From: Vitrella brassicaformis CCMP3155
Lineage: Eukaryota; Protista; Chromerida
DNA: 64,000 nucleotides
Reading direction: 5' to 3'
Assembly: GCA_001179505.1 (NCBI GenBank)
Contig: CDMY01000275.1
Location: forward strand, 494,295 to 558,294
Part shown: positions 1 through 64,000 of the stretch, piece by piece
Numbering within the stretch: the stretch's first letter is position 1
How the letters are laid out: each line of letters starts with the position of its first letter
Notes under the pieces: generated by a model
Told to the model about the DNA's origin: nothing
What the model saw: the letters and a program-made list of their open reading frames with translations, nothing else
Database searches by the model: none
Position numbers and translations under genes: made by a program

Positions 1-241
1 GGCAGCCCACCCGCCCTCGTTCGGCCGCTCGACATCTGACGATGGCATGCGCCGCATTGTGGTGGGCGGAGCGAGTAGCAGGAACGACACACAGCCAAAG
101 GGGTAGGTATGGGTGGGGGAGACACAGAGCGAGAAATGGCATGACCTGGTGTGTGTGTGTGTCTCTGTGTGTTGCAGGGGCGCATCAGGACGATCTGGCA
201 AGGCGGATGACGTGCGTGTTGGCGAGTTTGACGACCACTGA
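1..241 (+). CDS. 3' end of a spliced gene of unknown function (partial)
   Basis: Open frame from position 2, GT donor at 103, (GT)n-rich intron ending TTGCAG at 177, last exon reading GGASGRSGKADDVRVGEFDDH-stop(TGA 239-241). Confidence 0.45.
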
Positions 242-542
242 CTACGATTCTTTTTGCAAGGTGTGTGTGGGGTGGGTGCATACATAAGCCATTGATATGT
301 TGTTCCTTTGAAGCGACAGAGAGACAGACAGACAGACAGGTGGACGGACGGACGGACGGACGGACACAATGATTTGGTTGAGCTCCGAGGGAGGAAGGGA
401 CCACAGACCGACAGACGGGCAGCATGCACATCAATGCATTGCATTCAATCATCACACAGACAGACAGACAATCGAAACGCACACCCATGCAAGAGTTCCA
501 TCCATCCATCCATCCATGTACCACCATTCAGGTGTCTGTCGA

Positions 543-2582
543 TCACGCGTACGTTTTGAGCAGCCACAGGTATGTGATGACGCACAGTGCGATGATGGTC
601 CCCGCTACCGCACCCACCACCTGCAACGTCTTGTCGCTCGTCGCCTGCGTCACTGCACACACACACAACACAACACAACACACCACGACATAACGACACA
701 GACCGTATGAACATGTCTGTGTCTCTGATATCCCTCAACCCATTCATTCGTACGCACCGACGTCCCAGTTTTTCTGGACGACCATGCCGGCGTACGCCAC
801 TGAGTAGTTCCGGTAGGACCTCGCCACAACGTTGAACATGTACCTGCAGGAAGAAGGTCAGACGCCCAATGCGACACCGAAAGAATCTCACTAGTTACTT
901 CTTCCGTGGGCTGATGCCCTCGACGGTGGCGTTGCAAAAACCTGAATTGAGCGAGACATGAATGGATGGATGGATGGATGGGTGCCACACAAACGATTAT
1001 GCTGTGAAGTGCGTTGCCTTACTTACCGCCTGCGCACGCTGAGCCGGGGACGGTTGTGTACGGCCTGAAGGTGTTGAGCTCCAAGCCACACACAGTGTTG
1101 TAGATGCGATCTGACACCACACCCCGCAGCACAGACAGCACAGCACAGCACACATAGATGCGTGTCATGTGCACACACACACAGGGGGGCTCACTCACCA
1201 GCTTTGAGGAATACAGCAGGGACGGTCCTGTTGTCGGTGTCGAGCAGCAGAGCTGAATACACACTGTAGTCCTCCGTCTCGCTGATACCTGCAGTGCAGG
1301 CACACCACACAGCACGGCACAGCACAGCCACACGCGACGCGTGGCATTCGCTGTATGTTGCCATTTATCATATATGTGGGGGGGGCGGGGCGCACATACC
1401 GACGGGCACATAGCTGGCAGGGGTCCACTGCAGCTCCACACTCAGCTCTGCAGACAGCCAAAGACAAGTGGGGACGGGGTTGGTCTCCTTCCTTTACGCA
1501 CCTGAGAGTTGTTTGATGTTCAGTCTCCCCTGCACTCCCGGCCTCGGGAATGCACCTGCACCCACCCATCCATCCATCCATCCATCCATTGGGAGTGGAA
1601 GAGCTTGGGCATCCGTGCGCATTTTCCACCCAGCCATCCACCCACCTATGTCGGCGAGGACTGTGAATGTGTAGCTGGCCATCGTCCTCGCATACACGGC
1701 AAAATAGTACTACACACATTCGGAAGGGACGCCAACTGAGAAAGGCCTGAACGTGCAGTCTGCTGCCTGGCTACCAACCTCTGTGGACACGAGTGGCACC
1801 TCAAAGAACGACGGAGCTCCATCTCGCGACCCATCCGTCACGCTCTTGAAATGAGTCCTGACACACACACACACAACGCCACACAAAAGTCTGTGCATGT
1901 GGCATCTGTTCCTTCGCCCGGCCCTCCCTCCCTCCACCCACGCACCCACCCGCCCACCCACCCACCCACCAGGTGCCCGAGTAAGGGTCAGGGTAGCATT
2001 GTCTTGTCTTTCTGACGTACAGGTAGACGACCCCCCTGCAGGGCTCGAGGTGTATGATGAGTTTCCTATAGGCGTCGGGCTGGTTGATGGTGGTGACATT
2101 GACGTTTCTGTAGAAGTAGAGGTGGCTGTGGTTGGCCACGATGTCGCGCCTGATGACCTCACCCTCGCTGATCACCGTTATGTTGCTCACCGTGTCGTAG
2201 AACTCGTGTGGACATCTGAACCCATCCATCCATCCATCCAAGTGGTAGCCATTGCAAATGACGTTTGTTTGCTGTCTGGCGCTTACGCAGTGGACTTGCC
2301 GACGGCAGGTGCGTCCGGGTTGAGGATTTGAGCGTCCGCCGGCGCCAAGATGCACACGAAGACCAGAGTCCATAACAGCGCAGCGGCCGCTGCCGCTGCC
2401 CCAGATCTCACTTCAGATGTCGTTGTCGTGAAGGATGCCTGCAATATTCGCGCAGGTACTCGTTTGCTGAGCCTTTCCATCCGTCGGCGCAGGAATTTAC
2501 GTCGGTGCATAGGAGGTGGATGTGACGCATTCTCACTAACCTTTGGAACATCATCGATAAAAGACATGCTATCTATCAGCAT
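543..2582 (-). CDS. Multi-exon type I membrane protein with signal peptide, FN3-like domain(s) and C-terminal TM helix
   Basis: Spliced exons read: ...LLWTLVFVCILAPADA-QILNP (signal peptide and cleavage site), HEFYDTVSNITV...LEPCRGVVYLYVRKTRQCYPDPYS, YTFTVLADI, ELSVELQWTPAS, TEDYSVYSA, NTVCGL, FCNATVEGISPRKKYMFNVVARS (FN3 E-F strand pattern), then TM VVGAVAGTIIALCVITYLWLL-KTYA-stop at 543-545. Introns are GT-AG. Confidence 0.75.
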
Positions 2583-2851
2583 CGATGGATCCGCTCGCTA
2601 TGTGCCAAGCAGGAGATAGATACTAATTGGAAGCGGCACGGCACAGAGGCGTGGGCAAACCCACGGAAAAGAAACACACACACATACACACACACACACA
2701 CACTCACAAGCAGCTAGCTGTCCACTGACCTGACTGACGTCCACACACGGCACAGACGCACGCACGCATAGGGACAGACACAGAGAGAGAGAGGGTGGGG
2801 TGAGTGGAATGTGTACGTGTGTGTGTTCGTGTAAGCAAGTGCCACACATCA

Positions 2852-2975
2852 CACCACCAGGAGGAAACAAGTGCAAAACTGGTTTTCCAGCTCCATAACC
2901 GTTTTCCGCCCGGAAAACCAGACACCCCCAACGGAAAACCAGACACGCTGTACAGAAAACCAGCAGTGCTGTACA
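2852..2975 (+). repeat. Left end of the GAAAACC satellite/foldback-like repeat family (copy 1, runs into N gap)
   Basis: Essentially identical to 5260-5385 (caccaccaggaggaaacaagtgcaaaactgg...gaaaaccagcagtgctgtaca). Confidence 0.85.
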
Positions 2976-3339
2976 NNNNNNNNNNNNNNNNNNNNNNNNN
3001 NNNNNNNNNNNNNNNNNNNNNNNNNNNNNNNNNNNNNNNNNNNNNNNNNNNNNNNNNNNNNNNNNNNNNNNNNNNNNNNNNNNNNNNNNNNNNNNNNNNN
3101 NNNNNNNNNNNNNNNNNNNNNNNNNNNNNNNNNNNNNNNNNNNNNNNNNNNNNNNNNNNNNNNNNNNNNNNNNNNNNNNNNNNNNNNNNNNNNNNNNNNN
3201 NNNNNNNNNNNNNNNNNNNNNNNNNNNNNNNNNNNNNNNNNNNNNNNNNNNNNNNNNNNNNNNNNNNNNNNNNNNACCACATACATAACGGGCCGGCTGG
3301 GTGGGTGGGTGGGTGGTTGCCTGCGCACAGGTTATTTTA

Positions 3340-4900
3340 AGCAACCCTCGGCCTGCCTGAGGACGCGTCGAAGGCGGAAATCACCAGAAAGTATCGCCAG
3401 CTCTCGAAGGTAGGCACTATCTCTGACGAAGAGGCTCATGCCATCCGTCTGCTGTGTGCATGATGCAGGTGAACCATCCCGATAAAGAGGGTGACCCTGA
3501 AGTGCAAAAGCGCTTCGACATCGCGTACGGGGCGCTCACCAAGACCAAGGTGCGTGCTGATGTGGGCGTGCACTGCAACTGCCGGCCGGTCGCCATGCAT
3601 CCTCCTTGTTTTCCCCTTCTCTCCATTGTTGCATGCAGGCGGTGAACGAGTTTGAGTTTGAGGAGGGGGATGAGCTGGTGAGCTGAAGGCACCTGCACCC
3701 ACCCCTACAATTCCATTTTGATGGCTCCATCCGTCCGTGTATCCTCCTGGATTGTTTCGTGCTCTGCAGGCCATGACGGTGCATGAGCTGAGGGCAGCGA
3801 GGCAGCTGGTGAGAGCGCCACACACAACACAGTCCTCCACGCCACACACATACAGACAGGGAGACAAAGAGGGAGCTAACTAAGGCTGGGCGACCACTTG
3901 GAAGAACACTCATGCGCATTTCTCCTGTGTGTGAACAGATCAAAAAGCTGACCCGCGAGATTCGCAGCAGGCTGAAGGAACTCGACGAGAAGCTGAAGGA
4001 GGACTTGAGGCGCATCCACGAGGAGATGGCCTACCTGGTCATCGAGAGGGCTGGGGTGCAGGCGGCGCGGAAAACGCCGCGATGGCAATTCTGCGAGCTC
4101 ACCTTCAGTGTTGCGAAGAGGAAGAAGAAGCGATGTCGCTGATGAACGAGCACTACACGTTCTTTGGGCTGGAGCCCACTGCGTCCAACGATGAAGTCCG
4201 TCGCCGCTACTTCAAGTTGTCTCGGGTAAAACGATGCACTGCAGTGCACTGCAGCCATGGAAATGGGGAGGAAAGAGAGACTCGGCTGCTTTGACTAAGC
4301 TGGTGGCCATGCGCTCACTCATTGTGCTGACCGTGTGCTGTGTGGGTGCGCAGAAGAACCATCCTGACAAGGGCGCCAGCACGGAGAAACAGAAGGAAAT
4401 CAACGGCCACTACGCGGCCATCATGAAGGGGCATGGAGTTGATGAGCAGGAGTTGCAATGGGAGAAGTTTGACGAGGAGGTGAGCAGATTCACTGGCCGC
4501 ACCCAGCACAAAGCCAGCACACACACTCGACGATGCCCTGCATGCGGCACATCACATGGATGCTTGTTGTTGCATTGTTGCATTGTTGACCCACAGATGG
4601 CGAGGCTGAGGGCAAAGGCGGGGGAGTCGGCGGCCAAGTTGGAGGCTTTCATCCAAGCCTCGGACGAGGAGTTCGAAGCCTCGCTCGAGGAGGCGGACGA
4701 GTACCTGGCCTACGTGGTCATCGGAAAAGCTGCGGTACAGAAGGCCATCGACGCCTACGTCGACCTCACCCTGCCGCCTCCCAAGCCCGACAGCCCCACA
4801 CAACCACAAAGCCGGCGTTGCCGCGGGGGATGTGTTCTTGAATGGATGCTCATCGTTGCCTGCATTTTATATCCTGTGGAAAGTTTTGACCATGAACTCG
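3340..4900 (+). CDS. DnaJ-family protein with two J domains; apparent frameshift between them; 5' end lost in gap
   Basis: Exons give TLGLPEDASKAEITRKYRQLSK/VNHPDKEGDPEVQKRFDIAYGAL, a coiled-coil linker (IKKLTREIRSRLKELDEKLKEDL), then HYTFFGLEPTASNDEVRRRYFKLSR/KNHPDKGASTEKQKEINGHYAAI. Both HPD motifs are intact. The frame changes near 4070 (GCGGCGCGGAAAACGCCGCGATG). Confidence 0.7.
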
Positions 4901-5167
4901 CTACGGAAGAGTACGTTATGACTTCTGCACATTTGGATGAGTGCGTGGTTTCCCATTCGGCGACGTCACGTGCATTTCGCCCTCTGTCATATGCACGCCT
5001 AATGGGAGTAAAGCGACATATTGCACAGCTCTTTGAGCAACGCAGTCGCCAACGACGCGCCAGCTTTCAACTGCACCAAATATGGACGGTCACGAAACGG
5101 GGGCGCCACGAATCCCCGCCGATCGTAAATTTCCTCCGTCGGGGATCTCTCTCACAACCAGCCACCT

Positions 5168-5201
<34 letters not shown>

Positions 5202-5259
5202 TGTGTCCATCGGTGCGTATACATGTGTGTGTGTGTGTGTGTGTGTGCATCGTGCACTG

Positions 5260-6168
5260 CACCACCAGGAGGAAACAAGTGCAAAACTGGTTTTCCAGCT
5301 CCATAACCGTTTTCCGCCCGGAAAACCAGACACCCCCAACGGAAAACCAGACACGCTGTACAGAAAACCAGCAGTGCTGTACAGAAAACCAGCAGTGCTG
5401 TACACAGAACCGGGTTTTCTGACAGAAAACCAGCAGTGCTGTACAGAAAACCGGGTTTTCTGACGGACAATCGGGTTTTCTGACAGAAAACCGAGTTTTC
5501 TGACAGAAAACCAGGTGCGCCAACAGAAAACCCGCAGCCCCGTACAGAAAACTGGGTGCCCGTACAGAAAACCCGCAGAGCTGTACAGAAAACTGGGTTT
5601 TGGACACAGAGAACCGGGTTTTGGAGACAGAAAACTGGGCCCCTGAGGCCTCCCGAGTGCTCCCTGATGTCTGCTGGATGCAGGCTGATGCCTGCCGACT
5701 CCTCCCCGGTGCATGCTGGTGGTTTCTGGCCGATCGGCCGACTCATGCCGTCTCACTGAATGCGATACATGGATGATCAACTGACAGGCAATGTCTGTCG
5801 TCTGACGGCCGTCGGCACCACACCGAAAAACACGCAATGTACCCCTGCCGCCGACAGTCACATCCCCACACCCACACCCACCCACTCCCAGCATGCACCG
5901 GGGAGCAGTCGGCAGGCATCAGCCTGCATCCAGCAGACATCAGGGAGCACTCGGGAGGCGTCAGGGGCCCAGTTTTCTGTCTCCAAAACCCGGTTCTCTG
6001 TGTCCAAAACCCAGTTTTCTGTACAGCTCTGCGGGTTTTCTGTACGGGCACCCAGTTTTCTGTACGGGGCTGCGGGTTTTCTGTTGGCGCACCTGGTTTT
6101 CTGTCAGAAAACTCGGTTTTCTGTCAGAAAACCCGATTGTCCGTCAGAAAACCCGGTTTTCTGTACAG
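5260..6168. mobile_element. Foldback-like palindromic element built of 20-21 bp GAAAACC subrepeats (copy 2)
   Basis: About 5440-5718 is the near-perfect reverse complement of 5887-6168 (two mismatches seen in the unique part), separated by a ~168 bp spacer. Arms consist of units such as gaaaaccagcagtgctgtaca and gaaaaccgggttttctgaca. Confidence 0.75.
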
Positions 6169-6692
6169 NNNNNNNNNNNNNNNNNNNNNNNNNNNNNNNN
6201 NNNNNNNNNNNNNNNNNNNNNNNNNNNNNNNNNNNNNNNNNNNNNNNNNNNNNNNNNNNNNNNNNNNNNNNNNNNNNNNNNNNNNNNNNNNNNNNNNNNN
6301 NNNNNNNNNNNNNNNNNNNNNNNNNNNNNNNNNNNNNNNNNNNNNNNNNNNNNNNNNNNNNNNNNNNNNNNNNNNNNNNNNNNNNNNNNNNNNNNNNNNN
6401 NNNNNNNNNNNNNNNNNNNNNNNNNNNNNNNNNNNNNNNNNNNNNNNNNNNNNNNNNNNNNNNNNNNNGCCCAGACCAAGCCAGATCCTTCATTACCACC
6501 ACGCCGACGGTGCCTTCCGGCCTCCGCCATCACGTGTCCACCACGAGATGGTCCATCTCGGTCACCGACGGCTACCGACGGCGCTTCATACCTCAGATCT
6601 GGCTTGCTGCCTTAGCCTCACGTGCCTGCCTTGGTGGTGGTTGGATCTGTCATGTGTGTTACCGTATGGGTGTCAGGTTCGTGGTGACGGGG

Positions 6693-6858
6693 AGAGCCTC
6701 CAGGCGCCAGCCAGCGAGCAGGTCCTCACCGATGCCGACAAAACCAACACAGCTTGGAAAGAAATCGAACGAAGTAGAGCCTCCAGGCGCCAGACAGCGA
6801 GCAGGTCCTCACCGATGCCGACAAAACCAACACAGCTTTGAAAGAAATCGAACGAAGT
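6693..6858. repeat. 83-bp direct tandem duplication
   Basis: agagcctccaggcgccag...gaaagaaatcgaacgaagt begins at 6693 and again at 6776, with about 2 mismatches. Confidence 0.85.
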
Positions 6859-7597
6859 CAGAAGGTCCACGCAAAGCCGACGAATCCGCACGAATTGGAT
6901 GGATGGAATCCGGCTAATTATGCAATCTTAGCGTGATCTACAAAAACTCGGCTAGGATGAGACGCTAACCCCCCACCGAGCCCCCAGTCTTCGCACTTCT
7001 GGACGGTCCTCCCGACGGGGCGGCAGCGGCAGCGCCAGCATCAGCAGTCTCTCGCCACTGCAGCGACGCCACACGCGATCCGATCCGTATCCTTGCCAGT
7101 GCGACAGCCATCAGCACGTCAACCAGACCGCGCAAGGGCATCGCCAGAGACAGATGGACGCTCCTGCTGTATATCCTTGCTGGCAGGAGAGCGGCAGCCG
7201 CTCAGCAGCTTGCTTTCCCCGTCCTCCCGAGCAGCCTGCTGGATGCCACGAGAGTGGGCACTCTTCCTGTGAGTGGGTGCGTCAAGGACACGGGTGGACC
7301 GGTATGTGCGCCATTGCAAGCACCACATCGGCTCATGCACGTGTGCATGCAGCCTCCCGTTCTCCTTGATGTGTGTGTGCGTCTTGCAGCCATGGCTGAC
7401 AGTGTCAAGCCGGCGAGAACGACAAGAAGAGGCGGCATTTGCAATGCTCTCGAGGCCAATGCAAAGGCCTTCCTCACGGCGCTGCCAGAGACTCCCCATG
7501 GATGGGCCAACAGGTGCACCAATGCACGCCTCACACCAATGTCTCTCTGACTGCAGGCGCACCACCCCCAAGTGGCTATCACAAGCGCACCATAACA

Positions 7598-8205
7598 GCT
7601 CCATAACCGTTTTCCGCCCGGAAAACCAGACACGCTGTACAGAAAACCGGTTTTCCGTGCAGAAAACCAGCAGTGCTGTCAGAAAACCAGAAGTGCTGTA
7701 CACAGAACCCGGTTTTCTGACAGAAAACCAGCAGTGCTGTACAGAAAACCGGGTTTTCTGACGGACAATCGGGTTTTCTGACAGAAAACCGGCAGCCCCG
7801 TACAGAAAGCCGAGTTTTCTGACAGAAAACCAGGTGTGCCAGCAGAAAACCAGCAGCCCCGTACAGAAAACTGGGTGCTCGTACAGAAAACCCGCAGAGC
7901 TGTACAGAAACTGGGTTTTGGACACAGAGAACCGGGTTTTGGAGACAGAAAACTGGGCCCCTGACGCCTCTTGAGTGCTCCCTGATGACCGCAGGATGCA
8001 CACCGATGCTCGCCGACTGCCCCCTGGTGCATGCTGGTGTTTTCTGGCCGAACGGCTGACTCATGCTGTCTCACTCAATGCGATACATGGATGATCAACT
8101 GACAGGCAATGTCTGTCGTCTGACGGCCGTCGACACCACACAGGAAAACACGCAGTGTACCCCTGCCGCCGACAGTCACATCCCCACACCCACACCCACC
8201 CACTC
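7598..8205 (+). repeat. GAAAACC repeat family copy 3 (left arm plus spacer, no inverted arm)
   Basis: Colinear with 5295-5886, including the unique spacer (atgcgatacatggatgatcaactgacaggcaatg...), diverged by scattered substitutions. Confidence 0.85.
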
Positions 8206-8444
8206 CCCCGCCCACCCACACAGGAATCAGTGTATAGAGAGACAAACAGCCCCTTAGTGCTTCCTATAGTCATCAAGTGTATTCGAGAACTCAGCAATGA
8301 GAAAAGTGTCCTCCTGACTCTTCGGAACAAACAGGTATGCACGCGCAGTGCGTGCATAGGATGATCGGCATTGCGTTGGCCCGTATTGGCCAAACTGAGT
8401 GGATCGTGGGGTGGAGAACGAAATCCACACGATGAAGCAGGCGC

Positions 8445-8985
8445 GGGCCACGCCTTCATAGGCGGGGATTTCGTCGATATAGACGGAGCACGCCATCTAT
8501 ATAGGTCCGACATGCCCATGTAGGCCCCAGACGCGCCTATAGGCGGAAGTAGAGGCGGAACTATAGGCGGAAGTAGTGCCACATGCCGGCGCAATGCAGC
8601 CGCGCCTATATTGGCGCGTTTGGCGCGGATGTGGACTTGGTTTGATAGACTTATTCGAAATTATAACTCGTGAGACAAACATTCATTCATCCATCACTGC
8701 ACAGGCCATGCGTCTGAGCTGGTTCATGCACGCTCCCCTCTCGCTCATGCAGGCTACGTGTCTTTTTGTCTGTGCTAAACCTCTTCTCTCTGTCTCTCTA
8801 CCAGAACTTCTCTTCAGCGAAGGGGTACACCGGTGGGTGGAAGTGAGTGTGTCGATTGGACGCTGTCCTTTGGCAGCACGCAGGAGGGAGAGGTGACGCG
8901 GAGGGGCTTTGGAAGGGTTTCTTGGATGAGACGTGCGCCTCTGTCTTCCTGCATGCGCTTGCCGCGTTTAAGGTTTAAAGGCTTA
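8445..8985 (-). repeat. Dispersed repeat, inverted copy of 16335-16675, with degenerate TTTAGGG-like end
   Basis: 8835-8925 is the reverse complement of 16405-16480, and 8455-8540 is the reverse complement of 16575-16675. It ends in gtttaaggtttaaaggcttaggg. Confidence 0.7.
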
Positions 8986-11394
8986 GGGCAGGTAACTTGA
9001 TCGGCGGCTTGAACCAGGCCGTCGCTGGTATAGCTGATGTAACGTGTGCTCTAACGTTGCGGCGACATAGCTGATCGTGTGCTCTAACGTTGCGGCGACT
9101 GCAAGGCAGATAGCCACATCCGAGAGAGGATTTCGTCACCTCGGACCAAAGCATCTACTCAGGTATGTGATCATGAGCACACGCTCGTCACGCTAGCCTT
9201 CCCGGCATGCTCGGTTTTGCTCCTTTCCACAGAGTGCTGTGTCCATCGTCCACTCTCTCACTACCAAGGCTTGTGTGGCCGTCTATCTTGGTGCATATGC
9301 GATGCTGTATTCAGACATTCTCAGCGTCCCAGTGTTGACGTCGCGTGCTAATGTACCTGTTTATGACATCCACAGGAGCGCAGACTGCCACCCGACTGAC
9401 TGGTCCACACTACACCAACCACGCGACCTGCCAACCACGCTGTCTGGCGCACCATGCACACTTGGCTGTCTGGCTTATGTCTCGCTGTGTGATGTGTTGT
9501 GTTGTGACGCAGGGTGGGTGTCCTGTCACTGAGTGAGCTAACCCGCATGGGAGGCTGAATGTGGGCCTCACTCACATAGGGTACGTCACCTCACCCCACC
9601 CCACCCCACCACTCACACACACATGTGGCGGTGTACATGGGTGTGGACGTCTGGTNNNNNNNNNNNNNNNNNNNNNNNNNNNNNNNNNNNNNNNNNNNNN
9701 NNNNNNNNNNNNNNNNNNNNNNNNNNNNNNNNNNNNNNNNNNNNNNNNNNNNNNNNNNNNNNNNNNNNNNNNNNNNNNNNNNNNNNNNNNNNNNNNNNNN
9801 NNNNNNNNNNNNNNNNNNNNNNNNNNNNNNNNNNNNNNNNNNNNNNNNNNNNNNNNNNNNNNNNNNNNNNNNNNNNNNNNNNNNNNNNNNNNNNNNNNNN
9901 NNNNNNNNNNNNNNNNNNNNNNNNNNNNNNNNNNNNNNNNNNNNNNNNNNNNNNNGACCATTACACGGATCACTAGACGGAGTCGTTTGACGCGAGCTAT
10001 GCTAGCTTTTTCAAAAAACCCGTGGAAAAAATTGCATCCATTGCCCACACGATTCTCAGCACACCATGTCGGTAGCACCGTTTTCAAAACCTGGAGAAAG
10101 AAGGGGGAGGGGGTTACCTATTTTCCCCCAGTCGAGAATCGGAGTTAGAGATTCGTCAAACGGATCCCCGCGCTCCGGAGCGAGAGGCCTCTCGCTCCCG
10201 AGCGAGAGGCGAATGGCTCCGGAGCGAGACCTGGCGCTCCAATTGGCCACTGGCCCAATATTCCTGCCATTTTGCTTCATCCCGAAGTCACAAAATATTG
10301 AGTTTGCGAACTTTTCCCTACTTAGCGTATTTTCAGTGTTTCTGGCCACTCCCAGACCTTTGGTCGTCTGTAGCCTTCACTCCTATACGCTGCAAGCCTA
10401 TCCAGTCGACCACTTCTGTAGGAGGTCACCGATCCCGTGTGAGTGGTGAGGTCCGCGTCTCACCACCACTTCTTACTCGCCTCAAGGCACATCAACTGAT
10501 TCCCTGCCCGGAGAGAGGGGCCACCCCAATAAGCCTGAGGCACAGGGCGCCATGAAGTGTGAGTAATCCCCCAAGATGGCTCCCCTCCTTCCGTCTGGCA
10601 GGTGGGCCTTCGGCCTGTCTGTCTGATGGACCTTCCGTAAGTTGCCTTGCCGAGGATTAGCCGGAGCGCGGTGCTACGTGCGGAGGGCAGCCGCGACTCA
10701 ACACGGATAGGGGGCACACTCCAGCACACTACCCGAAGCCCTGATGTTGTCTATCTGTGCCTACTGCGCATAAGCCGTAGAGGCATACCAACACATGTCT
10801 CACACCCTACCGCCCATGTGGACGGATATTTGAGGAGGAAACTAGTCTGTATGACCCCGGAGAGCGTGAGAGAGAGTACAGTTACTCGTTAATTAACAAA
10901 GGAGAGGAGAGAAGCTGACTGAGCTCGTGGTGCGAAGCACCATCGAGGAGGGAATGGAGAAGGCCCAAGCGGCCTTGGCTGGCTAAGGAAATATCCCCTG
11001 GCAGACCGCCACAGGGGCAAGTATGGACGGACTGGGTCATTACGCCAGTTCGGTAAGAAACGATACACTGCTGACAAACGTATGAGCACGATCCNNNNNN
11101 NNNNNNNNNNNNNNNNNNNNNNNNNNNNNNNNNNNNNNNNNNNNNNNNNNNNNNNNNNNNNNNNNNNNNNNNNNNNNNNNNNNNNNNNNNNNNNNNNNNN
11201 NNNNNNNNNNNNNNNNNNNNNNNNNNNNNNNNNNNNNNNNNNNNNNNNNNNNNNNNNNNNNNNNNNNNNNNNNNNNNNNNNNNNNNNNNNNNNNNNNNNN
11301 NNNNNNNNNNNNNNNNNNNNNNNNNNNNNNNNNNNNNNNNNNNNNNNNNNNNNNNNNNNNNNNNNNNNNNNNNNNNNNNNNNNNNNNNNNNNNN

Positions 11395-11520
11395 ACAATC
11401 GCCCCAAGTTGCAGTCGGGCAACTCCCAGGTGTTGTCTTCCCCGAGTAGATCACTGCACGGATTGACGCACGTGGTGCGCTCTACAACGTCAAGAAGCTG
11501 CAGGTCCTTGTCAGGGTAAT
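11395..11520 (-). repeat. Diverged duplicate of the GH3 gene 3' end
   Basis: Translates as LQLLDVVERTTCVNPCSDLLGEDNTWELPDCNLGR versus MPLLDVIELNTCLNPCSDLDGEDNTWESPDCNLGRS at the GH3 C-terminus. Confidence 0.8.
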
Positions 11521-11546
11521 CTCCCTTGTCAGGGTAATAAATATCA

Positions 11547-14339
11547 TCAGGATCTTCCTAAGTTACAATCGGGCGACTCCCAGGTGTTGTCTTCCCCGTC
11601 TAAATCACTGCACGGATTGAGACACGTGTTGAGCTCAATAACGTCAAGAAGTGGCATGTCATTCCGAGGGTGCGTGTCCTCGTAAGAGAGGCCATAGCTG
11701 TAGGGGAATCGCGGCAGCTGCCCGTCGCCCTTGCGGATGTTGAACTGGCATGGGTGATCGGGCCATTTCATTGATAACCGGCCGGTGAAATTCACCGCAC
11801 CGAAGGGGAGGTCGGTCAGCCCGGGGCCCGCCTGTTTGCATGGCAGCCAGGCCGCGACGAAGGCGTCTGAGAGATTTATTTCTTCGTTGACGTACAGCGG
11901 CCTGCCTGAGTACAAAATGGTAATTATTGGGGTCGTGGGTGCGCTGTCGCGTGCATGCTTCAGGCGGATCAAGTCCTCTGGGTACGTATGCCTGCCGGAT
12001 CTGGACCTGTGCCACATGCAACCAGAGTACGACTCATCAACAGCTACACGGCGAAGAATGTGTGCGTACTGGTTTCGATGGTGCATGAGGCTTTCTCCAT
12101 CATCCAGGTCGCCATAGACCTCGGCGTAGGGGTCTTCGGCAATGACATGTATAATGACGTCGTAGTCGCTGTTCAGCATGCCTTTGCCTTCCTCGTCGTC
12201 AACCACCGTGTAGTTATTTCTGTTGCTGTGCTCCTGGAGGGCCTTTATCAGAGAGACGGCATTGTCCACCGTATCGAAAACGTCGTCGTTGACTGGAGGG
12301 GGGAATGACAGCAAGCAGAGAGAAACATGATCCAGGACACACTCGTTGCTCATGCGTTTTGAGCTAACCCTGTCCCTGCCACCCCATGGTCCACCCCCCA
12401 CACGCGAGATGGATCCATCGCGCCTTGCCCATCACCAACACCCTCATGCCGGCCCGTGGCTTCAGCGGCAACACACCGCCGTTGTTCTGCTCAAATACCA
12501 CGTACCGAAACACTTTAGACTTGCTCTCTGATCTTTCTCCTCTCACCTTAGCAGCACCGCCGACTTTTGTACGGTTTCCCTGGCGACGGCCGTGTGCTCT
12601 GGGCTGCCGATGGCGGTTATGTTGACGTCGTCTATTCTGTCCAGTACGTTGACGCCAGGTCCGATCATGCCTAGCCGGGCCTTAAGACGCAACACACGTC
12701 TGGCGGCGTCGTCGATGCGCGACTGCGGTACGGTGCCATTTCTGACAGTCTGGAGAGTGTTCTGGATAAACTTGGAGTAGTGATCGCCACCCACCGTGGA
12801 GAGGAGGAACATGTCAATCTGATAAGGTGTCAAGTGAGGGAGTGACAATGAGTGCGTGTGTGAGACAGGAGGATGCGTGTTGTACGCCCGCGTTGATGCC
12901 TTGTGGGCAGCTGTCGGATGTGCACGAAGGTATGTCAGCGTGGGCGTTCCAGTCGCTCATGACAACCCCATCGAAGCTGAAGTGGCCCTTGAGGATCTCC
13001 GTCAGGTAGTGGTAGTGCTGGTGCATCTCTATGCCGTTGATCTCGTTGAATGAGGGCATCGTGCTCATCACCTCTATCAGGCAGGGAGGCAGGCACAGAT
13101 GCTTTGGCCAAACAGTACTTGTGTACACCCTCGCTTTGAAGCACCCTATGNNNNNNNNNNNNNNNNNNNNNNNNNNNNNNNNNNNNNNNNNNNNNNNNNN
13201 NNNNNNNNNNNNNNNNNNNNNNNNNNNNNNNNNNNNNNNNNNNNNNNNNNNNNNNNNNNNNNNNNNNNNNNNNNNNNNNNNNNNNNNNNNNNNNNNNNNN
13301 NNNNNNNNNNNNNNNNNNNNNNNNNNNNNNNNNNNNNNNNNNNNNNNNNNNNNNNNNNNNNNNNNNNNNNNNNNNNNNNNNNNNNNNNNNNNNNNNNNNN
13401 NNNNNNNNNNNNNNNNNNNNNNNNNNNNNNNNNNNNNNNNNNNNNNNNNNCTTTGCCACAGGGCCTCTCACTTTGGGCGGCTCGGGCCACAGGGCACACT
13501 ACCTACATCCACACAATCGATGCACAAATGTATCAGCATGTATGCACTGACCTTGGCCCACACAGCTGGTGTGGGGTGACGCCAGTGGTCTTTTTCTCTT
13601 CGGTAGCATGCAGAGTGCATAGCTGCGTGCTGTAGTCGTAGCTGAAGACGATGCAGGCCTCATATTGCTGACAGAGGGCCTGGCACCTAAATGGTGTCGC
13701 AACAGATCCCAGACTGATAACATCGACAGGCGTGGCATAGTAGTGGCAGCCCCGAGCGATACTGCCATCCACAAAACATAGCATAATCACACTGTTATCT
13801 TTCGAAATGTTCCTGATGTCACATACCAGCCCCCGGTCAGCTCCTCTCTCCCGCCTTCTGTGCTTCGCTGTCCGTCCGAGGTGCAATATTTGGGCCCTGA
13901 TGTAGCGAAATTGCTCTCTTGCTTATCATGCTGAACGTCGGTCAGCTTGTCGGTGAGGAGGACGCATCCCTGGCCGTACGAGAAGGTGAACGCCTCACAT
14001 TCTTCCCAAGCCCAGCACTTCATCTGACAGTGACGGGGGGTTGGCGATGCCCATCATGGCGTCAGTGGAGATATTGACTTCGGGTGATACATAAAACACC
14101 CCTTGTTCGTAACAACCGGCTGAACAAAGAGTAAAACAAGTCGGTTGAGTTGTCCTTTCTCGGTTGCCTCGCTTACATCCTTCATCGTCGACATAGTCAG
14201 GGATGACAGGGCTGCGGGTCACTTGCGTCTCCGACCGATCAACACACAGACAGAAAAGAAGGGCTGCAGGCAATTGCAGCCGACGGTTGGACGTCCAAGT
14301 TCTACCACGGTTGGACGTCCAAGTTCTACGCATATACAT
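11547..14339 (-). CDS. Secreted GH3 beta-glucosidase/exo-beta-glucanase with N-terminal Apple/PAN domains; one frameshift; part of the GH3 N-domain lies in the gap
   Basis: GH3 motifs: TMPSFNEING, FDGVVMSDW (nucleophile Asp), SRIDDAARRVLRLK, ARETVQKSAVLL, AEDPYAE (acid/base Glu), ILYSGRPL, DAFVAAWLP, FTGRLSMKWP, FPYSYGLSY. Two Apple-like repeats: CQMKCWAWEECEAFTFSYGQGCVLL...SGPKYC and CQALCQQYEACIVFSYDYSTQLCTL...LCGPRS. Hydrophobic N-terminus AALLFCLCV. The G6 run at 14035-14040 shifts the frame. Confidence 0.85.
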
Positions 14340-14479
14340 GTGCAAGTACGGTTTGCCGTACAATAGTGTACACTACATCAGGTCTTCTTTTGTCTATGTA
14401 TACATTCCTTGTCGCAACAGGCCGCGTTCCAGCCAACGTGGCCCGGCATGCACAGCAGTCGCGCCTATTGTGTACATGT

Positions 14480-14745
14480 TCAAACATTAATTGCGCAACG
14501 GCTGCGGAATTGTAACGTCTGTAACGTGACAGATGCCGTGCGTTTGCCATGGGGGTTGAACTTGTGCAAGGGCGATAACGACGCCAAGGCCGTGAAGCCG
14601 AATGAAGCTCTCGTGGCCCTTCTGCGTTCACGTGCTCATTCGGCTGCGACAGCTGCTCGATCAAGTCGAGGAGAAAGCCATCGACCTGTCATCCACATGT
14701 TGCTTGGCGCTGACCATTAACAATGCTCTCAAACTTGAAACCCAC
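14480..14745 (+). pseudogene. Frameshifted remnant homologous to the ORF at 35156-35581
   Basis: Shares KPNEALVALL..LIRLRQLLDQVEEKAIDLSSTCC with the 35 kb ORF at nucleotide and peptide level, but has indels. Confidence 0.75.
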
Positions 14746-16121
14746 TCTTGCTGTCCCCTTCCCCTCTCGGGCAAATGAAACATCATGCTGTTTTAACCGT
14801 AACACTCGTGTATGCGTCCGTGACACTCATACAAATACAGTCCCATGAGCACGCAGAGTCAAACGCTCAAGGGGAGGAGGGATCGATGAGACATGTATTA
14901 GCGACCCACCATCGGGCCGTGTCGTGGCTAGTCGTGGCCCGATGGTGGGTCTTCTTGTCGTGTGCAGTCAGGCGTGAGTGTGTTCCACGGTGCGCGGCAA
15001 GAGTGAGGCCGCCCAGAGGCCGCCACACCGTTCATTCCCCCCTTCCCCAGAGACGAGGTCTGGGGGAGGGGCCCGTATTCACCCCACTAGGTCTTTTCCT
15101 CGCCACACTGTGCCTTCCATGTGCCTGTATGTGTGTGTGTGTGTGTGTGTGNNNNNNNNNNNNNNNNNNNNNNNNNNNNNNNNNNNNNNNNNNNNNNNNN
15201 NNNNNNNNNNNNNNNNNNNNNNNNNNNNNNNNNNNNNNNNNNNNNNNNNNNNNNNNNNNNNNNNNNNNNNNNNNNNNNNNNNNNNNNNNNNNNNNNNNNN
15301 NNNNNNNNNNNNNNNNNNNNNNNNNNNNNNNNNNNNNNNNNNNNNNNNNNNNNNNNNNNNNNNNNNNNNNNNNNNNNNNNNNNNNNNNNNNNNNNNNNNN
15401 NNNNNNNNNNNNNNNNNNNNNNNNNNNNNNNNNNNNNNNNNNNNNNNNNNNGCCTTCCATGTGCCTGTATGTGGGTGTGTGTGTGTGTGCGAGGGCGTAT
15501 GTGTGTAGGGGTGTGAGTGGGTATGGGTGTGGGTATGCGGGTGAGGTATTGGTATTCTTGGGTGTGTGTGTATGTGTGTGGGGGTGTACGTGTGTGTGTA
15601 GGGATGTGAGTGCGGGTATGGGTGTGTCTTGCCGCCCTTTTGCTTTTCCCTCCGGTGATATCTGTATGGGTGTGCCCTGGGAGTGTCTACGGGTCGGCCG
15701 CCTGCCGCCCCTCTCGCCGTAGAGACCGGGGTGGCGGTGTGCTCGACTTTCATACACCCCCAGCACCCCGTGCGTAGTTTTTACAGGGGCGTGTTTGCGT
15801 GTGACTGGTCGATTTGCACTAGCTGCCCACCTGGGGATGGGCGGTACGTACGTATGAAGTCATGGTGCACCACGCGCGCACGCACGCCGCCTTCAGGTTG
15901 CTGGGGTGGCGCGTGTGCGACGTTCTGTGCCTGCTCGTATGTTGCCGTCGTTCGCAGCGCATTGCATATCCTCCTGTTTGCTGCATCTGCCCTCTGCGTG
16001 CTGCGTGTTGCGTGTCCGGGTTGCATGTTAGGGTGCGTGTTTCATGTGGGACGGACCGAGAGGGGACTTGGCCGTCAGGCCGCCTAGGGTGCTCCCTGAA
16101 ATCGCTGCTGCAGCGACGGAC

Positions 16122-16295
16122 GGCGCCAACATAGGCGCCTTGATGACGTAGGCGCCTTTATACAGGCGCCTACGTAACGGCGCCGATGTAGGCGCCTACG
16201 TCAAGGCGCCTACACGTCAAGGCGCCTACAGGTCACGGCGCCCACATCGGCGCCTACTTCGAGCCGCCGATGTAGGCGCCTATATAAAGGCGCCT
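16122..16295. repeat. Array of 12 GGCGCC palindromes spaced about 12-20 bp
   Basis: Direct count of ggcgcc in 16122-16295; followed by CCCTAAACCCTAA at ~16343. Confidence 0.85.
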
Positions 16296-16334
16296 ACTTC
16301 TAGTCGCCGGCCACCTACGTGGGGGCGTCTCCGA

Positions 16335-16675
16335 AGTTAATACCCTAAACCCTAAGCGACAAACGAAGGTTTGGCGAACAAGCATCCCAACCAAGAAACC
16401 CTTCCAAAGCCCCTCCCCGTCACCTCTCCCTCCTGCGTGCTGCCAAAGGGGAGCGTCCAATCGACACACTCACTCCCACCCATCCCTTCGCAGCGTGTTC
16501 GCCTCTACTTCCGCCTACATTCATGCGCCTATATGGGCGGATCTTTCGTCGTCTCCATTCATGCGCCCATAGAGGCGCGTCTGGCGCCTACATGGGCATG
16601 TCGGACGCGGGCTTACTTATCGGGCTCTATAGGCTGGCGTCTCCGTCTATATCGACGAAATCCGCGCATATGAAG
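16335..16675 (+). repeat. Dispersed repeat, inverted partner of 8445-8985
   Basis: Reverse-complement similarity to 8445-8985, with indels. Confidence 0.7.
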
Positions 16676-16960
16676 AGAGCACTGCCTCATCTCAGATGAA
16701 GAGGCAGCCTTCGAGCAGCATCACTTTGACCTTCGAACTGCCAGTGTGGGTACTGGGGGCTATCCGCATGGTCGAAGCTGGCTTGAGGAGGTTGCTGTTC
16801 ATTGTTACTGAAAACGGAGCAGTAACGGTAGAGACCGGAAAGGAAGGCTACGTTCTTCTTGAACCAAGACACTTAGCAACCAACACCGACTGGTATTCTT
16901 ATGTCCTGCTTGCCCACACAGTAGGATGATGCAGCGAGGGCTGCGCGCGTCTTCATCACC

Positions 16961-18958
16961 ATGTTCACTATTCAAAGAAACAACGCTTTCCTTCTTGTCG
17001 CATTGCCCCTGTCTTTATTCGGAATACAATGCCTCATCGCTGGACAGGTGTAATATTATATATGTTATTCGCAATTGAACTGTGTGTGAGTGTGTCCTCA
17101 GGGTGCTACGACATTTGAAGACGTAGTGAGTGTTGATGAGGGCTTCTACATGAATGACTGGAAGTGCTTCTGTCCTGGCCTTGGCGGCTCCTGCTATGGC
17201 GAGTGCGGCCGAGGGTACGACGCTGCTGAGCTAACCAGCAAGGACACGTTCAGGTACGGGCGTTTCGAGACGAGTTTGCACCGGGATGATGTCGAGGGAA
17301 CAGTAGCAACCTTCTTCCTCTTCAAGAATGACAGCGACAAAGTCCGTGGGGCGTTGTGGAAGGAGATAGACTACGAGGTGCATGGCTTGGGCGGCCATGC
17401 CGCGACGCCCATCCAGACCAACATCATAACGGGCAACTTCAAAGACCGCAACAGATCCCCGCAGTACCTCCCAATGCCGGGTCACCCCTCACAGGGTGAG
17501 GCTCAGGCGGATGCTGTCAAGAGAGGTTTCCATCACATTGCGCTTGAGTGGACCCCCGACTATGTCGCATGGTACTTCGATGGAAGACGCGTTCGGCTCG
17601 ATACGGCCTGTGGCGCTGGATTGCATTGCAGTCCCCAAACCTCTGAGTTGACGGACCCGATGAATCTTCGTCTGTCCCTGTGGCCATGCAACCCCCACTT
17701 CGAGTGGGCCGAGTCGTGGGCCGTCAGGTTCGATCCCGCCTCGGTCCCTCTTACCGCGTATTTCGATTATGTCAGGACATACGACTACGACCCGATCACC
17801 AAGGGTGTATCCAATATCGTCTTTCCCCCAGGAATACCGTTTCCTGCCCAATTCGCTTGTATCAGGTTTCATTCCAAAGTGGACAGACGAGTTCGGGACG
17901 CTCAATGCGACTCGATGGGAGGCCAGCACTCACACCTTCGACGCACAATTCAAGCCGAATAATGCTGCCATTGTCAAGGCGGAGGAGACTGACCCGCTGT
18001 CCGACGGGTCGTACCTTTCTTTGTCCATTACAGACAAGAACGCCACAATCGATGTCCTCCCACCCGACTTCCAGAGGCCCACGTACGACGAATTCAACGT
18101 TAAGCCACTAGAATGGGTCTACGATGATTGGAACCCGCCATCCAAAAGCTATTTGCTGGAGAGCGAGGTCTGCAAAGGCGAAGGTGTCACGAGTGAGCCG
18201 GGCAAGCGATACGAGGGAGGCTGGGTAACCTTCACGACTGTATTGGTTGAGGGCCTGCCCAACTTTGGCAATACCCGGATCGATGAGACGGACGCTGTGC
18301 AGAAGTGCACGGCCATGTGTGTAGACCACTACAACAGCAGCGAGTGCCGCTTCTTCACGGTCTTCTCTGTCGAGTCCACCCAGTACTGCAGCGGCTTCAT
18401 GACCCCCGAGAGAGAGAGATCAGCGATAGCTCTGCCGTGGCGGGTTTCATCTGCTCACAGCCTGACTCACAGGCCAAAACAGTTGAGCCCGCAGCCGACG
18501 GTCATATGGAGTTAGAAGCGGAGGCCGAGGCGCCAACCGCTTCTGCTGAAACGGAGACAGAGGCGTCGACCTCTCCTAAACCCCTGGGGGAGCCGGAGGA
18601 GGAAACAGTGGTACCAGACACGCCCGAGGTGATCGATGAGGCCTCCGATGAGTTAATCTGGGCAGTCGAGGGGCAGGATAGCACTAGCCTTGTGCCCGTC
18701 GGCAGCCCGCTTGAGCCATCCGAAGGAGAGGCAGCTTCAGTGATCAAGGTGGAACCAGCTGACATGAGCGAGACAAATGAGGTTTCAACAAAAACAGAAG
18801 GCGACATTCCCATCTGGCTTATTCTCGTTGTCATTGCTGCTGCTCTACTCCCGGTGACGGGCCTGGTCTTCTTCTTCTTCGCTAGAGACAGGAGGTCCAA
18901 AAGCGGGCCCGAAGCAGCGCAGCGCACTCACACCGCGACAAGTTGGGTATCAGTGTGA
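16961..18958 (+). CDS. Circularly permuted GH16 beta-1,3(4)-glucanase (licheninase-like) + Apple-like domain + acidic stalk + TM anchor; (GA)n frameshift
   Basis: Signal peptide MFTIQRNNAFLLVALPLSLFGIQC; AELTSKDTFRYGRFE, WKEIDYE catalytic motif at 17363-17377, QTNIITG, FHHIALEWTPDYVAWYFDG, LRLSLW, FDYVRTYDY, then WTDEFGTLNATRWEASTHTF. Later CTAMCVDHYNSSECRFFTV, an E/T/P-rich stalk and TM IWLILVVIAAALLPVTGLVFFFFA. The frame changes at (GA)6, 18408-18419. Confidence 0.88.
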
Positions 18959-20934
18959 GCGGCTTCCCTTGGCGAACGCATCCGAATGAGCCGATGCGTG
19001 TACGTGTGTATGCTTGCTTTGCGCGACACGCCATCCTTCGTAGGTGTTTTTTGCCTCATGAAGCGAAAGCAACAAAAGCGGCTGGCCGGTCCACCGAGAC
19101 ATGTTTTACCTCGTCCGGTTGTATGTGTGTATGTGTGTGTGTTTTTTTTTCTGTTTCTTAAGACGCACACAGACCTTTTTTTTTAAGACGCACACAGACA
19201 CCCGTGGACAACACTACACATACGCAAACAGCAAGACCGCCTCACGTCCAGTGCAAGCGTGCGTGTCCAACCGATCATGTGTGTGTCGAGTGAAGATGTT
19301 TCGATCCTTGTCGAGGCAAGAGGATGGATGGTACGGCTCATCCACAGCTAGCTATGGGCTTGAAGGGGTGACGGTTTTTATCCCAAGACGCAAGGGTTCA
19401 AAGGGCCTAACCACACATCATAGACACACGGCGAAGGCCGACAGGCTTCATCACAGACAAATCCTCAGTGCAAATCTGAACAGCTTCACAGGGAAGGGGA
19501 GTTTAATCCAATGCAGTCAGTGCGACATTTCGCCGGCCCCTAAAAGAGTGGCGCATACACAGGCACTGCACCGTCACAAACGCATGCTGGCATCAACATT
19601 ACAGACACGGAGACATTTCCCACACACAACAGACACACAGATACACCAAGTCAGACCTGCCTGCGCGCCACCCGCCCTGTACCTCGCTGTGCGCACCTGC
19701 AATAAACAATGACCACGGACACAAACCTCTCAGCACAGTGACCTGTTATGCCTTTCGGACGAAGCGTATGTGTGCCCTTCCGCTGCACATGAAGGACCTA
19801 CACTCATCTCAACGTCCACAATACACATCAGCAGCCACACGGACAGACAGACAAGCAGTCAACCACGCTCACAGATGGCAACATACATACGAAAAGACAG
19901 TGGGCTTCACAAAGAGACGGCCCCTCTTCTCGTGCGTCCTGGCTGCGTCCACCTGTCTGTCTGTCTGTCCGTCAACCACAGTGTGTGCAGAATGGGTCAG
20001 GTCGGCGTATAATGGATGACGTCACAAAGCGCAATCGTGTTGACGATGCCCTGAGCCGGCTCACCGATCAGAATAATCGGAGTAGCTGGAAGGGATGTCA
20101 TTGATCATTAGTTGTGCACACAAAAGAGACAGACCAGACGCCGATTCGGTGTTCATTTTTTGCTATGTCCCGATAATATGAGGGCGGCATCCGTCACGAG
20201 TCAGCTAGTTCCCGTGTGTGCACCAGTCCCCCCACCTCCCGGCCGTCCCATCTCTCCTTCGTCAGTACGTCACGTGGTCGCCTTAATGTCCATGCAAAGA
20301 CGGCCTTTGTGAGGCACGCCGGACACTTCAGTTCCGCATCGCGTCTGACGTACATCGGCATCGCCTTGTCCCCGGGAAAAAGAGGAAAAGCAACCCGGCC
20401 GACGGCGAGAACAGGAGAGCGAGCAAATTGAAATAGATGAAGAGGATTGAAATATCAGCTTGATGTCCAGACACGCATCAAAACGCCACATGAGTAACCG
20501 ACACCGGTTTTCGCCATTTTTTCGCCAACGAGAGGGCCGATTCAAATGGGGAGCGAACTCGTTTCTCGCAGGGTACCCCGCTGCCGGGCTGTGAGATGGC
20601 GGCTGGACCTGAGTTCTGAATGTGTGTGTCATGTTGCATGTCTCACGCTTCTTTGCAGTGTGCGACATGTTTTCACAGTCGACGAACGTTGTCCATTGTT
20701 TCTGCATGTATTGTCTCCCTTCGCTTGCTTGATACGAACTGATGCTTAGACGAACTTCGTCGCCCGTTTCATGCATCTACTTAAAAGCACAATGCACATA
20801 TATTTAAATCAGATCTAAGAGAGACCGCCTGGGAAAAAAGTTGGAGGACACTTTCACCCTTTAGACTAACTGTCTCTGTAGCCGTTGCTTTCAGGGTACC
20901 CGTTTCAGCTCAATGGATCAAAGCTGAGAGCAGA

Positions 20935-23900
20935 ATGGTTCTCAACGTTAATGTCATCCTCGGAGTCCTGATTGGCGCGACGTCTTCGCTTGCAGGTGCT
21001 CTCTCACGTTCACCCCACGTCTCGGACCCTGTCGAAGGTTGGTCCCGCTCTGCTCGCAGTTCCCTGCTGCCTCTATGTGTTCCTGATGCCCGTGGCAATG
21101 AAGACAAATGGGTGGCAGTGTGTGCGGAAGAAGACGGCCGAATACTCTACTTTGCATCCATGGAGGAGGGTCTTCTTCACCCTGTACTTGAAGTGGACCG
21201 CCGGTTTGCTGTTGACTACGATGGCGACGGAGAAGAGGAGATAGCCATAGACGTGAGGGTCTTTGCAAAACACGTGCTTAAGTTCCTTCCGTTTCCATTC
21301 CACAGGGTTCAGGCTCCCACACTCATGAGGCAGGCAAGTCACTCAGCAGCTATTCATTCAAAGTCGACGGCAAGACGGTTTCTGCGACAGTGAGTGAACA
21401 TGCTATAAGAGCAGTCAGAACGACCGCATTGAAGAGCTATACTGACTGCAGGAATGTAGTACTGATGAGAGCAACTGTGAACGGCACATTCGACCATCCC
21501 TTGGTTATGGCAACCATTCCATTGAGATCACTGTGAGAGATGAACACAACAACACCGCGTCCGCCAGCAAGGAGGTCCACGTAGCCCCCATTGATGAAGT
21601 GCCCGGTTGTTCGTTGGCGCTCTACACGGGCGATGATAACAAGGGCTTCTCAGCACGTGGCTTGCTGCGAAGCCGCGCTGCCACAAAGGGTTTCCAGCTG
21701 CGACGCAATGGCGTCAAGGGTCTGCATCCGCGGTGGGTGACGTCCAGCGGCGTGGTGGCTGACGCTGACGAAGACACCCGCGGCCGGGGCTCCCCATACG
21801 AGACCTGTGAAGTACTTCCGGACCCCCAAACGATGGGAATTTTTGATAAAGAGTTCACTAGCAATCTGATCGTCAGGGCACAGGTAGTGCAGTTCACGCT
21901 CCGTGAAAGCACACCACTATCTTGATGTACCCTGACGCAACCAGGGCGTGCTCGAGCTTTCCGCATCTGGTTCAAAGAATGAGCCTACTATGCTGTCTGT
22001 TGAGGGTGGAAGCGACGCAGTGGTGTGGATTGATGGGGAGCAGCGCCTATTCGAGAAGGGAAGGAGCATCCCACTGGAGGCTGGACGCGGAGCGGTGGAG
22101 GTGGAAGTGAGATGGCTTGTTGCGGAGCCGACAAGACAGCCTTTGCGGGTGGTACTGCAAGACGACAACCGATCATCACCAGTCAGCTGGCGCTGGACTC
22201 ACAACCAGCGAGATTGGGAACCCTTCATCAACAAAGTATCGCCCGATAAAGTGGACTCGGATGGGGGCACCCTAATCACGATTGACGGCGTTGGCTTTTT
22301 GAGTCCACAGGTGAGGCAATGAATCACATCCTGCTCATTGATTCACATGAGGCACCGCTGATCTTTTCTCCAATGCAAGACGGCGCAACGGATCAATTTG
22401 GTGTTTATAAGGAACAACATTCGCTATGGCGACCGCGTGGACAGCAGTGGCAATGTACCTGGTGTTGTGGGCTGGAGTGGCATACGCATAGAGTACCGAA
22501 CACCACCCGTAAGTCCGCATTAGACCCATTTTTGATGATCGTCTGATGACCTGCAAACCATTCAGGCTCCTGTGAACCAAATCGCGGATGTGCAGCTTGT
22601 GCTGGTGAGAAGGATGTGTACTCGAAGGGTGACATGGTTGTGCTCCATGTGCTCCTCCAGTTCCCACCTCAGCCATCTGCGCCTTGGGACTCAAAACCCT
22701 CAAATGCCAAGAGAATCGTGTACAAGAGTGGCGGCAGCTTTGACAGGATTGCGTTTCAGGGGCTCAAGAAAGTCGTGGACCTGTGGAGCCAGATCACGGG
22801 CGGTCACCGGGGGAGAGAAGGTCCAAGGTCGTTTTCAGGGACCTTCACAACAGGGGTGTGGGCTCAGGATGGGCGAACACTTGTGATGGGGACAATTCCA
22901 GGCCTCCTGGCTACTGCATCATTCATGAGCACTGATGAGGTGGATAAGAGCTCCATCAAAGTGTATGACACACTACAGAAGGAGTTTCCGGGCCACTCGA
23001 TCTCTGGGATCGAGTTCGATCCGCTCCGCCCCCCCTCAGACCCTCATCTGTATGTCGCACATGGACCCTTCTTCTACTGGGTAATCATCGAATCAATCAG
23101 GAAAGATCGCAACTTAGAATGCCTCTCTCATGCAGTGGAGACAAGGCATTTATTGCTTCAATGAGACCATGACTTACGCCCCCTTCTTGGCGCGCATATC
23201 CCGTCTGTCTGGCCCCGACTTCTCGGTCCTTGAAACCGTACTGGAGAACCTCCCAATTTCAAACACTCAGCACACAGTCAACGGCTTACATTTCGACAAC
23301 GAAGGAAACCTGTACGCCAATGTGGGCAGCACGACGAACGCGGGCTGGCCGGCGTGTTGGTATGTGGCCAAGCACTTCAGTGTGCGTGTGGCCAAGCACT
23401 TCAGTGTATACACTTTCTTCTTGCAATTCAGGACAGGCGGTCTGCCTGAATCCCCTCTGTCGGCATCACTCATTAAGGCATGCAGTTGGATGCTCTGCAT
23501 GTGACCTCACTGTCGCCGTCATGCAGGTCGAGGTCAACAACCCCAACCTGACCAAGAAGATCGAGTATGTCGACCACAAGACGCGCGAGCCCATCGAGAA
23601 GCCAAACCAGGTGAGATTGGGACACTGTCCTGATAAATGGTCCTTAATGTGTTTCTATGCAGCTGGAGGGTGACCGCTATGACCTCGCAAATAGTGTTGT
23701 AGGAGTGACGGTGTGGTCCAGTGGACTCCGCAATGCATACGATAGCGTCTACACTACCAAAGGTACATTAATGCATATGACCTTATTCGAATTGAATGCA
23801 CACTTGCTACGTCTTCACAAGCAGACATTCTCCTTGTGAATGTCGAGCAGGGAGGACCTATGTGATCATGAACGGGCCGAACATTCGCAGTGGTTCCCCT

Positions 23901-24909
23901 GTCGTGGGCCCTCCATCTGGCGACCGCTGTACTCCTGCAGACTTCGATACATGGGACAAGACATTTGAAGACGGTGTACCTAATCCCCTTTTCCTTCCAA
24001 AGCCGGAGAAGGAAAATGGGAGGAATTGTCAGCCGATCCTGTCCAATCAGGGGGTGGAGACCATGGATCGCATTTTCAACTCCTTCAACGGTGCATACCA
24101 CGGCCATCCTAACCCTGCTCGAGCCCGCAATACCAACGACACGAGACAATGGTGGGATATGTATGCATCGCCGTCATCACAGCAAACAAACAGTGCTTAC
24201 TGTGATCCCTGCGTATGGCAAGGTACCACTTCAAGGGCTCACAAGGAATGGCAAAATTGAACTTCACTGCTGGACGACCGCTTCCATCTCCCACCACGGG
24301 AATATCTGAGTTTCGCGGCAGCTGCTTCAACAAACAGCTTCAGGGGAGCCTGTTGGTGTCAAGGTGGCAGAAGGAGATCTTTCTTGTCCCAGATGAGGAA
24401 AACATAGAGGCCCGTACAGAGTAAGATGGCTTTACATTTTCTTCTCTGTTTAAGTATCTTGTTTCAGGTCTTTGGGACTTTTTCGGGACCACCTGGACAT
24501 ACAGTATGGGCCGGCATGCTCTATCGTTCTCATGGGATACGAGAGCGGCTCCCTAAGCGTTTTGATACCCGAGGAAAGCTCGCTGGATGCCTTTGAGAAG
24601 GAGGCGACTTCTCCTCGAGTGTTTGATGTTCTTCCATGGAGAGGCCCGATGTCGTCGGAACTTCCGATTACGCTCGGAGGACGCAGATTTACGAAGGGCA
24701 AAAAGGAAAGACGGCCTGAAACGGTACTGTTCGGAGGCATTGAGGCTGCCATCCAAAGATATGACTCGACACGCATCGAGGTGGTAATTCCGGCAGAAGC
24801 GAAGCGAGCAGATGATCAAAGTCTTAAGAACCTTGTAGACGTTGTTGTCCACTTCTCAGACGGTACATCAGACACTCTTGCAAACGCGTTTTTGTTTTTG
24901 AAGAGTTAG
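20935..24909 (+). CDS. Secreted multidomain protein: PKD-like, PA14-like, IPT/TIG, glucose/sorbosone dehydrogenase-like beta-propeller, IPT/TIG (paralogue 1)
   Basis: Signal peptide MVLNVNVILGVLIGATSSLA; VDYDGDGEEEIAIDGSGSHTHE (PKD-like start); PFINKVSPDKVDSDGGTLITIDGVGF (IPT/TIG); NLPISNTQHTVNGLHFDNEGNLYANVGSTTN, GLRNAYD, YHGHPNPAR (propeller); VLPWRGP...ITLGGRRF (second TIG). About 11 GT-AG introns; no frameshift seen. Confidence 0.8.
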
Positions 24910-25269
24910 GCAGATGCTTTTCCGCTTGAAGAGAGACGGTGGAGGAGGGTGGAAAAACAAAGAGAAGGAAAATGAGCTAGCTACAAGCCAGATCACAATA
25001 CATGCAGAAACAATGAACAACGCTCATTGTCTGTACACAGACACAGGTCGCACACTGCAAACTAGGAGAGAATTCGAGTCGGAAAAGAGTTTTAAAAATG
25101 GGATGGCGTCAAGCTGGCGTGGCGCACGCTTAGACAAGTCAATGTGACGCAAGGTGTAGCGCAAAGCAAGCGTGCAGCACGGAACAGTCAGGTTGCACAC
25201 CAGCTGGGTGCTCTCCCTTGGGGAGATGCCATCTCACGCGCGTATAGAGGTCGCAAAAAGACAAGGCAG

Positions 25270-25600
25270 CACAGTACAGAACAGAGGCCTACAGCCAGAC
25301 ATGCACCAAAAAGAGAAGGTCGAACAAGGACATCAGTAGGGGCATAGAGACACACAACGGAACGAACACAGCGGGACGAATACGCAACGCTGACACACGT
25401 GGGACGAACTAAGAAAGTGGTGGAGACGTAAATGAGGTACAGGAGATATGCAGCCGGCCGCCACACACCTCTGGGGGTGTGACGGTCGGCTGCACATCTC
25501 CTGTACATCCTTGGCGCCCCCACCACCTTCTTGGTTCGTCCCACCTGTATGACTTTCTCTTTTTGGTGCATGTCGGCTGTAGATCTCTTTTCTATCTTCT
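25270..25600. repeat. About 300-bp imperfect foldback hairpin (MITE-like)
   Basis: ctacagccagacatgcaccaaaaagagaagg (25288-25320) pairs with 25551-25582. Inner stem gtgggacgaactaagaaagtggtgg...gtacaggagatatgcagccggccg pairs with cggtcggctgcacatctcctgtac...ccaccaccttcttggttcgtcccac; loop near 25468-25472. Confidence 0.8.
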
Positions 25601-25999
25601 ACATGGCATTGCTCCGCGCCAGTGGCCGCTGAGTGCTCCCTGATGGCCGCTGAGTGCTCCCTGATGCTTGATGCGCGTCCCCGAGTGATTCCACACTCTT
25701 CAGCGGTTTCTCCACCACACTGTACAGTCCAGGCGACAAGAGACAGGAGACAGGAAGCACAGTAAGATACATCCTGAGACGGAAGACAAATATGCTCTCT
25801 CTCTATATCTCTGTTTGTGTGCGGATGGCATACACCAGACCGAAGAAAGAGAGCCGTTGGCGGATTTTTGCACTATTTCAACCCGTTTTTAAACAAAGTA
25901 GGTATGTATCTCCCCTTCAGCATAGTATAGTACGAGTATGAGTACAGTATAGTATAGGCATTATGCGTACAAGGCACAACACCTCGTTTCTCATTTAGT

Positions 26000-28900
26000 A
26001 TGAGGTGTGTCGTGCCGCAGCTCCTCTTCATCGTATGGGTGTGTACCGCCCAGGAGCCAGGTCAGTGAGACAGAAGCAAGGAACAGCGGGCCTGGTCGAA
26101 AGCCTTGTTTTGCTCCTTCGTAGGATGCCTCCTCGAGGAGAACGTAGATTACGCAGCGGGTGCAGACATCGAGGCGGCTAGTAGTGGATTCCCTTCTCAT
26201 CTGCGCTGTGCCGACTGGTGCGCAGTCACGGAACGCTGCGAATACTGGGTTCACGTGGGTTTCGGAGACGACGGGATGTGCTTTCTCAAGACTGCCCGAG
26301 AGCCAGTGATGCCCAGGGCAGCAAACCCTGACGAAGGCTTACAGGTGACGGCTGGCAACAAAGCATGCGGAGATCCTTCCAGCATGGTCGCGAAAGGTTC
26401 GTATGCTTGCACAAGATTGGGGGGCTGCCTTGTGATTGGTCGCTCGTAACCACTGCAAATGCTTTTTGTTTGATTCTCTGCAGGTTGTATTTTGGAGGAA
26501 AACGTTGACCGTGCCACAGATTCGGATACGGACCTTAGGGCGGCAATTAGTGGCTTTCCTGAATATCTCAGTTGCGCCGACTGGTGCGCTGGCACAGAGG
26601 GCTGCGAATACTGGGTTCACTTGGGTACTGGAGACGATGGTTCGTGCTGGCTCAAGACAGCCAGAGACCCTGCTGTTCATCCTGCGCCGGATGAGGACGG
26701 CAGGAAGTTCACGGCTGGCAGCAAAGCATGCGGAGACCCGGAAAATATGTTGAGAATAAATGGTCAAGGTATGCCTAACAGGTCAGAGAAAGCGTGTGAT
26801 TGGTATGTCTTAATCGCTACAGATGACAGCTCCGGCTCGGATGAAAGTGCTGGGTGTTTCTCTTCGAAGACAGCATCCAATGCGCCAGTAGTTTACCATC
26901 GGCAGTGGGTGATAGGCAACGACGTACATCTGTATTGGATCTTCGCTTTTGTTTTTAGTTGTGACGCGGTTCAAAAGGGATATCAAACTGCAAATTGGTG
27001 CCAGGTCCAGTGTATGGGCAATCCCGACTGCAACGCTTTTGTCTACCAGCTAAAGAAGGGGCACTACAAACATACCGGTAGGTTCACGCCGCATACGGGA
27101 CAGCCACCTGAAAACGTACCTCGTCCCCTGTGCAGACCCTAACAGCGTGAACCAGGTCGACTGCTTCCTTCTTGCCGACAAGGGCGACACATTCACTCCG
27201 GGGAAGAAGGAAAGGAACAAGGACCTGGAGTTCACATTCGGCCCCAAATACTGTCCGGGAGAGGGTAAGCATCTAGGGCCTGACAATCGCCAATTAGACC
27301 GTGGATGGAAAACTATTTCTGGGTCGTCTCGTCCATCAGAGCCCCCTTGGGACAAGCCTATTGAAGAGTGGCCTCTGCGGATCAATGCCGGCGGCCCGCC
27401 CCACGAAGATGTGTACGACAAGGAAGTGGCGACAGGACAAATACTTCACGGAGCAAGCCGGCCCTACGGGTCTCTATTATGAAAAGAAATTCGTAAGCCG
27501 TCACATAAGCGCGCTTCAGAAACGAGCGCTTTGTACCGTTCGTTTCTGAATCAGACGAAGTCTCGTCCTATGGAGCCCCTCGCCCACACGGGTCGTGAGG
27601 ATTTTGTCTACTCGATACCAGTGGAGTCCCCCGTCGCCGTCGTCGTCAATCTCTACTTCGCTGAGGTAAACAGACGTGTCCTCGCTAATCAAAGCATCGT
27701 TGGTGACAAGGATATGTACGATAGGTCATCCACAAAGGGAAACCGGGACAGCGTGTCCAAAACGTCTTCGTAGAGAACAACCAAGTGCTCAGTGATTTTG
27801 ACATCTTCGCCACAGCTGCGGCTCTCATCGCCCCCGAAGGCACCAAGGTATAAAAGACCGGATTGACCCAGAACACCTATCTGCAACCTTCAATTGTCTT
27901 TTCGCCTGCCATTCCTTCTGAAAGGAGGTCAGGTATATATCAAAGGACACGAGAACGCAGGATGTCGTTGGCAACTCCACCGTGACTGTCTACAACGGCC
28001 CAGACGAGCCCTTCGGCACCATCGTCAAAGTCGAGACGCCCATGGCGGTAATCGAGGACAACAGCATTGACATCAGAGGCGATGCGGTGAAGGGCAAGTC
28101 ATGGCTCACAGCCGTCGAGGTCTACGCCACAGAAGTGGTGCTGGATATCACCGTCACGGCTGATAGCCCCACACAGACGGAACCGTTCACCGCAATTGCA
28201 TTCGCACCGGGAACGCCCACACAGGTGTGTCAAATCGAAAGAGTCCCAGCACTCCACTCAACAACCCTCCTGCCTCTCTGGCTCACGGTGTGTTCTTGCC
28301 TGTCAGACGCTCACGATTGAGAACAGGGACAGCCGCGACGTGAAGCTTCCCATATCATTCGAGGGTGGCAGCGATGCCCAATTTACTTTTGTGCCCACGG
28401 AGGTCATACTCAAGGCGGGAGAGACTTCCACCGTCCACATCACGTGGACTGGAGCCGATACTGCGGATGGCCCTGTCGTCACCTCGCTCAAGCTATCCAA
28501 ACACGTAACAGAGAAGGGATATCCAGCGAGTGTGCCGACGTGTTCCTCTCTCTGTCGCAGCTTCGTGTGTTAATTTCAGCCGATGTAATCAGTAAGGAGG
28601 CCATGCTCGACGTGCAGAGCGGCATACAGATGGGTCTCATCACTCCTCTGAGCTATGGGGGCAGCGGCAAGGGCATCCAGGCGCCCCTGTCGTCAAAGAG
28701 AACAGTCACCATCACACGGGTAGTGGCGTTCGGCTCGGAGGATGCTATCCAGGTGTCCATTCCTGGCACATTTACCGTGGAGGGCCCAGCGGACATCACC
28801 TTTAAGGAGCCGCGGACATCACCTTTAAGGAGCCGCTAAAGGTCACGTCCAAGGCGGCCATCCCCATGCGTATCGGATTCGCTGCCGACAATGCTGGGGA

Positions 28901-31900
28901 CTTCGAGCTCATTGTGGCCTTCATGGGCCCTGACTTCGAGACCAGGTTCATGGCAGTGACGGGTCGCGGTGTCAACAAGGGGGAGCCCCACTATCTGCAT
29001 CCAGTGCTGGACCTGCCGCCTGGCGGCTACGTGGTGGACTACGATGGCGACGGGAAAGAGAGTCTCCTGCTCATGGGGCACTTCAGCCACACACACGAGC
29101 CAAAAATGGTTAGCCGTGAGAAAAGGATGCGCAGGTATGCACAAGTGAATTGATGGGTTTATCTGCCTGTGTCTCTAAACAAGAGTGTAGAGAAGTGGAC
29201 GTACAGCGTGAACGGTCAAGTTGTGTCCAGCGGTGTCGACAAGGACATTACTGAGGAATATGATACTGGTGTTTACACAGTCCAGCTCACCATTGAAGAC
29301 GGAGAGGCAAAAACACTCGCGGACACAGGGAGGTATGCAGCCACACGCAACGAATGCAACACCCATCCGTGCTTGCCTACTTCTGGCATGCCATTTTTTG
29401 TCTTTCTTCCCTCCTCTATCCTCCTTTCAGTGTGGCTGTTGTGCCCATCGACAAGATCCCCGGTTGTGCGGCTTTTCTTTATAAGCCCCCTTCGTCGCAG
29501 CTCAGCGGGTTCTTTGAGGCGCCCATGGACGGCTTCAATCTCAAGATTGGCGGCACGACACTTGAGCCGAAATGGATCGGCAGCAGTCTCGACAACGGAT
29601 GCGAATTCAAACCCGACGGTCGGACTAATAACATCATGGGGTCACCCTTCAAGCAGGATGTCATTCTCAGAGCTAAGGTCGGCGCCGGAGCTTCGCATGC
29701 CATGAGGGGAGTGAATGAGCTTGTATGTATGTCTTGTATCCGTTGGATGGTGAAGGGTACCCTAAAGGTGAATGACGGCATGAAGAATAACAAAGGGGAG
29801 GTTCCGATCACCGTCAACGCAGAGCCGGCCGTCCAGACGATGCTGTGGGTCGACGGCAAGCCTTTTGCACTCGGTAAGGGCAATGCCGAAGCCGAACTTG
29901 CCAACGGGGCCCATCAATTTGAGATCAGCTGGCTCATTAAGGACCCGGCTTCGAAGCCTCTGTCGGTAGGTGCTGTTGTGTAAGTAAGACAAGAGGAGGG
30001 GATGGGGAGTGAACACGCGCGAATCCGTACTTCGCTCAGTTGCATACGAATGGCGAGGCGGCGGCTATCGATGAGATCTCCCACAGCCAGCAGGAATACA
30101 CTCCGTTCATCAACCGCATCTCCCCCACTAAAGGGCACGTCTCCGGCGGCCAAAAGATAACTATCGAGGGTGCCGGCTTCATGAATCCCGATGCGGTCAA
30201 GAGGGGTGCCTCCCTTCTCTTTGGCAAAACACCTGTCGACTACCTCACGGACACTCGGGTCCTCAAAGCTTCTGGCACAGAGATCGTATACGAGATTCCG
30301 CCAGGGGTGAGCGTGCAAAGACTGGCTTAGACCTGTGCGTCGTCTTTACGTGTTCGTTGGATAACAGGAGGAGGGCGAGCTTTCTGTGTCCGTCAAGACC
30401 CCTCATGGTGTATCGAACAAGAAGCGTTTCGGGTATTCTAGTCGTGTGCCCCCCGCTCTTAAGTGGACCAATCAGACCATCTTACTTACCTTGGATAGTG
30501 AAGCACCCCTGAAACGCAAGCGGGGTCGCAAATTCAACGGTACACTTTCTAGAAGACATGCCGAAATTACATTGTATGCCTCTCTCTCTATCTGCGTGTG
30601 TTGTCAGGCTCGCTGACCCAGGGCGAGTGGGGCCCTGATTGTCGCCTATACATGAGTGATATCGGCGGCGGCATCCGGGCGCTTGAGCGGACCTCGAACG
30701 ACGACATCGACGAGGAAAACCTGATCGAAATCACCACCACCATGGTCCGTGAGTGGAAAAATGCCTTTGAACAGCTGTCAACCAACTGTGGCATGCTTCA
30801 GGAAAAATACCCTGGCCACGCCATCACTGGCTTCGGATGTCAGGCTAACCCAAGGGCTAACATATGAAACCATGTTGCGTTCTCCTGTCCCCTGCCTATC
30901 TCAGTTGACCCCTTTGGCGACCCTGACGATCCAGAGATCTACGTGGCACACGCTCCCATGTTCCAGTGGGTACGACACGAGAGAGGGACCCGGCCAGGTG
31001 CACACGTGGATTTTCCTCTTTCTAGCAGGGAGGAGACTGCTTCAGCCAAGAAAACGACACCGCCGAGTTCCTCGGTGTGTTGAGTAAACTGAAGGGTCAG
31101 TGTAGGCACACATGCAGACACGGATGCACAGATCACTGCTGGTGGCGATGGTGCACCAGGTCCCCCTGACTTCAAGCATCATGAAGTGGTGCTGGACGGC
31201 CTGCCCATGTCCAACCACGACCACGGCCTGAACGGCATATCATTCGACAACAGCGGCAACCTTTACTTTCCCATCGGTGCCATGACCAATATAGTACGGA
31301 CACGCGCTACACTCACATCGCTGGCCATGCCTTTCGGATTGTCATCCGTCATGTTCATCCGTGCTCCTCCAGGGCTGGCCCGCATGCATCCTTGGCGGTT
31401 TGCCAGAGAGCCACTACTCAGCTGCCATCATCAAGGTGGAGTTGAGGAATCCAAAGCGCTCCAAAACGCTGGAATGGGTCGACTACTTCACAAGAGAGCT
31501 CATCGGGAACCCCAACCAAGTCAGTGGAATCCGACAAATTCGCGTGGCAATCCAGTTCGTATTGTGACATTTTTGCAGTTGGTTGCAGATACGTACGATG
31601 TGGCCCCGTGGGTCACGGGCGTGTATCCCCACTCATTTGGGTTCCGTAACGCCTACGACACGGTCTATACGACAAAAGGGCAGCTGTGGGCATCTTCAAA
31701 TGGCTGGAACGAGGGCTACGGCCTGGCAATAAACGGACCACCGGAGTCGGGCTGTACGTTCGACGGCTGGGATAAGTCGAGCTTCGCGAGTCCGGACAGA
31801 GGCGAGGCTTTGGACGGGGCGACCGGGGCGGAAAGATTTCATGTCAATGGGGTGGCATTCACGTGTCATCAGGCATAAATCCGTTTTGGAAGGGGGAGAA

Positions 31901-32975
31901 GAAGTGCCGGCCAGTGTTGGAAGAAGACTGGACTGACCCCGATCGCATCTTCCAGACCTTTTCCAATGCCTACCACGGTCTTCCAAACGCCGCACGTGCC
32001 CGCAACATGAAGGACGACCGGCAGTGGTACGTCAAGGACGCCGACGCCCCACATGACCCACCGAGGTTCCACCAGGGGTATCCATGGGAGTCATCCACTA
32101 ACGGAATCGCCGAGTTCAGGGGTACAAAGCAGATCGGCACTGCATTATCCCCTGCATCCAATCCTTCCAGGCAATTGCTTTGCCGGAGCCATGCGTGGCG
32201 ACTTGCTGGGCGCCAAGTGGAGCGGCTGGATCTGGCGGGTTGACATTCCCTACCTGGACGAGGAGGAAGGAGACGACGTTACGATTTCAAAACTCGAGGG
32301 AGCTGAAGTTGGCGGACTGGAGGTACGCACGATGCAAAGGGAGACACACGGACACGATACGCATGGTTTGCAGGTGGTGTACGGCCCAGGGTGCAGTATC
32401 TTGACGTTGGATTACACGCACAACAATCTCAAGCACATCATGGCCGACGACGAGGACGCCAACTCTAACTCCGGACCTACGGCATTCGGTGAATGAAGAT
32501 GCCATTTAAATGGCTTGCTCCGACGCTCATGCATGTCCGTACGCTTGTCGCTCGGTCGCTTAGACATCACACCCTGGAGGGGCAACTACCGATTCGCACA
32601 AAAGATCGTCATCGGTAAGTGAGAATGCACGCACTGCCTTCATGTTACGGATGGCATCTGCGTATGCAGGTGGCTACAATTTGAACGGCCAAGGCGAGAC
32701 GAAGCCTCCGATGCACCGTAAGGCCAACAAATTGGTCATCGATGGGGTCGAGTGTAGCATCACCTCTCAAAGCGTAAGCACAATAGAGACTTACTCACGT
32801 CGTGACTTGGTGCCTGTCTGCGTAGGACACACGTATCGAGGGTGTGGTTCCCGCTGTGGAGAGCCCTGCTCACGTTGAGGAGCTCGTGGATGTGGTCTTG
32901 CACTTCAATGATGGCACAGAGTCGGTACTGCTGGACTCGTGGCTCTGGGCTGACCCAGGCGATGCAATCAACTAG
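26000..32975 (+). CDS. Large secreted protein: 3 Apple/PAN + malectin + Ig-like + PKD-like + IPT/TIG + sugar-dehydrogenase-like propeller + IPT/TIG (paralogue 2); two frameshifts
   Basis: Signal peptide MRCVVPQLLFIVWVCTA; Apple repeats CADWCAVTERCEYW...CFLKT...AGNKAC, CADWCAGTEGCEYW...CWLKT...AGSKAC, CQVQCMGNPDCNAF...CFLL...FGPKYC; malectin RINAGGP..WRQDKYF..VVVNLYFAE..VLSDFDIF; VVDYDGDGKESLLL; PFINRISPTKGHVSGGQKITIEGAGF; GLPMSNHDHGLNGISFDNSGNLYFPIG, GFRNAYDTVYTTKG. Frameshifts near 27420 and at the 23-bp duplication 28789-28836. Stop TAG 32973-32975. Confidence 0.8.
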
Positions 32976-34599
32976 ACATGCAAGCCAACAAGACATTTGA
33001 GAAGCACAAAAGGAGTCTCTTTTGGGCTCGTCCGCCTGGCGAGATGAGAGAGTACTTTTCCGATGGAGATGTGATGATTGAACAGCTTTGGGATTGGCGT
33101 TTTCGTGTTGTGATGTGCTGTCCACCACGAAACACCGCAATGTCATTCGGACCAGAGCCTTGGCGAAAGCCAAGGCTCTGATGAGCCAGCCATCAATCAA
33201 ACACCCGGAAAAAAGGGGAACCGGCTTTGTGTCCTTAACCACATTCGGTGACTCATTCATATGTCACATCACGAAAGCCGCCGATAAAAGAAGCCACAAG
33301 ACTACCCATAGCGGACCTTGAGCTGATCCTCTTCAGGTACCGCACAAGCGTGGGTGAGAAGGTCTGTGTGACTTCTTCTGGGTCTTGTGGCGTTCGCGTT
33401 CCGTCTTTGAGCTTGTCAGGCCTCCAAGAGGCAGAGACGGGCCGGCGTGAACTGTGCGCCACTTCGGCTCACGATATTCGGCGTGCGTGTCGAGCTGTCG
33501 TGTCGGAGCAGAGTCATTGGCGCCGTGCCCTGTCGTGTCCAATCACTGGCCACAGGCTACTCGACGACCGATTGACGCACGTCCGCCACCAGGTGACTGG
33601 TCAGCCCAAAAAATGACTTCGCTCCCATGTATTTGTTTGCGTCTGTCTCTCTTCTCAGTGCTCCTTTGGTTTCCGCTCTGTCATCGACGGCTTAAACTGA
33701 GAGCGGCGTTGATCTCTTAGGCACAGATCAAATGTGGCGCGCCAGGGCCAACCAGGGCCCCCCAACAAAAAGACACACGCACACACACAACACGCAAAAA
33801 GAACAAAAACTTGAGAACAGAGGTGATTAAAAACATCGCAAACTCAAGGGAGGAGCTGGACGGGGTGGGTGTATGGGATGTCCTTGTCGGTCTCGTTGCC
33901 GCTTTCCGTTCTCTTTGTCATCAGCTCCACATTAGAAAAACACTGTGGCAAAAGGTTCTGCAGCCTGGGTTCATTCGGCTCGGCCCTTTCGGGGCTCCCC
34001 CAACGACACCTGTTAGGCGGTAGGCTTCGCCCGAACGTGTTTGACCCCGAAAAACGGAAGGTGATACATCAAAGAAAATCGCGCATGTCTCTCGCCATTC
34101 ATTCATTCATTCATTCCTGCCTTCACGAACACGGACGCACATTGACCCGCAGCAAACCCACACAGCCGCTGATTAGAAAATATCGTCGTGTAGGGAGGGG
34201 CAGACAAGCGATGCGATGCGTGTGTGTGACGTGCCTGCCTGTGTCGTGTATGCTTAATGCGTAAGGTAGCGTAAGGGAAGGACGGACGGACAGAGCGATG
34301 TCTTGGCCGATTCACGGACTAGCTGTGTACGTCTTCTGCCGGACTCTGCAAATGCGATTATTGAGTCATGAGCTAGGCAGGCAAACAAGCAAAACAGACG
34401 GGCCACAGGTAACTTAGTATTCCGCATTTGGTGCGTTCGGGCCTTCCTCCTCCCCTCCTGGAGATATGTATAATAGCCTGGCGATATATATATATAAATA
34501 TACATCCCTGTTCTCCCCTCTCATTCATTCATCTAAGGCAGCCGTGTTTTCACCATACAGAGAGAGACGGCCACACGAAATGAACAAACCAACCCATTC

Positions 34600-34990
34600 C
34601 TCCAACACAGACTTCACGTATATGAGTGCCTTGGTGCACTGCGCCATGGCATCATACTCTGACTCACATGTACCCTATGCAGCAGTGGGCTGGACGCGCC
34701 ATCCATGAACACCACATGACCATCAGTCGACTTTGCTCCTGGCTGGTCAGTCAGTGACGCATCAGCATAGCCATCCAGATTGAAACAGCCATACGCATGT
34801 CATCCACATCCACTGTGTCCCATTCACCGCCAGAAAAAGTGATCCCTAGCTCCCGTGTCCCCTTGATGTGACGCAGCACATGATTACACGCATGTACATG
34901 AACAGGTGTTGGTGCAACCAACACACGAGCAGCACGGATCACGCAAAGGACAGATAAGGCAATGAACAGTTCGTAGTTGAGAATCTGGGT
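34600..34990 (-). mobile_element. Degenerate Ty1/Copia RT-RNase H remnant
   Basis: Fragments read APTPVHVHACNHVLRHIKGTRELGITF (RT end), GYADAS...KSTDGHVVFMDG and ESEYDAMAQCTKALIYVKSVLEE (RNase H motifs), with frameshifts. Confidence 0.7.
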
Positions 34991-35083
34991 GATGTGAGTA
35001 CCTTTTTGGCCGTGTCCCTCCGGTCCCTCTCTGAATACTTCTGAATATTTTAATGTGCGTAGTGATGCGTACTCACAGGGGAG

Positions 35084-36674
35084 CTAGCGAAGATAGCTGG
35101 CTTCCCGTATCGATCTGTAGTCGGCAGGACAGGCAGGGATGTCGGGTCGCTCATCATGGATAGCGGAGGCAAGAGTGCAGTGTTTTGTCCAAAACGTTAC
35201 ATGTATAACGGCTGCGGATTTGTCAACTCGCTTTTTCCAGACATACGAATGGCATTGAGGCTGCGCAATGTGGCAGATTACAAGCCCCTGTGCCATTGCC
35301 TCGAGGGCAAAAGGCTGTTGTGCAAGGACGATGGTGACAGGAAGGCCCCGAAGCCGAATGAGGCTCTCGTGGCCCTGCTGCTTATTCGACTGCGACAGCT
35401 GCTTGATCAGGTCGAAGAGAAAGCAATCGACCTGTCATCCACGTGTTGCGTGGAGCTGAGCATTGGGAAAGCTCTCAACCTCGAGGCTCAGGGACGGAAG
35501 GCGAGCCAGGAAGGCAAGTGGGTGTCGGGAGAGGTGCGTTTCAAGACCGCTGGTGCGCTTCAAGACGAGAACCGATCGTAAGACGTTCAATTTGGCGTAA
35601 ACCCGGCCCCTGCTTCGGTTTCTTGCGCTTTCAGGTGTGTCAACATGCCACTCGTGTGGCGGTACGTGCAGGCTGCGATTACGTGACTGTCGAGACACGC
35701 ATGTCCACCCATAGAATACCGTTGCTGCTTTCTTCGCATTTCTGGCTTCAGGCTGCTGTGTGGCGGCTCGTCGTTGGAGCAGGCCACAGCGCTGAGCACC
35801 GCCGCGGCACCTGGATTCACTGGAAACGAGGTGAACTGTCCAGCCTGCGCTGCCTTCTCAGTAGGGCTTGGCAACGGTGTCGATTCGCCGATGAGCCGCC
35901 GCCTCCCGAAATGGCTGGTCAATATGACGGATGAGCTGTCGAAAAGGACCTTCAGGTGACATACCATTTTGATTCAAAACCATTGAGCGTGCCGTCATAT
36001 GATCTGCCCTGGTCGTGGTTGTTAGGTTGGAGCTTTTCCTGCACCGCTTGAGACGCACCTCTGCACACGGTCTCATCGAAAGCAGCGGCGACTTACCGGT
36101 GTACCGCATCAACCACGTCAAGGTCAGGTTCTTACAATAGGAGCGGAGTATCTTACTTTACTTCTCTGCAGGCGATGGCTCGAAAAGCCCTCCACTTCGT
36201 AAGACTCGTGTCCGATGGCTACGGGAACGAGGAGCACAAATGTTTGGACTTTGGCATTCGACGCCACGTGTGAGCCACCCGAAAGTATAACCCCATTTCC
36301 GCACCTGTACATACTGGTAGTGTATAGAATACATGAAGAGTAGACCGGAAACCATGTGTGGAATCGGAATTGAATGAAGCCGCATGAACATATAATTCCC
36401 TATTGCCACCACCACCACCAAACCCCTGCCTGACACCTGGTGCGTGACCGACGAGGGCGTGACTGTTGACATCGTGAGCAAGCGCACACCAAACCGCACA
36501 CCAAAACTTCTAGTTTTGCAAATGCTTGTTTACCTATCCATGTATTTGTACACGCAGGAGAATTTCGATAGCTTCGAGCTTATAGAAAGAATTGGCACTC
36601 AAGTAATCGCCGTTGAAGACACGAATGACTTGGGCGTCACAACTGTCCAGGTCGGCACCAGCGGAATACAGTAA
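35084..36674 (+). pseudogene. Spliced, partly degenerate gene of an unidentified repeated family
   Basis: Protein-like ORFs 35156-35581, 35774-35959 and 36444-36674, with intron-like gaps and stops; second copy at 14480-14745. Confidence 0.4.
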
Positions 36675-38066
36675 GCCGTCTGGGCTGTAAGATTCACCGT
36701 CATCTATATCGAGGGGGCAGGAGCTCAGCCAGTGATGGAAACGGCGACATGTGCAGTCGGCGTGGCAGGGTGAGGTGCCATCACTTCGGTGTTTCCTGTC
36801 GTCCGATGGTTTCCTTTCTGTGTTTTGAGAAATGGATGTCGACAACACCCTCTCGCTGTCTTTTTTTTTTTCCCTGAGCGGTCCGCCTGTCTGTCTGTCT
36901 GTCTGTCTGCACGAAATGGTAAAGTGGGTGCATGGTTCTGCTGACGTCTGCATGACGTCGCGTTCTGACATGCTCCAGAAACACGAGTGTCATTTCCAGC
37001 GGGGGCCGGTGTCAGTTGCGTGTGCCCATCCCGACGCAGCAAAGCAGAAAGGTAGAGGGAAGGGGAGAAAATAACACGTGTCGAACAGCTCCTCGTCGTC
37101 AGCACGTCCACATCACCAGGTCGTCGTCCATCATGGCCACCATCTCCGCTCTTCACCGTCACAGATGCACCACCAGCTCGAACCCCGACACTGAAGCGGT
37201 ATTGGCCGAGTGCAGCTTTTCTGTAGCTGATTCCGATGCGGTTCTGCTTGGACAGGTCAAGACGTCATTGCCGTCACGTTGCGCGTCTTCCAGCAGATCT
37301 TGAGGTGGCTCTTCCGATCTCAAGCACGCTCCCACCCATCATTCACAAAGGCAGTCACAGAGGCAGTCACAGTCAGCGCATCAGTGAGTAAAGCCAATGG
37401 GCGCGGTGAGCGCTTCTTCTACGGAAGGGAATGTCTCCCTACCAGCCTCACTGCCTCGCGTGTTGTGCTGTGCATGGCAAAGCCTCACACACCGCACAGG
37501 TGCGAGGAGGCTTAGGACGTTTATCGTGGTGGATAAGTGCATGCAAGACTCAGGCGTGGTGGTCACAGCAATGAATGGACCATCACACTCGTGCTGGCAA
37601 CATCTCCGCAAAAATCAAGGAGGCTGCGAGAGTCTACAGATCTACGGATAGAGACACTCCAACCAATGCAGATGTTCGTGTCACGTTGGTTTGCACTTAA
37701 TACATGAAACATTTTTCCTTTCTCAACTCACGCAACTGGCGTGACCATTTTGTGAAGAGTTAGGTTTCATCTCAACGGCTACCCTATGCTGCTCAATTCA
37801 ATTCTGGAACACGGGAGATGCTGACATCTTCCTCCCTTCATCAACGCAGCGGTATATCATTAATGATGAGGCGAAATGCTCTTCAGTGTCATGTTTCTTC
37901 TCGTGTGTTGAGTGTCGGTGTGTCATTTCAAGTCATCCTGCGTCTCCGGCTGCTCTAGTGATTCGCACTCGAAGTTCTTCTCGCTCCAGAAATTGATGAC
38001 ACCATTCTTTGCGTTTCATTCCCCGAAAGACTTCAGCACTTTTCCAAATGGTATTGTGGCGTGGTG

Positions 38067-39285
38067 TGAAAGTACGTTAACTCATAGCGCAACGGCAGGC
38101 AGAGTCTGTCGGTCTCTCATGAAATGAACTGCGTCAACATCGACCACCCCTCAATCATGCGACAAACATGCCAGCACCATCCTCAGCGCCCGCCTGGCGT
38201 ATCTTCCAGCGGCGCCGCCCACCACGCTCACACATACTCGCACTACGCGCCAACGCAAGAGACAGACGAGCACGAACCCACCCCATCACCTGGCCATACG
38301 ACTTCTCTGCCCACGCAGCCTTGGTGCGCAGCTTCTCAACCAGGCGGCTGAAAAAGCCATCCACCGTGACGCACAAGGGGGTGAAGTGGATGAACTTGTC
38401 CTCGCACACACGGCTGTGGTGGGCCTTCTTGGCCTTGGCCCTGGTCTTGAGAATGGAGGCGGTCGATTGCTTGCGGTAGGACGGTGCGTCAGCGTTGTCA
38501 CGCAGAGGTCAAACGACACGTCCTTCTGGCGCTCCCACACCCCTCTCACCACCATGTCCGTCCGCACCTCTTTCTCCCCCTCCTCGGGCTCCACGATCAC
38601 CCCCTCCTTCCTGACCGCCGACTCGCCCCAAGCCTTGGCAGAAAGGTCGCACAGCACGTCCACCACCTCGTTGTGCCGCCGAATCACCAACCCACCCACC
38701 CCACAGTTGAGGGCGTGGTCGAGCGAGTATGTAGCCCCGCAGCCGTCGCAGTGGGTGGGCATCTTGGGACGCTCATAGGCGTACCGGATGGCCATGTTGT
38801 CGCGGAACTTGTCAGGCGTCATGTCGGTGTGGTCCTCTGCGTCAGGCCGGCAAGTCACCCACCCGGCCGTCTTAACCTCGATCGCCCGGTGGACCGCCCG
38901 TCGTCTCTCTGGGGGCAGCTGCTCGAGGCCGTCCTCGAACCGCTCCTTGGCTGCCTCATCGGTCGCCCGCCGCCCCTCCTTGACCGCTTGCTGCATCTCG
39001 GCGTGGTGCTGGAAGGGGTTGAATGGAGGGCCGTCGGGTGGGTCGCCGTTCTGGATGGTGGACACCAGTAGGGAGGTGCCCTTGGTGGATGTCTCGTATG
39101 CCACCGCCACTCGCTCCGTCGGGTCCCTCACCCCCATCCCCCCATGACGCGCAGGCAGCATCATCAGCTGGGCCTCAGTGGCGGTCACCGCATGGCTGGA
39201 GAGCTGGGTGAGGTAGTGGGTGAGGGCATCTCGCAGCGGCTCGTATGTCGCCCGCTCCTCAGGCATCACCCCCACTCGGCCTGCA
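38067..39285 (-). mobile_element. 5'-truncated non-LTR retrotransposon with restriction-like endonuclease (CRE-like), 16-bp TSD
   Basis: LPARHGGMGV (RT thumb end), AGWVT, CDGC...DHALNC zinc knuckle, RRHNEV, RTD...D-V-TDADAPSY endonuclease motifs; one frameshift near 38490. Identical gtattgtggcgtggtg at 38051-38066 and 39286-39301. Confidence 0.9.
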
Positions 39286-40139
39286 GTATTGTGGCGTGGT
39301 GACGCCCCCACCAAATTTTCCCGACGGGTCTGCGTTATCATGACGGACAGGCAGCACCCACACACGGAACCATTCGCGGTCTGTTGTCGTTTCTCTGTGT
39401 GTCTATCCTCCCTCACACGTGTGCCCAGATGTACGTTGTCCGAGGTATGCCGTCGGATCCAGTATTGGCTTTTTTGATGTATGTGAGAACCACAGCAGCA
39501 CACTCGACAGGCAGGTGAAGAGAACAACGCTCTGCTTCATTTTACCAAACCCCACCCCAACTGCCGCTTGACAGTACTGTAGTGTGCTGTGCGTGAGGGA
39601 GACCGTTGAGTGAGAGAGAGGATGGCGCGGACCAAGGGGTGGCCATCACGCTCTCGTTGAGACATGTGATCATTCAATGTGCTGTCTCTGCAGCTATGAT
39701 CGATGAGGTGGAGACCCTGCCTGTTGGCTGCCCCAGGGAACCAGGCGATGGCGGGGGTCCAATTGGAGCGTTCGAGAGCTTCACGACTTCATTCGACTGT
39801 GGTCGACAGACCCCAGATCCGCAAGAGTGTGACGTCCCACTGTCCCTGAATGCTCGGCGGAGGCTGCATGCCGGCCTACGTCCTACTCTCATTTTCTCGG
39901 CGACGGCTCTCATCTTTGCTCATAACCCCCCCTTTGCAATAAGTTTCAACCTGGGATACCATGGCTGGGGTACGCATAAAAGGAGTTCACGTCAGCTGTA
40001 TGAGCTTTGAGCATCTCGGGCGCTGAAGCTCGCACCCGAAATGGAGCTTGCGCCCGAGATGGAGCTCGCGCCCTCAGAGAATGTCTGACAGGAGCTGACA
40101 CACAGAGAGGCATCAGATTTGTCAGAGAGAAATACACTG

Positions 40140-40330
40140 ACTCAAGCGCAACGGCAGGCAGAGTCTGTCGGTCTCTCATAAAATGACCTGCGTCAAACGA
40201 CCAACCCTCAATCATCCGGCAAACATGCCAGCACCGTCCTCGCGCCCACCTGGCGTATCTTCCAGCGGCGCAGCCCACCACGCACACCCAAACAGGGGCA
40301 GACCCGCGTCTTGCACCAGTGGTACTGTTC
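40140..40330 (-). mobile_element. Short 3'-end fragment of the same CRE-like family
   Basis: About 85% similar by eye to 38088-38230 (cgcaacggcaggcagagtctgtcggtctctcat...cttccagcggcg). Confidence 0.8.
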
Positions 40331-40509
40331 CGGTTCTTGTTGCATGGGCAACACCGCACAGGACCAGCGGCTGGCTGCAAGGGCAAGGACATGGCGAGAC
40401 ATCGTCTCGCAGCACTGCAGAGACGCCCTGCTGAGACGGCGGGAGCTGATGGGCTGAGTCTGCTGAGACCGATTCTGCACTCATTCTGTGTCAAAGGCTG
40501 AGCAGGCTC

Positions 40510-41072
40510 TTGCTGAATTCTGGAAGCGCCGGAGCGCCAATGTTTCACGGAACATTATCCGTTCACTGGCTGGAGCTAATGCAGAGCTCACAGTGGACTG
40601 TGCAGTGTATCAGTCCAAAAACCTTTCCTGAGTTGCAATGGCCCATCGACCAGCCACGCGATGAGTTCGCGCCACACATATCAACACCCCCTCTCGCGAC
40701 TCGGCGCGTGTGCTCACTGCAAAGGCACACATGTCGCGGATGGCTCCTTGCGGGCGTCAGCTGGTCGTTGCTCCTGGTTGGCCCAACCCACCAATGACCA
40801 ACCATACTGGCAGTGAGAGCGCTCGTGCATCGTACGAGAGTGCGTGGGACTCTCCACATGCCAGACCATCACAGGAACGTTGTGGAACGTTGTGTGCACA
40901 GAGTAACTCATTCACTCCTGTGCAGCAGAGGGCGGGAGCCCGTCGCTGTTGCCCCCACGCGAGATGAGACGCCTCCTGCGTCTGCCGCCACGCGGCCTGC
41001 GTAAACATGGCCTCTCGCGTCTCGGTCCATCACCAAATTGGACCTTTCGGCCGACTTCGGCTCGCAGGGCAA
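40510..41072 (-). mobile_element. Candidate 3' LTR of the Copia element
   Basis: Polypurine tract gagagggggag (plus 41075-41085) directly after RNase H; possible TG start near 41072 and ...TTCAGCA end near 40511. No partner LTR in the window, so the ends are uncertain. Confidence 0.35.
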
Positions 41073-41084
41073 TGCTCCCCCTCT

Positions 41085-44000
41085 CAAGTTCAGACCCATT
41101 TGGCCGTAGGTCAATGAACTTCGAGCACAAATAGTTGTGTCTCGCTGCTGGCAGGGGTTTGGTCAAGATGTCGGCTGGGTTTTCCTTCCCGTCCACGCGA
41201 CAAATCTTGAACCCCTCCACTTCGACTGTCTGTCTCAGCGCCAGATAGTCAAGACGAATGTAGTTCTTCCCTTTCGTCTTCTTCTCTTGGGGATGGGCCG
41301 TCAGCGTCCTCGCTGCGTCATTGTCCGTGTACAACTCCACCGAACTGACCTTCCTCCCGAGTTCCCCCAGGAACTCCTTGAGTGCCAGCAGGTGTTGCGA
41401 TGCATTGTACAGCGCGACATACTCGGCCACCATTGTGCTCCCCGTTATGTAGGTCTGCTTTTTGCACGATCACGAAACCAGACAGTCATTGAGGAACGTC
41501 AGGTATCCACCTGTACTCGTTCCGTCCTCATTGTCGCCGAGACTTGAGTCGGCGTAGCACGTCAGCCTGATCTCATCTGTGCCAGACCGCTTGTACACAA
41601 GGCGAGCATCCATTGTGTCCTTCAGGTAGCGCATGAGGTGCATGAGTGCCTTCCAGTGCCATTGGCTCGGGTCATTGTTGTGCATGGCACACTCCTTGAC
41701 GGCGAATGCGCAGTCTGGCCTCAATGCGCACGCCTCGTACGTCACTGAACCGACGCCTTCTCTGTATGGCAGTCGATTCATGCGCTCTCGCTCTTCTTGT
41801 GTCTGAGGAGACTGGTCCTTGCTCAGTCGGTGCGTCTGCGGGCATGGTTGACTGACGGGCTTAGCTAGTAGCATTCGGTACTTCTCGAGCATCTTCTTGA
41901 TGTATGGTGCATGCGAGAGTGCCATTTCGCCCTTGTCAGCGTCATAGTCGACATCCAGTCCGACAAATGACTTGATCTTGCCCAGGAAACGTGCCTTGAA
42001 GCGAGTGAGGATCATCTGCATGAACCACTCTGGGTCATTGTCGCCTTTGGTGGGAGCCCAGAAGATGTCGTCAACAACGACAGCCACTCTGAGGTCTCTC
42101 TCCCGCAACACAAAGACACATGGATCACTCACGAGCTGCTCAAACATGAGCTGCTTCAAGTAGTCCGTCAGGCAGATATTCCATGCGCGCGGTGCTTCCT
42201 TCAGCCCGTACAGAGCCCTCAGGAGGAGGATCACCATTCCTACCCCCTCTGGCCCGTAGCCCGCTGGCACCGCCATGTAAACAGGCGTGTCCAAAGGCGC
42301 ACTCAGGAACGCATTGCTCACGTCGAGATTGAAGATGTCGCGCCCCTCCTGCACCTCCAGTGCAAAGAGTGTGCGAATCGTCGACAGTGAGAGTGTGGGA
42401 GCATACGTCTCCCCGACCTGGTTCGGATCCTGTGCGAATCCCTTGATCACCAGTCGCGCTTTGTAGCGTCCGTCTGCCTTGATCTTGAACACCCACTTAC
42501 ATGGAATGACCTTTCCTTGCGCTTGAGAGGCAGCAACCAACACAAAGACACCCTTGTCTTTCATGGCCTGCAGCTCCTCGTCGATGGCCGCGTGCCACTT
42601 AGCTTGCTCCTCTGGTGGGAGGCTCGCTATGTCCTCGAACGTCAGTGGCTCAGTCGGCTTGGCAGTGTCAGTGTCATTGCCTCCCTCGGCATTTACAAAC
42701 GCCGACGACGTAAACACGAAGTCACTCGCGTCGTTGGGCAGACCGACAAAGTCCTTCAGGTCAACCCAGAAGGAATCAGTGTCCTGCTCTGCATCCGACC
42801 ACTGCTCTGCTGCGGGTTCCGCCCGCTCATCGACGCAAGGATGGCAGTTCTCGTTGGCCTCTTCGTAGGCTTCTGGTGGCAGGATGCCCACCATGGGCTC
42901 CTCTGTCTGCCATGTGTGACTACAGTGAGAGCATTTGTGAGCCCTCCTTGGCTTCCACAAATCGACAGCGAGTCTCTGACGTTTCTTCACCAGATGGACG
43001 AACCGACCCTCCTGGCCAGGCTCTCGAACCACCTTTGAGCAACGGGGACAGGAGAGTGCATCATCACAGCGCCCGTCGTGAGCTCTCTTGGCCGAGAGAG
43101 CCCCGAACATCGCACCGTCCGACGCTCTTCCTCCAGCCTCATCACTCATCGGCTGCTCGCCTCTGGTTGGACTGCTTGGAGGTTGCTGAGGCAACGGGGG
43201 ATCTTGCAGTTCTGCCTGCTGCTCACCCTCTCCATTGATGGGCGGATCAGACGGGAGCATCTCACGAAGAGACGCCTCACTCATCGGATCTCCCTCAACA
43301 GCATCCTTTTGCATCGTGTCAGTAGAATCCACGGCAGCAGACTCGCCTCTCGGGCGGCGTTGTCGCTTCTGCAACTCTGGCGGCAAGCCCTGCCAACGCT
43401 TCGGTCTCAGTCCGTATTGCCCCGATACGTCCTTCCTTGACCGTATAGTCGTGTTGTCGACGAACTCCGGCATCCCCCCTCTGAGCCATGCGTCCTCGCT
43501 CGATGGCTCTTGCAGAGGCCCAGCAGGCTGACCAGTGTCGCTCTGATCCAACCTGGGTTCCTGGGTGTCAGGTGTCCCATCCTGTGCTTGGTGCGGCAGA
43601 GGCTCAGGAGACACGCCAACAGGCCGATACACGTCGCCCGTCACCTCCCCCTCTCGAGTGTGGAGGTGTGGATCTACTGATCGATGCAGCTTTCCTGTGC
43701 GGTAGAATGAGCAGTTATCAAAGACTGTCTCCTGTACCCTCGCAGTAAAAACTCGCCTCTTGTGAGGCACGTAAACCAAGCATCCATCTTTTGTGCTGGG
43801 AGCGTAGCCAAGGTACACACCTTTTTGTGCCTTGGGTGTGAGTGGACCACCCGGCCTCGGACCCCCGGAGAGTGGTTTGGGGATGTGCATGTAGCACATG
43901 CACCCGAACACATGCAGCCCGGTTTTACACAGCAGTGTAAAGTTGGGCTTCTCGCCATGATACAACTCGTGCGGGGTTTTCTCATGCTCATTCGCCGAAT

Positions 44001-44585
44001 GAGGCATGATGTTCCGAACAAAAACGGCGTGCCTGAAGGCATATGGCCAGAAAATCAACGGCAGAAAGGCATGAAGAAGCATCGCCATCGCGATGTTGCT
44101 GATTGATTGGATGGCTCTCTCAGCAACTCCATTTGACTGCTGATGGTGCGGGACGATCTTCTGAATGACGACACCTTGCTCGACAAGGAAAGCTTGCGCT
44201 TCTCCTTCGACGAGCTCCTTTGCATTGTCCGCTCGGAACGCTCTCGGCTTGCCCTTGGCAGACACATCAGCGAGGAGGAGCCGAAGGGCTCTCACAGCGT
44301 CTGATTTGTGCACGAGAGGGTAGAACCAATGATAGCACGTTGCGTCATCCACGAAGAGTACACCATAGCGGTAGTTGTGCAGAAAGGGTGCGCGAGGCAG
44401 ATCTGTCTTCATGTCCCCATGCACCAAATCCAACGGTTGAGTGGCTCGTGACTGAAGCGGCACCGGTTTGTGAGGTTTGCGGCGACTCTTGCTCAGCACG
44501 CAAGGCTCACACGGGCCATGGATCTCAATCTCACGCTCAGTGAGTGGGGTGATTGTCAGCCCCTCGACCCGTCCATCGGCCATGG
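41085..44585 (-). mobile_element. Ty1/Copia LTR retrotransposon pol (GAG-pre-integrase end, integrase, RT, RNase H); gag/protease and 5' LTR absent
   Basis: CEPCVLSK, LDLVHGD, VLFVDDAT, RADNAKE, HQQSNGVAER (integrase); KWVFKIK, YKARLVIKGFAQ, LDVSNAFL, LLRALYGLKEAPRAW, VVVDD (RT); YADS, STGGY, AEYVAL, YTDNDAA, ENPADILTKPL (RNase H). IN precedes RT, as in Copia. One in-frame TGA at 41470-41472 in LVS*SCKKQ, where W is expected. Confidence 0.95.
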
Positions 44586-46249
44586 ATGGCACGACCCTAG
44601 GGCAAAACTTAATCCTGGCAAACCCAAACTCTTTTTTCTAGCTTTTCCTCAGTCCATCTTTCCTCTTCCACTCGCAGCAGTGTTTGTGTTCCATCAGACA
44701 AACATCAGGTCAATTTCGGGATGCTAGAACTGTCACAGGAAAGAGAGAACATTCTCAATACTTTTTTCCTCCTCAATCAACTGCCCGATTGTGTCTCTGA
44801 AATAAAAAACTCTCGCACCGCAAACCTGAGTCATAAAATCAAACATTTTCACAATACCTAGACAACCCAAACTAGTCAGCTTTCAAAGGTTGGTTTCTCG
44901 AAAAGTTAGAAAACCTAACTAGTTAGCTTTTCTAGGTTTCGCACTTTCCGGGGGGGGGAGGGAGGAGGGCCTATTGGCCTACCGCCACTACAAGATAGTC
45001 TGAAAGTTAGATAAGCTGAGTACTTAGCTTTTTCAACTATCCATTCATCCGTCTCTCCCCCTTTCTCTCCACCCACCCACAAAAAAATCCTAGATAACTG
45101 ACTGGTTAACCCACTTTTTTTTTACTCCAAGTAGTCAATACACCGACACACACATCTCAACGAATCAAAGCTTTCGTAGGGTTTTAGGGTTTCTCGTAGG
45201 GTTTTTCGCGCCCGTGGGGGGAGCGCGCCGAAGGCGCGCGTCCCCCGCGGCCGAGAAACCCTAAACCCTACGCGAAGAAACCCTAAAACCCTACGAAATT
45301 TAGGGTTTAGGGTTTCCACGGGAGGGGGGCTTAGGTTAGGTTGGAGGTTAGACAAGCTGACTAGTTAGGTTTTCTGACTCTTCATCCATCTCTCTCTCCC
45401 CCCTTCTGTCCCGCTTTCCCTTCCCTTTCCCTCTCCCAACCCCCACCCCTCCCCCCCACCCCCCCCCTAGAAAAAAGCCTGAAAGTTAGATAAGCTGACT
45501 AGTTAGGTTTTCTAACTCTTCCCCTCTCAACACCCCACCTGTCCGCCCACCTACATAAAGTAGAAAACCTAGAAAACCTAACTAGTCAGCTTTCACATGT
45601 TGGTGTCACGACAAGTCAGAAAACCTGACTAGTCAGCTTATCTAACTTTCAGGATTTTTTGTAGGGGGTGGTGGGGGGGAGGGGTGGGGGTTGGGAGAGG
45701 GAAAGGGAAGGGAAAGGGGGACAGAAGGGGGGAGAGACAGATAGATGAAGGGTTAGAAAACCTGACTAGTCAGCTTTCACAACTTGATGTCTCTGCAAGT
45801 CAGAAAACCTGACTAGTCAGCTTATCTAACTTTCAGGCTTTTTTCTGGGGGTGGGGGTGGGGAGGGAATTGGGGTAGGGTTGGCAGAGGGGGTGGAAAGG
45901 GGGAAGGCACAGATGGATGACGAGTTAGAAAAGCTAACTAGTCAGCTTATCAACTTTCCGACTATTTTCTACGGAGGGTGGCATGCTAGGATGACTTTGC
46001 TTGGAGAAGCTGGGGTTCCCCGTCCTATGAGCCGACAAGTCGACAAATATGAGGCCTTCTGCAGGTTGTTGTGCGGAGAGACATTGACATGCTTGAATTG
46101 CTCGCGTGTGAACAAATGTTTTCTGTTTCGTTCTTATGATTTACAGGAAACCTACGGCTTTAGCGTGAAACACATATGACCTTCATGAGACCTGACAAGT
46201 TCTGCGCACTCTCAGGATTAAGTTTTGCCCTAGGTTCGTGCCATGAGCC
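44585..46249. mobile_element. Non-autonomous TIR DNA element (~1.66 kb) with subterminal palindromic motifs and internal telomere-like repeats
   Basis: atggcacgaccctagggcaaaacttaatcctg (44585-44616) is the reverse complement, with one mismatch, of 46214-46245. More than 12 copies of aaaacct(a/g)actagtcagct in both orientations; TTTAGGG/CCCTAAA repeats at 45181-45320; no long ORF. Confidence 0.75.
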
Positions 46250-46677
46250 CATGGATGGGATGGACGGAGAGGCAGCAAGATAGACAGACACAACACCTAT
46301 ATTATCTGACCCAGCGAAGGAAACAAACACGCGTATGTGCCTGTCTCTCTCACGTACTGCATGCCCGGCCCGCTGATCATGAGTAGCAAAAAAGACGCCC
46401 CACGTGCACATGCATTCATTGTACAGCCTAGCCTGCCTTACGACACAGTCCTGCCCTGCTGATGGATGAGAGGCAGAAGCCACAAACTGTGACCAGCCCA
46501 AAAGGCTAAAGGACCGATGTACGCCACATGCCACACGTCGGCCGGCCTACATCGTCGTCCATCCATCGCCGCTGAGCCTCCAAGAAATGCTGCACGAATG
46601 AGAGACACAGTAAGTACACCGGGCCAATTAGTGTGACAGTAATCACCTGCGAGCACCAATCGCCGTTGATCCATCGA

Positions 46678-46898
46678 TCACGGCAGCCTGAACTCGTCAA
46701 TCTCCGGGCATTCGAAGCAGTCGGTGATGAACTCCGTCAGCATCAACGCCACCGTGCCTAGTACACACAAGAGACACAGACAAATGGTGCGTGCGATGCC
46801 TGACGGCTGGCTGACCGACCCACCGATTGTGAGGCAGGTGTCGTATGGCGGAGACTGAAACTGCTGGATGAGCGCATCAAACTGCTCACGAGTCCCTG

Positions 46899-46930
<32 letters not shown>

Positions 46931-49593
46931 CAGAGAGAGAGAGAGAGAGAGAGATGTGTCACCGTTGTTCATGTCTCGTTGAATCCACGACTCACCCGCG
47001 AATCTCCCCCCATCAGTCACGGGCTCCCCCCAGCAGATCATCTTGTCGCCATTGACGTCAAAGTCCCGGAAGACCTCAAACGCATAGCGACACCGCTTCT
47101 CATCACACGTGCTCGACCGCTCCCCGGCCTCACCCCCGTTCCAGAACTTGCTCGACTTGCACGCATCCAGCCGCCGCATCATCTCGCGAAAGTCCTCTGG
47201 AAGACTCTCATCCACAAGCCGGTTGGGCGTGCACACGGGGTTCAGAGAGGCGTCGAGGTACTGGAGGGTGTCGTCAAGTTGAGTCATGCAAGGTGGCAGG
47301 TTTGTGATGTCGTTGAGCCGCACATCCAGCTGCCTCAGTGCCTTGAGGCCACATACACTGTCGGGGACGGTCCGGGAGGGCCACCGCTGGTATTGAAGGA
47401 CGAGTGACTCTAGCTTGGGGAAGCAGCTTCTTTCCGTCGGGTAGCCCCCTCCTCCCGTTGTGAACCGGGCGAAGACCAGGTGCGGGTGCCGGTCGACATA
47501 GCTAGGGTCAACCGTCACCCTGAGGTCATCGCGGCTCACCGCCAAGTCACTCGTGAACACCAAGCCCTGCACCCAACAAATCTTTGCATGTTGGAGATGT
47601 ACATGTGTGCGTGGGCGGCTGTGCGCGTTGCATGCCTGTAGTGTGGAGAATGTCCGCATGGCTTCATTCAAGAGCTCGATCTGCTCCTCCAACTCCTCCT
47701 TAGTTGACATGTCCTTGTGTACGATGTACCTGTCTCACACAGACGCACACAGACAGACAGACAGACAGACAGACACGTACAGACGTGGCTCGCAGCCAGA
47801 CATTTCACTCATGACCGGCAATTGCACGGAAAGAAGTCAAATAAGCCATTGGGGGTTGCCCTGCCGAACGGCGGTCTCGTCTTGAAGAGACATGTTTCCC
47901 ATGCTTTCACGGCGGGACACAGTGACCTGGATCGAAAGTACTGCACGATGTTGAAGGTGCCAAACAAGACGCCGGTCAGCGCCAGGATCCCCGCCAGCAG
48001 TATCCTCCAGGTGCTGTGCGCCCTCCCCAGGTCCTTCTCTTTGGGGTTGAGGAGGAATTTCCCGATGGACTTCGGGTCTTGCGGCGTCTCGTGCAGCTCG
48101 CGAGGCGTCGCTTCGGCCACCACGCTGCAGGCGCTGAGCGCCCGCCTTGGCGGCAGGGTGATGACCGTGTGGACGGTGTCTCTCTTCTTTTTCTTCTCCT
48201 CGGCGGCAGCGTCGTTGCTTTTCGTACGACCATCCAACCGCTTCTTCTTGTCGTCTCCTGCCTTATCATTGGGGGCCTTCTCCCCTGTTTCGTCAGTGAT
48301 GACAGACGACCGCCGTCTGACCATGGAGGGGTGCTTGCCGGCCTCTGCGTCGAATGGGTCGAAGGAGACGGGTAGCTTGCCTTCCTCGAGTTTGGGCTGG
48401 AAGATGGCCTCGGTGATGCTGTACCGCCCGCTGCCGATCGACGTGTGGCTCGTCTTGGTCCTCTCAAGGGTCTTCTTGAAGGCCAGCTTGAACCGCAGGT
48501 AGTTCTGCAGGAACGTCACGCCGTTGAGCACACGAACGCCGTTCCATGAGGCGAGAAGGGGGACGAAGGCCGACAGGAAGTCGAGGATGCCCTTGGAGCG
48601 GGTGCCCACCAGCACGCCCTGGGAGAAGGCGCCGCTGATGTCTCCCACCAGCAAAGTGGACGATGCCGCCAGGAGGTGAATGGGGTAGCTCGTCGAGCAA
48701 CTGCACAGCACACGCAGACGACAGAGAATGTACACTGTGTATATGATACACTTGGTCTTGGTGCCTCTCACATGAGTGCCGTGACGATAGCCCAGCCTCT
48801 GTTCCTGACTACCAGGACCGAGATGGACGTGGCGCATGAGTGGAGAGCGATGAGCAGTGCCAGGCTGAGGTGTGACTGGTAGTGGCTGGCAGGGATCTCC
48901 TGTATGAAGCTCAGCTTCGGGCGGTCGCAGTTGTCCCGCAGGGATAACAGGTTCACGCCGCCGTACTGCGTGCACGAGTAGATCTGGAGCCCGATCTCGA
49001 ACATCTCCTCAACCAGAAACCTCAGCCAAAAGTAGTCGCCCTGAGACGTAAAAAGTAAGTGAGAGAGGACTCTTGCTCGAGACGTGCATGAAAAGATAGA
49101 TAGCATCACAGTCAGCTCACTTTCTTTCTTACCGATGTGTAGCTGACTTTGGCCCAGCCCCGTTGCAAGAGTCGCAAGACTCGCTTGAACAAGTAGTACA
49201 CGCTGAAGAAACACCAGCACCGCCTCCTCACGGGTGCGTGCTTAAGCTCCTCCCAGCTCTCCTGCTTGTCCACTTTTCGGAGGTACTCGGGCATGTCCCG
49301 CATCGACTTGCCGACGTATATCTTCCTGATCTCCCACGCCCGCACGGTCTGTCTCCAGCCGAACGTGTGCAGGATGAGGAGGCAGAGAGCCAGCAGGCTC
49401 AGGAGGGCCCAGAAGGACCCGAAGATGATCGAGCTGATCGACACCTTCTCCGAGGTGAAGGGCCTGTTGGCAGCCACCGCCTCAATGTGCTCGACAGTCG
49501 TCATCGTGTCTGTACAGTCAGCGTGAACCACACAGAGACACAACCATGCAAGCGACAGATTCATGCAATAGATAGATACGCTGCATAACGTCC

Positions 49594-49630
<37 letters not shown>

Positions 49631-50314
49631 CGGCCCCCCACCGATGAGCTGGTCGCTTTTGGTGAGGTCCGGCAGGGCCGGCCCCAGCTGCTCCGCACCG
49701 ATGTGCAGGATGCATATGATGAAGATGAAGACCAAAAAGAAGACGTACCCGAAGTTCAGAGGCCCAAAAATCGACCACCAGGTGGAATGCTGCAGCGGAT
49801 CCTGCAGGGACTTGGGCGTCTCCCCCGGCAGCTCCCATTGTTCTCCCGTCTCCTCTTCGCAATCTTTGCCGTCTTTGAATTGGTCCAGCTCCACGGCGAT
49901 CCGGAGGCTCTGGGCGCGGGAGCCAAAGCGGGAGTGGGGGGACGACAGGATGCTCGAGAGCCTTCTGGCACGCAGCACCTCGTCAGATTCTGATTCTGGC
50001 GCAGGCCCGTGCCCTGGGGCAGGGCCATCGCCCGTCGTCGGCGTCTTGGCGTGGAGTTCGTCCTCGTCGGTCTCGCCGAAGGTGCCGAAAGTTGGGTCGG
50101 GCCTGACGGGCGTGCAGAGCTCCGGTTCATGCGGCACCGGCTGCTCCCAGAATCCCATGCCTGATGACACGGGCAGGGTGTCGTCGTGACGTGGCATAGC
50201 ATCGCGGACCGCCGGCAGAGAATCCGCGAAGAACGAGTCAACTATGGAAGGGGACTGCTGCGGGGGGGCCATGGAGGTTTCACGCCGGGAGAGAGTGGAC
50301 AGCAGACGAAGCAT
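46678..50314 (-). CDS. Multi-pass membrane protein with C-terminal LRR region and an EF-hand-like loop
   Basis: Several hydrophobic helices (YVFFLVFIFIICILHI, IIFGSFWALLSLLALCLLIL, ILLAGILALTGVLFGTFNIV); LRRs LESLVLQYQ, LKALRQLDVRLNDITNLPPCMTQL, LQYLDASLNP; DFDVNGDKMICWGE resembles an EF-hand loop. GT-AG introns. Confidence 0.7.
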
Positions 50315-50406
50315 GATTCCCGGTTTCGCGCGAGCTTGGTGGGGGCCTGCCGGGGGCCTGCCGTCTCTCCCTCCAAGTCCCGCTGAGCCTCCCGCGTGAA
50401 CAACAA

Positions 50407-51747
50407 TGAGCGGCAAGAGCGGGGCCCCTCCCCATCTACCAGCGCCTGTCGTGATGGTACGCCTCCCTTTCTGGCAATTCCAAAGCGTTGGATGGACGCA
50501 TGTGAATGAACGTTCGTTGGCAGGGCATCGGGCCGGCACTGGCACCGGCCGTCATAGGGCACCCGGTGAGGATGGCGCCCTACTCACCACGAGATGGGTC
50601 GCCACCGTACGAAGGCACGCCCAGTCGCTGGCACTTTCAATGGAGTGACGGCGTGTTCGGTAACCGTGCAGCAGCGTCGAGTCATACGCACGGGATGGCA
50701 TACATGTGATGTGTGTGTCTCTCTTGCCCTCTTCAGACTGCTTCACGGACTTCTTCTCGTGCATCTTGGGCTGCATCTTCTATCCCTCGCTGGCGGGCTT
50801 CAAGGCATGGGCCTTGGACAAGATCGACATTCTGCCGTTGAAAAAGGGTCTGCTCATCTTCCTCGGCCTGGCAATCACCGCACTCACCTGTAGGGACAGA
50901 TTCCGCCACGCTCGGCATGTCTGTTCTCATCTATCTCGTTTGTCTCTTGTGTGGGCATGGGTGCAGTTGAGCTGACGATTCACATATTAGCCCTGGGCCA
51001 CAACTGGCATCGACACGTCACGGACGTCTGGATCCTTCAATTCTTCTTTGCGGGCGTGTGGGTGCTGGTGAGCTCACCATTCTGGCGCGTAACAGTGATC
51101 CATCCATCCATCTCTGTGCGCCAGTTTTTCTTTCTCAACCTGAAATACCGCTCGAGAATCCGACAGTACAGTCAGGGAGAAACACGGCAGACGCCACGAG
51201 GGCTATACACATTGCCGTGCATTCCTTCGTTGTGTGTGTGAAGGCATTACATGATTGAGCCCACTGACGCGTGCGACGACGGCTGTCTTGTCTTCTTCTG
51301 CCTGGGATGCGCTGTCTGCCAAGTGGGGACCTGAGAGACACACATATATTGCACCACGCACACTCATTGTTCTTATCGCACTTTTGCATTCGTGTCTCTT
51401 GTTGCTTTGCCCGTCAATTTTGACAGGAGTACAGGCACGTGGCGAGGGCCACTGGGGTGCTGAAGGACATGCCCTTCCCCCAGCAGCCGACACCCCACTT
51501 CACCGCGGCAGCACACACCACTGCCCCTCCAGCCGTCGTCACCTACGAAGTGGAAGGGGCACAGCCGACCAAAGGCACACAGCCGTGGGTGTCGACTGGC
51601 GGCGCAGCTGCAGCGGCAGCATCTCCAGCAGGGGGAGGTGGGTTTTCGAGCCCCTTTGATCCCGGTATGGCAATAACCGTGACGGCACCACAGACGACGG
51701 GAGAGAAGGAGGGGGGCAAGTATGCTGCTCCCCCCTCATACACGTGA
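50407..51747 (+). CDS. PLAC8-family (cysteine-rich) membrane protein
   Basis: WSDGVFG/CFTDFFSCILGCIFYP at the N-terminus; YRSRIRQY..HYMIEPTDACDDGCLVFFCLGCAVCQEYRHV at the C-terminus (PLAC8 C-x-x-C-A-x-x-Q-E pattern); low-complexity tail. Confidence 0.75.
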
Positions 51748-52109
51748 GAGCTCGAGAGTGCCTGTGGCTGTTAGTGTCGGCGAGAGAGAGCAGTTGAATT
51801 GTGTGCTGTGGCCGTCGGTATTCAGTGTATTGTGTATTGTGTCTGTCTGTAAGGAAGGCGGGGCCAGGCCAAAAGTGTGTTCAGCCACTCACTGGCATGT
51901 CCGCTGTCAGGCAGTCATCGAGTCTTGTTACTTACATTGACAAATGAATGAGTGTACCTACTCCACACACGACCGTCAGTCAGCACAGCGACCCCTCAAT
52001 TCAATCACTCGCCCACCTAGCTATCTACAGCATGCCGCCAAAAATCTATGACCCCACGGTCAAAAATGCTGCACTGAGCATATCCCTCCCCTCCCTCCAA
52101 CACCTACAC

Positions 52110-53184
52110 CTACACAGACATCTCTCCTGTATCCACAACCCGCCTCCCGAAGTTCCTGGACTCGCTCGCCCAGCCCCTCTCCCTCTCCTCTTTCGCCCTG
52201 TTGCTCTTCGCCCACCCCACCATGATCAATCTCGACACCCTCGTCGCTATCTTGCGGGTCAAGTCGGCCTGCAGGTCGCTCACGTTGTCCAGAATCGTCT
52301 CGGATTGTTCAAGGATATAGTAGGGCAGCCTTTGTGGCTCCGCCGATGGGGCGGTGAGGAATGTGAGCGCTTCGTCGATCATGTGGTTGCAGTTGTTGGT
52401 GAAGGTCTCGTAGCGGTCCAGGCTGAACCGCGGGGCCAGCTCACGCTCCAGGTAGTCCTGACAGGCAACAGAAGGAGCAGATATGAGAAATTTGTGTCTG
52501 CCTCACTCTCTCTCTCTCTCTCTCTCTCTCACCTACCTCGAAGACACGCTGGTCGATTGTGGTGGCGCCCATGTCGTGCACGTGCGTCGGAGCCATCCCA
52601 AAGGCGCTCTCCGTATGCTGAGCAGCAACCAACACAACACAACACAACACAAACAGAGAGATCGATGATCGAGACGCCCGCCCTCCTTCTGTCTGATGTG
52701 TCCTCCGCACCTGGATATCCTTGGACTCTATGTGTGTCGAGAACCAGTACTCCCGCCCGTAGACCACCAGCCCCGCGTGCCATATGGTCTCGATGTTCTT
52801 CCGCACGAGCATGGAGATGACCGGGGCTGCACTCTGACTGATGTCGTACACACGCACACTGATAGCCGACCCTGTCACCGCATCATCGCCATCGCGGGAG
52901 CTGGCCAATGCGCCCGACGGCTCCAGAACGGATGCCGGACCGCCCTCCCTGGACGCGCTGATGACTCGGTGGGTTCTTGGTCTCTGTGATCTTCGAGAGA
53001 GGGCTGAGCTGCTGCGAGTCGGGCTGTCCGCAATGCTGCTGACGAAGGATGCGCTGTCGTGGCAGCACACCAGAGAGGGCAGGACCGCTATCAGTAGTAG
53101 AGATGAAAGATCCCAACGGGATCCTGCATTTCTCCATCTTCTGCACCGCACCCCTCTGTCCCTCCTCTCTGCAAAGTGACGCAT
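52110..53184 (-). CDS. PPPDE/DeSI-family deSUMOylating/deubiquitinating isopeptidase with N-terminal targeting-like extension
   Basis: VRVYDIS, IWHAGLVVYGREYWF (catalytic His), YETFTNNCNH (catalytic Cys, NCN motif), RLPYYIL; N-terminal hydrophobic LSSLLLIAVLPSLVCC. Confidence 0.88.
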
Positions 53185-53275
53185 AGCTGCCAGTCACCAG
53201 GTGCGAGCTCAGATCTTGGCGAGCTAAAAGAGGAAGATCCGAGCGGCGAAGCTCCTAAGCAGATTCTGCACAGCG
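53185..53275. promoter_or_regulatory. Probable compact bidirectional promoter region
   Basis: Only about 91 bp separate the divergent ATGs of PPPDE (53184, minus) and RPN13 (53276, plus). Confidence 0.4.
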
Positions 53276-55484
53276 ATGGCGGGGCGTCTGCAGGAGATGC
53301 TCCGCGGCTTCCAGCCGCCGGCCGTGGGCGCAACTCCCAGCAGGGTGAGTGAGCAGCAGGACGGTGTGGCGCATCTGAGCATTCCTCTGAACACACACGA
53401 TGTCATCTGCTGCATTGGCTCAATATATTGGTAGGTGTTGGTAGAGTTCAAGGCCGGCAAGTGCAACTGGGATGGGCAGCGGGTCACGCCAGACAAGCGG
53501 AAAGGAAACCTCAGCCTCGTCACGGTCAGCTGACACATGACAGAAGAACACGCAGCACATGGTGACACGAAACACACTGAGCATGATGGTTGTTCGCTGC
53601 GTCTGTCAGGGCGATGACGGCCTCACCCATGTGCAGTGGACCACCCGAGGCGTCAACCAAATCACTGAGGTCAGGAAGCCATCTCGCCAGATGCATCAAA
53701 GCCGTGATTGTGGTGTGTGGGCTCATGGTTCCTGCCATTGCTTCATTCAGGATGACTTGATAGTCATCAACGACGCGTATTTGGAGAAGATCACGGCTGC
53801 CAAGAGCGGCCGCGTGTACGTGTTGAAGTTCCAGTCCTCGGACAAGAAGCTGCTCTTCTGGATGCAGGAACCCGACGAGACCAAAGATGAGGTCAGTGCG
53901 CAGCACACCACACCAGGGGGGAGGGAGGAGGGCAGGGCGGGGTTACGCCATTGGTGTCTGCATGTGCCTGCAGGAGCTGATCACCAAGTTCAACAATGCT
54001 GCGGGAGGAAGTGAGTCGACACTGACTGCTCGGATTTCCCTCCTCCTGATTGATGTCTGTCTGTGCCTGTGTGTCTGTCTGTCAGAAGATTCGAGTGGCG
54101 GAACCAGCAATGCTGCTGCCGCGGCTGCTGCTGCTGCAGGTGGGTTTGCTAGAGGCCATGTACGTTGCGCTTGCATCACCCTCGTCGCCCTTGCTGTCTG
54201 TCCCTCGTTGTGTTGATGCAGCCAGCGGCGCCCCGTCAGGCGGTCCGTCGGGCGGTATGCCCCCGGCGATGCAGCAGCAGCTGCAGCAGATGATGGGCGG
54301 AGCGGGCAGAGGCGCCAGCAACGCCGCCACCACTGACCAACTCAGGTCCATCATGCAAAACTTCGCCAGCCAGCAACAAGGTAAGGTGCACAGCAGAGAC
54401 CCCACAGACACGGAACCCACGGACTTGTCAATCCCCAAGCTGCCCTGTATGTATGTGTGTGTGTGTGTGTGTGTGTGTACAGGTGCGGCTGGCGCGAGTG
54501 GTGCGGGTCGTTCTGGTGCCAGTACGCTGCCCACTGCTGGTCCTGGTGGACCCATCAGCGAAGAGGTGAGATCAAGGAAGGAGAAGCACACTCGCGTAAC
54601 TGACTGCTGTTGACTGACTGCTGTGTGTGCAGCAACGTGCCCAGCTGGCGCAGCAGCTAATCTCGGCCCTCGCTAACAACCAGCACCAGCAGCAGCCACG
54701 AAGTAAGCACACATACCAAGAGAGAGGACCCATGTTGTGTGCCTGGGGATGATGCCTGCCATGCCATGCCATGCAGTTCTGCCGACCCCGTTGACGTCCG
54801 TCTTGCCGCCCGAGCGGCTGGAGGCGCTGCTCGGCGACACAGAGGCCATGCAGGAACTCGCCGCACACATGCCTGAGTAAGCGAAAGAGAAAGGGGGTGG
54901 GTCGGCAGGGCAGACCAGCACCTCTGTCTCTATACCGTCACGGTATGTCTGTGTAGGGGCCAGACGAGTCGCGAGGAGGTCAATGAGGCGATGCGATCCG
55001 CCCAGCTGCAGGGCTCCATGCGGGCGCTCACACAGGTGGGTGGGAGTGGGATGAATGGGGTGAACAAGCGCACTCACAGACCGTCTCACCGCTCGATGTC
55101 ATTCATGTGACATGCAGGCCATCTACTCGGATCAGTTGCCCGTGCTGCTGACGTCCATGGGGCTCGACGCCAACGCTGCGCGAAACGCCCAGACACCTGA
55201 CCGTAGGCACACAACATGACGCTATCCCCCACACGCCCTACGCCGCCCGCAAGATGTGTGTATGCTGTGTGTGCACTCCAGCGATGGAGATCCTGGTCGA
55301 TGCGCTGGCGGCCCAGCACGGCAGCACCGATACTGCTGCTGGTGCTGCTACTGCTGCTGCACCTGCGGCGCCAGGCGAGTCAGGCGAGTCAGGCGAGTCA
55401 AGCGAGGGCGAGGCCAAGGCGAAGGAGGACGAGAAGCCGCCCGGCGACGGGAATGACGGCAACGACCCCATGGACACGTCGTGA
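53276..55484 (+). CDS. RPN13: 26S proteasome ubiquitin receptor RPN13/ADRM1
   Basis: Pru domain LVEFKAGKCNWDGQRVTPDKRKG, HVQW, RVYVLKFQSSDKKLLFWMQEPD; G/A/Q-rich linker; C-terminal DEUBAD-like helices (EAMRSAQLQGSMRALTQAIYSDQL...SMGLD). Confidence 0.92.
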
Positions 55485-55751
55485 CGAGCGAGCAGGCACT
55501 ACTACAATGAGACTAATGTGCGTGGTGGGTGCAAGTGACCTTTTGTGTGTTGCGGTGTTTCCGAGGTGCATGGACACGTGCGTGGAATGTCGCTGTGACC
55601 GTTTCTTTGCCGAATGAGTCAAACAATACATAGACTGATTCATGCGATGATCGATCGACGGGAGATCGTCACTCACCCACAGGGGTCCTCACTCACGAAC
55701 CCACCTGCCCCGCTCAGCCCATCACGTCTGTCTGTCTGTCTATCTGTCGAA

Positions 55752-57773
55752 TCACTTCTTCCTGGGCTTCTTGGCCTGCTTCGGCTTGGCCGCCGGGCCC
55801 CTCGCCTTGCGCTTGCCCTGAGCAACACGACCCGCCTTCTTGGCACCGGCAGATGGGGGAGGCACTGGGGCAGTGGGTCTCGCAGCAGCAGCAGTTTTGG
55901 CGGCAGAAGATTGGGCGGGCCTCTTGGCGGGAGGGGCGGCAACACGGATGGTCGGCGGGGGCTTGGCGATGGGCGGGGGCTTGCTGGCTTTGTTGAGGGA
56001 GGGATTCATGGCTGCCGTCAAGTCGATGTTATCGGCCCCAAGCGGTTGGAAGTGGTCGTGCGTGTCTCGGTCGCCATAGTCCTCCGCCACCTGCATGTCT
56101 CGCAGGGCCGGTCCCGTGATGAAGGCGGCAGCTGCCTTGGCGGGAGAGGGGCCAGGCGCAGAGGGGACGGGAGGGGCTGGGGGCTGGATGTCGATGTTGG
56201 TCACGATGTGTGCCCTATGCAGAGAGACAGAGGCGGTGGATGCACGCGTGTGGCAATACTTGTATGTGGCTGGCCTCACTCTTCGGATGAGGCGTAGAAA
56301 CGGATGTTGCTCGTGGCGCGCAGGAAGCTTGATGCGATGCTCTTGCTGTGACCTGAGACAAGACACGAACGACGTGACCGGTACGTCCTTGAGCCGGCAG
56401 CAAGTTGCGTACTCTTGGAAGCAGCAGGCAGAGGCGCCCACAGCTCGCGCCACACACAACTGACGGGCACACAAGAGAGACGCACACACCACATTCACCC
56501 ATGACGAATGCATCAGTCATTGTGTTGATGTCTCACACACCCACCCGATTGGGTATGAGAGGATGAGTGAGCCGAACGACACGGTCATGAAGCGAGTCAT
56601 GGCGCTCGAGGGGAGATGGTAGCCGTGCACCAAATGCCAATACCTCTCGTACCCGCCCTTGTCCTGCAACCTGCACAAGGCCATGCACAGGTGACACAGG
56701 CAGAAGTGAAGGTCTTTCCCGTGCAGAGGGTGGGTGTGGTCTGTACTCGATGGTTGGCTTGGGCACCACCCCCTCGTCGTGTATCTCCTCGAGCGTGCCC
56801 CCCGTCACCCTCGGCAGCACATACACCGTCGCACTCGTCTGAACGGCGCTCTTCGTCTGATGTAAAGGGATAAAGGGACACATCAAAGGCTATGACAGTC
56901 AGCCGCCGTGCAGTCTTACGAGTTGAGCAGCTGGATAGATCTTGCGCACAGAGGGGGTCACGCTCATGGCAGCAGAGCATCGGCCGTCGTCTGGATTGAC
57001 CGACACATCCTCAATCTGCACCGAAACGCACGCCGAGTTGACCGCTGGCAGAAGGCTGTTGCTGCACACACAACCACACAACCACAAAGGCCTTTCTTCA
57101 GCGTTGCTGGACACATGAGTGTGGGCGGGTTGTGTTTCTCACCTCTCAGACATGAATGAGGTCTCAAGAAACGTCAATGAAGTGGGGTCCTGCTCCACAC
57201 GAATCTGACACAAAAGACACAAAACGCAGCCAGACCACTTTCGCTCCATCGTCCCCACCACTCACCCAGGAGCTCTTGGCGAGGTGCATCTGCAGCTGGA
57301 AGGCCACGAACTGCCGGATGCTCCAGCTGCTCTCGATGGCCGCAGACAGTGTGGTGTCGTCCTGTGCGCGCCGGGCTGTCAGGGCCTTCTCACTTGCGAT
57401 GTCTTGCTGTGAAAAGAAGGAGGGACAATGGATGAATCAGTGCAAGCAACGCATCTTGCTTTCGTCTTGCTCACGAGTTTTGTCACGAGTTTGTCGGTGT
57501 CCTTCTGGCTGCGTCGGCTGAGCAGCACCACACAGTCAGGCCGCTCAGGGAAGCACATCGACTCCTCCTTGCCCTTAGAGGAATTGTAGCGACGGGCAAG
57601 CTGAAATTAATGCGTGCACCACACACAACACGATGGATATGTGCGATGCTCCCCCCCAAACGGACTGCAGTCCGTGTGCACACCTGTGCAGCGTCGCACG
57701 CCACGAGATTGTGAGCGGGCTCCTCCATCTCATCCCGCTCCAGACTCAACACACACACGCGCACGGCAGCCAT
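55752..57773 (-). CDS. Hypothetical multi-exon protein with Pro/Ala/Lys-rich basic C-terminus (possible NLS)
   Basis: GT-AG bounded open exons (MAAVRVCVLSLERDEMEE..., QDIASEKALTARRAQDD..., TVYVLPRVTGGTLEEIHD...) ending in KRKARGPAAKPKQAKKPRKK-stop; no family recognised. Confidence 0.55.
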
Positions 57774-58215
57774 GTTGCAGAGGGAGAATGACAACACACC
57801 GCTGAAACTCGCCAGAACTGACAGACAAACAGAGAAGGCTTCTGTCTGGCAGCCGGCTGAGAGACCTCCCGTCACGTGTACCTGATGATTTGTCGCGTTT
57901 CTTGGCGTCATTGTCGTCAAATCACCATGCCGCTGCCGCCTTCTCAAATGCGTCGCTTCGTGCCGGCACCCTGACTCTGTCGGGATCGGGATGGACCGGT
58001 TTGAACACTGGTCTGATGAGTGCCTTGGGCTGAGGAGGGGGTGCAGCGTTCTTGGGCTGCGATGGCTGTGCCTGCGGATCGGCCCGGCCTTTGCCTTTGC
58101 CCCCCTTCGTCTTCCTCATTTCTTTCCCCTCGCTGAAGCGGTATGTAAACTCCCCGTAAAAAGGGTGGCCCTAACGATATTGCGAGAGGGAGTTCGGTAG
58201 CTCCAATTCGGCGGC

Positions 58216-59527
58216 ATGGAGGACGGTGATGATGTGCTCTGCTTTGACAACACACGCACGAAACGGGAGCAGGAACTTCTCGACGCTTTCCTGAGCGGGA
58301 AGTTCGTGTGTGAGCAAGACGATGAGTTCGCTTCACCCTCACCGTCGCCCACCAAGGACGATGCCGCGCCTCCCACTGATGGCTTTAGTCAGGCTGGAGT
58401 GGCCGGAATGGCTGCTGGGGCCGGGGAGCAGCCGGAAGTGGCTGGTCGGGCCTTCGAGGCTTCTGCTGGGATAGCAGAGGCGGGGCGCATGCATGGGATT
58501 ATGACTGCAGGGGCGTCGAATTCATTGCCAGACGGTGAGCAGGGAGGTGGAAGGACGCGAGGCGGTGGACGGATGATGCAATGGAATATCTGCGTGTGTG
58601 TTTCAGTAGAGAGGAGTCCTTTGGATGAGGTGCGGCAAGGGCTACGAGAGCAATTCAATCGTGTGTCGGTGAGCGATCAGGACGAAGGACAGCGAGGCTG
58701 CCGCAACACCACACCCATGCATTCCTCTGCTCTGCTCTGTTGTGTGTGTGCACCATTCAGGACATGTACTCACGTATCGCCGAGAAGGAGGCCAGGCTTG
58801 AGGCGCAGGTGACGTCCCTGCAACAGCTGCAGCGACAGGCCCACCCCCAGCCACCCTCTCAAGCGTTTCCGGCACCACGCCGATCGCAGGCCAATGGCAA
58901 CGCTTTCCCCCCTGCACTGCGCACACGCAGCACCAATGGGTTCGGCACCAGGCCGACACCGACCCCCACACAGATGCCCGACCCCAGCAGTTATCGGTTC
59001 TCGAACGGATACTACACCAACAAGCTGTATGCCCTCGCTGGCTACGACTTCCCTGCCTACCCGTCGCCCTACGGCCTTCTCCCATACCCTCCCTGGGACC
59101 CCGCCAGTGCCCTACGCAACGGCGGGCAGCAACTGCCACCCAAGCAGCAGCAGCAGCAGCAGCAGCAAGGGGAGAGGAAGGACTGGAGTGACTGGGGATT
59201 CGAGCCAAGTGACGTGGACAAGTATACACCCAAAGACATCCGATTCATGTTCAAAGGGGTGAGGCTGCTCAGAACCGGCCAGTGCATTGGTTGTCTCTCC
59301 TGGTGGGCTGGTGTTGTGTGTGCAGCATTCGTTGACCGTGGCGTGTCAGGGTCTGACGGATGGCGAGCCTGTCCCTCTGGATAGGTACAATCCGCAGTAC
59401 CTCAACTCCAAGGCCTTCAACACCTGGCTGGAGATGAACAAGGGCATGTTTTCTTCTCTGAAGCCTGAGCCAAAGGCACTCTCTGACAGTGAGCGGGTCA
59501 GTAAACAACACCAACGCGACACACACA

Positions 59528-59568
<41 letters not shown>

Positions 59569-62500
59569 TTTTCCGACGTCAATCTTACCCCTCGTTGTCT
59601 TTTTGCGCAGGCTGATCTCAACGCGCTCGTAGCTAAATATGGCGGCCCCTCATTCTGGGTGGCCAAGGAGCAGCAGCAGCCGCCATACAAGGAGTCGGCG
59701 CCCACGCCCACACGGGCCGAGCCGTCCCAGCATCCCACATCGGGCCCATTCCCCCCTCCGCCAGCCCAGCTGTCGCCACCTCAGGACAAGAACGTCAGCG
59801 AGACCAGCAACCAACACCTCCCCAGTGGCGTCAGAGACAAGAGCCGACCGATGAGGGACAAGTACGGCACCAACCAGCGGTACTACCCCGGGCTCGGCGA
59901 CAAGCCCATCGTTGGCCGGCCGATCTGCCATTTCGAGTATGTTCGGGACCCTGAGTGGCTGGATGTCAAGGGCGGCCGAGACGCCATCAAGCGCAACATC
60001 CTGTCACAGATGCAGCACGAGGAGCTCAAGAGAGAGCGGGAGGCGTGGGAGAGGGATGCTGCTGAGTTCGAGGCGCTGATGGAGCGGGAGGCAGCCGACT
60101 GGAAGAGGGACATGGAAGCGGCAGAGGCAGCCGAGGCCGAGGCGGGGGCACGGAGGGACAAGGAGAGGGTGACGCTGAGGGCAGAGAGAGAGCAGCAGGG
60201 GCGGGCCGCAAAGAGGACGGCCAAGAGATCCCAGCCTCCCCTGCCCAAGCAGGCAGAAACACCACCCCCGCCATACACAGACCCATCGGATGAGCCCACA
60301 CAGCCACCTGCCAAGCCGACTCGTGCCCCCAAAGCCGCGGCTAAGCCGCCCCGCCACCCAGCCCGACCCCTGCAGACGTCTCGCAACCGAGCCACGCCAT
60401 CCAAGGCCACCCCATCCGGCTCCCGGCATCCCTCGCCTGCTCCCAAGAAGACCCACGGCGCTTCTTGCTCCACGCAGCCGCCTCTGAGCCACCTGCGTCG
60501 CGTCCCCCAGGCATACATCGCCCCCTTGCCGTCGTGGGACCCCAACGCCGCGGCCAAGGCGCTGAAGAAGAAGGGGCAATCGGCAGCGGGTGGCTACTTC
60601 TTCGGCCCAGTGATCATGGGTGGCGCTAAGGAGGGCGAGAAGGAGGGCGCACAGGGTGCGGAGACCAACATCACTGTCAACTACAACGTGACAGCACCCT
60701 TGGCCAAGGACAGGACGCCTGAGGCGAGTGCAGCACATGACGGGCACATGAAGGAGATCCGAGACTCCTTGAGGCTGCTGAAGTCGAAGCGCCATAACAC
60801 CTCTCAGCAGCACTCACCACACACGTCCACTCGCCAGCCCGCTCGACCAGCACCGCCAAGAAAGGGCCCCATCACCACACCGGCCCGGCAAGCCAGCCCG
60901 CCCCGCGCACCCAAACCCTCCCCAGGCCCCAAAGTCCCTTCCGCCAAGCGAGTGCTGCCGGGCGAGAGGCGTGAGAGGCCTGAGCTGCGTCTCGGGCCAT
61001 CACCAGCCATGGCGAGCGCTGCGGCCCGGCGACAGCTCTCGCCAGTGAAGATGAGGGGAGTGGCGACGCCCAAGAAGTCCACCTCTCTCGCCGCACTGGA
61101 CGTGTCGCGAACGCCGTCACCCAACCCCAAAATGAAGAGCCCGGAGCCCCTCAGGCGTCCACCGGCCCAGGTAGCGACCCCCCCGCCGCCCCCGCCCCCT
61201 TCCAAGCCCGCAGAGCCGGTGCCCTTGCCCGAGAAGACACCCGAGAAGACGAGCCAACCGATACGAGTGGTCCACGTGGACACGGCGGTGCAGTGCTCTC
61301 CACCTGGCGGTGGCAAGGCGGAGGCTGTGGAGAAGCAGTTGGCCTTCGACAGCCCTCGGGTGGTGCGGTCTGACGCACAGGTAGCGGTGAGGCCCCGGCG
61401 CGACGTGGCGCTGCAGGTCCAGCTCGACGACCCCAGCTTGCCGCCTCTGCTCATCATCGACGATACCCGCCATGCCACTGCCCCTGACGCTGCCCTCCAG
61501 CGCTATCTGTACGCCAACGTGCAGCGGCCAAGGGTGGTCGAGTCGTCGCCCGCTGAGAGGCCTGCGCCCACTCGCTTCCGCCCAGGGCAGGTTCATCGAC
61601 ACAGGGAGTTGGGCATGCAGGTGGTGCCCCCGGCCCCAGCAGCGCCGGTGTGGCTCGACACACCGACATACGTCCATCCCGAGGCCTACACCTACGACCA
61701 GTCACGACACGTCAGGGTGGTGGAGGACGCGACGGCGACGGAGACGGCTGATGAGGAGCAGAGGGAGGAGGAGGGCAGGGAGGCCCTAGAGAAGAAGATC
61801 GGCGAGGCACTGCGTGAGTGGATTGACCGTCAGCCCCCTGACCCAGAGATGCACGAGACAGCCGTCCAGACGGCCGGATCCCCTCGCCCGCAGCCACCGC
61901 CCGCCCCGACACCCCCCCGAAGGACATCCGAGACGATCGCCATCCAAACATCCACTCAGGGAGACGACACAGCGACGGCGATTCGGCAGCTTGCGCGGGA
62001 GATGGAGGCCTGGCGCGAGAGGCAGGAGGAGGCCATCAGGAGGCTGCAGGAGGAGAGGGCAAGAGATGAGGAGGAGAGGAAACGGCGGGAGGCGGCAGTG
62101 AACAGTCGCGAGGAGCCGTCGGGCCCGTCGGATGAGAGGCGCGGCCGCATCCGAATGACGATAGAATACCCGCCAGTGCAAGAGAGGGAGGAGCGTAAGC
62201 AGCCCGCCCGCGAAGGCTCGCTTGATCCACTTGTGACCAGGCTGAAGAATCTCATGCTCTACGGTGAGCGGAGAGGATGACCACATAAGACAAGGCCGCA
62301 CATTCAAGGCACGCCCTGTGTCGTCTCTCCGTGTGTGTCTTTCTGTCTGTCAGGTCCCATCGAGGGCCCTCGTCTTCTCAAAGGCGTGAAGCCCCACTCT
62401 GCCAAGGTCCGAGCACCCTCAGCGCCCCCATCCGCTGCCCAGCACACACGTGGTAAGAAGCCACCTCTCCCACCCAAGCAGCACCCGGCAGCCCGGCTGA

Positions 62501-63419
62501 CTGCGACACAGCGGAGAACCACCACAGTTATGGGCGGCTTTCGCCCCCACGAGCGAGCCAGATCGAGTGTGGCCTCATCGAGTGACGAGAACAGCTCGCC
62601 CTCCGTGACCACTCAGCAAAACGGCTGCTCCATGTGTGGCGACGACGATGGCCATCGTCGCAAGGGCAGAGAGGGAAGGGCTGCAGAGTCGGGGCTTCGA
62701 CGTGACACACCGACAGTCCCCGAACCAAGGACCGACACACGGTGCGATCAAGACAAGGGGGAAGGAGTGGTACCTGCATGGTGTCTATCTCGATTGTCTG
62801 TTGCTGCAGACCTGGGATGACTGAGCACGAGATGGGCCGGGTGATTGCTGATCTGAACGCCAGGATGGACAGGCTCTTCGAGTCCATCGGGCAGATCCCC
62901 CCACCCATACAGCTACCCCAGCCCCCCACTGGCACACACGAGGCGAAAGCACCGGCCCCTCACCCCACACCCGTCGCCGATAAGCCAGACCACACTCGCC
63001 TCTTCGGCTGGCCACGCCGCCCCACCCCGCCGCCAGCTCGGCCTGAGGTGCCACAGCCACAGCGGCAGCAGCAGGACCTGACGCCAGCGAAGGGCCGCAC
63101 GAGCGGCACGTCACCCTTGGAGAGTGGCGAGGTTCGCTCGGTGCGCTCGGCGGCAAAGTATGATCCCTTTGACCACATGAGCCCTGGGGAGGTGCGGGGC
63201 AGCGTGGTGTCGTCACTGGAGCCCGGCGAGGTCCGGGGTGCATTCTCTGGTACGCACCGATACATGCACCCACACAGAGGCAGGCAGACCGTGACATTCG
63301 TGCTGCTGCGTATGTTGGTTTGTGTTGTAGGCGTTGTGACGCCAGATGACTCCTCTGACCTGTCGAGCGACGATGAGCCTCCTGCTGTGCCTTGCAGGAC
63401 CCAACACCGTCGTCGCTGA
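58216..63419 (+). CDS. Large low-complexity Pro/Ala/Glu-rich hypothetical protein with coiled-coil segments
   Basis: 2.7-kb uninterrupted exon inside ORF 59287-62280, with flanking GT-AG exons; charged helical segments (EELKREREAWERDAAEFE, EEAIRRLQEERARDEEERKRRE). Confidence 0.65.
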
Positions 63420-64000
63420 CAGAGCCATCTGATGATACAGATGGGACGGAGCGGTGGCTCATGGTTGAACTGATAGATAGAATGATAGATAGCAGCGTCA
63501 CAGATGGGACCTTCGGGGAAGGGTTGTTTGTTTTTCTGTCTTGTTTTTCGGTCGGTCTTTCCGTCTGTTCGTCTGCCGTCTGTCGGTATTTGTTTTGTTT
63601 TCACCCGGAGATTGTTGTGGCCGACCTTCTGCCAGCCCAACAATGTGCATAGATTGATGTAGAATGGGCGGATGGATTGGGGAGACGCTCGAGAGACATC
63701 CAGTAGCGGGACTGACGCGAGATGCATAAGGAAGCACATTGAAAGGCGCATTGCCATCGCCATGAGTTTCCCTCCTCCCAAGGCAGCTGCAATAGTTGGA
63801 AGGCCGCGCGGACAATGGAACAATTAAGTGGGAACAATCCGGTCGATGGGACCCCACGCGAATGCGTGTCGACGAACTGTTACGAGGGGGGAGGGGCCCC
63901 CGAGTAATGGGAGGCGATCTGCCAGACGGAGAGCATAGGAAAATGGCGGGCAACAAATATACACAGTTTTGTCGAGAGTGATTTTTGATCGCCTTGAGGT

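What the first reader, a model, noticed from the sequence alone, without database searches (positions are those of the whole stretch)
11547..32975. PUL-like eukaryotic beta-glucan processing cluster armed with Apple adhesion domains
Seen: four neighbouring secreted carbohydrate-active genes within 21.5 kb (exo-acting GH3, endo-acting GH16, two sugar-dehydrogenase-propeller proteins, one with malectin) and no housekeeping gene between them; three of the four carry Apple/PAN modules. Established: GH16 licheninases cut beta-1,3/1,4-glucans to oligomers that GH3 exo-enzymes convert to glucose, and Apple domains are the glycan-binding adhesin modules of apicomplexan MIC4-type proteins. Inference: this is a co-regulated surface foraging or wall-remodelling module in which bacterial-type enzymes were fused to host adhesin domains, analogous to a bacterial polysaccharide utilization locus and potentially informative about the pre-parasitic role of Apple domains.
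Basis: partly seen in the sequence, partly recalled or inferred. Interest (0 to 1): 0.85.

Follow-up and report, generated by a model that had tools for sequence, protein, structure and literature searches.

The report
Vitrella glycan-enzyme gene neighbourhood with Apple domains
Four neighbouring genes of the alga Vitrella brassicaformis do encode secreted beta-glucan-type enzymes and sugar-binding proteins carrying Apple/PAN modules, but such fusions are common and scattered in this genome, and nothing shows the four work as one regulated unit.

Summary
The window is the last 64 kb of Vitrella brassicaformis CCMP3155 scaffold CDMY01000275.1 (100% identity). Between 11.5 and 33 kb lie four intron-rich genes and nothing else.

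- G1: an ExoP-type GH3 with two PAN domains.
- G2: a lichenase-type GH16 with a signal peptide, a possible PAN-like module and a membrane anchor.
- G3 and G4: two tandem paralogues with TIG domains and a glucose/sorbosone-dehydrogenase-like propeller. G4 also has three PAN domains and a malectin domain.

The PUL-like reading is not supported.
- Each family is expanded and dispersed in Vitrella: at least 10 GH3 genes (at least 6 with Apple), at least 6 GH16, and at least 4 propeller genes.
- PAN is also fused to GH13 and GH97 genes elsewhere.
- The paralogous loci examined lack this linkage.
- No transporter or regulator lies in the cluster.
- Co-expression could not be tested.

The closest non-Vitrella relatives of all three enzyme types are bacterial. 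In the bacterial GH3 relatives, CBMs are the accessory modules, so PAN probably acts as a carbohydrate-binding module.

Three of the four genes carry a single frameshift in the assembly relative to paralogues. The public annotation splits G4 into three models.

Verdict: real, modestly interesting, and a variant of known enzyme plus binding-module fusions.

The parts
11547..14339 (-). G1. The architecture is a signal-like N-terminus, two PAN/Apple domains, an ExoP/ExoI-type GH3 (N and C domains) and a Cys-rich C-terminal motif. About 790 bp of the GH3 N domain is hidden by the N run at 13151-13450.
   Evidence: Pfam GH3_N, GH3_C and PAN_1 x2. PDB 3usz at E 1e-62. The full architecture is read from the 93%-identical paralogue L012/P0210.
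13883..14189 (-). G1 PAN-a (six Cys, from DDEGC to SGPKYC). A 1-nt frameshift sits at about 14041-14042 relative to paralogue L012.
   Evidence: DNA alignment with L012: GCCAACCCCCC in the window against GCCACCCCCC. Second PAN_1 stretch.
13548..13778 (-). G1 PAN-b.
   Evidence: PAN_1 at E 1.8e-9, best stretch at residues 91-140 of the test sequence.
12940..12966 (-). G1 motif VVMSDWNAH, holding the GH3 nucleophile Asp. The acid/base motif EDPYAEVYGD is at 12108-12137.
   Evidence: Alignment to ExoP 3usz. Coordinates. The residue roles come from established knowledge of barley ExoI.
16961..18958 (+). G2. The architecture is a signal peptide (16961-17047), a lichenase-type GH16, a beta-sandwich extension, a Cys-rich PAN-like module, an acidic linker, a transmembrane helix (18806-18880) and a short tail.
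   Evidence: Pfam PF00722. PDB 3axd/1mve. Start as in the public model. The tail is read in the +1 frame after the (GA)6 tract.
17357..17386 (+). G2 catalytic motif WKEIDYEVHG (E-x-D-x-E).
   Evidence: Aligned to EVDIEVLG of the Fibrobacter beta-glucanase. Coordinates.
18162..18466 (+). G2 Cys-rich module, possibly of PAN fold. It is interrupted by a frameshift in the (GA)6 tract at 18408-18419.
   Evidence: Six conserved Cys shared with paralogues P0057 and P0004. The conserved AGFIC motif lies in the +1 frame. Foldseek top hit is LAPP 1i8n at E 0.14. Pfam finds nothing.
20935..24909 (+). G3. The architecture is a signal-like N-terminus if translation starts at 20935 (the public model starts at 21160), Ig/PKD-like and beta-sandwich regions, a TIG domain (from 22218), a GSDH-like propeller (about 22985-24420) and a C-terminal TIG (about 24620-24906).
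   Evidence: TIG x2. Paralogy with G4. A GT-AG intron joins 24420 to 24468, so the gene runs beyond the public stop at 24424.
23262..23294 (+). G3 motif NTQHTVNGLHF. Its His aligns with the catalytic His144 of sGDH. The RN motif SSGLRNAYDS is at 23717-23746.
   Evidence: Profile alignment to 1c9u. Invariant columns in A1.
26000..32975 (+). G4, one gene of about 1750 aa. The architecture is a signal peptide, three PAN domains, malectin, ASH-type Ig, beta-sandwich regions, TIG, a GSDH-like propeller and a second TIG. The public annotation splits it into three models: 26000-27482, 27570-28839 and 28866-32975.
   Evidence: Paralogue P0048 joins the malectin and TIG parts in one model.
26123..27263 (+). 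G4 PAN modules 1 (26123-26371), 2 (26483-26734) and 3 (about 26960-27263).
   Evidence: PAN_4 in three stretches at 49.4 bits, and a weak PAN_1 hit on the third. Coordinates.
27369..28134 (+). G4 malectin domain, spread over four exons. A 1-nt frameshift lies at 27420-27426 (AAGGAAG against AAGAAA in the paralogue).
   Evidence: DNA alignment with L001. The joined sequence matches PF11721 positions 3-116 at 55.8 bits, against positions 59-116 for the public start.
30808..32488 (+). G4 GSDH-like propeller. Motifs are MSNHDHGLNG at 31207-31236, FGFRNAYDT at 31636-31662 and AYHGLPNAARARN at 31968-32006.
   Evidence: The homologues' PF07995 hits lie on the aligned stretch.

Best explanation
This is a real neighbourhood of four extracellular glycan-active genes in the nuclear genome of Vitrella brassicaformis. 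Each belongs to a lineage-expanded, dispersed family of bacterial-type proteins. In Vitrella these have gained introns, signal peptides and PAN/Apple modules, which are the accessory modules where the bacterial GH3 relatives carry CBMs.

Likely mechanism (inferred):
- The membrane-anchored lichenase-type GH16 (G2) cuts beta-1,3-1,4 or beta-1,3 glucans near the cell surface.
- The secreted ExoP-type GH3 (G1) trims the oligomers to glucose.
- The two tandem paralogues G3 and G4 bind glycans through malectin, PAN and TIG modules. They may oxidise released aldoses with a PQQ-type propeller.
- PAN acts as a carbohydrate-binding module.

The most likely substrate is external polysaccharide, that is, osmotrophic foraging.

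The adjacency comes partly from tandem duplication. There is no evidence that it is a regulated unit like a bacterial PUL.
For: Shown.
- The window is Vitrella nuclear DNA. It has GT-AG introns and eukaryotic flanks: a DnaJ gene and a copia retroelement.
- Enzyme identities and catalytic motifs are as stated.
- PAN and malectin score above Pfam cut-offs in G1 and G4.
- G3 and G4 are paralogues.
- The propeller is homologous to bacterial proteins with PF07995. His and Arg-Asn are conserved, and sGDH-type structures come first in Foldseek.
- Families are expanded and dispersed. GH3 has G1, P0210, P0213, P0062, P0065, P0219, P0076, P0105, P0222 and P0083. GH16 has P0001, P0002, P0057, P0004 and P0005. 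Other propeller copies lie in L007 and in L009+L001.
- Among the 50 best GH3 relatives, 30 have the ExoP C domain. Relatives without PAN carry CBM6, CBM35, CBM3 or F5/8-C, and all PAN-bearing ones are Vitrella.
- PAN is also fused to GH13 and GH97.
- Codon-position divergence between G4 and its copy is 7.9/5.3/15.0%, which shows purifying selection.
- Paralogous loci lack the linkage.
Against: - No activity, localisation or expression data exist for these four genes.
- G1, G2 and G4 each carry one frameshift in the assembly.
- No transcript of the window copies of G2 or G4 was found in the JGI collection, so some copies may be inactive.
- The propeller assignment rests on weak direct scores: E 0.26 for the profile and pLDDT 54 for the model.
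- Eukaryotes are not known to make PQQ (my own knowledge).
- Restricted to these three families and placed at random, such a triple would be very unlikely. My rough estimate is about 1e-4, so some functional or historical linkage is not excluded.
Confidence: 0.6

Rival explanations
1. The four genes form a co-regulated beta-glucan utilisation module, a eukaryotic analogue of a PUL, kept together by selection.
For: - Endo GH16 and exo GH3 of matching specificity sit head to head about 2.6 kb apart.
- No unrelated gene lies in 21.5 kb.
- Two other loci pair members of these families with PAN-bearing hydrolases: L006 has GH16 next to GH13-PAN, and L007 has a propeller gene next to GH97-PAN.
- Random placement of only these three families makes the triple improbable.
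Against: - There is no transporter, sensor or regulator in the interval.
- The linkage is absent at L012, L013, L015, L002, L010 and L009.
- G3 and G4 are duplicates.
- The partner enzymes at the other mini-clusters act on alpha-glucans, not beta-glucans.
- There are no expression data.
- With a few hundred carbohydrate-active or PAN genes in 72.7 Mb, about one such triple is expected by chance (my estimate).
Confidence: 0.15
2. The cluster copies are decaying. G1, G2 and G4 would be recent pseudogenes, with their function carried by the intact, expressed paralogues elsewhere.
For: - There is one frameshift in each of G1, G2 and G4 relative to paralogues.
- The assembly is Illumina-based and ICORN-corrected (PMC4501334).
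- Transcripts in the databases match the other G4 copy (P0053/P0055).
- Exact searches for window-specific G2 and G4 sequence in the JGI collection found nothing.
Against: - Each gene has only one lesion, and each sits in a homopolymer or dinucleotide tract.
- The downstream frames stay open for hundreds of codons, with conserved motifs.
- The codon-position pattern shows purifying selection.
- The region has paralogues at 83-93% identity and many N runs. Short-read assembly or gap-filling errors are therefore plausible.
- The MMETSP transcript P0060 is 95% identical to G1.
Confidence: 0.15
3. The same enzymes act on the alga's own wall, for example in sporangium opening or wall remodelling, rather than on external polysaccharide.
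For: G2 is tethered to the membrane by a long acidic linker. Wall-acting GH16 enzymes of fungi and plants are tethered in a similar way (my own knowledge). Crf1 and XTH appear among weaker PDB hits.
Against: - The closest characterised relatives are hydrolytic bacterial lichenases and marine ExoP, not transglycosylases.
- The wider PAN-tagged set includes GH13 and GH97, which suggests a general digestive toolkit.
- I found no data on Vitrella wall composition.
Confidence: 0.25
4. Artefact: bacterial contamination or a misassembly creating a false neighbourhood.
For: The enzymes are of bacterial type, and there are six 300-N runs in the left 15.5 kb.
Against: - All four genes have multiple GT-AG introns.
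- Dispersed Vitrella repeats lie between them.
- The stretch 16000-37482 is gap-free and holds G2-G4.
- The flanks are eukaryotic.
- Only the G1-G2 junction crosses an N run, at 15152-15451.
Confidence: 0.03

Closest known systems
Bacterial polysaccharide utilization loci (Bacteroidota PULs)
   Same: Adjacent genes for endo- and exo-acting glycoside hydrolases and glycan-binding proteins exposed at the cell surface.
   Different: There is no SusC/SusD-type transporter pair and no dedicated sensor or regulator. The genes are monocistronic eukaryotic genes with introns, and G1 is on the opposite strand. Linkage is not conserved among paralogous loci. Co-regulation is untested.
Fibrobacter succinogenes 1,3-1,4-beta-glucanase (GH16 lichenase; PDB 1mve, 3axd)
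   Same: Best solved relative of G2 (E 6e-28). The E-x-D-x-E motif is conserved, and the same C-terminal strand region aligns.
   Different: G2 adds a eukaryotic signal peptide, an intron, a Cys-rich PAN-like module, an acidic linker and a membrane anchor. Identity is only about 35%.
Pseudoalteromonas ExoP and barley ExoI (GH3 exo-1,3/1,4-beta-glucanases; PDB 3usz, 1ex1)
   Same: Best solved relatives of G1 (E 1e-62 and 4e-31). The SDW nucleophile and PYAE acid/base motifs are conserved.
   Different: G1 lacks the ExoP C-terminal domain, which 30 of its 50 nearest relatives have. It carries two N-terminal PAN domains and a Cys-rich C-terminal motif instead.
Oomycete CBEL-type proteins (CBM1 + PAN/Apple)
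   Same: A SAR-lineage precedent for PAN/Apple teamed with carbohydrate-binding functions in secreted proteins. CBEL binds galactose and GalNAc motifs (PMC3532174).
   Different: CBEL proteins are non-catalytic. Here PAN is fused directly to GH3, to the malectin-propeller protein, possibly to GH16, and to GH13 and GH97 elsewhere.
Toxoplasma MIC4 (six Apple domains; galactose-binding adhesin)
   Same: Apple/PAN modules with lectin activity in a relative of Vitrella (PMC6608980 and PMC6829480).
   Different: MIC4 is a non-enzymatic microneme adhesin. No orthology is shown. The PAN modules of G1, G2 and G4 are only about 25% identical to one another.
PQQ-dependent soluble glucose/aldose dehydrogenases (sGDH 1c9u, 2ism, 3das; fungal AA12 pyranose dehydrogenase 6jt5)
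   Same: Six-bladed propeller. His144 and Arg228-Asn229 equivalents are conserved in G3 and G4. These are the top structural and profile hits.
   Different: There is no significant direct sequence hit. The propeller is embedded between TIG domains in a protein of 1000-1750 aa. Cofactor binding and activity are unknown.

Membership tests
GH16 (lichenase-type) | Match to the GH16 family profile above the curated cut-off | tested here: met
   PF00722 at 61.6-61.9 bits against a cut-off of 22. PDB lichenases at E 6e-28.
GH16 (lichenase-type) | Catalytic E-x-D-x-E motif | tested here: met
   EIDYE at 17363-17377, aligned to EVDIE of 3axd.
GH16 (lichenase-type) | Hydrolysis of beta-1,3-1,4-glucan | not testable with these tools
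   Needs an enzyme assay.
GH3 (ExoP/ExoI-type exo-beta-glucanase) | GH3 N- and C-terminal domains | tested here: met
   PF00933 at 45.4 bits and PF01915 at 57.9 bits. Most of the N domain lies under the N run, but it is complete in paralogue P0210.
GH3 (ExoP/ExoI-type exo-beta-glucanase) | Nucleophile Asp (SDW) and acid/base Glu (PYxE) | tested here: met
   VVMSDWNAH and EDPYAEVYGD, aligned to 3usz.
PAN/Apple domain | Pfam PAN_1 or PAN_4 above the gathering score in G1 | tested here: met
   PAN_1 at 37.7 bits against 21.4, in two stretches.
PAN/Apple domain | Pfam PAN_1 or PAN_4 above the gathering score in G4 | tested here: met
   PAN_4 at 49.4 bits against 27, in three stretches.
PAN/Apple domain | PAN profile or fold match for the G2 C-terminal module | tested here: inconclusive
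   No Pfam hit. hhalign probability 17%, on the CxxxC...C core only. AF2 model at pLDDT 66. Foldseek top hit is LAPP 1i8n at E 0.14, followed by AMA1 and the HGF N domain.
Malectin | PF11721 above the cut-off | tested here: met
   55.8 bits over profile positions 3-116 for the joined sequence, and 43.3 bits for the public start, against a cut-off of 23.
Glucose/sorbosone dehydrogenase (PF07995, PQQ-type propeller) | Direct profile match | tested here: not met
   No PF07995 hit for G3 or G4. No PDB hit by sequence.
Glucose/sorbosone dehydrogenase (PF07995, PQQ-type propeller) | Homology through intermediates, and conserved catalytic His and Arg-Asn | tested here: met
   P0049 and P0051 carry PF07995 at 34-49 bits on the stretch that aligns to G3 and G4. 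R252 and N253 are invariant in the family alignment A1, and the family's second His in the LPvSNHDH motif aligns to sGDH catalytic His144.
Glucose/sorbosone dehydrogenase (PF07995, PQQ-type propeller) | Six-bladed propeller fold resembling sGDH | tested here: inconclusive
   Model at pLDDT 54 and pTM 0.63. Foldseek top hits are 1c9u, 2ism, 7cdy, 3das and 6jt5 at E 8e-6 to 1e-3.
Glucose/sorbosone dehydrogenase (PF07995, PQQ-type propeller) | PQQ binding and sugar oxidation | not testable with these tools
   Needs reconstitution with PQQ/Ca2+ and a dye-linked assay.
Polysaccharide utilization locus | SusC/SusD-like transporter pair or other dedicated uptake system in the locus | tested here: not met
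   All genes in 11.5-33 kb are accounted for, and none is a transporter.
Polysaccharide utilization locus | Dedicated sensor or regulator, and substrate-induced co-expression | not tested
   No regulator domain was found in the interval. No expression data were accessible.
Eukaryotic functional gene cluster | Linkage conserved in relatives or paralogous loci | tested here: not met
   Paralogous loci L002, L009, L010, L012, L013 and L015 lack it. Orthologous loci in Chromera are not testable here.

The most novel reading that the evidence does not exclude
Vitrella uses PAN/Apple as its general carbohydrate-binding module on a horizontally acquired, expanded set of secreted glycan-degrading enzymes. 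On this reading the ancestral job of the Apple domains later used by apicomplexan adhesins was to target glycans for extracellular digestion. This particular neighbourhood would then be a co-regulated beta-glucan utilisation unit that includes an oxidative, PQQ-type (AA12-like) step.
Probability: 0.12. Interest if true: 0.7.

Novelty: new variant of a known kind. Interest (0 to 1): 0.38.

Why it matters
Glycoside hydrolases with appended binding modules are ordinary. Here the appended module is the Apple/PAN domain that apicomplexan parasites use in host-glycan adhesins such as MIC4. It occurs on many bacterial-type enzymes of a free-living relative.

That gives a concrete and testable idea for what Apple domains did before parasitism: targeting glycans. 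It also gives a set of candidate proteins for binding and activity assays.

The work corrects the public gene models. G4 is one gene of about 1750 aa and not three. G3 and G2 are longer than annotated.

The cluster itself adds little unless co-expression or conserved synteny is shown.

Tried and rejected
I built a small dynamic-programming exon finder instead. It merged neighbouring genes through spurious mini-exons, so gene ends were fixed by hand, using paralogues and the public calls.
- A single-sequence PDB search of the propeller found nothing. The profile search was not significant.
- hhalign of the G2 module against PAN modules was inconclusive.
- The PAN query found only two proteins in the big protein database, so it gave no genome-wide PAN count.
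- The supplements of the genome paper hold no Pfam counts for PAN, GH16 or GH3.
- The Templeton and Pain 2016 review is not held.
- A literature search on the Vitrella wall was unproductive.
- Two exact-match scans for window-specific G4 and G2 sequence in JGI contigs found nothing.
- P0060 could not be located on a contig.
- Rejected: bacterial contamination (introns, Vitrella repeats, eukaryotic flanks).
- Rejected: the idea that the window is Chromera or another species (100% identity to CDMY01000275.1).

Full report
**Origin of the window.** A locus fetched through a Vitrella Apple-domain protein is L008, which is GCA_001179505.1, CDMY01000275.1:510294-531776. It is 100.000% identical to window 16000-37482. 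The window is therefore the last 64 kb of that scaffold of Vitrella brassicaformis CCMP3155. According to the genome paper, the genome is 72.7 Mb with 22,817 genes and is a short-read Velvet/SSPACE/GapFiller/ICORN assembly (PMC4501334). The window holds six runs of exactly 300 N, all left of 15.5 kb.

**Gene content of 11.5-33 kb.** The region is intron-rich, so no long bacterial-style ORFs are present. I combined three things:
- stop-to-stop ORFs;
- a small exon finder with GT-AG splice scoring;
- paralogous proteins and loci.

The public calls for the stretch, converted to window coordinates, are:
- GH16, 459 aa, at 16961-18515;
- an 840-aa protein without a Pfam hit, at 21160-24424;
- a PAN_4 protein of 363 aa (P0056), at 26000-27482;
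- a malectin protein of 331 aa, at 27570-28839;
- a TIG protein of 972 aa, at 28866-32975.

No other gene lies between them. The flanks hold a DnaJ gene on the left and a Ty1/copia retroelement on the right.

**G1 (minus strand, 11547-14339).** Pfam finds the GH3 N and C domains and PAN_1. The best solved relatives are the Pseudoalteromonas exo-1,3/1,4-beta-glucanase ExoP (E 1e-62) and barley ExoI. The SDW nucleophile and PYAE acid/base motifs are present. A 93%-identical copy on CDMY01000655.1 (L012, P0210) shows the full architecture:
- a signal-like N-terminus;
- two six-Cys PAN domains;
- GH3;
- a Cys-rich end.

In the window, most of the GH3 N domain lies under the N run at 13151-13450.

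**G2 (plus strand, 16961-18958).** This is a GH16 (PF00722). Its best solved relative is the Fibrobacter succinogenes 1,3-1,4-beta-glucanase (E 6e-28), and the motif EIDYE is conserved. The public start gives a clear signal peptide, MFTIQRNNAFLLVALPLSLFGIQCLIAGQ. After the catalytic domain comes a roughly 100-aa module with six Cys conserved in paralogues P0057 and P0004. The tests on this module gave:
- no Pfam match;
- hhalign against PAN modules at 17% probability;
- an AlphaFold model (pLDDT 66) whose best match is the PAN-fold protein LAPP (E 0.14), followed by AMA1 and the HGF N domain.

I call it PAN-like but unproven. The conserved last motif, AGFIC, then an acidic linker and a transmembrane helix (18806-18880), lie in the +1 frame beyond a (GA)6 tract at 18408-18419.

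**G3 and G4.**
- tblastx shows that G3 is colinear with the C-terminal half of G4.
- G4 begins with the signal peptide of P0056, followed by three PAN_4 stretches.
- The malectin domain starts (WPLRINAGG) in the last exon of the P0056 model and continues in the next public model.
- Aligned with the paralogous contig L001, the window has one extra base at 27420-27426. This shifts the frame.
- The joined sequence matches PF11721 over positions 3-116 (55.8 bits), against positions 59-116 for the public start.
- The second and third public models are joined by an ordinary intron, as in paralogue P0048.

G4 is therefore one gene of about 1750 aa. G3 continues past its public stop through a GT-AG intron to a C-terminal TIG ending at 24909.

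**The propeller.**
- It has no direct Pfam or PDB sequence hit.
- Its homologues P0049 and P0051 carry PF07995 (GSDH) exactly on the aligned stretch.
- P0049 comes from a bacterial contig with Mur ligase and T2SS genes.
- A five-sequence profile picks soluble PQQ glucose dehydrogenase first (E 0.26). The motifs are colinear and include the equivalents of His144 and Arg228-Asn229, which are conserved in the family.
- A low-confidence model (pLDDT 54, pTM 0.63) finds 1c9u, 2ism, 7cdy, 3das and the fungal AA12 enzyme 6jt5.

The label 'sugar-dehydrogenase-like propeller' is therefore reasonable but indirect.

**How common are such genes in Vitrella?** An exhaustive search with the G1 GH3 part, followed by name look-ups, shows at least ten Vitrella paralogues. 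Six are 'Apple domain-containing', and others carry P-type or HYR modules.

Among the 50 nearest representatives:
- 30 have the ExoP C domain;
- relatives without PAN carry CBM6, CBM35, CBM3 or F5/8-C;
- every PAN-bearing one is from Vitrella.

GH16 has at least five further Vitrella paralogues. The propeller family has further copies in L007 and in L009+L001. PAN is also fused to an alpha-amylase next to GH16 P0002 (L006). It is fused to a GH97 next to a propeller-PAN gene as well (L007).

**Linkage.** Six paralogous loci lie among housekeeping genes or transposons, without the partner families: L012, L013, L015, L002, L010 and L009. No Chromera protein appeared among the named hits, but this was not a proper test.

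A rough calculation is my own inference. It assumes uniform placement over 72.7 Mb.
- With 300 carbohydrate-active or PAN genes, about one triple within 21.5 kb is expected.
- With 100 such genes, about 0.04 are expected.
- For the three families alone, about 1e-4 are expected.

So the verdict depends on a genome-wide count that I could not obtain.

**Integrity of the genes.** G1 (about 14041-14042), G2 (18408-18419) and G4 (27420-27426) each have a single frameshift relative to paralogues. Each sits in a short repeat tract, and each is followed by a long open and conserved frame. Divergence between G4 and its copy is 7.9%, 5.3% and 15.0% at codon positions 1, 2 and 3, against 11.6% outside exons. 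That is the pattern of purifying selection. Assembly error in a paralogue-rich, gap-rich region and very recent inactivation both remain possible. Exact searches for window-specific G2 and G4 sequence in JGI contigs found nothing.

**Interpretation.** The enzyme pair fits endo-then-exo breakdown of beta-1,3-1,4 or beta-1,3 glucans. The malectin, PAN and TIG modules fit glycan binding. Two precedents support PAN as a lectin module:
- MIC4 binds galactose (PMC6608980);
- oomycete CBEL teams PAN with CBM1 (PMC3532174).

The bacterial affinity of all three enzyme types supports acquisition from bacteria followed by domain accretion. So do the introns, the signal peptides and the PAN modules.

The PUL analogy fails on its defining features. 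There is no transporter and no regulator, the linkage is not conserved, and co-expression remains untested.

I rate the finding as real and modestly interesting: a variant of the known theme of hydrolases with appended binding modules.

Noticed in passing
window 27420-27426; 18408-18419; 14041-14042: G4, G2 and G1 each carry a single frameshift relative to paralogues. Each lies in a homopolymer or dinucleotide tract and is followed by a long open frame with conserved motifs. The cause is either assembly error or very recent inactivation.
   Followed up: partly
window 26000-32975 and 21160-24909: The public annotation splits G4 into three gene models, with ends at 27482 and 28839. It ends G3 at 24424 and G2 at 18515. 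Domain continuity and paralogues indicate longer single genes.
   Followed up: yes
L012 (CDMY01000655.1); L009 (end of CDMY01000396.1) + L001 (CDMY01000959.1): Second copies of G1 (83-93% nt identity) and of G4 (82-86.5% nt identity, introns included) sit on other, small contigs. The G4 copy is split across a contig end and a 7.9-kb contig. Database transcripts (P0053, P0055) match that copy rather than the window copy.
   Followed up: partly
window 11396-11557 (- strand): Just past the G1 stop codon, the last 115 bp or so of the gene is repeated (82% identity to the L012 3' end). It encodes LLDVVERTTCVNPCSDLLGEDNTWELPDCNLGRL and runs into the N run at 11095-11394.
   Followed up: no
window about 14280-14335 (- strand): An in-frame tandem duplication in the G1 N-terminal region (RTWTSNRG/RTWTSNRR), absent from paralogue L012.
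   Followed up: no
window 20576-20783 and 37770-37940: Short dispersed repeats shared at 81-91% identity with several other Vitrella loci (L002, L003, L007, L010). The first lies in the G2-G3 intergenic space.
   Followed up: no
window about 35950-44400 (- strand): A Ty1/copia-type retroelement (RVT_2 at E 4e-43, and an integrase-like SH3 domain) bounds the neighbourhood on the right.
   Followed up: partly
L007 (CDMY01000608.1): A G3-like propeller gene with a C-terminal PAN module (63% identical to G4 PAN1) sits 0.9 kb from a GH97 gene that also ends in a PAN module. PAN modules therefore occur at either end of these proteins.
   Followed up: partly
window 2976-15451: Six runs of exactly 300 N lie in the left quarter only. 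The one at 13151-13450 corresponds to about 790 bp in paralogue L012. (GT)n/(CA)n-rich sequence flanks the run at 15152-15451.
   Followed up: no
window 45900-64000: The right flank appears, by eye on my rough gene models, to hold ordinary genes. Examples are an Rpn13/ADRM1-like ubiquitin receptor and a PPPDE/DeSI-like peptidase. These were not checked with any tool.
   Followed up: no

What the first reader, a model, noticed from the sequence alone, without database searches (positions are those of the whole stretch)
16961..18958. Naturally circularly permuted GH16 (Fibrobacter-type) in a eukaryote, membrane-tethered
Seen: the catalytic domain starts at AELTSKDTFRYGRFE, and the segment normally found at the N-terminus of licheninases (WTDEF...RWE...TF...LSLSIT) comes after the EIDYE core and the FDYVRTY strand. 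Established: the Fibrobacter succinogenes 1,3-1,4-beta-glucanase is the classic natural permutation of GH16 with this order. Inference: horizontal acquisition from a bacterium, followed by intron gain and addition of a signal peptide, Apple-like domain, stalk and TM helix.
Basis: partly seen in the sequence, partly recalled or inferred. Interest (0 to 1): 0.75.

Follow-up and report, generated by a model that had tools for sequence, protein, structure and literature searches.

The report
Permuted bacterial-type glucanase gene, decaying copy
This is a gene of the alga Vitrella brassicaformis for a Fibrobacter-type, circularly permuted family-16 beta-glucanase, probably acquired from bacteria and since multiplied in this alga; this copy is frameshifted before its membrane anchor and looks like a transcribed pseudogene.

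Summary
Window 16961-18958 (+) encodes a GH16 domain in the circularly permuted order of the Fibrobacter succinogenes 1,3-1,4-beta-glucanase. That enzyme is the best solved-structure match by sequence (E 5e-28, collinear across the permutation junction) and by predicted fold (TM 0.85-0.88). Canonical Bacillus licheninases align over only about 190 columns.

The organism is Vitrella brassicaformis CCMP3155. The gene is already deposited as CEL99215.1 / A0A0G4EPM7, "GH16 domain-containing protein". It is one of about 12 Vitrella gene models for this domain. No other eukaryote appeared among the best hits; all other relatives are bacterial, at 30-37% identity. A bacterial origin is therefore plausible, but no tree was built.

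Two GT-AG introns are real. Intron 1 is spliced in three RNA contigs, and both positions are shared with a paralog.

"Membrane-tethered" does not hold for this copy. A (GA)6 tract (18408-18419) shifts the frame, so the last Apple-domain cysteine, the stalk and the membrane helix are out of frame. This is identical in seven independent sequences. In addition:
- a Cys53-to-stop allele occurs in 3 of 7 sequences;
- one sequence has a further 1-base insertion;
- all three RNA contigs retain intron 2.

Most likely this is a recently decayed, still transcribed paralog. Interest is moderate.

The parts
16824..16960 (+). 5' untranslated region (minimum extent)
   Evidence: RNA-derived contig L001 matches the window from 16824.
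16961..17047 (+). Exon 1: signal-peptide-like N-terminus, MFTIQRNNAFLLVALPLSLFGIQCLIAGQ
   Evidence: Same start as the deposited model CEL99215.1. That it is a signal peptide is judged from the sequence by eye.
17048..17101 (+). Intron 1, 54 nt, GT-AG, phase 0
   Evidence: Precisely removed in RNA contigs L001, L003 and L004. Same position (IAGQ|) as the 171-nt intron 1 of paralog P0001.
17102..17804 (+). Exon 2: Cys-rich N-terminal piece (C51, C53, C60, C64) followed by the GH16 core from YDAAEL to DYDPITK
   Evidence: In the model the Cys-rich piece has pLDDT below 50 and the core above 85.
17171..17173 (+). Codon 53. It is TGT (Cys) in the window, L004, L005 and L007, and TGA (stop) in L001, L003 and L006.
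17363..17377 (+). Catalytic motif E117-I-D119-Y-E121 (ExDxE, without the beta-bulge residue)
   Evidence: Aligns to E56-V-D58-I-E60 of the Fibrobacter enzyme. Invariant in 87 homologues.
17572..17631 (+). 60-nt 'intron' of the deposited model CEL99215.1, which removes the conserved strand WYFDGRRV; probably spurious
   Evidence: P0304 lacks these 20 residues. RNA contigs are collinear with the genome here. The strand is conserved in all homologues.
17805..17865 (+). Intron 2, 61 nt, GT-AG, phase 1, exactly at the permutation junction (DYDPITK-G|FIPKW). It is retained in every RNA contig seen.
   Evidence: Needed to join the two frames. Same position in paralogs P0001 (108 nt) and P0003 (58 nt). 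Retained in L001, L003 and L004, which have intron 1 spliced.
17866..18032 (+). Start of exon 3: the permuted segment (strands that are N-terminal in canonical GH16), FIPKWTDEF...SYLSLSIT
   Evidence: Strands 235-242, 252-254, 268-272 and 283-291 of the model have pLDDT 71-97. Structural match.
18033..18170 (+). Linker with the conserved motif YDEFNVKPLEWVYDDWNPPSKSYLLES
   Evidence: Conserved in P0001. Modelled with low confidence.
18171..18407 (+). PAN/Apple-like domain with its first five cysteines (C366, C411, C415, C424, C438)
   Evidence: No Pfam hit in this copy. hhalign to the Pfam-positive PAN domain of paralog P0134 gives probability 78%, E 1.8e-5. Foldseek best hits are factor XI and prekallikrein apple domains and AMA1, E 0.03 to 1, on a model with pLDDT 65.
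18408..18419 (+). (GA)6 tract where the frame is lost; (GA)5 would restore the paralog-like reading TPEREISDSS...GFIC
   Evidence: Identical in the window and in L001 and L003-L007.
18513..18515 (+). Stop codon of the frame that carries the GH16 and PAN-like domains (...PTVIWS*)
   Evidence: The deposited protein ends here.
18419..18958 (+). Out-of-frame remnant with no stop for 180 codons: sixth PAN cysteine (GFICSQ), acidic stalk, membrane helix IPIWLILVVIAAALLPVTGLVFFFFA (18806-18883), short basic tail, stop at 18956-18958
   Evidence: ORF 18305-18958. The motifs SLVPVGSPLEPSEGEAA and IPIWLIL...GLVFF are conserved in P0001. The membrane helix is judged by eye.
18959..20226 (+). 3' untranslated region (minimum extent)
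   Evidence: L001 is collinear with the window to 20226.

Best explanation
The region is the nuclear gene CEL99215.1 of the chromerid alga Vitrella brassicaformis. It encodes a family-16 glycoside hydrolase with the natural circular permutation known from the Fibrobacter succinogenes 1,3-1,4-beta-glucanase.

Origin (inferred). The permutation was inherited, not invented here. An ancestor of Vitrella most likely acquired a permuted GH16 gene from a bacterium. The gene then gained spliceosomal introns, a signal peptide and a Cys-rich N-terminal piece. In one subfamily it also gained a PAN/Apple-like domain, an acidic stalk and a membrane helix. It multiplied to about 12 gene models.

Mechanism where a copy is intact (inferred from the family). 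Such a protein would be a retaining endo-beta-glucanase or transglycosylase, with E117 as nucleophile and E121 as acid/base. It would be displayed on, or released from, the cell surface and act on a beta-glucan of the wall or the surroundings.

This copy (shown). One extra GA unit in a (GA)6 tract puts the sixth PAN cysteine, the stalk and the membrane helix out of frame. A Cys53-to-stop allele and a 1-base insertion segregate at the locus. The transcripts assembled from three RNA data sets keep intron 2, which truncates the jelly roll.

Conclusion (inferred). It is most likely a recently inactivated, still transcribed paralog. At best it yields a soluble 479-residue protein without a membrane anchor.
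For: Identity and permutation.

Organism and deposited model: the neighbouring GH3 exon is identical to a Vitrella MMETSP protein apart from a 63-nt intron and one residue. The 90% cluster of the window's own ORF contains CEL99215.1 of V. brassicaformis CCMP3155.

Family and distribution: the HMMER search of 1.84 billion representatives gave 12 hits at E <= 1e-30. Apart from the window's own ORF (P0002) these were Vitrella proteins and three bacterial proteins. All eukaryotic names retrieved were Vitrella. Named bacterial relatives belong to Chitinispirillales, Fibrobacter, Cellvibrio, Bacteroidales, Marinimicrobia, Ignavibacteria and KSB1.

Lineage-specific shared features absent from bacteria: the C-x-C...CGR-x-Y N-terminal piece, a 13-residue insert and a Cys-pair loop.

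Introns: intron 1 is spliced in three RNA contigs. Both intron positions are shared with P0001, and the junction intron also with P0003. The deep paralog P0134 has its introns elsewhere.

Decay: (GA)6 is identical in seven sequences. TGA replaces TGT at codon 53 in three of seven. One sequence has an extra C. Intron 2 is retained in all RNA contigs, while paralog P0003 is fully spliced in two of the same RNA samples.
Against: - In the window's allele the 479-codon frame (with intron 2 removed) is open and the catalytic triad is intact, so a secreted enzyme cannot be excluded.
- The frame behind the frameshift has stayed open for 180 codons and keeps motifs shared with P0001. This fits a very recent frameshift but also continued use.
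- Intron retention is read from assembled contigs, not from read counts, so a spliced minority form may exist.
- Horizontal transfer rests on distribution and similarity ranks; no tree was built.
- Absence from Chromera and other alveolates was not tested directly.
Confidence: 0.7

Rival explanations
1. Working secreted enzyme. The frameshift is an accepted truncation, and the gene makes a soluble 479-residue permuted GH16 with a partial PAN domain, as the deposited model implies.
For: The frame is open from 16961 to 18515 after removal of introns 1 and 2. The catalytic E-D-E and most substrate-contact residues are conserved. The locus is transcribed. The soluble paralogs P0003 and P0129 show that anchor-less family members exist.
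Against: A stop at codon 53 occurs in 3 of 7 sequences and a 1-base insertion in one. Intron 2 is retained in all three RNA contigs, which truncates the fold. The truncation leaves the PAN-like domain with five cysteines, one unpaired.
Confidence: 0.2
2. Full-length membrane-tethered enzyme. The frame would be restored by slippage at the (GA)6 tract during transcription or translation, or by repeat-length variation between cells.
For: The downstream frame is open for 180 codons and keeps the stalk and membrane-helix motifs of P0001. Dinucleotide repeats are prone to slippage (general knowledge).
Against: All seven sequences, including three RNA-derived contigs from different samples, carry exactly (GA)6. 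Other disabling variants segregate at the locus. No frameshift-stimulating element was looked for or seen.
Confidence: 0.05
3. Vertically inherited eukaryotic GH16 that became permuted independently, or bacterial contamination of the assembly.
For: No tree was built. Eukaryotes possess several GH16 subfamilies (PMC6827312).
Against: The protein is collinear with bacterial permuted GH16s across the junction and scores far above canonical eukaryotic GH16s. Contamination is excluded by spliceosomal introns confirmed in RNA, by a 558-kb scaffold and by the flanking eukaryotic genes and Ty1/copia element.
Confidence: 0.03

Closest known systems
Fibrobacter succinogenes 1,3-1,4-beta-D-glucanase (PDB 1MVE, 1ZM1, 2R49, 3H0O, 3HR9, 3AXD/3AXE), the natural circularly permuted jelly roll
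   Same: Same order of strands, with a collinear alignment across the junction (E 5e-28; model TM 0.85-0.88; about 30% identity). Same ExDxE motif. Conserved equivalents of E11, F40, N44, W54, E56, D58, E60, R137, W141, W148 and F152 (the roles of these residues are from my memory of the 1MVE/1ZM1 papers).
   Different: Encoded in a eukaryotic nucleus with two introns. It has a Cys-rich N-terminal extension, a 13-residue insert, a disulfide-type loop and a PHFEW insert. It carries the substitutions Y42F, E47D, N139S and W203H. It is followed by a PAN-like domain instead of the bacterial basic repeat tail. This copy is frameshifted.
Uncharacterised permuted GH16s of bacteria (Chitinispirillales, Marinimicrobia, Ignavibacteria, Cellvibrio and others), often with a T9SS sorting tail or malectin domains
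   Same: Same permuted domain at 30-37% identity, including the THTFD motif (H at the W203 position).
   Different: They use bacterial secretion and anchoring modules (PF18962, PF13860, PF11721) and have no introns. They lack the Vitrella-specific inserts.
Vitrella paralog P0001 (718 aa)
   Same: 61-65% identity, the same two intron positions and the same domain order.
   Different: P0001 reads straight through APEHEIDDPTAMGGVVCSG into its stalk and membrane helix. The window copy is shifted by one GA unit at that point.
Bacillus licheninases (CAZy GH16_21; 1GBG, 1MAC, 2AYH) and their engineered permutants (1CPM, 1CPN, 1AJK, 1AJO)
   Same: Same fold and ExDxE motif. The engineered permutants align over the full length (TM 0.80).
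   Different: The canonical enzymes have the other strand order and align only in part (E about 1e-7; 185-200 columns).
PAN/Apple-domain surface proteins of Apicomplexa (microneme proteins such as the Sarcocystis lectin SML-2; AMA1)
   Same: The order signal peptide, PAN-like domain, acidic stalk, single membrane helix and short tail is found in the intact paralogs. Weak fold matches to AMA1 and SML-2.
   Different: There is no detectable sequence homology to these proteins. Here the PAN-like domain is attached to an enzyme. No microneme-targeting or rhomboid-cleavage motif was tested.
[quoted passage not shown] 2010, cited in PMC4176579)
   Same: A precedent for a permuted GH16-like fold in eukaryotes.
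   Different: It is a different family; no similarity to it was found or tested here.

Membership tests
Glycoside hydrolase family 16 (Pfam PF00722) | Profile match above the curated cut-off | tested here: met
   61.8 bits against a cut-off of 22, E 7e-17.
Glycoside hydrolase family 16 (Pfam PF00722) | Beta-jelly-roll fold | tested here: met
   AlphaFold model with pLDDT 83.7 and pTM 0.84. There were 231 PDB matches at E <= 0.001, and the 50 best listed are all GH16 structures.
Glycoside hydrolase family 16 (Pfam PF00722) | Catalytic Glu-x-Asp-x(-x)-Glu on one strand | tested here: met
   E117-I-D119-Y-E121, invariant in 87 aligned homologues.
Fibrobacter-type circularly permuted GH16 | Strands that are N-terminal in canonical GH16 follow the C-terminal strand in one polypeptide | tested here: met
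   The collinear alignment to 1MVE/3AXD crosses the junction. Full-length structural alignment is obtained only with natural or engineered permutants.
Fibrobacter-type circularly permuted GH16 | Strict 1,3-1,4-beta-glucan 4-glucanohydrolase activity | not testable with these tools
   Eight of the twelve Fibrobacter residues compared outside the catalytic E56/D58/E60 triad are conserved; Y42F, E47D, N139S and W203H differ. Specificity cannot be read from this.
CAZy subfamily GH16_21 (licheninases) | Assignment by the CAZy subfamily profile or sequence-similarity network | not testable with these tools
   No CAZy or dbCAN subfamily models were on hand. PMC6827312 describes GH16_21 as bacterial plus a few Chytridiomycota and does not mention permutation.
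PAN/Apple domain (PF00024, PF14295) | Profile match | tested here: not met
   No PAN hit at E <= 10 for this copy or for P0001. PAN is found in paralogs P0134 (1e-10) and P0132 (2e-5).
PAN/Apple domain (PF00024, PF14295) | Six-cysteine pattern and apple fold | tested here: inconclusive
   Five cysteines are in frame and the sixth lies behind the frameshift. hhalign to the PAN domain of P0134 gives probability 78%. Foldseek best hits are apple/PAN proteins but at E 0.03 or worse, on a model with pLDDT 65.
Type I membrane protein | Signal peptide, ectodomain and membrane helix in one reading frame | tested here: not met
   The ectodomain frame stops at 18515 and the membrane helix (18806-18883) is in another frame, in all seven sequences.
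Horizontally acquired bacterial gene in a eukaryote | Integrated in the host genome with host-type gene structure | tested here: met
   GT-AG introns spliced in RNA, a 558-kb scaffold, and eukaryotic neighbours.
Horizontally acquired bacterial gene in a eukaryote | Patchy eukaryotic distribution with the nearest relatives bacterial | tested here: met
   This holds only within the databases searched.
Horizontally acquired bacterial gene in a eukaryote | Nested within a bacterial clade in a phylogenetic tree | not tested
   The script machine was lost and no tree tool was available.
Pseudogene (unitary, transcribed) | Frame disruption relative to intact paralogs, plus segregating disabling variants | tested here: met
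   The (GA)6 shift, the TGA allele and a +1 C allele.
Pseudogene (unitary, transcribed) | Relaxed selection (dN/dS near 1) and no protein product | not tested
   There are too few differences and no script machine. No proteomic data were searched.

The most novel reading that the evidence does not exclude
The (GA)6 tract could be a slippage-prone switch that toggles this paralog between a secreted form and a membrane-anchored form. The 180-codon downstream frame would stay open because it is still used. More broadly, the Vitrella family would then be a lineage-specific set of surface enzymes built like apicomplexan adhesins (PAN domain, acidic stalk, membrane helix) around a bacterial permuted glucanase.
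Probability: 0.05. Interest if true: 0.7.

Novelty: new member of a known kind. Interest (0 to 1): 0.4.

Why it matters
If the family-level reading is right, a free-living photosynthetic relative of the apicomplexan parasites acquired a bacterial beta-glucanase that was already circularly permuted. It kept the permutation, multiplied the gene to about a dozen copies, and fused it to PAN/Apple, trefoil, stalk and membrane modules of the kind that apicomplexans use in their surface adhesins.

That would be a clear example of horizontal transfer followed by domain shuffling in alveolates. It would also be a lead to the unknown beta-glucan chemistry of the chromerid cell wall or sporangium.

For this locus the practical message is corrective. 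The deposited model contains a doubtful intron. The membrane anchor is not in frame. The copy is probably decaying, so functional work should start from the intact paralogs P0001 and P0003.

Tried and rejected
- I looked for a third intron that would join the PAN-like frame to the stalk frame. The only GT...AG candidates are 24 or 36 nt, a multiple of three, so they cannot correct the frame. The paralog P0001 has no intron there. Rejected.
- Assembly error at the (GA)6 tract is rejected, because six independent contigs are identical to the window there.
- From codon usage I first thought the window might come from Chromera velia. I rejected this after the GH3 neighbour and the cluster of the window's own ORF both pointed to Vitrella brassicaformis CCMP3155.
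- Pfam did not find a PAN domain in this copy, and a profile of the PAN-like region found nothing in PDB sequences.
- Rfam and tRNA scans of the window found nothing.
- Literature searches for a permuted GH16 in Vitrella or other eukaryotes found no report. They found only the TOS1 precedent and the GH16 subfamily paper, which does not mention permutation.
- A metagenome scan with the window protein returned only three loci at about 35% identity.
- The planned distance tree and dN/dS calculation could not be run, because the script machine was lost.
Full report
**Gene model**

The region holds a three-exon gene on the + strand.
- Exon 1, 16961-17047, encodes a signal-peptide-like N-terminus.
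- Intron 1, 17048-17101, is 54 nt, GT-AG.
- Exon 2, 17102-17804, encodes a Cys-rich piece and the GH16 core.
- Intron 2, 17805-17865, is 61 nt, GT-AG, phase 1.
- Exon 3 starts at 17866.

The frame that carries the enzyme stops at 18513-18515 (...PTVIWS*). The acidic stalk, the hydrophobic helix IPIWLILVVIAAALLPVTGLVFFFFA (18806-18883) and the short tail that ends at 18958 lie in a different frame (ORF 18305-18958). The two frames meet at a (GA)6 tract, 18408-18419.

**The permutation is real**

- Pfam finds Glyco_hydro_16 at 61.8 bits against a cut-off of 22.
- The best solved structures by sequence are the seven entries of the Fibrobacter succinogenes 1,3-1,4-beta-glucanase (six distinct sequences), E 5e-28 to 4e-26. 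The match is a single collinear alignment from YDAAEL through EIDYE and FDYVRTYDYDP into KWTDEFGTLNATRWE...THTFD.
- Canonical Bacillus licheninases reach only about E 1e-7, over part of the domain.
- An AlphaFold model built on 87 homologues has pLDDT 83.7 and pTM 0.84, with confident strands in the permuted segment.
- Foldseek ranks the Fibrobacter chains first (TM 0.83-0.88, 264-277 columns). The engineered permutants 1CPM/1CPN come next (TM 0.80, about 260 columns). Canonical licheninases, Crh5, EG16 and XTH follow at 185-240 columns and TM 0.4-0.6.
- This is the pattern expected if the chain order is permuted and the downstream segment belongs to the same jelly roll.
- The catalytic residues E117, D119 and E121 (window 17363-17377) align with E56, D58 and E60 of the Fibrobacter enzyme. 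They are invariant in 87 sequences.
- The equivalents of E11, F40, N44, W54, R137, W141, W148 and F152 are kept. Y42F, E47D, N139S and W203H differ. The roles of these residues are from my memory of the 1MVE/1ZM1 literature.

**Organism and public record**

- The neighbouring GH3 exon (11547-12401, - strand) is identical to a Vitrella brassicaformis MMETSP protein except for a 63-nt in-frame intron and one residue.
- The 90% cluster of the window's own ORF contains CEL99215.1 / A0A0G4EPM7, "GH16 domain-containing protein" of V. brassicaformis CCMP3155, on a 558-kb contig.
- That model uses the same start and the same introns 1 and 2 as mine and ends at ...PTVIWS.
- It also removes 17572-17631, the conserved strand WYFDGRRV and the loop after it. 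RNA contigs are collinear with the genome there, so this extra intron is doubtful.

**A gene family, not a lone gene**

- An exhaustive HMMER search of 1.84 billion cluster representatives gave 599 hits at E <= 1e-3 and 12 at E <= 1e-30.
- Those 12 are the window's own ORF (P0002), Vitrella proteins and three bacterial proteins.
- Counting the window's gene, about 12 Vitrella gene models carry this permuted domain: P0001, P0003, P0004, P0129-P0134, P0196, P0286 and P0304. Some of them are fragments.
- They share features absent from bacteria: an N-terminal C-x-C...CGR-x-Y piece, a 13-residue insert and a Cys-pair loop. This points to one acquisition followed by duplication.
- The accessory modules vary between paralogs:
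  - PAN domains are recognised by Pfam in P0134 and P0132.
  - P0132 also carries a trefoil domain.
  - P0001, P0130, P0133 and P0134 have a membrane helix.
  - P0003 and P0129 are soluble.

**Origin**

- Every non-Vitrella relative for which a name could be retrieved is bacterial, and those whose sequences I read or aligned show the permuted order. The named groups are Chitinispirillales (Fibrobacterota; best hit, E 1.8e-44), Fibrobacter sp., Cellvibrio, Bacteroidales, Marinimicrobia, Ignavibacteria, KSB1, Calditrichota and Zixibacteria.
- Many of these carry type IX secretion tails.
- A pattern scan of JGI metagenome contigs found only three loci, at about 35% identity.
- Canonical eukaryotic GH16s are far more distant.
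- Contamination is excluded by the spliced introns and the eukaryotic flanks.
- Transfer from a bacterium is therefore the best reading. It rests on distribution and similarity ranks only, because the script machine was lost and no tree could be built.

**Introns**

- Intron 1 is removed precisely in three RNA-derived contigs from three samples: L001, L003 and L004.
- Both intron positions are shared with the gene of paralog P0001, where the introns are 171 and 108 nt.
- The junction intron is also the only intron of P0003 (58 nt).
- The deep paralog P0134 has its introns at other positions and none at the junction.
- This fits an intron-less ancestor with gains during diversification of the family.
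- Intron 2 lies exactly in the linker that joins the old C-terminus to the old N-terminus. This may be coincidence.

**The Apple-like domain**

- Pfam does not recognise it in this copy or in P0001.
- The cysteine pattern C366...C411-x3-C415...C424...C438...(C) fits PAN/Apple, and the domain aligns with P0001 and P0004.
- A profile of the three sequences matches the Pfam-positive PAN domain of P0134 (hhalign probability 78%, E 1.8e-5).
- A low-confidence model (pLDDT 65) finds factor XI and prekallikrein apple domains, S-receptor kinase, AMA1, the HGF N-domain and the Sarcocystis lectin SML-2 as its best matches, but at E 0.03 to 1.
- The label is reasonable but not proven for this copy.

**This copy is damaged**

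- P0001 reads ...YCSGFHAPEHEIDDPTAMGGVVCSG... straight into its stalk. The window would need (GA)5 to read ...YCSGFMTPEREISDSSAVAGFICSQ....
- The (GA)6 tract is identical in the window and in six independent contigs from JGI and Logan assemblies. It is therefore not an assembly error.
- Codon 53 is TGT (Cys) in the window, L004, L005 and L007, but TGA (stop) in L001, L003 and L006.
- L003 also has an extra C after 17700, inside the GH16 core.
- All three contigs that have intron 1 spliced, and so derive from RNA, still contain intron 2. Retaining it ends the frame at 17962 and removes four strands of the jelly roll.
- In two of the same RNA samples (ERR558152 and JGI 3300017297) the paralog P0003 is fully spliced at the homologous intron.
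- The frame behind the frameshift is still open for 180 codons and keeps motifs shared with P0001. The damage is therefore recent.

**Verdict**

The observed permutation is confirmed. The eukaryotic host and the bacterial-origin reading are supported, short of a tree. The membrane tether is ancestral for this subfamily but is not encoded in frame here. The locus is most likely a young, transcribed pseudogene.

The gene is already in public databases under an automatic GH16 label. I found no paper that describes a permuted GH16 in chromerids. I rate it a new member of a known kind, of moderate interest as a family and low interest as an individual locus.

Noticed in passing
window 11547-13886 (- strand): The divergent neighbour, about 3 kb upstream of the GH16 start, is a PAN-GH3 gene. 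It has a PAN_1 exon (13533-13886, E 9e-8), GH3 N-domain exons (12814-13128, 12543-12848) and a GH3 C-domain exon (11547-12401). Outside Vitrella its nearest homologues are bacterial GH3s with the ExoP C-domain, at 34-40% identity. It may be a second bacterial glycosidase fused to a PAN domain, next to the first.
   Followed up: partly
window 26492-27142 (+): A further ORF with PAN_4 (E 9e-10) and PAN_1 matches. PAN-domain genes seem to be common in this neighbourhood.
   Followed up: no
window 41470-44592 (-): A 1040-codon ORF of a Ty1/copia-type retroelement (RVT_2 at E 2.5e-43, integrase core, retroviral SH3-like domain).
   Followed up: no
window 8834-8931 and 16385-16482: A 98-nt inverted repeat, 94% complementary, brackets the PAN-GH3 gene and ends about 480 nt upstream of the GH16 start codon. 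ORF translations suggest that the repeated element is longer than 98 nt.
   Followed up: partly
window 17572-17631: The deposited model CEL99215.1 splices out 60 nt that encode the conserved strand WYFDGRRV and the loop after it. RNA contigs are collinear with the genome here, so this is probably an annotation artefact.
   Followed up: yes
window ~9650-9950, ~11100-11400, ~13150-13450, ~15150-15450: Runs of N (scaffold gaps). One lies inside the GH3 gene and one lies between the GH3 and GH16 genes. A 120-nt direct repeat (11398-11517 / 11552-11671, 82%) sits beside one gap and may be an assembly artefact.
   Followed up: no
P0132 (Vitrella CEM35548.1); P0014 (Chitinispirillales): Paralog P0132 combines the permuted GH16 with a PAN domain and a C-terminal trefoil (P-type) domain. 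The best bacterial hit, P0014, is a tandem of two permuted GH16 modules.
   Followed up: no
L001-L007 downstream of the gene (window ~19100-19700): The contigs fall into two types by the ORF called downstream of the gene: 203 codons in the window, L001 and L004, and 153 codons in L003, L005 and L006. This suggests two haplotypes or strains. The grouping does not coincide with the TGT/TGA split at codon 53.
   Followed up: no
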